Assembly: GCA_965235115.1 (NCBI GenBank)
Contig: OZ249436.1
Coordinates: forward strand, 16,804,001 to 16,868,000
Reading direction: 5' to 3'
Origin: Laetmonice hystrix
Lineage: Eukaryota
Length of the DNA: 64,000 nucleotides
Positions 1 through 64,000 of this stretch are shown piece by piece. The position numbers were made by a program, and so were the translations under genes. Below the pieces are notes generated by a model. That model saw nothing but the letters and a program-made list of their open reading frames with translations. It made no database searches and had not been told where the DNA came from. Numbering within the stretch: the first letter of the stretch is position 1; every line of letters starts with the position of its first letter.

Positions 1-68
1 CTTCCTCTCCCAGCCAGAAGGTGGTGCCACTGTTCCACAGGCTGAGGTCGGCGTCCGACGCCATCACC
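1..68 (-). CDS. Cadherin exon 23 (truncated by window)
   Basis: TTGACAG|-VMASDADLSLWNSGTTFWLGEE; phase 2 matches exon 22. Confidence 0.85.
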
Positions 69-3000
69 CTGTCAACAACGGTTTCTAACGTCACAATGCA
101 GATAAATAACGGTACACTGCAGATAAATAACGGTCTGTAACGTCACACTGCAGATAAATAATGGTTTATAACGTCACACTGCAGATAAACAGCAGTGAGG
201 ACGTAAGCATAAATCTGAAGATCCCAGTCGATTCGACGTGCGACTACTCTAGTCTCACAAAAATGAACGATCTTCCAAGAACATAAAAACATAACGCTTT
301 GTAAACAAATACGTGGAGTGAAATCGAATTGTAATTGTCAACACGCGTCTCTGCCACTGCACTGTGAACCTTATCTCTTGTGACTTTTTTCTTATCGTAG
401 AATGGTGGTGTTTGATAAACATGCACCTGCAGCCTGAGATAAGACAAACTGTCAGAAAAGGACAGTTTTTACCCGGCCTCAGTCACCGCTGACACGACCT
501 CAGTCAGTGCCGACACGACCTCAGTCAGTGCTGACACGACCTCAGTCACCGCTGACACGACCTCAGTCAGTGCCGACACGACCTCAGTCAGTGCTGACAC
601 GACCTCAGTCAGTGCTGACACGACCTCAGTCACCGCTGACACGACCTCAGTCAGTGCTGACACGACCTCAGTCAGTGCTGACACGACCTCAGTCAGTGCT
701 GACACGACCTCAGTCACCGCTGACACGACCTCAGTCAGTGCCGACACGACCTCAGTCAGTGCTGACACGACCTCAGTCACCGCTGACACGACCTCAGTCA
801 GTGCCGACACGACCTCAGTCAGTGCTGACACGACCTCAGTCAGTGCTGACACGACCTCAGTCACCGCTGACACGACCTCAGTCAGTGCCGACACGACCTC
901 AGCCAGTGCTGACACGACCTCAGTCAGTGCCGACACGACCTCAGTCAGTGAGGACACGACCTCAGTCAGTGCCGACACGACCTCAGTCAGTGCCGACACG
1001 ACCTCAGTCAGTGCCGACACGACCTCAGTCAGTGCCGACACGACTTCAGTCAGTGCCGACACGACCTCAGTCAGTGCCGACACGACCTCAGTCAGTGCCG
1101 ACACGACCTCAGTCAGTGCCGACACGACCTCAGTCAGTGCCAACACGACCTCAGTCAGTGCTGACACGACCTCAGTCACCGCTGACACGACCTCAGTCAG
1201 TGCTGACACGACCTCAGTCAGTGCTGACACGACCTCAGTCAGTGCTGACACGACCTCAGTCACCGCTGACACGACCTCAGTCAGTGCCGACACGACCTCA
1301 GTCAGTGCTGACACGACCTCAGTCACCGCTGACACGACCTCAGTCAGTGCCGACACGACCTCAGTCAGTGCTGACACGACCTCAGTCAGTGCTGACACGA
1401 CCTCAGTCACCGCTGACACGACCTCAGTCAGTGCCGACACGACCTCAGCCAGTGCTGACACGACCTCAGTCAGTGCCGACACGACCTCAGTCAGTGAGGA
1501 CACGACCTCAGTCAGTGCCGACACGACCTCAGTCAGTGCCGACACGACCTCAGTCAGTGCCGACACGACCTCAGTCAGTGCCGACACGACTTCAGTCAGT
1601 GCCGACACGACCTCAGTCAGTGCCGACACGACCTCAGTCAGTGCCGACACGACCTCAGTCAGTGCCGACACGACCTCAGTCAGTGCCGACACGACCTCAG
1701 TCAGTGTCGAGTCAGACCTCACGCAATCAGAACAGAAACAGCGACTACAGGATAGGCTTACATAGTTACACTAGCATATTGGACATCAGACTGTGACACT
1801 GTGGAAGGACATCTTAGTATGTATGACTCCATCCAGGTTTAGCATGTCAGTATCTGAAGGCGCTGTTTATAGAGATGCGGGAGTAGTACGAGAGTATGTA
1901 TAGCCACACAGATACGAGTAATACGGCAGTATGTTAGTATGGCCACGAGATACGAGTAGTACGGCCGTATGTTAGTATGATCAGAGATACGAGTAGTACG
2001 GCAATATGTTAGTATGGTCAGAGATACGAGTAGTACGGCAGTATGTTAGTGTGGTCAGAGATACGAGTAGTATACGGCAGTATGTTAGTATGATCAGAGA
2101 TACGAGTAGTACGGCAGTATGTTAGTATGGTCAGAGATACGAGTAGTACGGCAGTATGTTAGTATGGTCACAGAGATGCTAGTACGGCAATACGGTAGTA
2201 TGGTCACAGAGGGACAAGTAGTACAGCAGTATGTTACGGTTAGGATGTATCCCAAGCATCACTGTAGCCAGCGATCGTCAAAAGTAACGGTCGTACAATA
2301 TTTACCTGCACCCTCCTTGTAACTCTTGCTTTGTCCAAACTTTTAACCTGGTCGTAACATAATAACATCTAATCTTACCGGAGACACCACGTGCTGAATA
2401 CATCCCAATCATTCTGTCGGGGGGGGGGGGTTAGACGGGACAGGAATGTTACAACATGAGAAGGGAGTGGGCGGTGGCATACTAAACACAAGATACCAGA
2501 ACGGATTACTTATAAAGGGAGTGGGTGGTGGCATAGGCATACTAAACACAAGATACTAGAACGGATTACTTATAAAGGGAGTGGGCGGTGGCATACTAAA
2601 CACAAGATACCAGAACGGATTACTTATAAAGGGAGTGGGTGGTGGCATACTAAACACAAGATACCAGAACGGATTACTTATAAAGGGAGTGGGTGGTGGC
2701 ATACTAAACACAAGATACTAGAACGGATTACTTATAAAGGGAGTGGGTGGTGGCATAGGCATACTAAACACAAGAAACTAGAACGGATTACTTATAAAGA
2801 GAGTGGGTTGTGGCATACTAAACACAAGATACCAGAACGGATTACTTATAAAGGGAGTGGGTGGTGACATACTAAACACAAGATACTAGAACGGATTACT
2901 TATAAAGGGAGTGGGCGGTGACATACTAAACACAAGATACTAGAACGGATTACTTATAAAGGGAGTGGGCGGTGGCATACTAAACACAAGATACCAGAAC

Positions 3001-6000
3001 GGATTACTTATAAAGGGAGTGGGTGGTGGCATACTAAACACAAGATACTAGAACGGATTACTTATAAAGGGAGTGGGTGGTGGCATACTAAACACAAGAT
3101 ACCAGAACGGATTACTTATAAAGGGAGTGGGTGGTGGCATACTAAACACAAGATACTAGAACGGATTACTTATAAAGGGAGTGGGCGGTGACATACTAAA
3201 CACAAGATACCAGAACGGATTACTTATAAAGGGAGTGGGTGGTGGCATACTAAACACAATATACCAGAACGGATTACTTATAAAGGGAGTGGGCGGTGGC
3301 ATACTAAACACAAGATACTAGAACGGATTACTTATAAAGGGAGTGGGTGGTGGCATAAGCATACTAAACACAAGAAACTAGAACGGATTACTTATAAAGG
3401 GAGTGGGCGGTGGCATACTAAACACAAGATACTAGAACGGATTACTTATAAAGGGAGTGGGCGGTGGCATACTAAACACAAGAAACTAGAACGGATTACT
3501 TATAAAGGGAGTGGGCGGTGGCATACTAAACACAAGATACTAGAACGGATTACTTATAAAGGGAGTGGGCGGTGGCATACTAAACACAAGATACTAGAAC
3601 GGATTACTTATAAAGGGAGTGGGTGGTGGCATACTAAACACAAGATACTAGAACGGATTACTTATAAAGGGAGTGGGCGGTGGCATACTAAACACAAGAT
3701 ACTAGAACGGATTACTTATAAAGGGAGTAGGCGGTGACATATTAAACACAAGATACTAGAACGGATTACTTATAAATTAAGGGAGTGGGTGGTGGCATAC
3801 TAAACACAAGATACTAGAACGGATTACTTATAAAGGGAGTAGGCGGTGGCATAGGTACTAAACACAAGATAGCAGAACGGATTACAAATGTACTTATAAT
3901 CATACACAAACAAGCATCAAGTATGATACACTCATTCTATTGCCAGTTCTAGGCAGAGCGAACTACGTACGTATTTAAAATAATGCAAACTTTTGTTAAC
4001 TGAACTTTTTCAACTGTAAAATTAAATACATATTAGCGGGGGGAATATTTGGGGGTTCAGCTGGGCGGGTTTGGGACCAGCAGTGGGTGATCATGGTTCA
4101 GCGTACGTCGCGCCACCTACCTGAGAGCGGAGGAACCGACGGGGTGATTCTCGTAAATCAGGGCGCTGTAGACAGGCATGGAGAACACGGGCACGTGGTC
4201 GTTAACGTCCTGATGAAGGAGAGAGAAGGACGGAAAGCCAATGAGAATTAGTCTGTTGGGGATTTCCATACTGAGGGGAAGGCTGTCATTAACCAAAACA
4301 CCGAATCCAGACCCTGACCTTCTCATCCCCAACCACACACCCGCACTCACGCACGCGCCCTCACCCACCCCCACACCTAGGCGTCGGAACCAGGGGCAGG
4401 GGGCGGTACCGCGTCAGTGGAAAGGCGGCCTTAGCTGAAACTCATATTTATCTGCCATATATATCAGCCTATTTTGTGAATGCGTAGGGCAGAAGAGGAC
4501 CAGATTCGGTCCAGGCTGACTTCAGCCCCCCCCCCCCTGGAAAAAGTATCTTCCGACGCTACTGATGCCATGTAGGCCTACACACCCCCTCACTCACATT
4601 CAAATTTCAAACGTCAAGCTATCCTATAAATTTAGAGATTTAGAGTACGAACTATTCCACGATTGAAAGCTTGTTGCAAACTGACCTTAATTGTGACCAC
4701 CACGGCCACAGTTTTGTTCTGGATAGTGTCAAGGTCATACGGCCTCCTGTTGTAGGCTACCACCACCAGGTGGTGCTGGTGGTCCTGATCGATTGTGACG
4801 TCACGTCTGGTGTAGAGAACGCCATTGGTGGCGTCCACCGCGAATAGGTCGTGAGGCGCATGCGCGAGGACGTACTGAACGACGGCGTTGTCGCCCTCGT
4901 CGGGGTCGACGGCCTGCAACACCAACATCATCAATACCAAAACAACATCAGCAATAGGCCTACCAACACCAATATCAAGACCAAAATCAACACCACCATC
5001 AATATCATCCAATACCAACACCAACATCGTCAACACCAACACCACCATCAAAACGATGTCTTTAACGTGCACGTCTGTACCGATCAGATTCTGGGTACAA
5101 AGAGTGGTATGACATGGCCTTGGTCGAAAAACCGTGGTATGACATGGCCATCGTTAGAAAACCGTGGTATGACATGGCCATCGTTAGAAAACCGTGGTAT
5201 GACATGGCCATCGTTAGAAAACCGTGGTATGACATGGCCATCGTTAGGAAACCGTGGTATGACATGGCCATCGTTAGAAAACCGTGATATGACATGACCT
5301 TGGTCGAAAAACCGTGGTATAGGCTAGCTATATGACATGGCCATCGTTAGAAAAACGTGATAGATCTATGACATGGCCTTGGTCGAAAAACCGTGCTATG
5401 ACACGCGACCTTCGGTGGAAAACCGTGGTATCAAATGGCCTTCGTTGGAAAACTGACTGACCAAAAGTAAAATTCAACCAAAATTCAGCCAACGTGGACG
5501 TCTGCATGGTTTAGGCCTGATAAACGCGCGCCGGCGAAGTTCAGGTATAGTAATCACTATAGGGGGCGCGGACTAACCTGAAGCTGTAGGATTCCACTAG
5601 GGGGCGCTCGCTCCGCCACCGTCACCTGGTAAGATTCCCTCTCGAAGGTTGGCGGGTGGTCGTTGATATCGTACACAAGCACGGTAACTGTTACCATGGT
5701 ACTGAGGGGAGGGACGCCACCATCCTGGGCAACTACCGTCAACTGGTGGGAGGGCGCCACCTCGCGATCAAGTTTGGCAGCAGTGTGCATGGTGCCCGTG
5801 TCGGGGTCGATGCTGAAGTACTGCCCGGCCCTAAAACAACAATAAACTCGATGTGAACTCCACGACTATAATATCCCACCCTAAAACAACAACAAACTCG
5901 TGAACTCCACTCCTATAATATCCCACCCTAAAACAACACCAAACTCGCTATAAACTCCACTACGATAATATCCCACCCTAAAACAACAACAAACTCGTGA

Positions 6001-9000
6001 ACTCCACTACTATAATATCCCACCCTAAAACAACAACAAACTCTGTGAACTCCACTACTATAATATCCCTCCCTAAAACAACAACAAACTCGCTGTGAGT
6101 TTCACTACTATAATATCCCAGCCTGAAAAACAAGGTCAGGAGATCAGATGTTACCGATGGAGAGAAACTGTTACAAACCTTTTCACAACCAAGGTCTCAA
6201 TGTTAGTGGATTACACACTTGTGTAATCTTATGGTATGCAAATGGTTGTAAACAAATGGCGTGTTAAATGACACGGTTATAAACAAAGGTGTGTGGTCAC
6301 AATGAGGTTTAAATAACTGGTGGGGTTTACAGGAAGGTCATAAACAAATGTTGTGTGGTCACAATGAGGTAGTGGTAGAGAAAGCGGTGGTAGACAATGA
6401 CAGTGGTAAAGAATGGGGTGGTAGACAAGAACAGTGATAGAGAATGGGGTGGTAGACAATGACAGTGGTGGAGAATGGGGTGGTAGACAATGACAGTGGT
6501 AGAGAATGGGATGGTAGACGACAGTGATAGAGAATAGGGTGGTAGACAATGACAGTGGTAGAGAATAGGGTGGTAGACAATGACAGTGGTAGAGAATGGG
6601 ATGGTAGACAATGACAGTGGTGGAGAATGGGGTGGTAGACAATGACAGTGGTAGAGAATGGGGTTGTAGACGAGAACAGTTATAGAGAATGGGGTGGTAG
6701 ACAATGACAGTGGTAGAGAATGGGATGGTAGACAATGACAGTGGTAGAGAATGGGGTGGTAGACAATGACAGTGGTAGAGAATGGGGTGGTAGACAATGA
6801 CAGTGGTAGAGAATGGGGTTGTAGACGAGAACAGTGATAGAGAATGGGGTGGTAGACAATGACAGTGGTAGAGAATGGGGTGGTAGACAATGACAGTGGT
6901 GGAGAATGGGGTGGTAGACAATGACAGTGGTGGAGAATGGGGTGGTACACAATGACAGTGGTAGAGAATGGGGTGGTAGACAATGACAGTGGTAGAGAAT
7001 GGGGTGGTAGACAATGACAGTGGTAGGGAATGGGATGGTAGACAAGAACAGTGGTAGAGAATGGGGTGGTAGACAATGACAGTGGTAGAGAATGGGATGG
7101 TAGACAAGAACAGTGGTAGAGAATGGGGTGGTAGACAATGACAGTGGTAGAGAATGGGGTGGTAGACAATGACAGTGGTAGAGAATGGGATGGTAGACAA
7201 TGACAGTGGTGGAGAATGGGGTGGTAGACAAGAACAGTGGTAGAGAATGGGGTGGTAGACAATGACAGTGGTAGAGAATGGGGTGGTAGACAATGACAGT
7301 GGTAGAGAATGGGGTGGTAGACAATGACAGTGGTAGAGAATGGGATGGTAGACAATGACAGTGGTAGAGAATGGGGTGGTAGACAATGACAGTGGTAGAG
7401 AATGGGGTGGTAGACAATGACAGTGGTAGAGAATGGGGTGGTAGACAATGACAGTGGTAGAGAATGGGATGGTAGACAATGACAGTGGTAGAGAATGGGG
7501 TGGTAGACAATGACAGTGGTAGAGAATGGGGTGGTAGACAATGACAGTGGTAGAGAATGGGGTGGTAGACAATGACAGTGGTAGAGAATGGGATGGTAGA
7601 CAATGACAGTGGTGGAGAATGGGGTGGTAGACAAGAACAGTGGTAGAGAATGGGGTGGTAGACAATGACAGTGGTAGAGAATGGGGTGGTAGACAAGAAC
7701 AGTGGTTGAGAATGGGATGGTAGACAAGAACAGTGGTAGAGAATGGGGTGGTAGACAATGACAGTGGTAGAGAATGGGGTGGTAGACAATGACAGTGGTA
7801 GGGAATGGGGTGGTAGACAAGAACAGTGGTAGAGAATGGGGTGGTAGACAAGAACAGTGGCAGACAAGGAGGTGGTAGGTGGGCAAGGTGGTAGACAAGG
7901 TAATACATGTACTTTGCAAGGTGCACAGTTACAGACACAATACGCCCCAAATATTTCATATCAATCAACATGCTGATATTGGCAGATACCTGTCGCTGGA
8001 GTCAGGGATGGCGGGAACATCTGGGTTAGGTAGGATACCTGGGATAGGTGTGGGTACCTGGGTCAGGTGTGGGTATACCTGGGTCAGTTGTGAGAACCTG
8101 GGATAGGTGTGGGTACCTGGCTCAGGTGTAGGATTTCTGGGTCAGGTGTGGGAACCTAGAATAAGTGTGGGTACCTGGGGCAGGTATGGCTACCTGAGGC
8201 AGGTGTGGGAATCTGGGGCAGGTGTGGGTTCCTGGGGCAGGTGTGGGAATTTGGGGCAGGTGTGGGTTCCTGGGGCAGGTGTGGGAATCTGGGGCAGGTG
8301 TGGGTTCCTGGGACAGGTGTGGGTTCCTGGGGCAGGTGTGGGTTCCTGGGGCAGTTGTGGGAATCTGGGGCAGGTGTGGGTTCCTGGGGCAGGTGTGGGT
8401 TCCTGGGGCAGGTGTGGACCAGGGAAAGGATACCTGGATCAGAGGGTTGGGGTCATCTGGGTTACCCTGAGCAGGTTTGGGGTCGGGTGGACTGTACCTG
8501 GATCAGGTGGGTATACCTGGATGAGGTGGGTATACCTGGATCAGGTGGGACGCCAGGTGGGAGATATCTATGCCAGGACTCATGGACCAACACCAGTTTG
8601 ATAGAACCAGTCAGTGCAGAGACCGGTCCGGTCACTATGCGTGATTTCATCATTCATTGGCATTCTCATCGTGCAGTTCAAGTCACAGCAGAGCAGAGTT
8701 GTGACAGGCGTAACGCTATAATGACTTCTGTTAACCGTCATCACCCAGTAAAATTTCTCTAATCTCCGTCTCTTTTTTCTGGCATGAATATTCTGGAAAG
8801 TCAGCCGTCTGTCAGCACTCTGTCTACTGCTCATGTTGTGTGTTAGTTTGTGTTTTTATCGGGCAGTCTTAATGTTCGCACTTACAAAAACGTTACCAAG
8901 CAACCGGAGGCATCGCTACAAAAAAGGATAGAGTAATGGCGTCAAGAAAAGTCTACACAGGTCGAACAGACGCTGACTGAGTTAAACCTCACGTTGCTAG

Positions 9001-12000
9001 TTATAAATATCTAATTTTACCTATCATTAGAATATCCCATGTCTGAATTAAAACAAATAGGCTATAGTGTAACGTGAACCTACGGTAACTATAGCAACCA
9101 TTCAACCTCACCCATATATACCTTACAGCCACCACGAGGTGTCCCTCTCCTCCTGAAAAACCTACAGGGTTAAAAACTACGGGCAAATGAAGATCATCAC
9201 CTCAGAATTAATGATAATGATCAAATGTAAGTTGTTCCCTGAGAAGCCAAGTAAAGGTTGGGTCTGCCACTTACCAGTTGCCGCCCAGCAGGTATTTTAA
9301 CTCCCCGTTGTACCCGGCGTCACCGTCGGTCGCCTGAAACACCAACACAGACAGGTCTTACGGCGTGAGTCGATAGGTGGCGTAATTAGGCTCTTCCATA
9401 GCCAGGTTTGACACCGTCGCAGGAGTCAATAGGTGCCACCAGGCCTTTCCACAGGCAGGTCTGACAGCAGTCGATAGGTGGCGCCAGGCTCTTCCACAGA
9501 CAGGTCTTATGGTGGAAGCCGGTAGGTGGCGCCAGGCCCTTCCACCGACAGGTCTGACGGTGGGAGCCGGTAGGCGGCGCCAGACTTTTCCACAGCCAGG
9601 TTTGACACTGACGCGGGAGTCAATAGGTGGAGCCAGGCTCTTCCACAGAGAGGTCTTACGGCGGGAGCCGGTAGGTGGCGCCAGGCTCTTTCACAAACAG
9701 GTCTGACAGGAGTCGATAGGTGGCGTCAGGCTCTGCCACACAGACAGGTCTGACAGCCGATAGATGGCGCTAGTGCCTTCAAGACAGCCAGTAGGCCTAC
9801 AGTGAAACAGTCTAGACAGACAGGTCCTGTGGGAGCCGATAAGTGGCGCCAGTGTAACACAGCCAGGTACAACCACTATTGCGTTGGATTTTGGCGACTT
9901 ATAAATTGACGTCCGTCTATTCGTCAGTTGTCCCCGTATTGCAAATACAGCAGTAATTGTGATGCCACCTGTCGGCCAGGTTCGCAGCACTGTATCTGGA
10001 AGAGGTAGCCTCCTAGCGCTGGTTTTGCACACTAATATTCTGTGAGCATTCAACATACATTTTGCCTGAGCTGTTGGACACACTACGGCAAGTGGCCGCA
10101 CGATCGAGTTACCTCCCTGAACATATTAACTTGGTACATTTTAGTACAGCCCCGTTTATACGTTACATATGGTATTCTTGACCTTACCTTGACCTGGCCG
10201 AGCCGCTGTCCGATTGGCATCTCTTCCCACACCCAGAACGTGTAGTCGGCCTCCCCAAACACAGGCGGGCTGTCATTGGTGTCTTCCACCCTCACAAACA
10301 CCACTGTCTGGGCCGTCTGAAACACCAACAACGGTTACTAACACATTAACACATGCTGCCAAAGCAGAACTGAAGGAAGTACACGTAATTAGAAGGTGGG
10401 GGATATCGCCTTGGTAACATCTTCTCCCACCGTTACCATAGTTACAACCCCAGCTACCATGGTTACAACCCTGCTGTGACCTACATGAATTCCATCGGTG
10501 ACTGTGACCTTGAGATTGTAGACGCTCGTGACCTCGCGGTCCAGAGGACGCCACAAGGTCAGTGCCCCACTGTTGCCATGGAGCAGGAACTGGTTGCCAT
10601 GGTCACCGTCAATAAGGTGGTAGGTGAGGTCAGATCCGTCTTCATCAGTCGCCTACAAACAGTAATCAGATTATCTGGTTTGTTATAAAAATGTCACATT
10701 TAAATTATTCTTCACTTTAACATACCATCACAGAGTTGTGTCAGTCAGATAAAGCGGTCAGTCTGGCTGAACATACCTGGAGCTCACAGAGCTATCAGTC
10801 AGATAAAGCGCTCAGTCTGGGTGGACATACCTGGAGCTCACAGAGCTGTGTCAGTCAGGTAACGCGCTCAGCCTGGGTGGACATACCTGGAGCTCACAGA
10901 GCTGTGTCAGTCAGGTAAAGCGCTCAGTCTAGGTGGACATACCTGGAGCTCACAGAGCTGTCAGTCAGATAAAGCGCTCAGTCTGGGTGGACATACCTGG
11001 AGCTCACAGAGCTATCAGTCAGATAAAGCGCTCAGTCTGGGTGGACATACCTGGAGCTCACAGAGCTGTCAGTGAGATAAAGCGCTCAGTCTGGGTGGAC
11101 ATACCTGGAGCTCACAGAGCTGTGTCAGTCACATAAAGCGCTCAGTCTGGGTGGACATACCTGGAGCTCACAGAGCTGTCAGTGAGATCAAGCGGTCAGT
11201 CTGGGTGGACATACATGGAGCTCACAGAGCTGTCAGTCAGATAAAGCGCTCAGTCTGGGTGGACATACCTGGAGCTCACAGAGCTGTGTCAGTCACATAA
11301 AGCGCTCAGTCTGGGTGGACATACCTGGAGCTCACAGAGCTGTCAGTCAGATAAAGCGCTCAATCTGGGTGGACATACCTGGAGCTCACAGAGCTGTCAG
11401 TCAGATAAAGCGCTCAGTCTGGGTGGACATACATGGAGCTCACAGAGCTGTGTCAGTCAGGTAACGCGCTCAGTCTGGGTGGACATACCTGGAGCTCACA
11501 GAGCTGTCAGTGAGATAAAGCGCTCAGTCTGGGTGGACATACCTGGAGCTCACAGAGCTGTCAGTCAGATAAAGCGCTCAGTCTGGGTGGACATACATGG
11601 AGCTCACAGAGCTGTGTCAGTGAGATAAAGCACTCAGTCTGGGTGGACATACATGGAGCTCACAGAGCTGTGTCAGTGAGATAAAGCACTCAGTCTGGGT
11701 GGACATACATAGAGCTCACAGAGCTGTGTCAGTCAGATAAAGCGCTCAGTCTGGGTGGACATACATGGAGCTCACAGGGCTGTGTCAGTCAGATAAAGCA
11801 CTCAGTCTGGGTGGACATACCTGGAGCTCACAGAGCTGTCAGTCAGATAAAGCGCTCAGTCTGGGTGGACATACCTGGAGCTCACAGAACTGTCAGTCAG
11901 ATAAAGCGCTCAGTCTGGCTGGACATACCTGGAGTTGGATGACGGTTGTGCCGTAAGACGACGCCTCGTTCACACTGGCCGAGTACGGTTCACCCTCAAA

Positions 12001-15000
12001 CTCTGGCGGGTGGTCGTTACCAGATAATACTGTTATGTTCACCATAGCGACTGCCGTCCTAGAGTACACATATACAAACTGTGTCAGAAAGCATTCAAGT
12101 CATTTAGATGATCATTCGTTTTTCTACACTTTAAGCTCTGGACCAAAGAAATGGTAACGGCTGAGAGGATAGCTCTGGTTCTACTTTAAAAGATCCTTGT
12201 CTGTCGTTGAGAAGACCGATATGTGGCCTTGTGGGGTGACTTATGCCTTATGAGGTCAGTATATGTCCCTGCGTACGCTGGTCAATATGAGATATCTCAC
12301 CTTGTGAGGTCAGAATTGGCCGGCTGGTCACTGGCCTGGACGGTAAGTATAAATGTGTGAGTCAGGGACTCAGCCAGTGACCTCTGAACATATAACCAGC
12401 CAGTGGACGAGTCCAGGCCAAAATACGTGGTTGCTCCATGGGTCCCGAACAGGATGGAGTACGTCACCCGGCCGTACGGACCTTGGTCCGCGTCCACGGC
12501 AAACACCTGGAACGTGAGGGTTAGAATTCAGACACCTGGAACATGAGAGTTAGAATTTCATACACCTGGGTGCGTTCCACAACTTGTCGTTAGCTTGTCG
12601 TATCGTAAACATCAATGTATTTTCAATGGGGATTTTTTTCGCACGACAGGGTTGCGATTGTTGTGAAAGGCACCCCTGGAATATGGGGATCATACACCTG
12701 TTGGAAGGGGTACTGACCTGTCCGACCACAGCGTCACGGGGGGCCGACCTGTTGACCAGGTAGGTGTAGGTGTTGGAGGGCGGACTCACCTGTCCAACCA
12801 CAGCGTCACGGGGGGGGGGGGCGACCTGTTGACAAGGTATAGGTGTAGGTGTTGGAGGGGGGACTCACCTGTCCAACCACAGCGTCACGGGGGGGGGCGA
12901 CCTGTTGACCAGGTAGGTGTAGGTGTTGGAGGGGGTACTGACCTGTCCGACCACAGCGTCACGGGGGGGCCGACCTGTTGACCAGGTACGTGTAGGTGTT
13001 GGAGGGGGTACTGACCTGTCCGACCACAGCGTCACGGGGGGCCGACCTGTTGACCAGGTAGGTGTAGGTGTTGGAGGGGGGACTCAACTGTCCAACCACA
13101 GCGTCACGGGGGGCCGACCTGTTGACCAGGTACGTGTAGGTGTTGGAGGGGGTACTGACCTGTCCGACCACAGCGTCACGGGGGGCCGACCTGTTGACCA
13201 GGTACGTGTAGGTGTTGGAGGGGGTACTGACCTGTCCGACCACAGCGTCACGGGGGGCCGACCTGTTGACCAGGTACGTGTAGGTGTTGGAGGGGGGACT
13301 CACCTGTCCGACCACAGCGTCACGGGGGGCCGACCTGGTGACCAGGTACGTGTAGGTGTTGGAGGGGGGACTCACCTGTCCAACCACAGCGTCACGGGAG
13401 GCCGACCTGTTGACCAGGTAGGTGTAGGTGTTGGAGGGGGTACTCACCTGTCCGACCACAGCGTCACGGGGGGCCGACCTGTTGACCAGGTAGGTGTAGG
13501 TGTTGGAGGGGGTACTCACCTGTCCGACCACAGCGTCACGGGGGGCCGACCTGTTGACCAGGTAGGTGTAGGTGTTGGAGGGGGTACTCACCTGTCCGAC
13601 CACAGCGTCACGGGGGGCCGACCTGTTGACCAGGTACGTGTAGGTGTTGGAGGGAGTGAAGACTGGGCTGTTATCGTTGACGTCCTCTAACCACACGTAC
13701 ACGTTGGCCGCCTGGCTTCGATACCGTTCAGCCGTCACACTCTCCTGCGCGTATACCTGGTGAACATGGGGGAACGTTAGGGAATCAATGAGCCGGTATG
13801 GGGGAAACACTGAGTCGGTATGGGGGAAACACTGAGCCGGTATGGGGGAAACACTGAGCCGGTATGGGGGAAACACTGAGCCTGCCTGGGGGAAACACTG
13901 AGCCGGTATGGGGGAAACACTGAGCCGGTATGGGGGAAACACTGAGCCTGCCTGGGGGAAACACTGAGCCGGTATGGGGGAAACACTGAGCCGGTATGGG
14001 GGAAACACAGGGAAGATATATAATAGAAGGGAGAAATAGTATTCAGGTGCGAGGGAGATTGAGATACGTACCTTGAGGAGCAGGTAGTCGGTGACCTCCT
14101 TGTCGAGGCCGGAGCTGTTTGTGACGAACACCATACCAGTGGTATCCTCCACCGCGAACGGTCCGCCCGACCCTTCCATCACGTATTCTAACTCGGCGTT
14201 AGTCCCCTGAAAACGGTCAGATATTATATCAGTGTCCGCTGAAAACGGTCAGATATTATATCAGTGTCCCCTGAAAACGGTCAGATATTAAATCAGTGTC
14301 CCCTGAAAACGGTCAGGTATCATATCAGTGTCCTCTGAAAACAGTCAGATATCATATCTGTGTCCCCTGAAAACGGTCAGATATCATATCAGTGTCCCCT
14401 GAAAACGGTCGGATATTATATCAGTGTCCCCTGAAAACGGTCAGATATTATATCAGTGTCCCCTGAAAACGGTCAGATAATTATTATATCAGTGTCCCCT
14501 GAAAACGGTCAGATATCATATCAGTGTTCCCTGAAAACGTGACCTGGCCCACCCTGCACTTACCACATCATATTGTGACCCGACCCACCTTGCACTACCC
14601 ACATCATTGTGTGGCTCATCTTGTACTTACCACGGTATTGCAGGCACGTACCCAGGATTGTGCTTAGAGGGGGGGTTCCATCAGGACAAGAGGGCTGCCC
14701 GGGGGGCCACCTGTGTTTTTGCACCAGTCGACCTGGGGACCGGAGGGGGCCGGGGGGGGGGGGTTCCGGAACCCCTGGAACCCCCCCCCCTGGGTACGTG
14801 CCTGGTATTGTGACCCACCCGATACTCACCACATCATTGTCGGTGGCGCGGACCTGTACCACCCTGTAGCCGACAGGAGAGTGTTCAGGAATGGTGACGT
14901 TGTAGATGAGACGCTCCATCTGAGGCGGGTGAATGTTAGCGTCCTCAACACTCACGATCAGGGTGGCTGTGCTGTAACGGTTCCTCGGGTTGTCCAACTG

Positions 15001-18000
15001 GTACGCCTGTCAATCACACGTCAATCAACCGTCACTCACACATCAATCACACACCAGTTAACCATAAATCAACCCGGCATAAAACTGGTACGCCTGTCAC
15101 TAACACGTCAATCAACCATCACTCGCACATCAATCACACATCAGTTAACCATAAATCAACCCATAAAACTGGTACGCCTGTCAATCACACGTCAATCAAC
15201 CATCACTCGCACATCAATCACACATCAGTTAACCATAAATCAACCCATAAAACTGGTACGTCTGTCAATCACACGTCAATCAACCGTCACTCACACATCA
15301 ATCACACATCAGTTATCCATCAATAAACAATCAGAGTCGGTCAACTTTCATAAGTTATGATATTATCATGGCCCTTATTTTAAGATTGATACATGATATA
15401 TGAGTTACTCTATGTATGATAGTGTTACAGGTGTTCTGCCGCCAGAGGATGCAGTTAATGAGATGATGATGGTGATCAGCTGACCTTGATGGTGATGATG
15501 AACTGAGCCCTGGCGGCTCGGTCCAGGATGTGACGTGGTAATACGAGCCCACTCGAGTGGTCAAGGTCAAAATACGTCACGCCGTCATGGGTGTGACCTG
15601 AAACAGAACGTAGTCACACGTCATACTACGTCACATTACGTCATACTACGTCATCACTACCAATCCAAGCCCCTCTCGTTAATCCTCAAGGTTACCTCCA
15701 TTCGCTCCATTAGGTCATATATAATATGTTAATATAATACTCGGTCAAGTTAATATGTCAAGTTTTGACCTTTGACTGGCTCACCTCCTTCTGCCTCGTA
15801 TCCCACGGTGGCATTAATGCCAAGGTCAAGGTCAAATGCCTGGATTGGTGGATGAGTCCGAAATACTTGGTCAATGATGCTGTAATTCTGCCGGTGAACA
15901 CAACGTGAAGGTGGAATGAACAACTGTTTGTAACCTCGATTTAATGGTTTCAAACCAGCCAGGATTAAACTGATCTAACATTCACAGACAAGGACCTTTG
16001 ATAGACATCTAAACTGTTCATAACTTTTACAAACTATCAGATATTTTTAAAGCTTTCAAAAAATATTTATGATCCCATTACTTCTCGGTATCTGTGGATG
16101 AATGAGCCAAGTAATGCCAGGCTGGTCTGTTCTGGTAACGACAGGTAGTTTACATAATGCCAGGTGTACCTGTTCTGGTAATGACAGGTAGTTTACGTAA
16201 TGCCAGGTGTACCTGTTCTGGTAACGACAGGTAGTTTACATAATGCCAGGTGTACCTGTTCTGGTAATGACAGGTAGTTTACGTAATGCCAGGTGTACCT
16301 GTTCTGGTAACGACAGGTAGTTTACATAATGCCAGGCTGGTCTGTTCTGGTAACGACAGGTAGTTTACGTAATGCCAGGTGTACCTGTTCTGGTAATGAC
16401 AAGTAGTAGACGTCCTCAGTGAATGCCGGGTTCTGATCGTCGCCGTCCGTCACGCTGAGAAACACCTGGGTCCAGTTAGAAAGGGGCGGCTCCCCCGTGT
16501 CCTATACAAGAAATTATCTTGGTCATACATTTCTTGGGGTTGGGACGTTTGTAAACAACACGTGGGGACCGCAGTCAGACACTTACTGTAGTTGTAACGT
16601 TGAGTACAAACACGTGCGGACCACAGTCAGACACTTACTGTGGTTGTAACGTTGAGTACAAACACGTGGGGACCGCAGTCAGACACTTACTGTGGTTGTA
16701 ACGTTGCGTACAAACACGTGGGGACCGCAGTCAGACACTTACTGTGGTTGTAACGTTGAGTACAAACACGTGGGGACCGCAGTCAGACACTTACTGTGGT
16801 TGTAACGTTGAGTACAAACACGCGGGGACCGTAATCATAGTCGAGTTTTTGTTGAAGTACAATAGCGCCCTCTGATGCCCCGCCCGTCATGGCGAACACA
16901 CCGCCCCCTGTTGTCTGAAACCACAACAAACCACAGTTCCCAATCGCTGGTGGTAGACGGGGGTGATACGTAATTATCCAGTAAGGGAGGGGGGCTGATC
17001 CTTCACAGGACTCCATGTTTAAAACTTACGAAAAATTTCAGAAAACATAAAACATAACACATTCATGAGTTTGAATTCTGTGCTCTGGGGTTTTAAAAAT
17101 TTAATTCTATGATTCCTCCTGCCCTCAACTCCAAGTTTCCCATTGGTTGTGCCCGACAGAAGGAGGTCGCAGCAAGTGGGGTCAGAGAAACGCTGACCTA
17201 CCTGAAGGTCATACCCGGCGATGCCACCGTCCACGTCGCCGTCGGTCGCCAACCCTCGCAGTGTGAACACGGTGGTGTAGACCGGAGTCAACTACACAAA
17301 GGTCAAACAGGGGTCAGGTCACCAGCTAACTCATACCACTCCTACTCACATCTATACGTCTACCCACTTATTTCAAGTGTATAGATATTCCATTCATATG
17401 TTGTTGACCGTTTGTTGGTCCTAGTTTCAGCCACGGCGCGGCTCTCTCCATACTCACCTCGTTGATATTTTTGAGGTAGGGGGCACACAGGAAGTAGGGG
17501 GCCTTATTGTTGACATCTTCAATGGCCACTCGGACGTCAGAGGTGACCTTAGAACACAGTTCAAGAGTTTTTACTGTCACACTTACATCACATATAAGGG
17601 ACACCCTAATAACGTCTTTCTGCTATGTGGTATCAGTGATATTTCTAAACTTACATCGTGGTTAACATGTTTTATACAGACTAGGTGATGGGTTTAGACT
17701 CTCACCTGGACCACGTCCCCACTGTGTAAGACCTCACACCTCAGGATCACTTGGATGGCTTTGATGGACACCTGGCGACAGAAAACGGCACCACGGACTT
17801 ACTTCAGACACACAGACAGGTATAAACTGACGTTAACACTCAGACAACTCTGTGATTTAGCGGTTACTTCCGTCTGCGGATTGACTTACAGGGGTGGAGG
17901 TGTCCGTGGATTGACTTACAGGGGTAGAGGTGTCTGAGGATTGAGTTACTGGAGTGGAGGTGTCCGAGGATTGACTTACCGGGGTGGAGGTGTCTGAGGG

Positions 18001-21000
18001 TTGACTTACAGGGGTGGAGGTGTCCGAGGATTGACTTACCGGGGTGGAGGTGTCTGAGGGTTGACTTACAGGGGTGGAGGTGTCCAAGGATGGACTTACC
18101 GGGGTGGAGGTGTCCGAGGATTGACTTACCGGGGTGGAGGTGTCTGAGGGTTGACTTACAGGGGTGGAGGTGTCCAAGGATGGACTTACCGGGGTGGAGG
18201 TGTCCAAGATTTGACTTACCGGGGTAAAAGTGTCCGAGGATTCACTTACCGGGGCGGAGGTGTCCGAGGATTGACTTACCGGGGTGGAGGTGTCCGAGGA
18301 TTGACTTACCGGGGTGGAGGTGTCTGAGGATTGACTTACCGGGGTGGAGGTGTCTGAGGATTGACTTACAGGGGTGAAGGTGTCTGAGGATTGACTTACC
18401 GGGGTGGAGGTGTCTGAGGATTGACTTACTGGGGTGGAGGTGTCTGAGGATTGACTTACTGGGGTGGAGGTGTCCGTGGATTGACTTACCGGGGTGGAGG
18501 TGTCTGAGGATTGACTTACTGGGGTGGAGGTGTCTGAGGATTGACTTACTGGGGTGGAGGTGTCTGAGGATTGACTTACCAGGGTGGAGGTGTCTGAGGA
18601 TTGACTTACTGGGGTGGAGGTGTCTGAGGATTGACTTACCGGAGCGGAGGTCGGCCGTCTGGTGTAGTCACAGCTCAACTGTTCGTTAGTGTTCGGTATG
18701 ATCTGCAAATAGACAACACGTACGTGACCGATACCTATCGGGTGTTAGAAACAAGACATCTTTTGAACGTGATCCTAGGTCTCAATTTGAAGAAGGAATT
18801 CTCTACTCATTGCGCCCATCACTAGGCGCGTTGGGTGAAACTCACTTCTTGAAAAAGGAGGGACCAAGAGATTTCTCTCTAATTGAAGAAGAAGAGAACA
18901 TGCATATGGCTGGTATCACTGACCGGGTCTGTGCGAGGGTTGAGGAGGTTCAGATCTAGACTCCGTGACAGGATGATTTGGTAGGCCCGCGCTCCTGTCT
19001 GACGTAGACTCAGGTAACCTTGGAACCGACTTGTGTACGGCGAGTCCAGCTGGATGCTCCGAGCAGAGGACTCAAACGTGAACAGGACCGAGCCTGGAAA
19101 TGGAAACATTTTGTGGTACAGTTGTGTTTTGAGGTCTGTGAAGATAGTCACTTATTCCATACTCCCGATTCGACCCCGAGGTTGGATTTCTTTGAGTGGG
19201 CGCCAGGCGCATATGCCCCAGTCCCATATAAGCACGGATGGACACGGCAGTCCCGGAAAGTGCCGGATCCCGCCGGATCAACATCCGGGACGATCCGTGC
19301 TCTTTTGGGGGTTTTTGAGCGTCGACGGTCGTCCAACGACCATCACGCCGGTGGCAACACGGCAGCACGGCAGCACGACGAACCCGTACAAACACGGAAA
19401 AACACGGCAGCAACACGACAGAGACACGGGCAGCCCCGGATAAACACGGACCAACACGGCATCTACACGGACCATCCCGGACCTACACGGCGATCCATGA
19501 CCTCGGGGTCGAATCGGGAATAAGGAATAAGTAACTAACTTCCCAGACCTCGTGTTCTTGAGGACTTTGTGATGTCTTACATTAAGATATAAAATAATCA
19601 GACAGACGAACGGAGATAGTTTTTGTAGGCCCACAAGACCGTAGAACTTTGGCTACATTTATCAGTCACAGCATGTCAAACGTTGGGGGGGGGGGTTAAT
19701 GCTCCGATTTGTTTTTCATGGAATTGGTTTCAGTAATGACTATATAATTAGTAATTTCCTAGAGATGTTTATTTATTTGGATTCCGAAACAAGGCAGTAT
19801 AGGGTAGTGTCGAGGCACATGAATGGTGTACGCATTTTACATCGCGATGTCCCCCATGTACAAACATGTATACTCTAGGCCAACTAAAGCCGGGAACACA
19901 TCTGATGCGATGCGACGCGATTATGAAAAGCTCCTAATGGAACACACCTGAAGCTGTACGTCGCTGGACCTTCAGGTGTGTTCACACTCGCTGAAAACAA
20001 TTAGGAGCTTTTCATAATCGCGACGCATCGCGTAGCATTGCGTCAGGTGTGTTCTCCGCTTAATCAGTGCTTCTCATTCCATCCCTCCCCCACCAAACCT
20101 CACTCATTTACTAGTAATTAGACACTTACTTTCCCCCACAGGATGTTTATACCGTTACCATGAAAACACCAACATGGAAACCCTAGAAGTAGCCCTGCCT
20201 TGGCATTTTTACTAGTTGCCATGGCGACGGCAACGTGACACCTGTTTCTATGCCGCCTCATTAAAATTCCAGGTAATGGTTGAATAGCAATGACCACAGC
20301 CGGTAGGTTATCAAAGTCACCGGTTGGTAAAACATGCCTGCGCACCTCAGCGTACAACTCTAGTTCTATAGGCCTGCAGCAATCAGAAACGTTCACTTGA
20401 CCACCACGTGAGACCCGTGAAATTAGCGTGATCTACATTCCGGCCAAACATCTGTTCATTCTATAGATGTTCAAACTGTAGATCTACAACTATTATAGTA
20501 ATAGTGGTGTCCATTTCATAAAACACGTCTTGATGTTACTGTAACGTTACCGTAAACGACGTCACCTGACGTGATACATGGCGTAACCCTTACGTTATTA
20601 ATTGTGACGTCATAGGTGACTACTTACCGACCGGTGTGTTCTCGGGTTCCTCCGTGTAGAGTGACGGGCACGGATTCTGTTGACCTAAAACACAAAGTAT
20701 CGAGGTAAACGGTCAGCACTGGCGGGGTATACTGTTAAAATGTAGGCCTACAGTAAACTATTGATGACCACTCAAAGGTCAGCACTGGCGGGATCTACTG
20801 TTAAAATGTAGGACTACGGTAAACTGCTGATGTCTACTCAACGGTCAGCACTGGCGGGATCTACTGTTAAAATGTAGGACTACGGTAAACTGCTGATGTC
20901 TACTGAACGGTCAGCGCTGGCGGGATCTATTGTTAAAATGTAGGACTACGGTAAACTGCTGATGTCTACTCAACGGTCAGCACTGGCGGGATCTACTGTT

Positions 21001-24000
21001 AAAATGTAGGACTACGGTAAACTGCTGATGTCTACTGAACGGTCAGCGCTGGCAGGATCTACTGTTAAAATGTAGGACTACGGTAAACTGCTGATGTCTA
21101 CTGAACGGTCAGCGCTGGCGGGATCTATTGTTAAAATGTAGGACTACGGTAAACTGCTGATGTCTATACTGAATGGTCAGCACTGGCGGGATCTACTGTT
21201 AAAATGTAGGACTACGGTAAACTGCTGATGTCTACTGAACGGTCAGCACTGGCGGGATCTACTGTTAAAATGTAGGACTACAGTAAACTATTGATGACCA
21301 CTGGACGGACTGGGTGTATTCAATGTTAAAAGAGTGATGAATAAAGCGACACAGTCTGCCGTGACCGCAAGCAACCAGAGGGCCCACCTAACGGGCTACG
21401 CATCCTTATAGTTATCAAATACAACACTAGGTGGCTGTCAGCATGTTTTTAGGGACGACAGGTTCGCTTTAAATTATATCATCAGTCGGGTTAAAGGGTT
21501 ATATCATTTTATCTTCCTGCGAGTCAAGTATGTACACTGTTCGAAGGTACTGAGACGAAAATGATATTTTAAGATATACATTATCATCAGGTGTTGCTAC
21601 TTATTTAGGATCCATCAGTGCCGGATTATTAATGGCAAATAGTTAACTCGTAAAGTAAATTAACCATGTTTACCCGAGCCATACTTTAGCGAACTGACGT
21701 AACCGTTCATATATCAAGGAAATTTGCAATTAATCAACTTTAGATAAAGATGCTGTAAAAAGCAATGAATGCTGTTTATGAATCCTCACATTGTATAACC
21801 AGTATAACACATCGTGTGTGCGCCAACAGTTCGTCCAGGGTACTGGAGGTCAGGGTGGGTCGATGATCCGACCTGGTCGACGGGGTGGGGGTTAGGGGTA
21901 ACTAACATTGACACAGCCGGGGTAACAACACATTCAGACCTGGCCGGGATCAATCAAGTTATTAGTCACCCTTTCTACCTGTCATCCCCCCAACCCTACC
22001 CTTTATACATCCTTCGTCCCAACAAATCGTTTCCCTTGGTCCTATCTAACACCATATTTGATATTATCTTTAGTGAATACTGTTTTGAAGAATTTTCATC
22101 CTCAGTCGTCAACAAAACTATTCCATAACATGATAATTTTAATGCAAGCTAACATAACGACAGAACTATGCTGTGTCAAGTCGGTTGACTTTGGAACGTG
22201 GGAAAAGTGAGAGGGTTCATTGAGAACATTGTGGTCAGTCGTCCGTGACGGCTGCGGTCCGATTGTACGAGTCACAATGGGGTCTGTGGACTGTGACGTC
22301 ATAGACAAACAGGTGTCGCGGTGGCTGGGGAGGTGATCACAGGTACAGAGGCAGAACCAAGTACTCGGTGCATACCGGCCCATGAGATCACAGGTACAGA
22401 GAGAGGGAACCCAGTACTCGGTGTATACCGGCCCATGAGATCACAGGTACAGAGACAGGGAACCCAGTACTCGGTGTATACCGGCCCATGAGATCACAGG
22501 TACAGTGACAGAACCCAGTACTTGGTGTATACCGGCCCATGGGATCCCAGGTACAGAGAGAGAACCAAGTACTTGGTGTATACCGGCCCATGAGATCACA
22601 GGTACAGAGACAGAACCAAGTACTCGGTGTATACCGGCCCATGGGGGCAGGTACAGAGAGAGAACCAAGTACTCGGTATATACCGGCCCATGAGATCACA
22701 GGTACAGAGACAGAACCCAGTACTTGGTGTATACCGGCCCATGAGATCACAGGTACAGAGACAGAACCCAGTACTTGGTGTATACCGGCCCATGGGATCC
22801 CAGGTACAGAGACAGAACCAGTACTCGGTGTATACCGGCCCATGGGATCCCAGGTACAGAGAGAGAACCAGGTACTCGGTGTATACCGGCCCATGAGATC
22901 ACAGGTACAGAGACAGAACGAAGTACTCGGTGTATACCGGCCCATGAGATCACAGGTACAGAGACAGAACCAAGTACTCGGTGTATACCGGCCCATGAGA
23001 TCCCAGGTACAGAGAGAGAGAACCCAGTACTCGGTGTATACCGGCCCATGGGATCCCAGGTACAGAGAGAGAACCCAGTACTCGGTGTGTACCGGCCCAT
23101 GAGATCCCAGGTACAGAGACAGAACCAGTACTTGGTGTATACCGGCCCATGGGATCCCAGGTACAGAGAGAGAACCCAGTACTCGGTGTGTACCGGCCCA
23201 TGAGATCACAGGTACAGAGACAGAACCAGTACTCGGTGTGTACCGGCCCATGAGATCACAGGTACAGAGACAGAACCCAGTACTTGGTGTATACCGGCCC
23301 ATGTGATCCCAGGTACAGAGAGAGAACCCAGTACTCGGTGTATACCGGCCCATGGGATCCCAGATACAGAGACAGAACCAGTACTCGGTGTGTACCGGCC
23401 CATGAGATCACAGGTACAGAGACAGAACCAGTACTCGGTGTATACCGGACCATGAGATCACAGGTACAGAGAGAGAGAGAACCCAGTACTCGGTGTATAC
23501 CGGCCCATGAGATCACAGGTACAGAGACAGAATGAAGTACTCGGTGTATACCGGCCCATGAGATCACAGGTACAGAGACAGAACCCAGTACTTGGTGTAT
23601 ACCGGCCCATGGGATCCCAGGTACAGAGACAGAACCAGTACTCGGTGTATACCGGCCCATGGGATCCCAGGTACAGAGAGAGAACCAGGTACTCGGTGTA
23701 TACCGGCCCATGAGATCACAGGTACAGAGACAGAACGAAGTACTCGGTGTATACCGGCCCATGAGATCACAGGTACAGAGACAGAACCAAGTACTCGGTG
23801 TATACCGGCCCATGAGATCCCAGGTACAGAGAGAGAGAACCCAGTACTCGGTGTATACCGGCCCATGGGATCCCAGGTACAGAGAGAGAACCCAGTACTC
23901 GGTGTGTACCGGCCCATGAGATCACAGGTACAGAGACAGAACCAGTACTTGGTGTATACCGGCCCATGGGATCCCAGGTACAGAGAGAGAACCCAGTACT

Positions 24001-27000
24001 CGGTGTGTACCGGCCCATGAGATCACAGGTACAGAGACAGAACCAGTACTCGGTGTGTACCGGCCCATGAGATCACAGGTACAGAGACAGAACCCAGTAC
24101 TTGGTGTATACCGGCCCATGTGATCCCAGGTACAGAGAGAGAACCCAGTACTCGGTGTATACCGGCCCATGGGATCCCAGATACAGAGACAGAACCAGTA
24201 CTCGGTGTATACCGGCCCATGAGATCACAGGTACAGAGACAGAACCAGTACTCGGTGTATACCGGACCATGAGAGGCCCAATGTCCCCCTCACCCGCCCC
24301 AAACCGTCCTTGACTATAAACAGCTCGGTTTACTACTCGCCGTTTAAGGTTGAGTTACTCATAGCTATTTACGAGGAGCACTTTGGAATCATTCAAGGGG
24401 TACACAAACATTGTTGTACAGGGCACTCAGTCACTGTCTCCAACCAACAACCTCAACCTTCTTTACCCCACGTCCACCCTCCTCGCGACCAGCACACCTA
24501 GCCAACCCCCGAGGTCGGCGCCACCTATCATACAAGAGGCCAGGCCCCACACCCACCATCTCCACATCATCTTGACCCTCATACAAGAGGCCAGGCCCCA
24601 CACCCACCATCTCCACATCATCTATCACTTCATACAAGAGGCTAGGCCCCACACCCACCATCTCCACATCATCTATCACCTCATACAAGAGGCTAGGCCC
24701 CACACCCACCATCTGCACATCATCTATCACCTCATACAAGAGGCTAGGCCCCACAACCACCATCTGCACATCATCTATCACCTCATACAAGAGGCTAGGC
24801 CCCACACCCACCATCTGCACATCATCTATCACCTCATACAAGAGGCTAGGCCCCACACCCACCATCTGCACATCATCTATCACCTCATACAAGAGGCCAG
24901 GCCCTCACAATAACAATCTCCACATAATCTATCACCTCATACAAGAGGCCAGGCCCCCACAATAACGATCTCCACATCATCCATCACCTCATACAAGAGA
25001 CAGGCCCCACAATAACCATCTCCACATCATCCATCACCTCATACAAGAGACAGGCCCCACAATAACCATCTCCACATCATCAATCACCTCATACAAGAGA
25101 CAGGCCCCACAATAACGACCTCCACATAATCTATCACCTCATACAAGAAGCCAGACTCCACACTAACGATCTCCACATTATCTGGACCCAATCCATCAAA
25201 AGTGTCATTTTAAATTTCATGACCGTTACCATCAATTTCAAACAAATTTAAATAGCAGCAACAATACAGGTTGAGTAAAAAAACGCTCCTTTTTATTTCG
25301 TATTTTTCCCCTCGAAATATAAAAAAATGATTCTACATCTTGTCGGACCTCGAGACCGGCGGCGTTTTGCTGATTGCCGATTTATATAATCAATTAAGGT
25401 CATGGAGGTTTCCAAGATATGTAAAGTTTTTTTTTCTTTTGTCAACTGACGAGGACATATTGATATATCACAGATCACAGTTTACAAACTGGTTGCCATG
25501 GTAACTCAGTAAAGCGTACAAGGCTGGATCAGTAATACGCTGGAACCCTTCACTCCGCGAAGCCTGTGACCAGCCTGCCGTACCGGGTTTTCTCACAGGG
25601 TTACGAAGTTATGACAGGTATGCATGTGTGAGGGTGACCCCCCACACCCTAGCACCCCTACACCCCCCCCCCCCCCCTCACACCCCCAACCACAAGCATG
25701 GCCGACCACAACAATCACAGCCGACCACGTCACGTGACCCGACCGCAGTCACGTCACCTTGGCTCGGGTCAGGCGTCAAGGGTCAAAGACACCGACTGCC
25801 CGTGGACTGGATCGGTGTATCCCGCCCCTACCATAGGATTCACACCCCTACCATGGGATTTACACCCCTACCATAGGATTCACACCCCTACCGGATGGTG
25901 CAAGCCCCTACCATTGGATTCACGTCCCTGCCATGGGATTCACACCTCTACCATTGGATTCACGTCCCTGCCATGGGATTCACACCTCTACCATATGTTC
26001 ACACCCTTACCGTACGATTCACACCCCAAACTATAGGGCTGACAATAACAATATACAATATTATACAATACAATACACCCCACCCCACCCCAATGACACC
26101 CCACCTCCAGGGCTAATACCCAACCTCCAGGGCTGGCATCCAACCTCCAGGTCTGACACCCCACCTCCAGGCCTGACACCCCACCTCCAGGCCTGACACC
26201 CCACTTCCAGGGCTGACACCCAACCACCAGGACTGACACCCCACCTCCAGGGCTGACACCCAACCTCCAGGGCTGACACCCCGCCTCCAGAGCTGACACC
26301 CCACCTCCAGGGCTGACACCCCACCTCCAGGGCTGATACCCCGCCTCCAGAGCTGACACGCCACCTCTAGGGCTGACATCCAACCACCAGGACTGACACC
26401 CCACCTCCAGGGCTGACATCCAACCTCCAGGGCTGACACCCCACCTCCAGGGCTGACACCCCGCCTCCAGAGCTGACACCCCACCTCCAGGGCTGACACC
26501 CCACCTCCAGGGCTGATACCCCGCCTCCAGAGCTGACACGCCACCTCTAGGGCTGACATCCAACCACCAGGACTGACACCCCACCTCCAGGGCTGACATC
26601 CAACCTCCAGGGCTGACACCCCACCTCCAGGCCTGCACCCCACCTCCAGGGCTGACACCCCACCTCCAGGGCTGACACCCCACCTCCAGGGCTGACACCC
26701 CACCTCCAGGCCTGACACCACGCCTCCAGGGCTGACATCCAACCTCCAGGTCTGACACCTCAACTCCAGGCCTGACACCTTACCTCCAGAGCTGACACCC
26801 CACCTCCAGGGCTGACATCCAACCTTTAGGGCTGACACCCCACCTCCAGGGCTGATACCCCACCTCCAGAGCTGACACCCCACCTCCAGGGCTGAGATCA
26901 AAGTTTCATGAGTTCAACCCCGAGTGGTATGGTGACTCACTGAGCGGCAAACAAGTGTCACGTGTCAATCCTTGGATCAATTCCTCTCTCCCGCCAGGGA

Positions 27001-30000
27001 CGCAGCCCCCCCCTGGCTGTATTCTCCCACGGTGTGGGGTAGCGGTAACGTTAGATCCTTACCTGAGACGGCGTGGTCAGCGGCCACCCCCGGCGGTCCG
27101 AGCACCACCAGCATCACCAGGGCCATCACTTGGATCTCTCCGTCCATGCCGGTCAGATGGACACGGTCCCCAGCATCCTTACACAGTTCCCCCCACACAC
27201 GGGTCCGTCCACGCGATAAGTGACCACCCGCTCACTGTTCAAACACCACTCAATCCTGTCCAGTAACTTCAGGTATATCCTACACCCTGTGACATATCCA
27301 ACGTTCCGATCCGTATCCCTGGTAACGAGTCCGTCGTGAACCACGTCTGCCCCCTCTCACGTCCCGCGCGTCTCTCCCCGTCCCAGGCGGATTCTGAACA
27401 CTACACTAAGCGACGCTAAACTCCATCAATTATTGACAAACCAACCAAAGCCTCCCCCCCCCCTCCTGACCGACACACTCCACTGCGCATGCCACAAGTG
27501 GCCACCTACCAGAACGGTTACTGTGGCAACGCTTTTTCCACCGCGTGAACGCCGAGAACCAAGGTGTGTGTTGAGCGGATGACTGAGCTGCCACGAGCTG
27601 CAGCTATGCTGCCTAGAATACCATTATATCTTCAGCTAGAATACCATATCTTCACCTTTTAAAGACATGTCTTTTTTTATAAAAAAAAAAACTCTTTTCA
27701 TTTAATAAACTCAGGCAGGCGGTAACACGGGCAAAGTCCATTAGTCAAAATTACGAATTCACATAAAGGTAGTTAATTAAGCTGGAACATTTCCGAAATC
27801 AGTGAAACAAGCAAACTTTAACCGATCCCACCCCAGTCAGTCCCAGTGAAACAAGCAAACTTTACCCTGTCCCACCCCAGTCAGTCCCAGTGAAACAAGC
27901 AAACTTTAACCAATCCCACCCCAGTCAGTCCCAGTGAAACAAGCAAACTTTAACCGATCCCACCCCAGTCAGTCCCAGTGAAACAAGCAAACTTTAACCG
28001 ATCCCACCCCAGTCAGTCCCATTGAAACAAGCAAACTTTAACCAATCCCACCCCAGTCAGTCCCAGTGAAACAAGCAAACTTTAACCGATCCCACCCAGT
28101 CAGTCCCAGTGAAACAAGCAAACTTTAACCGATCCCACCCCAGTCAGTCCCAGTGAAACAAGCAAACTTTACCCTGTCCCACCCAAGTCAGTCCCAGTGA
28201 AACAAGCAAACTTTAACCAATCCCACCCCAGTCAGTCCCAGTGAAACAAGCAAACTTTAACCGATCCCACCCCAGTCAGTCCCAGTGAAACAAGCAAACT
28301 TTAACCAATCCCACCCCTGTCAGTCCCATTGAAACAAGCAAACTTTAACCGATCCCACCCCAGTCAGTCCCAGTGAAACAAGCAAACTTTAACCGATCCC
28401 ACCCCAGTCAGTCCCAGTGAAACAAGCAAACTTTAACCGATCCCACCCCAGTCAGTCCCAGTGAAACAAGCAAACTTTAACCAATCCCACCCCTGTCAGT
28501 AGAACAGTCAGGTGTAGCGACCCACTGCCGTCAGTGTCACCACATAATTATAATTACCGATCGATTGTCCTAAATCAGTCATTACGAGTACTCCTCGATC
28601 GTCGCTGACCCCGAGGGCTCCTGGCCGACATGAGTCCCACCGACAAGGCCAATACTCGCCTGGCATCCACAACTGGGCTCTGACCTAGATAATTCTGACA
28701 TGATTATGATACAGGTAGTTTAACGAGGTAAACTCCTGAATGATCTCTGCCGACCACAAACACATACCTCCAGGGCTGACACCCCAACCTCCAGGGCTGA
28801 AACCCCACCTCCAGGGCTGGCACCCCAACCTCCAGGCCTGACACACAACCGCCAGGCCTGACACCACAACCTCCAGGCCTGACACTTCAACCTCCAGGGC
28901 TGACACCCCAACCTCCATGGCTGACACTCCACCTCCAGGCCTGACACCCCAACCTCCAGGACTGACACAACCTCCAAGCCTGACACCCCAACCTCCAGGG
29001 CTGACACCCCAACCTCCAGGGCTGACACCCCAACCTCCAGGCCTGACACCCCAACTTTCAGGGCTGACACAACCTCCAGGGCTGACACCCCAACCCAGGC
29101 CTCACACCCCAACCTCCATGGCTAACACCCCAACCTCCAGGCCTCACACAACTTCCAGGGCTGACACAACCTGTGACTGTGGCACAAGTGGCCGGGCTGG
29201 TCCTACATGAGGTGACGTGATTATGGCACAAGTGGTTGGGTTGGTCCTACATAAGGTGATGTGATTATGGCACAAGTGGTTGGGCTAGTACTAGATGCGG
29301 TGACGTGATCGGGCACAAGTGGCCGGGATGGCACTGCATGAGGTGATGTGATTACGGCACAAGTGGCCGGGATGGCACTACAGGAGGTGGTGTGATTATG
29401 ACACTACATGAGGTGATGTGTGTATGGTACAAGTGGCTGAGATGGCACTACAGGAGGTGATGTGATTATGACACTACATGAGGTGATGTGATTATGGCAC
29501 AAGTGGCTGGGATGGCACTACAGGAGGTGATGTGATTATGACACAAGTGGCCGGGATGGCACTACAGGAGGTGATGTGAGTATGGTACAAGTGGCTGGAA
29601 TGGCACTACAGGAGGTGATGTGATTATGACTCTACAGGAGGTGATGTGATCATGATACTGTTAATGAGAGTAGATAAAGGTGACGTGATTAAGGCAGCTG
29701 GTCATGCAAACCCTGACGATTACGCCAATACCAATGTTAGCATAACGGTCCTGACAGTGATGGAACTCGTACTGATGACGCAGGTAATAATAATAATATC
29801 TTTATTCACACATTAAAAATGCATATTAATGGTAAAAAATCATGGCAATACGAAAAGAAGAGGGGCGGCTGGTGATGTCACAGGAGGTAATGGTGATGGC
29901 ACAGGTAGTGTTGATGGCACAGGTAATGTTGATGGCACAGGTAATGTTGATGGCGCAGGTAATGGTGCTGGCGCAGGTAATGGTGATGGTGCAGGTAATG

Positions 30001-33000
30001 GTGATGGCGCAGGTAATGGTGATGGCGCAGGTAATGGTGCTGGCGCTGGTAATGGCGATGGCACAGGTGATGACAGAGTATGCGTGTTTAAGCATGTGAC
30101 CAAAATGCCCAAGTTAATATTTCCGTTGCCAGTACTCTAATGCTAGGTGAGATAATTATTTTAGCTCCCTGAATGTCAGGTGAGATCATGTAATTAAGCC
30201 GGGCTCTCCGAATGTCAGGTGAGAATTATGAACCATGATTTAAACTATCCCCCCGCAGAGAGAAAAACAGATGGCCAGGAGTAAAAGTATAATTAATTAT
30301 CCACGAAGGTGAAATGACGGCAGTCAGTTCTATAACAGGTCAATTAGAACGCTGCCGCCCGAGAACGTCGTCACGATCCTTAATATTCACACTTATCGAT
30401 TACCCTCTGGTTACTATGGAAACAGAACGCCGCCGATAGACGCCTCAATCAATGGTACTTCCTGTAACATCAGCTGGTTGCACACACGGCGGAGTTTGAC
30501 GGAGGTGGGGTGACTGACGGGGGTGGGGTGACTGACGGGGGTGGGTTGACTGACGGGGGTGGTGTGACTGACGGGGGTGGGGTGACTGACGGGGGTGGTG
30601 TGACTGACGGGGGTGGGGTGACTGACGGGGGTGGGGTGACTGACGGGGGTGGGGTGACTGACGGGGGTGGGGTGACTGACGGGGGTGGGGTGACTGACGG
30701 GGGTGGGGTGACTGACCAGGGGTGGGGTGACTGACCAGGGGTGGGGTGACTGACGGGGGTGGGGTGACTGACGGGGGTGGAGTGACTGACGGGGGTGGGT
30801 TGACTGACGGGGGTGGTGTGACTGACGGGGGTGGGGTGACTGACGGGGGTGGTGTGACTGACGGGGGTGGGGTGACTGACGGGGGTGGGGTGACTGACGG
30901 GGGTGGGTTGACTGACGGGGGTGGTGTGACTGACGGGGGTGGGGTGACTGACGGGGGTGGGGTGACTGACGGGGGTGGGGTGACTGACGGGGGTGGGGTG
31001 ACTGACGGGGGTGGGGTGACTGACGGGGGTGGGGTGACTGACCAGGGGTGGGGTGACTGACCAGGGGTGGGGTGACTGACAGGGGTGGGGTGACTGACCA
31101 GGGGTGGGGTGACTGACGGGGGTGGGGTGACTGACGGGGGTGGAGTGACTGACGGGGGTGGGGTGACTGACCAGGGGTGGTGTGACTGACGGGGGTGGTG
31201 TGACTGACGGGGGTGGGGTGACTGACCAGGGGTGGGGTGACTGACGGGGGTGGGGTGACTGACGGGGGTGGGGTGACTGACGGGGGTGGTGTGACTGACG
31301 GGGGTGGGGTGACTGACGGGGGTGGTGTGACTGACGGGGGTGGGGTGACTGACGGGGGTGGTGTGACTGACGGGGGTGGGGTGACTGACGGGGGTACGTG
31401 GTGTGACTGACGGGGGTGGGGTGACTGACGGGGGTGGGGTGACTGACGGGGGTGGGGTGACTGACGGGGGTGGGGTGACTGACCAGGGGTGGTGTGACTG
31501 ACGGGGGTGGTGTGACTGACGGGGGTGGGGTAACTGACCAGGGGTGGTGTGACTGACGGGGGTGGGGTGACTGACGGGGGTGGGGTGACTGACGGGGGTG
31601 GTGTGACTGACGGGGGTGGTGTGACTGACGGGGGTGGGGTGACTGACGGGGGTAGGGTGACTGACGGGGGTGGGGTGACTGACGGGGGTGGTGTGACTGA
31701 CCAGGGGTGGTGTGACTGACCGGGGTTAGGTGTGACTGACGGGGGTGGGGTGACTGACAAGGGGTGGTGTGACTGACGGGGGTAGGGTGACTAACGGGGG
31801 TGGTGTGACTGACAGGGGTGGGGTGACTGACGGGGGCAGACCTGGGGGTATGTAACGGTTAGGGTTAGTGAGCGGCATATAACAGTGAGGTAGTCCCCAG
31901 ACTTACCCCACAACAGTTACCCCTATCCCGATACTTAGCCCGAATCCTAACCCCCATTTGGTGGGAATTCTACCATGGGGACCGGTCAGGCACACCGCTG
32001 ACGACCCCAGTGTAGGTAACGAGCGCCGGTCACGCCGACTTACGTCACGTCATCCGCCCTGGCGGTGTCACGTGACATATCACCTGTCAGCCGGCCCGCC
32101 AGGGGGCGCGGTAAGCCGTCATGGATCACTGACGTCACCGGAAATGGAGGTTTCAGACCAAAAGCGGCCATGGTATGCGTTCAGCGTCCCGCTCCAGTTG
32201 ATCAACTTACGACAGATTATCTTAACAACCGCCACTCTAGTCCATATCCTGTTCACGAATATAACCTTATCCTAGCCAAACAAAACATTTGGTAAAGTTC
32301 CAGTCAGGCCTTAAAGTTTTACATGAAAGAATAGGGAGCTGGAAATTCTTTCTGATTTTGGTTTTGGTCGGAATTTTTTCAGTAAAGAATTTTACCGTCA
32401 TTTACGTGAGATTTTCTTTTCAATTATGCGAAAAGCAGAATTGTGATTTTAGGTGCCCCTTTTCATGCCACCTGATCGACCTAGATAACATGAACATTGA
32501 GGACAGAACAGAATGAAAGCAGCCTGCTGTTTGTTACCAGGCGTCATGCTGCAGCCCACTGTTTGTTACCAGGCGTCATGTTGCAGCCCACTGTTTGTTA
32601 CCAGGCGTCATGCTGCAGCCCACTGTTTGTTACCAGGCGTCATGCTGCAGCCCACTGTTTGTTACCAGGCGCCGACTCTTTTGACCAATCCTATACTTTT
32701 TTTAAATTCCTGCCGTTGCAATGGACGCCCATCGCCCATTCACCTTAATAAGTGTACCTATCTAAAGATACAATAGACCCCAGGAGTCTTCACATAACAA
32801 TTGAATAAGGTCACCTCAAAATATCTTTCCCCTATGAAGTCCACAACAAGTTTTTTTTAAAGATTTGTTATTCTGAACGCACATCTCCCAAACCTAATTC
32901 AAAACTCACATATTTAGTCACTGGGAGTTCAATATCGAATGAGGTTTCTACATCCGGGCAAAGTTTCACCAGCTTGGGCTCAATGTGCAGCAATAGGGTA

Positions 33001-36000
33001 TTTACATAATATAACTGCCATCTGTAGTCGGGAGTTCATGCTCCAGTAGCAGCAGCAGTGTCGTGTAATGTACCTCAAACATTAACGTTTAAGGTAAACA
33101 TTAACAGTCATTGATAATTTTGGCCTGTTACGTAAGAACAGGATCAAGCGGTAGGAGATGAGAACTACCCTCCGGTCACAGCTGACGGGGTGGGGTGAAC
33201 GCTAAGACCCCTTCCCCCGACTACCCCCACCCCCTACCACGACCTGCCCAGGATAATCGGTGATTGGTGCCATGCTCCCAGCAGATCGATACCAGAACCC
33301 ATGGTGTGTCATCAGTGGCGGAAACAAAGGCTGGTCACGGTCAGTGGCAGAAACAAAGGTTGGTCACGGTCAGTGGCAGAAATAAAGGCTGGTCACGGTC
33401 AGTGGCAAAAATAAAGGCTGGTCACGGTCAGTGGCAGAAACAAAGGCTGGTCACGGTCAGTAGCAGAAACAAAGGCTGGTCACGGTCAGTTCAGTGGCAG
33501 AAACAAAGGCTGGTCACAGTCAGTGGCAGAAACAAAGGCTGGGCACGGTCAGTGGCAGAAATAAAGGCTGGTCACGGTCCCCTTCCTAACACTCGTTGAT
33601 ACCGCACTGGTACTCGACTTCCCAAATCCTAATAGGGGTTCGTTCAGTTTGAAACCCGGGCCCGGACCGTCTCAAACATAGGGTCGAGTGGACCTGCCTG
33701 CCGTCTTTCACGTTCAACCCGGGCATGGAGTTCTGATCAGTCCATACTCATATATCCTGGAATTATACCCTGCAGGCTCATACTCTCGCCCTCCGGTATA
33801 CCACCCCACTCCATCCTACCCCACCCCAGCGTCGGTTACCACTCCACCACCCCACTCCATCCTACCCTACCCCAGCGTCGGCTACCACCCCACCCCACCC
33901 CACCCTCCGCTACCACCCCACTCCATCCTACCCCACCCCAGCGTCAGCTACCACCCCACCCCTCCGCTACCACCCCACTCCATCCTACCCCACCCCAGCG
34001 TCGGCTACCAGCCCACCCCTCCGCTACCACCCCACTCCATCCTACCCCACCCTACCCTCCGCTACCACCCCACTCCATCCTACCCCACCCCAGCGTCGGT
34101 TACCACTCCACCGCACTCCATCTTACCCCAGCGTCGGCTACCAGCCCACCCCACCCTCCGCTATACCACCCCACTCCATCCTACCCCACCCCAGCGTCGG
34201 CTACCACCCCACCCCACCCTCCGCTATACCACCCCACTCCATCCTACCCCACCCCAGCGTCGGCTACCAGCCCACCCCCATCCTCCGCTACCACCCCACT
34301 CCATCCTACCCCACCCCAGCGTCGGCTACCAGCCCACCCCTCCGCTACCACCCCACTCCATGCTACCCCACCCCAGCGTCGGCTACCACCCCACCCCATC
34401 CCACCCTCCGCTACCACCCCACTCAATCCTACCCCACCCCAGCGTCGGTTACCACTCCACCCCTCCGCTACCACCCCACTCCATCCTACTTCACCGTAGC
34501 GTCGGCTACCACCCTACCCCACCCTCCGCTACCACCCCACTCAATCCTACCCCACCCCAGCGTCGGTTACCACTCCACCCCTCCGCTACCACCCCACTCC
34601 ATCCTACTTCACCGTAGCGTCGGCTATCACCCTACCCCACCCTCCGCTACCACCCCACTCCATCCTACCCCACCCCAGCGTCGGCTACCACCCTACCCCA
34701 CCCTCCGCTACCACCCCACTCCATCCTACCCCACCCCAGCGTCGGTTACCACTCCACCGCACTCCATCTTACCCCAGCGTCGGCTACCACCCCACCCTAC
34801 CCCACCCTCCGCTACCACCCCACTCCATCTTACCCCACCCCAGCGTCGGCTACCACCCCATCCCACCCTCCGCTACCACCCCAATCCATCCTACCCCACC
34901 CTACCCTCCGCTACCACCCCACTCCATCCTACCCCACCCCAGGGTCGTTTTCGACCCCATCCCGCCCCACCCTCAGCTACCATACCCGGCCCACTCCATC
35001 CTACCCCACCCCAGCGTCGGCTACCAGCCCACCCCTCCGCTACCACCCCACTCCATCTTACCCCACCCCAGCGTCGGCTACCACCCCACCCCACCCCATT
35101 CGTATCAGTGTGGATCACCATGTCACAATGACAGAACCAGCGACCTTTCGCCCCGTGTGGCTCGCTCTGTTGACAGAACACACATTATCAACCCCCAAAC
35201 AACAACGTCCGCGACTCGGCCGCCCTCTCTCCCTTATAGAGGCTCAAGGTCGGCTGGAAGTGTTTTCTCCGGTTTAGGATTGGTACCCCGGGGTGAGTTG
35301 ACATGTGCGGGGTGATAGGGTGCTCACCATGTTACTAACCCCATTGTGTAACCCGTACCCTGTGACGGGTGGCATTCCGTCCAGGTAACCCCACCTGTAT
35401 GTGGGGAATGTCAACAGGTGACTGGCTGGCTGTCACAGAGGGACACGGGATGTGAGAGAGGGACACGGGTTGTCACAGAGAGACACGGGCTGTCACAGAG
35501 AGACACGGGCTGTCACAGAGAGACACGGGCTGTCACAGAGAGACACGGGCTGTCACAGAGAGACACGGGCTGTCACAGAGAGACACGGGCTGTCACAGAG
35601 GGACACGGCTGTCACAGAGGGACACGGGCTGTCGGAGAGAGACACGGGCTGTCACAGAGGGACACGGCTGTCACAGAGAGACACAGGCTCTCGGAGAGAG
35701 ACACGGGTTGTCGGAGAGAGACTCGGATTGTCGGAGAGAGACACAGGTTTTTTATGCCCCCTATCTTTTTTACCTTTTCTATTTGATCAGACAAATCTCA
35801 TTATAAACGTCAAGAAAAAGATCATTTTTCTCTCTCTAGAACTCTCGGTGTATTCTCTCCCTAGAACTCTCGATGTATTCGCTCCCTAGAACTCTCGATG
35901 TATTCTCTCCCTAGAACTCTCCGACTCGGTGTATTCTCTCCCTAGAACTCTCGATGTACTCTCTCCCTGGAACTCTCGATGGATCCTCTCCCTAGAACTC

Positions 36001-39000
36001 TCGGTGTATTCCCTAGAACTCTCGGTGTAGTCTCTCCCTAGAACTCTCGGTGTATTCTCTCCCTAGAACTCTCGGTGTATTCTCTCCCTAGAACTCTCGA
36101 CGTATTCTCTCCCTAGAACTCTCGATGTATTCTCTCCCTAGAACTCTCGATGTATTCTCTCCCTAGAACTCTCGATGTATTCTCTCCCTAGAACTCTCGG
36201 TGTAGTCTCTCCCTAGAACTCTCGATGTATTCTCTCCCTAGAACTCTCGACGTATTCTCTCCCTAGAACTCTCGGTGTAGTCTCTCCCTAGAACTCTCGA
36301 TGTATTCTCTCCCTAGAACTCTCGGTGTATTCTCTCCCTAGAACTCTCGATGTATTCGCTCCCTAGAACTCTCGGTGTATTCGCTCCCTAGAACTCTCGG
36401 TGTATTATCTCTCTAGAACTCTCGACGTATTCTCTCCATAGAACTCTCGATGTATTCTCTCCCTAGAACTCTCGATGTATTCGCTCCCTAGAACTCTCGG
36501 TGCATTCGCTCCCTAGAACTCTCGATGTAGTTTACGCCTGGCTGGGAGCAGCAGATTCCAGTCACCAAGAACTAAGTAAATCGTCCCGTCACTGAATTAT
36601 TCCAGTGACCACGGTGTGGAAATCAAAACAAACGGTTGGGGTATAGGATGGGTGGGTGTGTGGGGAGGTGGGTGGGTGTGTGTGTGGGTGATCTCTCTCA
36701 GTCCCGGCCCATCAATGCCAGCCCAAACATGTACAGTCACCTCGAACGGACAAACAAACAAAACAAACATGGCCCAATGATTCCTTAACTCATGACGCTG
36801 GGGAAAAAAAACTTGATGGCCTAGATGTCCAATTTTCTTTAAGTTGCTGGCATTTTGCCGTTCAATAATATGGACGATTCTTACACTTGGATGAGACCGG
36901 TGGTTAAAGTTAATACTACCATGGTGTACTTTCAGACGTCATATTAACAAGGTGTGGGAACGGATCGGAGATCTGCCTGTACAATCAGCTGCCGACAGCT
37001 GCGCCAACTTGTATCATCAAAATCAATGACTGTCTGACACAGTTTGCTGCCTCAACCCTTCATAACTGTTTAAAAAAAGTTTGATATAAACATTACTGTT
37101 TATAAAATGTTTCTGTAAAATGTTCTTAGTTTGGGCGAGTGTTAATGTAGAAGGGCCACAGCCCTTGGGCTTCAGTCCTAATGTAACCGTCTCTAACCCT
37201 GACACAGGGCCCACAGACCGGTCCTTCAGTCCTGTAACCGTCTCTAGCCCTGACACAGGGCCCACAGACCGACCCTTCAGTCCTAATGTAACCGTCCCTA
37301 ACCCTGACACAGGGCCCACAGACCGACCCTTCAGTCCTAATGTAACCGTCTCTAACTCTGACACAGGGCCCACAGACCGACCCTTCAGTCCTAATGTAAC
37401 CGTCTCTAACCCTGACACAGGGCCCACAGACCGGCCCTTCAGTCCTAATGTAACCGTCCCTAACCCTGACACAGGGCCCACAGACCGACCCTTCAGTCCT
37501 AATGTAACCGTCTCTAACCCTGACACAGGGCCCACAGACCGGTCCTTCAGTCCTGTAACCGTCTCTAACCCTGACACAGGGCCCACAGACCGACCCTTCA
37601 GTCCTAATGTAACCGTCTCTAAACCTGACACAGGGCCCACAGACCGGCCCTTCAGTCCTAATGTAACCGTCTCTAACCCTGACACAGGGCCCACAGACCG
37701 ACCCTTCAGTCCTAATGTAACCGTCTCTGACACTGACGCAGGGCCCAAAGACCGGTCCTTCAGTCCTGTAACCGTCTCTAACCCTGACACAGGGCCCACA
37801 GACCGACCCTTCAGTCCTAATGTAACCGTCTCTAACCCTGACACAGGGCCCACAGACCGGCCCTTCAGTCCTAATGTAACCGTCTCTGACACTGACACAG
37901 GGCCCACAGACCGGTCCTTCAGTCCTAATGTAACCGTCTCTAGCCCTGACACAGGGCCCACAGACCGGTCTTTCAGTCCTGTAACCGTCTCTAACCCTGA
38001 CACAGGGCCCACAGACCGGTCCTTCAGTCCTGTAACCGTCTCTAACCCTGACACAGGGCCCACAGACCGACCCTTCAGTCCTAATGTAACTGTCTCTGAC
38101 ACTGACGCAGGGCCCACAGACCGGCCCTTCAGTCCTAATGTAACCGTCTCTAACCCTGACACAGGGCCCACAGACCGGCCCTTCAGTCCTAATGTAACTA
38201 TCTCTAACCCTGACACAGGGCCCACAGACCGACCCTTCGGTACCTCCTCTATACGACCCTTTCTATGTCTCATGACGAGTATTGTTTATTTAATCACATA
38301 TATCTTGAAAGAATTAGATAGATCACAAATATTATTTAATCATGTATCTATATTGAACTTGTGCACATGACAAACTCCTTATAAGATGTTGTCCCCCTCT
38401 AAAGCCCCCTGTCAACCCTCACAGTCTGAGCGGTCGTTATTTACATATTACACAGTCAACAGCCATCTGACTCAGCACCAACAGCGCGCCCTGATGCCAG
38501 TTTACTTTACATATTACAGCCTGACTTTACATAATTATTCAGGGACACGTAACTAGGGTTAGACCATGCATGACGTCATCAACTAAAGCTAAGTCAATTA
38601 AAACAACCCTGCGGCCAGTTTCATTTGAATCTCATTGTCTAAGACTGACTTCTGCCGAGTTCTATTTAAGTTGAACACTTGAAGCGGGCCCCGGTCCCCG
38701 CCTGGTTCCCGATGGTGGCTGGCGGCACTGGTTCTTTGATCTTGGACTATGTACACGGGATATTTTGAGACCAGCCCCTAACCCTAACCTAACCTTATAT
38801 ATATACAGGATTGTACTGGGGCCCTCAATTATTGTACTGGTACCCTCAACCATTGTACCGTGACCCTCAACCGAACCCTCCCAGGCGGAGAACCTCTCAC
38901 CGCTGGGGGCTCTCATTAATTAAATCGGCTCGGTATATTAGTAATAGGATAACCTGTGTGCGGTAAGTCTCAGTCCCAGCTACTGTAACTGCCCACGGAC

Positions 39001-40243
39001 CCGTATACAGACGAGCGTGATAATTTTTTAATAGGGTGGAAAAAAACTTGTGTGTTGATATAATGTTTGGATTCTGAAATGTCGTGCAATCAATTAATAT
39101 TCCCCAGGAAGGACGTTACAGGCATGTGGTTTGTGAGATATTCAAATTATTCTGATGTGAACAGCCAGAACTCTCGGGAAACTTCATCACATACATGCAT
39201 GCATTCCACGTACGCCAATAAATTATCACCTCTAGAGTGCAGCAGCTTCAATATAAAACAATCACAATGATGGGAGTGTTTCCTAGGAGCCCTGTTGGGG
39301 ACATGAAGAGAAAAAAAATTGTGGTGATCTCGAAATTACCACTTAGTGACGCCATTAAATCGTTATTACGACTTTAGTGACGTTACTATGTGGTAATTTC
39401 GAGATCACCACACAATTTTTTCTCTAAAACGAACGCGATTAACTCGTAATAACGACTTAGTGACGTCAGTAAGTGGTAATAACGAGTCAATGACGTCATT
39501 GAGTGGTAATTTCGAGATCACGTTCATGTCCCCAACAGGGCTCCGTAGTTTCCCATCCCTTCATGAACACTTTCATAGGACCAGAATATACAGTCAGATT
39601 TTAAACGGCTGCCCGACGTATTAATGAGTTGCCAACCCCCCTTACTTACGCAAATCACCAAAGTTTCCACACAAACTATTATTGTGAATTAGACAGGCTA
39701 CAGCAGCCTGACACAATTACCTCCGCGTGTGCTATGTAATAGGACCCTGCTATTTTTAGGCATTTCTTTAAAATGTGTCACTCGTCTGTGGCAAATACGG
39801 AATCGCTTTATATGACATTACGTTAGTTAATGACCTTAAGTGATCGGTTCGATATGTGCCCGAAAGTAGACGCAAATTATTGGCTAAAAGTTGTCAGGCC
39901 GGCTGATACTTTCTGAAGTGTCTGGCCGGCTGATACTTTCTGAAGTGTCTGGCCGGCTGATACTTTCTGAAGTGTCCGGCCGGATGATACTTTCTGAAGT
40001 GTCCGGCCGGATGATACTTTCTGAAGCCACACCCCCACATCGTCCTACTCTGTCGTTGGAGAGATTTCATTCATAGATGCTGCTGTATCAGTTTTGACAC
40101 CTTGGATGAATTATATAGATCATTGGCTATAGCTATTACTTACCTAGTGATGAGACTGGGAGTAGGCCTAGTATAACCAGGACCCAGCACCACGCCGGAC
40201 CGAACCCCCGGCCGAACCCCGCTCTGTCCCGCTTGAGCCCCAT
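1..40243 (-). CDS. Multi-exon cadherin gene (>=8 EC repeats; PCDH15/Cad99C-like), 3' part outside window
   Basis: Exons (minus): alt first 40144-40243 or 27063-27147; then 20628-20684, 18924-19093, 18640-18702, 17706-17771, 17458-17547, 17202-17291, 16795-16914, 16385-16501, 15785-15887, 15485-15597, 14830-15006, 14072-14206, 13592-13756, 12301-12506, 11929-12058, 10485-10652, 10188-10316, 9275-9333, 5578-5830, 4686-4913, 4121-4209, <1-68. All GT-AG with matching phases. Cadherin motifs ENTPVG, DVNNKAPYF, ATDGD, LDYD/LDRE, DVNDNSPVF, DINDHPPTF. NELTPVYTTVF, TDGDDQNPAF and PPIQAFDLD recall PCDH15 EC2-EC3 (from memory; orthology not tested). Confidence 0.92.
475..1708. repeat. 21-bp minisatellite (~59 copies) with 546-bp higher-order duplication
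   Basis: unit GACACGACCTCAGTCAGTGCC; rare variants recur 546 bp apart. Confidence 0.97.
1880..2235. repeat. ~37-bp minisatellite
   Basis: GAGATACGAGTAGTACGGCAGTATGTTAGTATGGTCA. Confidence 0.9.
2461..3885. repeat. ~55-bp minisatellite (~25 copies)
   Basis: AAGGGAGTGGGYGGTGGCATACTAAACACAAGATACYAGAACGGATTACTTATAA. Confidence 0.97.
4121..4209 (-). CDS. Cadherin exon 22
   Basis: DVNDHVPVFSMPVYSALIYENHPVGSSAL-R|GTAGGT. Confidence 0.9.
4686..4913 (-). CDS. Cadherin exon 21
   Basis: AVDPDEGDNAVVQY...FAVDATNG...VVVTIK|GTCAGT. Confidence 0.9.
5103..5450. repeat. 30-bp minisatellite
   Basis: GTGGTATGACATGGCCATCGTTAGAAAACC. Confidence 0.92.
5578..5830 (-). CDS. Cadherin exon 20
   Basis: AGQYFSIDPDTG...LDRE...AQDGGVPPLS...DINDHPPTF...ILQLQ|GTTAGT. 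Confidence 0.92.
5829..6130 (-). repeat. ~48-bp array containing cadherin exon 20 acceptor (~6 copies)
   Basis: CCCTAAAACAAC (=GTTGTTTTAG|GG) in each unit. Confidence 0.9.
6365..7900. repeat. 31-bp minisatellite (~48 copies)
   Basis: GTGGTAGAGAATGGGGTGGTAGACAATGACA. Confidence 0.97.
8020..8560. repeat. ~20-bp G-rich degenerate minisatellite
   Basis: GGGGCAGGTGTGGGTTCCT-like unit. Confidence 0.9.
9275..9333 (-). CDS. Cadherin exon 19
   Basis: ATDGDAGYNGELKYLLGGN-W|GTAAGT. Confidence 0.88.
9345..9860. repeat. Degenerate ~45-bp tandem repeat abutting exon 19 acceptor
   Basis: ACAGACAGGTCT...TAGGTGGCGCCAGGCTCTTCC. Confidence 0.8.
10188..10316 (-). CDS. Cadherin exon 18
   Basis: TAQTVVFVRVEDTNDSPPVF...EEMPIGQRLGQVK|GTAAGG. 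Confidence 0.9.
10485..10652 (-). CDS. Cadherin exon 17
   Basis: ATDEDGSDLTYHLIDGD...PLDREVTSVYNLKVTVTDGIH|GTAGGT. Confidence 0.9.
10730..11934 (-). repeat. 54/56-bp array containing cadherin exon 16 donor (~22 copies)
   Basis: GGACATACCTGGAG (=CTCCAG|GTATGTCC) in most units. Confidence 0.95.
11929..12058 (-). CDS. Cadherin exon 16
   Basis: TAVAMVNITVLSGNDHPPEFEGEPYSASVNEASSYGTTVIQLQ|GTATGT. Confidence 0.9.
12301..12506 (-). CDS. Cadherin exon 15
   Basis: VFAVDADQGPYGRVTYSI...VQASDQPANSDLT-R|GTGAG. Confidence 0.9.
12697..13654 (-). repeat. 72-bp array of exon 14 3' end + donor (13 copies)
   Basis: 63 nt exon (PSNTYTYLVNRSAPRDAVVGQ) + GT(G/C)AGT.. Confidence 0.96.
13592..13756 (-). CDS. 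Cadherin exon 14
   Basis: VYAQES...LEDVNDNSPVFTPSNTYTYLVNRSAPRDAVVGQ|GTGAGT. Confidence 0.9.
13789..14010. repeat. 22-bp minisatellite
   Basis: GAGCCGGTATGGGGGAAACACT. Confidence 0.92.
14072..14206 (-). CDS. Cadherin exon 13
   Basis: GTNAELEYVMEGSGGPFAVEDTTG...LDKEVTDYLLLK|GTACGT. Confidence 0.9.
14202..14539 (-). repeat. 32-bp array containing exon 13 acceptor (~11 copies)
   Basis: GTCCCCTGAAAACGG (=CCGTTTTCAG|GGGAC). Confidence 0.94.
14641..14804. mobile_element. MITE with 16-bp TIR and 6-bp TSD
   Basis: CAGGCACGTACCCAGG...CCTGGGTACGTGCCTG flanked by GTATTG on both sides. Confidence 0.85.
14830..15006 (-). CDS. Cadherin exon 12
   Basis: AYQLDNPRNRYSTATLIVSVEDANIHPP...VRATDNDV|GTGAGT. 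Confidence 0.9.
14996..15325 (-). repeat. 84/87-bp array containing exon 12 acceptor (4 copies)
   Basis: AACTGGTACGCCTGTCA (=TGACAG|GCGTACCAGTT) at 14996, 15083, 15167 and a variant at 15251. Confidence 0.92.
15485..15597 (-). CDS. Cadherin exon 11
   Basis: HTHDGVTYFDLDHSSGLVLPRHILDRAARAQFIITIK|GTCAG. Confidence 0.87.
15785..15887 (-). CDS. Cadherin exon 10
   Basis: NYSIIDQVFRTHPPIQAFDLDLGINATVGYEAEG-G|GTGAG. Confidence 0.87.
16111..16408 (-). repeat. 43-bp array of exon 9 3' end + donor (7 copies)
   Basis: GGTGTACCTGTTCTGGTAATGAC (=CCAGAACAG|GTACACC). Confidence 0.93.
16385..16501 (-). CDS. Cadherin exon 9
   Basis: DTGEPPLSNWTQVFLSVTDGDDQNPAFTEDVYYLSLPEQ|GTACAC. Confidence 0.88.
16557..16831 (-). 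repeat. 52-bp array of exon 8 3' end + donor (5 copies)
   Basis: CAGACACTTACTGTGGTTGTAACGTTGAGTACAAACACG. Confidence 0.94.
16795..16914 (-). CDS. Cadherin exon 8
   Basis: TTGGGVFAM...QKLDYDYGPRVFVLNVTTT|GTAAGT. Confidence 0.88.
17202..17291 (-). CDS. Cadherin exon 7
   Basis: TAG|LTPVYTTVFTLRGLATDGDVDGGIAGYDLQ|GTAGGT. Confidence 0.88.
17458..17547 (-). CDS. Cadherin exon 6
   Basis: VTSDVRVAIEDVNNKAPYFLCAPYLKNINE|GTGAGT. Confidence 0.88.
17706..17771 (-). CDS. Cadherin exon 5
   Basis: CAG|VSIKAIQVILRCEVLHSGDVVQ|GTGAG. Confidence 0.8.
17878..18650 (-). repeat. 30-bp array containing exon 4 donor (26 GT sites)
   Basis: TTGACTTACCGGGGTGGAGGTGTCTGAGGA, strict 30-bp period. Confidence 0.97.
18640..18702 (-). 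CDS. Cadherin exon 4 (63-nt phase 0-0, possibly cassette)
   Basis: TTTGCAG|IIPNTNEQLSCDYTRRPTSAP|GTAAGT. Confidence 0.7.
18924..19093 (-). CDS. Cadherin exon 3
   Basis: CAG|GSVLFTFESS...SRSLDLNLLNPRTDP|GTCAGT. Confidence 0.85.
19145..19537. mobile_element. Non-autonomous DNA transposon/MITE with ~37-bp TIRs
   Basis: TAGTCACTTATTCCATACTCCCGATTCGACCCCGAGG ... CCTCGGGGTCGAATCGGGAATAAGGAATAAGTAACTA (3 mismatches), TA at both ends. Confidence 0.85.
19888..20060. mobile_element. Palindromic MITE, TAA TSD (PIF/Harbinger-like)
   Basis: CGCGATTATGAAAAGCTCCTAAT / ATTAGGAGCTTTTCATAATCGCG; TAA at 19885-87 and 20061-63. Confidence 0.8.
20628..20684 (-). CDS. Cadherin exon 2
   Basis: TTTTAG|..QQNPCPSLYTEEPENTPV-G|GTAAGT. 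Confidence 0.85.
20707..21305. repeat. 66-bp minisatellite (~9 copies) beside exon 2 acceptor
   Basis: AACGGTCAGCACTGGCGGGATCTACTGTTAAAATGTAGGACTACGGTAAACTGCTGATGTCTACTG. Confidence 0.95.
22335..24273. repeat. ~51-bp minisatellite with 817-bp higher-order duplication
   Basis: GATCACAGGTACAGAGACAGAACCCAGTACTCGGTGTATACCGGCCCATGA; identical ORFs at 22775 and 23592. Confidence 0.96.
24525..25180. repeat. 51-bp minisatellite (~13 copies)
   Basis: CATACAAGAGGCTAGGCCCCACACCCACCATCTGCACATCATCTATCACCT. Confidence 0.95.
25825..26030. repeat. ~20-bp degenerate minisatellite
   Basis: CCCCTACCATRGGATTCACAC. Confidence 0.85.
26094..26897. repeat. 20-bp minisatellite
   Basis: CTGACACCCCACCTCCAGGG; 180-bp block duplicated (26281/26461). 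Confidence 0.96.
27063..27147 (-). CDS. Cadherin candidate alternative first exon 1b (signal peptide)
   Basis: MDGEIQVMALVMLVVLGPPGVAADHAVS-G|GTAAGG; phase 1 donor matches exon at 20684. Confidence 0.65.
27800..28500. repeat. 44-bp minisatellite (~16 copies)
   Basis: CAGTGAAACAAGCAAACTTTAACCGATCCCACCCCAGTCAGTCC. Confidence 0.96.
28765..29172. repeat. ~21-bp minisatellite related to 26094-26897
   Basis: CTGACACCCCAACCTCCAGGG. Confidence 0.92.
29180..29660. repeat. ~44-bp degenerate minisatellite
   Basis: GGCACAAGTGGCCGGGATGGCACTACAGGAGGTGATGTGATTAT. Confidence 0.88.
29880..30070. repeat. 18-bp minisatellite
   Basis: GGCGCAGGTAATGGTGAT. Confidence 0.9.
30497..31836. repeat. 18-bp G-rich minisatellite (G-quadruplex-prone)
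   Basis: GTGACTGACGGGGGTGGG. Confidence 0.97.
32520..32670. repeat. ~32-bp tandem repeat (~4 copies)
   Basis: CTGTTTGTTACCAGGCGTCATGCTGCAGCCCA. Confidence 0.9.
33312..33578. repeat. 29-bp minisatellite
   Basis: CAGTGGCAGAAACAAAGGCTGGTCACGGT. Confidence 0.92.
33800..35098. repeat. C-rich compound minisatellite
   Basis: CCTCCGCTACCACCCCACTCCATCCTACCCCACCCCAGCGTCGGCTACC modules. Confidence 0.93.
35428..35745. repeat. 20-bp minisatellite
   Basis: GGGCTGTCACAGAGAGACAC. Confidence 0.93.
35830..36530. repeat. 25-bp minisatellite (~28 copies)
   Basis: CCCTAGAACTCTCGRTGTATTCTCT. Confidence 0.96.
37165..38238. repeat. 57/54-bp minisatellite (~19 copies)
   Basis: CCTTCAGTCCTAATGTAACCGTCTCTAACCCTGACACAGGGCCCACAGACCGAC. 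Confidence 0.96.
39284..39547. mobile_element. MITE with 22-bp TIR and 6-bp TSD (IS3EU-like termini)
   Basis: TA-GGAGCCCTGTTGGGGACATGAA ... TTCATGTCCCCAACAGGGCTCCGTA; GTTTCC on both flanks. Confidence 0.87.
39895..40027. repeat. 27-bp tandem repeat (5 copies)
   Basis: GGCCGGCTGATACTTTCTGAAGTGTCY. Confidence 0.92.
40144..40243 (-). CDS. Cadherin candidate alternative first exon 1a (signal peptide)
   Basis: ATG..MGLKRDRAGFGRGFGPAWCWVLVILGLLPVSSL-G|GTAAGT; phase 1 donor matches exon at 20684. Confidence 0.7.
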
Positions 40244-42737
40244 GGTCGGTCGGCTTCCCTCGGGGTGGGAGTCGTCAGTGAGACTGGCACCTCGTACCCA
40301 TGAGAGTCGTCTGCCGTGCACCTCTCCCTCTCGGGGTGGGCACAGGTAAGACCCCCGCTCCTTAACAATTCGACTCTGTCCGTGACTGTGAGACTCGAGG
40401 CAATGCGAGCCACAGATAGAGGTGTTAACTGAAGGTGAAGTCGTGCCCTCCGCCTCACACCCCACTGTGTTAACGTGCTGGCAATCTGTATACCCGCGTG
40501 CTAGTCTGTGGTGTGGCAAGTCTCGGTCCGAGCTGTCACAGCGCCATTCCCCGGCCTGGAGGACCGCCAGCCGGCGTCCGCCTGGCGTCCGCCTGGCGTC
40601 CAGCGGCGTCCGTCCGTCCTTACGCCATCCTGGAACGTTTTCCTCGGAAACTTGTCACTGGAAACAGCCGCCTGTTATCTGACGTGACCCAGAGTGCGGG
40701 GGGAGGGGCAGGGTGTCCCTGCCAAACTCTGACGTAATAATAAAAACTATCCTTACGTCACCTCATACACGTTCTGTCTGACTCCCGCGACAAGCCACAC
40801 CCTGTGCCCCTCTAGTCGTCTGCTCAGATCCAGTTGACGTCCAGGAATCAGGGCCCAGGTATGAACGCCGGCCAGCAAGGGGCCGGGTGTCGGAATGGTG
40901 TCCTTCTTCCTGTAATCACGATGTATGTGCTGTGCCCTGACCCGGGGCGGCCAACTGTGACGGGTCCTGAAAGCATCACGTCCTCCCAGATAACTGGGCG
41001 CTCAGGCGTGAAACTCCACCGGCTGACCGACACGCCGCCAGGTGAGAAATGCGAGAATTAACGACTTGGTGGGCAGGTATACCACAGACAGGCGGGCGCA
41101 GTGCGATCCGCGTGCGTGTGATATTAGGTATAGACCCGGCCAGTGAACAATCATGCATTAGCCTATAAGTTATCAAGTATGTTTTTCTAATGTCAAATAC
41201 AAAGGAATTAATATATGGCTGATATACTGTTTTGTGTGCAGTCGTTATGCATGGAGATAGCGAAGGGTAGATCCCATGGCTGCACTGCTATCACATAACT
41301 AGATATTTCCTAGGCTATACATTGGCATTGGTTATCGAAGATCTCTAGATCTATGTCCCAACATCATGGAACCGGTGGCCAAAATTTGGCGGTGTGGTTC
41401 AAATACTGAGTACAGTGGCATCAGGGTAATGCTAGTAATTTCCTGACAACTAGACTACAACCGTTGAACTACAATTTAGACCCGCGGGAATGCGGCGAGT
41501 CGTCGGAGCCTGTGAACAGTTTAGAGCTGCCACCTGGCGGCAAAAGTACAACATAAACGTCGCACTGGTTCGCTTGTTGGCCAAGAGGGGGCGCGGTTTG
41601 TAGCCAACAGTGGCAGTAACGCCCATTGCCTTTCTGGTAACCAAAGTCCACCAGTACCAGAAACAACAGATTACAGTGTCTGTTACGAAAAGGGTAGGTG
41701 CCGTTTTGTGAAATTCATGAGTAAGTTGAGCTGATTCGCAAGAAATATTAGCCTATATGAGCTAGTTTTACTCTAGTTGAAAGTAAATTTGTAAATCAAA
41801 TTTAAATAGGCCTAAAGGTCAACGACAGACTGCTTCCTGAGGGGTAGGCCTACTGGTAGTCGTGGTTGAGCGGCAGCTGTGGCCGCAAAACGACGGATGA
41901 GATCATCACAGTATGATAATGACAAGCCGTGCCTGGCCTTCAATTTGGCACTATTTTGTATTTCTACTTCAAGAATTAAGGGAGATATGGCCATTAATCG
42001 CCTAAGGGTATCTTTACACGAATAGTGATAGAGATGTCTCGTAAAAGTTAACTTCCCAGTTGTTAAAACGTACCCTTCCCGCCTGGTGGAGCCACTGACT
42101 ATTCCAAACCATCGTCACGTGCCATCTACTGACAACCAGGTAAGTGACGAAACGTGTGCACTGTAAACCGCGATGTAGACAGCGTATACACACTGGCTGA
42201 TGTACATGTAGGTCTACATGAGTTACATAATAGGTCGCTCCGTGTGGTGTGTCAGATGGAAGGTCACGTGACCAGTTTGGGACAGTAAGCCTCCGATAGG
42301 CCCGATAGATAACATTGTAGGCCTAGGCCTATCTAAGGAGTTCTGGGCATAGAAACACTCACTCCCGCTGGGTCGAAAACGGTTTCAACAAAAGGATAAC
42401 TTTCCTAAATGTTTTTGGTTGTCTCGGACTGTGCAAGATAATGGGAAGTGGTATATCGATTATAGACAGAGGGACAGTCAGAGCTCGTCATTACTTCAAC
42501 CTTCTGCCGGCAGATGGCGGGCGTTAGGTGAGGATGGACAGAACATGGGCCTATATCTTTTCGACAAATTCACCGTCATTATCTTTGTCAGGCATTGTCG
42601 GGCAATATTAGCGGGGAACCGCGCACACTGAACCCGTGTTATTGATGGGCCAGACCCCCCCCCCCCCCACACACACACACACACACCTACGAAAGTCATG
42701 GATCCGCCCCGGAGGCCGAGGCCGACAACAGGACAAA

Positions 42738-43066
42738 GTGTGAACCTGGACAGAAACACACATTTCACAGGTGTAAGCTGGGACAGAAACACACATTAAA
42801 GGGGTGTGAACTGGGACAGAAACACACATTAAACGGGTGTGAACTGGGACAGAAACACACATTAAACGGGTGTGAACTGGGACAGAAACACACATTAAAC
42901 GGGTGTGAACTGGGACAGAAACACACATTAAACGGGTGTGAACTGGGACAGAAACACACATTAAACGGGTGTGAACTGGGACAGAAACACACATTAAACG
43001 GGTGTGAACTGGGACAGAAACACACATTAAACGGGTGTGAACTGGGACAGAAACACACATTAAACG
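42738..43066. repeat. 33-bp minisatellite (~10 copies) upstream of ADAMTS
   Basis: GTGTGAACTGGGACAGAAACACACATTAAACGG. Confidence 0.95.
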
Positions 43067-43524
43067 TTGTGATCTGGGTGTGTGGAGACTAGGCGGACAG
43101 ATGTAACCCGAGATGTGGACGGGGTTCCGGGTTTACAAACGGCAACAACGGATGAATTGGCCGATGCACTCCCTTTGATTGAACCCTGAAACGGCACTCC
43201 CGGCCTGCCCGGTGACTGAGTCCCGGTGAACCACGGACCATTGGAGGGGAAGCACCGCCGGGGTGTAGGGTGACGGTCCCTGTGGGGTGATCGTCCCCGG
43301 GGCTGCGTGCGGGGAGGTCCGGGCACCGCCTCCCGGTGGGCATGCCCTCCCTCCTCCAGCCCACCGCGCCCGAAGCCCCTGCCACCTCCAGCTTGTCCTC
43401 CTGTCGTAACCGGATCCGGGTACCAACTCTGCTCGCCAGACGGCGCCGCGGTGCCTGACGGACTGGCAGACCTCTGACGGAAGATTGGCAGACCTGCTCC
43501 AGGCGCCGAGAAGTCGTCGCCGCC

Positions 43525-64000
<20,476 letters not shown>

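Follow-up and report, generated by a model that had tools for sequence, protein, structure and literature searches.

Twelve tandem arrays in two neighbouring genes of Laetmonice hystrix have repeat units that reach across an exon-intron junction, and geometry, that is, the combination of very dense minisatellites with short introns, explains most of this pattern. The arrays have the anatomy by which the 'mirage' minisatellites of amphioxus are defined, and we consider it probable that they are mirages that arose by random tandem amplification in short introns and that are tolerated via splicing at the exon-proximal site. All twelve lie in a single stretch of 64 kb (hereafter the window), in which 108 Tandem Repeats Finder rows merged into 58 arrays that together occupy 26,619 nt (41.6%).

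Gene models in the window

The gene on the minus strand was recognized by Pfam Cadherin matches, and its closest named relatives among the proteins of up to 2000 aa that were searched are cadherin-23 proteins (39-46% identity). Cadherin-23 proteins of mammals and crustaceans gave ambiguous alignments over the repeated cadherin domains; a cadherin-domain HMM derived from these proteins was used instead and matched 15 minus-strand stretches at E<1 from 17547 to 4692. On the plus strand, reprolysin, ADAMTS_CR_2, TSP_1 and spacer matches span 54177 to 63289; a search with the ADAMTS spacer exon as query returned no longer homologue, and the Pfam coordinates of the open reading frames (ORFs) were used instead. 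Exon edges were set by open frames, profile coordinates and frame-compatible GT/AG pairs. Under the exon numbering of the preliminary description, which we retain, the models span cadherin exons 4-23 and ADAMTS exons 8-18 and 20 (Table 1). Cadherin exon 12 (E12) is conserved in the ORF of a relative (P0008), and exon 4 (E4) has good splice signals and frame, with no homology support. Six of the 19 introns of the cadherin-23-like gene are without arrays and measure 158-476 nt.

Table 1. Genes, junction-spanning arrays and bridging contigs in the window. Unit, unit length u; k, exon nucleotides inside the array; a slash within a motif marks the exon-intron junction.
Feature	Positions	Strand	Exon	Unit (nt)	k (nt)	Splice-site copies and remarks
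Cadherin-23-like gene	4121-18640	minus				exons 4-22 modelled; exon 23 begins at 68
ADAMTS gene	54211-63309	plus				exons 8-18 and 20 modelled; reprolysin, cysteine-rich, TSP1 and spacer domains
Cadherin E4 donor array	17872-18651	minus		30	12	GTAAGT donor, 26 GT copies; splice-signal and frame support only
Cadherin E8 donor array	16557-16831	minus	16914-16795	52	37	5 identical ACA/GTAAGT donors
Cadherin E9 donor array	16112-16407	minus	16501-16385	43	23	5 intact donors
Cadherin E12 acceptor array	14996-15328	minus	15006-14830	84	11	4 AG copies
Cadherin E13 acceptor array	14202-14539	minus	14206-14072	32	5	10 AG copies
Cadherin E14 donor array	12699-13654	minus	13756-13592	72	63	CAG/GTGAGT, 12 GT copies
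Cadherin E15 acceptor array	12503-12569	minus	12506-12301	29	4	CCAG/GTGT, 2 copies by count, 3 by eye
Cadherin E16 donor array	10739-11934	minus	12058-11929	54	6	22 GT copies
Cadherin E20 acceptor array	5829-6133	minus	5830-5578	50	2	6 TTTTAG/GG copies
ADAMTS exon 8 acceptor array	53271-54234	plus	54211-54316 (encodes ...HEIGH)	71	24	at least 11 AG copies
ADAMTS exon 13 donor repeat	about 59472-59539	plus	59417-59480	15		4 CTCAG/GTAGG copies, read from sequence
ADAMTS exon 20 donor array	63281 to beyond 64000	plus	end 63309	41	29	at least 16 GT copies; continues past window end
Border-bridging contig pieces	13979-14231, 14807-15025, 15434-16153					short-read contigs

Twelve arrays copy exon-intron junctions

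According to Tandem Repeats Finder, the junction arrays consist of 2.1-26 head-to-tail copies of units of 15-84 nt. In all twelve, the unit contains exon nucleotides together with the splice signal, and no gap separates the array from the authentic exon. The number of splice-site copies ranges from 2 to 26 per array and the site is intact in most units. At cadherin E8, all five donors are identical, and at E16 the score of 16 of the 22 donors equals that of the authentic one, such that the authentic donor is followed by a series of identical pseudo-sites. In the E9 array, the GT has been lost in two further units, as judged by eye. The 32-nt unit at E13 is made up of CTGAC, a pyrimidine run and CAG, while the 72-nt array at E14 finds itself as its sole match in the 627-Mb assembly (35 contigs). 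The units are mutually unrelated, the top pairwise local score among them being 15 compared to a shuffle maximum of 17. For ADAMTS exon 13, the Tandem Repeats Finder call comprises only 59508-59539, beginning 27 nt past the donor.

These results bear on the preliminary description of this DNA, which had reported at least twelve sequence-unrelated arrays that copy a real exon-intron boundary. Each of the twelve indeed spans its junction and the lack of relatedness is borne out by the pairwise scores. The description had further placed the start of each array at the exon edge; instead, the starts lie 2-63 nt inside the exon. Its range was 3-26 near-identical splice sites per array; ours is 2-26, with two copies by count (three by eye) in the E15 array. 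Finally, it had mentioned additional arrays within tens of bases of a junction, and such arrays do end 8-23 nt ahead of acceptors, namely 16, 23, 11 and 8 nt before those of cadherin E11, E14, E19 and E23, respectively.

Short-read DNA contigs support array borders

A look for sequencing runs that contain 9200-18700 returned three, all DNA-like, and no RNA run. Short-read contigs from these runs cover 13700-17860 completely and bridge several borders between unique and array sequence, including that of the cadherin E13 array, and read depth is raised in the array bins of this interval. These contigs support borders and depth rather than array length; the copy numbers given here are those of one assembly. 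In the 32-nt array, contig joints skip 122 and 250 nt in one sample, which could reflect alleles or graph collapse. It is very improbable that the arrays, or their lengths, are artefacts of assembly. Such an artefact would be compatible with the derivation of all three runs from one sample, possibly the assembled one, with the breaking of contigs inside arrays and with the alternative joints in the 32-nt array. By contrast, the bridged borders, the raised depth, the like anatomy at independent loci and the amphioxus precedent, which was verified by re-sequencing according to the portion of PMC3902484 consulted here, all speak against it.

Geometry accounts for most junction arrays

We asked how many arrays should cover a junction if location were random. 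In the null model, a seed of length u is placed uniformly and straddles a junction with probability 2(u-1)/(Lc+u-1), where Lc is the length of the intron with its arrays collapsed to one unit. Its premise is that the gene remains intact if the seed lies within the intron, or if the seed straddles a junction and the exon-proximal copy is spliced. Random seeds in collapsed introns thereby provide a simple baseline that has to be exceeded before junction enrichment can be claimed.

The model was applied to the 29 fully modelled introns of the window, 14 of them array-free (158-476 nt, median 248) and 15 array-bearing (collapsed median 229 nt). With the shortest period of each array, 10 of 26 arrays cover a junction versus 5.53 ± 1.79 expected (observed/expected 1.81; P=0.017), and the other 16 cover none. 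Using the best-scoring period instead raised the expectation to 6.50 and reduced the excess to 1.5-fold (P=0.058), while flooring the collapsed length at 158 nt gave an expectation of 4.92 (P=0.008). These figures refer to a test from which the arrays at 19-53 kb and those at ADAMTS exons 8 and 20, whose introns are closed at one end only, were excluded; the observed count falls to 9 if cadherin E4 is unreal, and the window was chosen after the fact, for the junction arrays themselves. Many additional arrays are found at 19-47 kb, outside the modelled exons.

To obtain a sample selected irrespective of repeats, we took 11 myosin-head and 15 dynein AAA_6 clusters (209.7 kb) from a Pfam family search of the genome. 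Arrays cover 10.0% of these 26 loci overall (0 to 64% per locus) compared to 41.6% of the window, whose repeat content is thus unusually high. Exon pairs whose profile coordinates are continuous defined 67 introns: 52 are array-free (median 224 nt) and 15 carry a total of 21 arrays. Using Tandem Repeats Finder coordinates, 6 arrays cover a junction versus 3.99 ± 1.65 expected (ratio 1.5; P=0.18), whereas 7 do so when homology is followed beyond the called array end (ratio 1.75; P=0.07). Arrays in M3, M7, M9 (3693-3844 and 8642-9130), M10 and M11 were dropped because no neighbouring exon was detected, and seven more covering arrays at exon edges went uncounted as their introns could not be closed. 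Two of these seven lie in dynein heavy-chain genes, namely an array of 31 AAG/GTAAGG donor copies and another in which an acceptor along with 43 nt of conserved coding sequence is present in 8 copies.

When window and sample are pooled, 16-17 of 47 arrays lie on a junction versus 9.5 expected (P=0.009-0.003, or P=0.025 with the best-scoring window periods), but this combined significance (P=0.003-0.025) leans on the post hoc window, the unbiased sample alone giving P=0.18-0.07. About 55-65% of the junction arrays are thus expected under the null. By itself, the unbiased sample does not reach significance. Our search of a limited collection of literature found no genome-wide test of junction enrichment.

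Possible nucleation at junctions or selection for decoy sites

On the basis that the observed count exceeds the null in both data sets (ratio 1.5-2.0), something beyond geometry may act. A residual 1.5-2-fold excess over geometry in both sets is possible but unproven, and we view it as a rather doubtful proposition that junction arrays are truly over-represented by about this factor, be it through amplification favoured at junctions or through selection for decoys.

One way to generate a true enrichment would be for tandem amplification to start preferentially at splice junctions, in a manner linked to transcription, R-loops or splicing, or promoted by AGGT microhomology. Although the ratios in the window (1.81, P=0.017) and in the sample (1.5-1.75, P=0.18-0.07), the pooled count (16-17 of 47 versus 9.5, P=0.009-0.003) and the seven uncounted arrays at exon edges all point in this direction, the junction can fall anywhere within the unit: k/u ranges from 0.04 to 0.88 and does not depart from uniformity (KS p=0.33), which argues against nucleation at the junction itself. 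Moreover, array density is equal away from the modelled exons, the excess drops to 1.5-fold (window P=0.058) with the best-scoring period, the window is post hoc and the sample comprises only 21 arrays. We hold preferential nucleation to be a modest and unlikely possibility.

Alternatively, junction arrays might be kept by selection if decoy sites recruit U1 or U2AF and thereby strengthen recognition of the adjacent exon. This scenario could likewise draw on the modest junction excess and on the retention, in most copies, of a GT or AG with the authentic score (5 of 5 at E8; GT in 22 of 22 units at E16 and in 26 of 26 at E4). However, the units of young or homogenised arrays should be highly identical whatever their function, the site has been lost in two E9 units (by eye) and in one E14 unit, and the authentic sites beside the arrays, with scores of 0.5 to 8.4, are not uniformly weak. 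Selection of this kind thus strikes us as improbable, and more so than nucleation.

The preliminary description had offered two readings, preferential nucleation and random amplification that is tolerated. The latter fits best and is the better supported of the two, with the null predicting 5.5 of the 10 junction arrays in the fully modelled introns of the window and 4.0 of the 6-7 in the sample. The polarity of the arrays holds by construction, because only the exon-contiguous copy can give the normal protein.

Tolerated random amplification would proceed as follows. The genome would generate locus-specific tandem arrays with units of 10-140 nt at a very high rate that is uneven between regions. 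Array-free introns being about 150-480 nt long, a random seed of 20-80 nt would often straddle a junction. Duplication of such a seed would affect neither the authentic exon nor the splice site belonging to it and would place the extra sites on the intron side, and as long as the spliceosome uses the copy nearest to the exon, the gene would keep working. Further growth of the array could follow through slippage or unequal exchange, as in other minisatellites. The anatomy and density of the arrays, the shortness of the introns and the magnitude of the geometric expectation are directly seen in the data, whereas we infer that the arrays are neutral, that the proximal copy is used and how arrays grow.

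Relation to known systems

Canestro et al. 2002 is reportedly the founding paper on mirages. The preliminary description knew of no precedent for such arrays; they correspond, however, to the mirages published for amphioxus, as far as the part of PMC3087553 used here goes. In the consulted parts of PMC3087553 and PMC3902484, mirages are tandem duplications that resemble minisatellites and have a unit reaching over an exon-intron boundary; they are known in Adh3, in the globins BflGb6 and BflGb9, in troponin C and in PGBD5, affect 5' as well as 3' boundaries, have a unit length of 10-160 bp, and are compatible with normal splicing. Judged by these excerpts, the two systems share a unit placed over the exon-intron boundary, occurrence at both boundary types, extension of the array on the intron side and an AG or GT that is mostly kept. 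They differ in that twelve arrays with up to 26 copies are found here in two neighbouring genes, a higher density than in the single-gene accounts of those excerpts, and in that the amphioxus arrays were shown to splice normally and to be unstable in length, whereas the description given here is one of DNA sequence. As for the host, the best named matches of a myosin exon, among proteins of up to 2000 aa, are from arthropods and molluscs (65-75% identity) and include no lancelet. The kind of structure is thus already described, and the window adds instances of it rather than a new principle.

A second precedent is the 37-bp VNTR in intron 7 of human F7 (Borensztajn et al. 2006, PMC1557585). 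The sections of that paper available to us report 5-9 identical donors, of which only the most upstream is used even though the remaining ones can function, and propose that the most upstream donor wins. As in our donor arrays, the first repeat element spans the junction and identical pseudo-sites follow the authentic donor. By contrast, the same sections concern one locus, at which the donor is present in 5-9 copies and splicing was assayed, while our comparison relies on genomic sequence and covers many loci, acceptors as well as donors, and arrays of as many as 26 copies (31 elsewhere in the genome).

Tandem duplication also underlies the Rogers model of intron gain, in which the duplication runs across an AGGT proto-splice site (examples: PMC3265369, PMC4974935, PMC2891723). 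In both processes, sequence already present gives rise to additional usable splice sites. The Rogers model, however, places the duplication within an exon, where a new intron results, whereas in the window existing introns are extended. Intron gain of this type was rejected for the window, as the arrays lie between consecutive exons encoding cadherin or ADAMTS domains with continuous profile coordinates, and no new intron is needed.

Choice among identical splice sites

Use of the proximal copy would be explained by exon definition, that is, pairing of the nearest 3' and 5' splice sites across the exon, for donors and acceptors alike, or by scanning oriented 5' to 3' in the case of donors. For donors, such an outcome would agree with the oriented-scanning result at intron 7 of human F7. 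Introns of this length are generally expected to be recognized through intron definition, a mode in which the wrong, distal donor would be favoured, and this counts against the proximal-use explanation. In five donor arrays, a stop is reached 7-60 nt after the donor, so that nonsense-mediated decay would probably remove transcripts made by decoy use. The cadherin E4 array, in frame and open across all 26 units, and the E14 array, in frame and open for 8.8 units, count against the explanation as well because decoy use would escape such decay; leakage at these two arrays would result in added peptide repeats.

Two neighbouring genes with twelve arrays of near-identical donors or acceptors, and more in other genes of the genome, amount to a natural experiment. 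RNA data could reveal if the exon-proximal copy always wins, and does so equally for donors and acceptors, and if the in-frame arrays at cadherin E4 and E14 leak into protein. Should the enrichment prove true, the genome would hold thousands of natural arrays of identical donors or acceptors, which would reveal how the spliceosome chooses among up to 31 equals.

Arrays ending just short of a junction can also contain hidden homology to it. Among the four near-acceptor arrays of the window, such homology was detected at E14 only, where it is weak and of marginal significance (shuffle fraction 0.0145). Of two myosin loci with near-acceptor arrays, M6 has none, while in M4 the junction homology is clear.

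Junction-covering arrays at dynein loci

In a sample of genes of the same genome chosen independently and regardless of repeats, two dynein loci, L027 and L032, carry tandem arrays that cover a splice junction. Each copy at L027 comprises an acceptor and 43 coding nt (NPGYAGRQELPENL) conserved in dynein AAA1, and only from the last of the eight copies does the sequence continue into the exon. The copies at L032 carry a strong AAG|GTAAGG donor and form the largest of all donor arrays met in this analysis.

The density of tandem arrays varies strongly by region. They occupy 56% of L021 (a third dynein locus, G000:C18:27779201-27784700) and 64% of L032 (G000:C13:1158101-1163800), and their share is at most 1% in 9 of the 15 dynein loci. 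Both L021 and L032 lie near contig ends, and array density may be higher toward chromosome ends.

Tandem arrays and other features (G000, the assembly; C, its contigs)
Feature	Location	Coordinates	Strand	Unit and copies
Acceptor array	L027 (G000:C7)	4261-4784	plus	67 nt, eight copies
Donor array of dynein exon end	L032 (G000:C13)	102-1222	plus	36 nt, thirty-one copies
Donor array	window, cadherin exon 4	17872-18651	minus	30 nt, 26 units
Donor array	window, cadherin exon 14	12699-13654	minus	72 nt, 12 GT copies
Array with TTTATCTGCAG acceptor-like motifs	window, 8 nt short of cadherin exon 23 acceptor	77-189	minus	31 nt
Depth peak	window, cadherin intron 12	14534-14811		
Array	window	26094-26895		20-21 nt
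Array	window	28766-29167		20-21 nt
Acceptor array	window, ADAMTS exon 8	53271-54234	plus	71 nt
(CAC)n microsatellite	window, ADAMTS gene	62739-62918	plus	~60 copies

Arrays of the cadherin-23-like gene

The unit length is divisible by three in two donor arrays of the window, those at exons 4 and 14, and the exon frame stays open through 26 units in the first and 8.8 in the second. If a later donor were used in either array, in-frame peptide repeats would be added rather than a premature stop. Homology between the array near exon 23, which falls outside the range given in the note, and the true exon 23 junction was not significant (shuffle fraction 0.19). Separately, summed contig depth from three DNA runs reaches the thousands in a stretch of intron 12 (maximum ~29,600, versus ~50 nearby), within which there are long runs of G and of C; the element here is probably either low in complexity or present in very many copies.

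Relatedness of arrays and features of the ADAMTS gene

The window arrays are not all unrelated, since two of them, ~2 kb apart (26094-26895 and 28766-29167), have a common unit in their Tandem Repeats Finder consensus, cyclically permuted. In the acceptor array of ADAMTS exon 8, every unit contains a GTGAGT donor-like motif ~41 nt past the AG and, because it thus combines both signals, looks by sequence like a possible mini-exon. Elsewhere in this gene, the (CAC)n microsatellite sits inside a long open frame, a short distance upstream of a TSP1-encoding stretch.

Follow-up and report, generated by a model that had tools for sequence, protein, structure and literature searches.

The host cadherin gene and its exon 14 array

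The window, a 64,000-nucleotide stretch of the Laetmonice hystrix assembly GCA_965235115.1 (contig OZ249436.1, positions 16,804,001 to 16,868,000), contains a cadherin gene on its minus strand (Table 1) and, on the plus strand, an ADAMTS-like gene (47306-64000) with metalloprotease and TSP1 motifs and a Thr-rich insert at about 62739-62918. The latter gene, which we take to resemble ADAMTS2/3/14, gave no match in an exon search. In the cadherin gene model, all borders of the 23 placed exons are AG/GT, the leader is hydrophobic, and use of the donor at 13591 leads to a cadherin-23-like protein with an uninterrupted frame; the number 14 that the original prediction had given to the exon adjoining the array holds in this model. 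A first cadherin search returned one match among 25 candidates. Putative orthologues, in the sense of the best collinear matches among the fetched proteins, were found in Tubulanus (XP_074649083.1, 37% identity), a Branchiostoma hybrid (XP_078576868.1, 37%), Haliotis (XP_067672062.1, 35%) and Lingula (XP_013401573.1, 34%). All four are giant cadherin-23-like or 'Fat 4-like' proteins collinear with the gene over about 800 aa; the relatives carry 24-31 cadherin repeats, with a PCDH15-like membrane-proximal domain in three of the four that were scanned, where it follows 25-31 repeats. DNA contigs contain two haplotypes of the region, which differ at 12001-12121, 12220, 12417 and 12423, and both differences in exon 15 are synonymous.

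Table 1. Features of the cadherin locus, with positions in the window
Feature	Position	Strand	Remarks
Host gene, of which the window contains 23 exons	1..27147	-	signal-peptide-like start; 960 aa stop-free; extends past the window's left end
Exon 14, 165 nt, phase 0/0	13592..13756	-	covers the last part of EC4, the DVNDNSPVF linker and the first part of EC5; EC numbers inferred from linker motifs
Authentic donor CAG|GTGAGT (predicted)	13586..13594	-	first intron base 13591; collinear stop-free protein, top matrix score
72-bp tandem array, exon end plus 12 intronic copies	12699..13654	-	TRF
Copies 1-8, 72 nt each	13016..13591	-	in frame, stop-free; donors 13519, 13447, 13375, 13303 = GTGAGT; 13231, 13159, 13015 = GTCAGT; 13087 = TT
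Copies 9-12	12718..13015	-	73, 74, 79, 72 nt; homopolymer runs 7, 9, 12, 6; TGA at 12959-12961; donors 12942 (+73), 12868 (+74), 12789 (+79), 12717 (+72) beyond the stop
19-nt tail, likely to be the former start of the intron	12699..12717	-	14/19 match to exon 72 nt upstream of donor; candidate slippage seed
Exon 15, carries EC5 on in frame (VFAVDAD...)	12301..12506	-	PF00028, E 3.7e-9
108-bp non-autonomous DNA element (MITE)	12568..12675	.	16-bp imperfect terminal inverted repeats, CTG flanks; very high copy in the genome
29-bp x 2.3 repeat across the exon 15 acceptor	12503..12569	-	12535 may be a second acceptor (+29 nt, shifts the frame); CTAAC branch motif at 12520-12524
Companion array of 30-bp units (x 26) at the exon 4 donor	17872..18651	-	all 26 donor-like sites in frame; read-through (VSQSSDTSTP-type units) stop-free
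Further arrays across cadherin exon borders	16557-16831, 16112-16407, 14996-15328, 14202-14539, 10739-11934, 5829-6133	.	periods 52, 43, 84, 32, 54, 50

The array at the end of exon 14 has the composition that had been predicted for it, as both TRF (13.1 copies, period 72, 94% matches) and the alignment of the units bear out: its 72-bp unit, in 13 copies, combines 63 nt from the end of exon 14 with the first 9 nt of intron 14. Compared with the last 72 nt of exon 14, the unit is identical at 66/72 positions, and five of the six mismatches fall within its first 9 nt. On the minus strand, GGACAG precedes each of the 13 donor-like sites, which follow one another every 72 nt from the authentic one to 13015 and then at the altered spacings of the distal copies. 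The unit has no second locus elsewhere in the window. The 24-aa peptide encoded by the copies varies between VSTP, VSPP and LSPP forms, with one RSAS and one VTRS. Frame shifts in the distal copies had been ascribed to changes in G-run length; the run lengths do differ, but in the 79-nt copy 2 nt are inserted on top of the 12-base run.

An assembly artefact, or homopolymer errors that merely mimic the distal frameshifts, is barely credible as an explanation. Runs of 7-12 G are error-prone, and a 10-G variant seen in one run is absent from the assembly. However, individual copies are distinguished by patterned substitutions of their own, and DNA contigs (three DNA-like runs from one sample, perhaps the assembly's own) pile up on the one-unit stretch far above the flank, at a depth that is not a copy number; short contigs cannot count copies. 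The contigs of one run also include a 9-G variant exactly as in copy 10.

Donor strength, reading frame and coding constraint

By sequence, the 12 extra sites comprise six GTGAGT, five GTCAGT and one TTGAGT, the last being the site at 13087, which had rightly been described as lacking GT. When 39 real donors are ranked on a small local matrix, 11 of the 12 score no lower than their 82nd percentile. GTCAG is itself the modelled donor at 4/39 borders (18923, 15484, 4685 and 63310), and thus donors with C at +3 seem functional in this organism. Given these scores and this use of GTCAG, the extra donors are not dead, and the notion that selection has destroyed them was rejected. Four units are predicted to fold more weakly than all 200 shuffles (z = +2.9), so that no RNA hairpin would mask the donors.

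Frames that continue into exon 15 from any of the seven GT sites as far as 13015 are open, in agreement with the seven in-frame and stop-free extra donors that had been listed. The four distal donors would instead yield a premature stop, since the read-through frame ends at the TGA in copy 9; at 12868 the frame is restored by length, yet this site too lies beyond the TGA. The further claim, that use of downstream donors adds n x 24 aa in frame, is correct as arithmetic but not as a constant peptide. The repeated segment runs from after the DVNDNSPVF linker to GQ; with domain numbers counted from linker motifs, it presumably corresponds to strand A plus the first half of strand B in the EC5 fold.

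These sites could be regarded as a regulated donor series producing cadherins with 0-8 extra glycosylated spacers of 24 aa between EC4 and EC5, and with 10-aa Ser/Thr/Pro spacers at exon 4, thereby tuning the length or stiffness of the molecule. This reading, which appears highly improbable, draws on the seven strong in-frame donors, on the N-glycosylation sequon that is present in 8/9 of the repeated segments following the exon's own, and on the confinement of frameshifts to distal copies. Indeed, all length changes are distal while the eight proximal copies preserve the frame, which counts against a merely tolerated repeat; the same polarity would be expected if leaky frameshifts were selected against. 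The exon 4 array is likewise open, across all its 26 donors, and this counts against an open frame by chance.

Several observations argue in the opposite direction. In particular, when 3n units with 9 intron nt were simulated from the donors of the cadherin gene, 316/399 (79%) were stop-free, and the open frame of the 72-bp array is therefore near chance expectation; it can be considered a by-product of a unit that is 3n long and mostly exonic. Periods divisible by three are found in 4/11 border-spanning arrays vs 21/44 other arrays (Fisher P=0.74). Among the 72-nt copies, 4/8 substitutions are synonymous against an expected share of 0.27 (P=0.14, on few sites), three of the 12 copies are frame-shifted, and no significant protein-level constraint is evident in the copies. 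When six donor arrays were checked, those of exon 14 and exon 4 read through and four stopped within 20 codons, namely three of the five cadherin donor arrays and the ADAMTS donor array. The insert would, moreover, split the B strand region.

Other cadherins were compared as well. None of the Tubulanus, Branchiostoma, Lingula and Haliotis proteins has a 24-aa repeat at the exon 14/15 junction; in total, all 8/8 aligned relatives are collinear there, with no 24-aa insert, in line with splicing at 13591. Isoform differences in three orthologue clusters all fall elsewhere than at this junction. A tandem copy at a cadherin linker was found once among 2343 linkers in 165 fetched proteins, in a predicted model whose cluster-mate has no such copy, and this rarity speaks against the regulated series.

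The protein with this one copy is the lancelet-hybrid dachsous-like XP_078684144.1, in which a 29-aa tandem duplicate lies at about residues 528-585, at the same EC place, and is lacking in the B. belcheri cluster-mate; duplication of a small exon may account for it, or an error of the gene model.

Structure prediction was also considered. AlphaFold2 gave a repetitive beta structure for exon 14 plus four copies (pLDDT 67.7, 55.0, 34.3, 29.8 and 29.4 in five models), and this model had no PDB match at E<=0.001. The beta fold was rejected as evidence, since a control consisting of a translated intergenic minisatellite of the window scored higher (pLDDT 77.9; five models 70-78), and AlphaFold2 is known to give such folds for repeats (PMC11795689).

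Origin of intron 14

Apart from the array, intron 14 holds the MITE and the 29-bp acceptor repeat. Over the MITE the summed contig depth is 1e5-2.6e5 vs 48-70 in the flank, and the element sits inside a degenerate extra copy of the acceptor repeat. A CWG target has been described for NuwaI/PHIS elements (PMC4482050), a candidate family for this CTG-flanked element. Once the 12 units and the MITE are subtracted, what is left of the intron is 103 nt, for the most part copies of the acceptor repeat. This scarcity of unique sequence counts against an intron that existed before the array.

The original prediction had presented the array as a substrate of the tandem-duplication model of intron gain. 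In this model (Rogers; PMC3443670), a purely exonic segment with AGGT is duplicated and one of the copies provides the acceptor. The likeness lies in the duplicated AG|GT sites at fixed spacing; in contrast, the unit here includes 9 nt of intron, the working acceptor is not part of the array, and neither a purely exonic unit nor an acceptor end resembling the exon end was found. The link to the model is thus a loose one: the intron is almost entirely repeat and MITE and its spliced junction reads CAG|GTG, but the unit contains an existing donor where the model needs a purely exonic segment.

A birth of intron 14 in this way would require that a 72-nt exonic stretch with CAG|GTG at its end was tandemly duplicated, that the first copy became an intron, and that this intron expanded and gained the MITE and a new acceptor. 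Besides the junction and the 103 nt, it is favoured by the exon sequence 72 nt upstream, which starts GTC in the donor register and matches the 19-nt tail at 14/19 positions, and by the fact that the first duplication, if unspliced, would have been in frame. However, an equal 14/19 match in its own exon is found for one of 17 array-free donors, and only 4-5 of the 9 intronic nt of the unit match the exon in register. The acceptor end shows no similarity to the end of exon 14, as 92% of 2000 shuffles align equally well. This unrelated end, together with a canonical branch motif (CTAAC at -18 of the real acceptor), makes the acceptor look older than the array, the units of which are about 94% alike. 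In addition, the lancelet dachsous model repeats 29 aa that end at the same EC position, which hints, at the protein level, at an exon border there in other cadherins. Birth of the intron by duplication is accordingly considered unlikely, with odds well on the low side. A search for orthologous DNA in metagenomes returned three loci, all belonging to other cadherins.

It had also been proposed that each CAG|GT could act as donor or acceptor. The first half of this proposal stands for 11 of the 12 extra sites, which are strong donors, while as acceptors they are poor. If 13591 were spliced to a CAG of the array, this would just regenerate a donor, as in recursive splicing. Recursive (ratchet) splice points would remove the array stepwise and leave the mRNA unchanged, and every site indeed has the required form of an AG followed by a strong donor. 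Yet most of the CAGs score 4.9 as acceptors and three score 6.2, where real acceptors have a lower quartile of 5.5 and a median of 6.6; their 5/11 pyrimidines equal the lowest value among 37 real acceptors; and no YTRAY motif is present in the 44 nt upstream of the CAGs. An intron of 1.1 kb has no need of recursive splicing. Stepwise removal therefore has very little probability.

Border-spanning repeats as a probably tolerated class

The closest counterparts of the array are the 'mirages', minisatellite-like duplications of exon-intron borders in the lancelet genes for Adh3, troponin C, globin (BflGb6/BflGb9) and PGBD5, which are reported to leave splicing undisturbed (PMC3087553, PMC3902484); that mirages could seed new introns has already been proposed (PMC3087553). 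The array described here shares their structure. It is a head-to-tail repeat of minisatellite size, its unit spans the exon-intron border with the authentic exon 14 copy as terminal unit, and many, although not all, copies keep splice signals (11/12 extra sites with GT). As in amphioxus, several border-spanning arrays occur at one locus, and the unit sizes of 10-72 bp that are quoted for Adh3 include the 72 bp found here. The differences are that the unit is 3n long and 88% exonic, so that seven extra donors are in frame, and that the host is no lancelet, its protein being 37% identical to the Branchiostoma orthologue. Neither a translated mirage ladder nor annelid mirages were found among the matches listed in the literature search, which left most subscription papers outside its scope.

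Two human genes provide precedents for the choice among repeated donors. In the 37-bp VNTR of F7 intron 7 (PMC1557585), the downstream donors are functional and yet only the most upstream one is used, even where later ones keep the frame. The resemblance is close, with a first unit that spans the donor and identical pseudo-donors downstream, but the unit here is 72 nt long and in frame, the extra sites number 12, and first-donor use, shown for F7, is inferred here. In the 25-bp VNTR of ABCA7 intron 18, the donor of the second unit serves in 2 +/- 1% of transcripts, which retain one unit (PMC5954066). There too the repeat begins at the donor and a second donor is usable, but in ABCA7 the frame is lost and the product is liable to decay, whereas the product here would be in frame. 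Repeats at exon borders accompanied by alternative transcripts have also been reported for human genes in segmental duplications (PMC2812944).

All in all, the 72-bp array is probably a mirage minisatellite that grew on an already existing intron and is tolerated there, with at most a minor leak. The first copy may have been made when the intron start slipped against, or exchanged unequally with, the exon sequence 72 nt upstream that it imperfectly matches over 19 nt. The 14/19 match of the tail is a plausible seed for this event, while edge erosion could yield the same picture. Later unequal exchange would have enlarged and homogenised the array. By analogy with F7, the spliceosome would pick the most upstream donor, at 13591, so that the array would leave with the intron and the normal cadherin would be made. 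That both the F7 and the ABCA7 precedents are mammalian counts against this explanation.

A leak to the second donor at a few percent, adding 72 nt, is plausible and would represent noise. Being in frame, the resulting transcript should not be degraded and would escape nonsense-mediated decay. Its product would have a surplus A/B-strand segment, bearing an NRS sequon, after the calcium-binding linker of EC4/EC5 and ahead of the rest of EC5, and the EC4/EC5 junction would probably be loosened. A minor +72-nt isoform is hence a plausible expectation, while a regulated ladder is not supported.

On the preferred reading, the array is another clean example of a little-known but already described type of repeat that is common in this genome. 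It has modest value as a natural test in an invertebrate spliceosome, as mammals have already been tested with F7 and ABCA7. In particular, ordinary RNA reads would gauge how strict the choice of the first donor is among 12 near-identical donors, because the downstream in-frame products escape nonsense-mediated decay. There is only a very slight chance that genomic repeat number and donor choice, acting at two donors with 24-aa sequon units at EC4/EC5 and 10-aa Ser/Thr/Pro units in EC1, together determine how long and how flexible the adhesion rod is. If they did, this would be the first case of a mirage with demonstrated translation and regulation, and a new way for an adhesion protein to vary in length.

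A similar situation is present at other borders of the window. Tandem repeats make up 41% of it, in 55 merged arrays of which the 72-bp array is one, and 15/22 cadherin introns contain such an array. Copies of a border's own 16-nt junction are found in the adjoining intron at 10/78 borders (7/44 cadherin, 3/34 ADAMTS), as compared with 1/2888 foreign pairs in the control, and the 72-bp array is therefore not special in the window. These 78 borders include those of the ADAMTS model, which is rough, with two acceptors off AG and exons not in one frame; the two were dropped from the acceptor matrix (37/39). In the two genes, 11/37 arrays span a border vs 4.85 expected (P=0.005 under a rough placement null). 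Since 4/11 overlap the exon by merely 2-6 nt and the null is rough, the excess at borders is read as at most twofold; such as it is, it weighs against a merely tolerated repeat.

The ADAMTS-like gene has a donor array of 41 bp at 63281-64000 and an acceptor array of 71 bp x 13.5 at 53271-54234, every unit of which also contains GTGAGT. Arrays of 19-21 bp lie at 8036-8417, 26094-26895 and 28766-29167, the latter two sharing their unit and flanking exon 1 of the cadherin gene on both sides.
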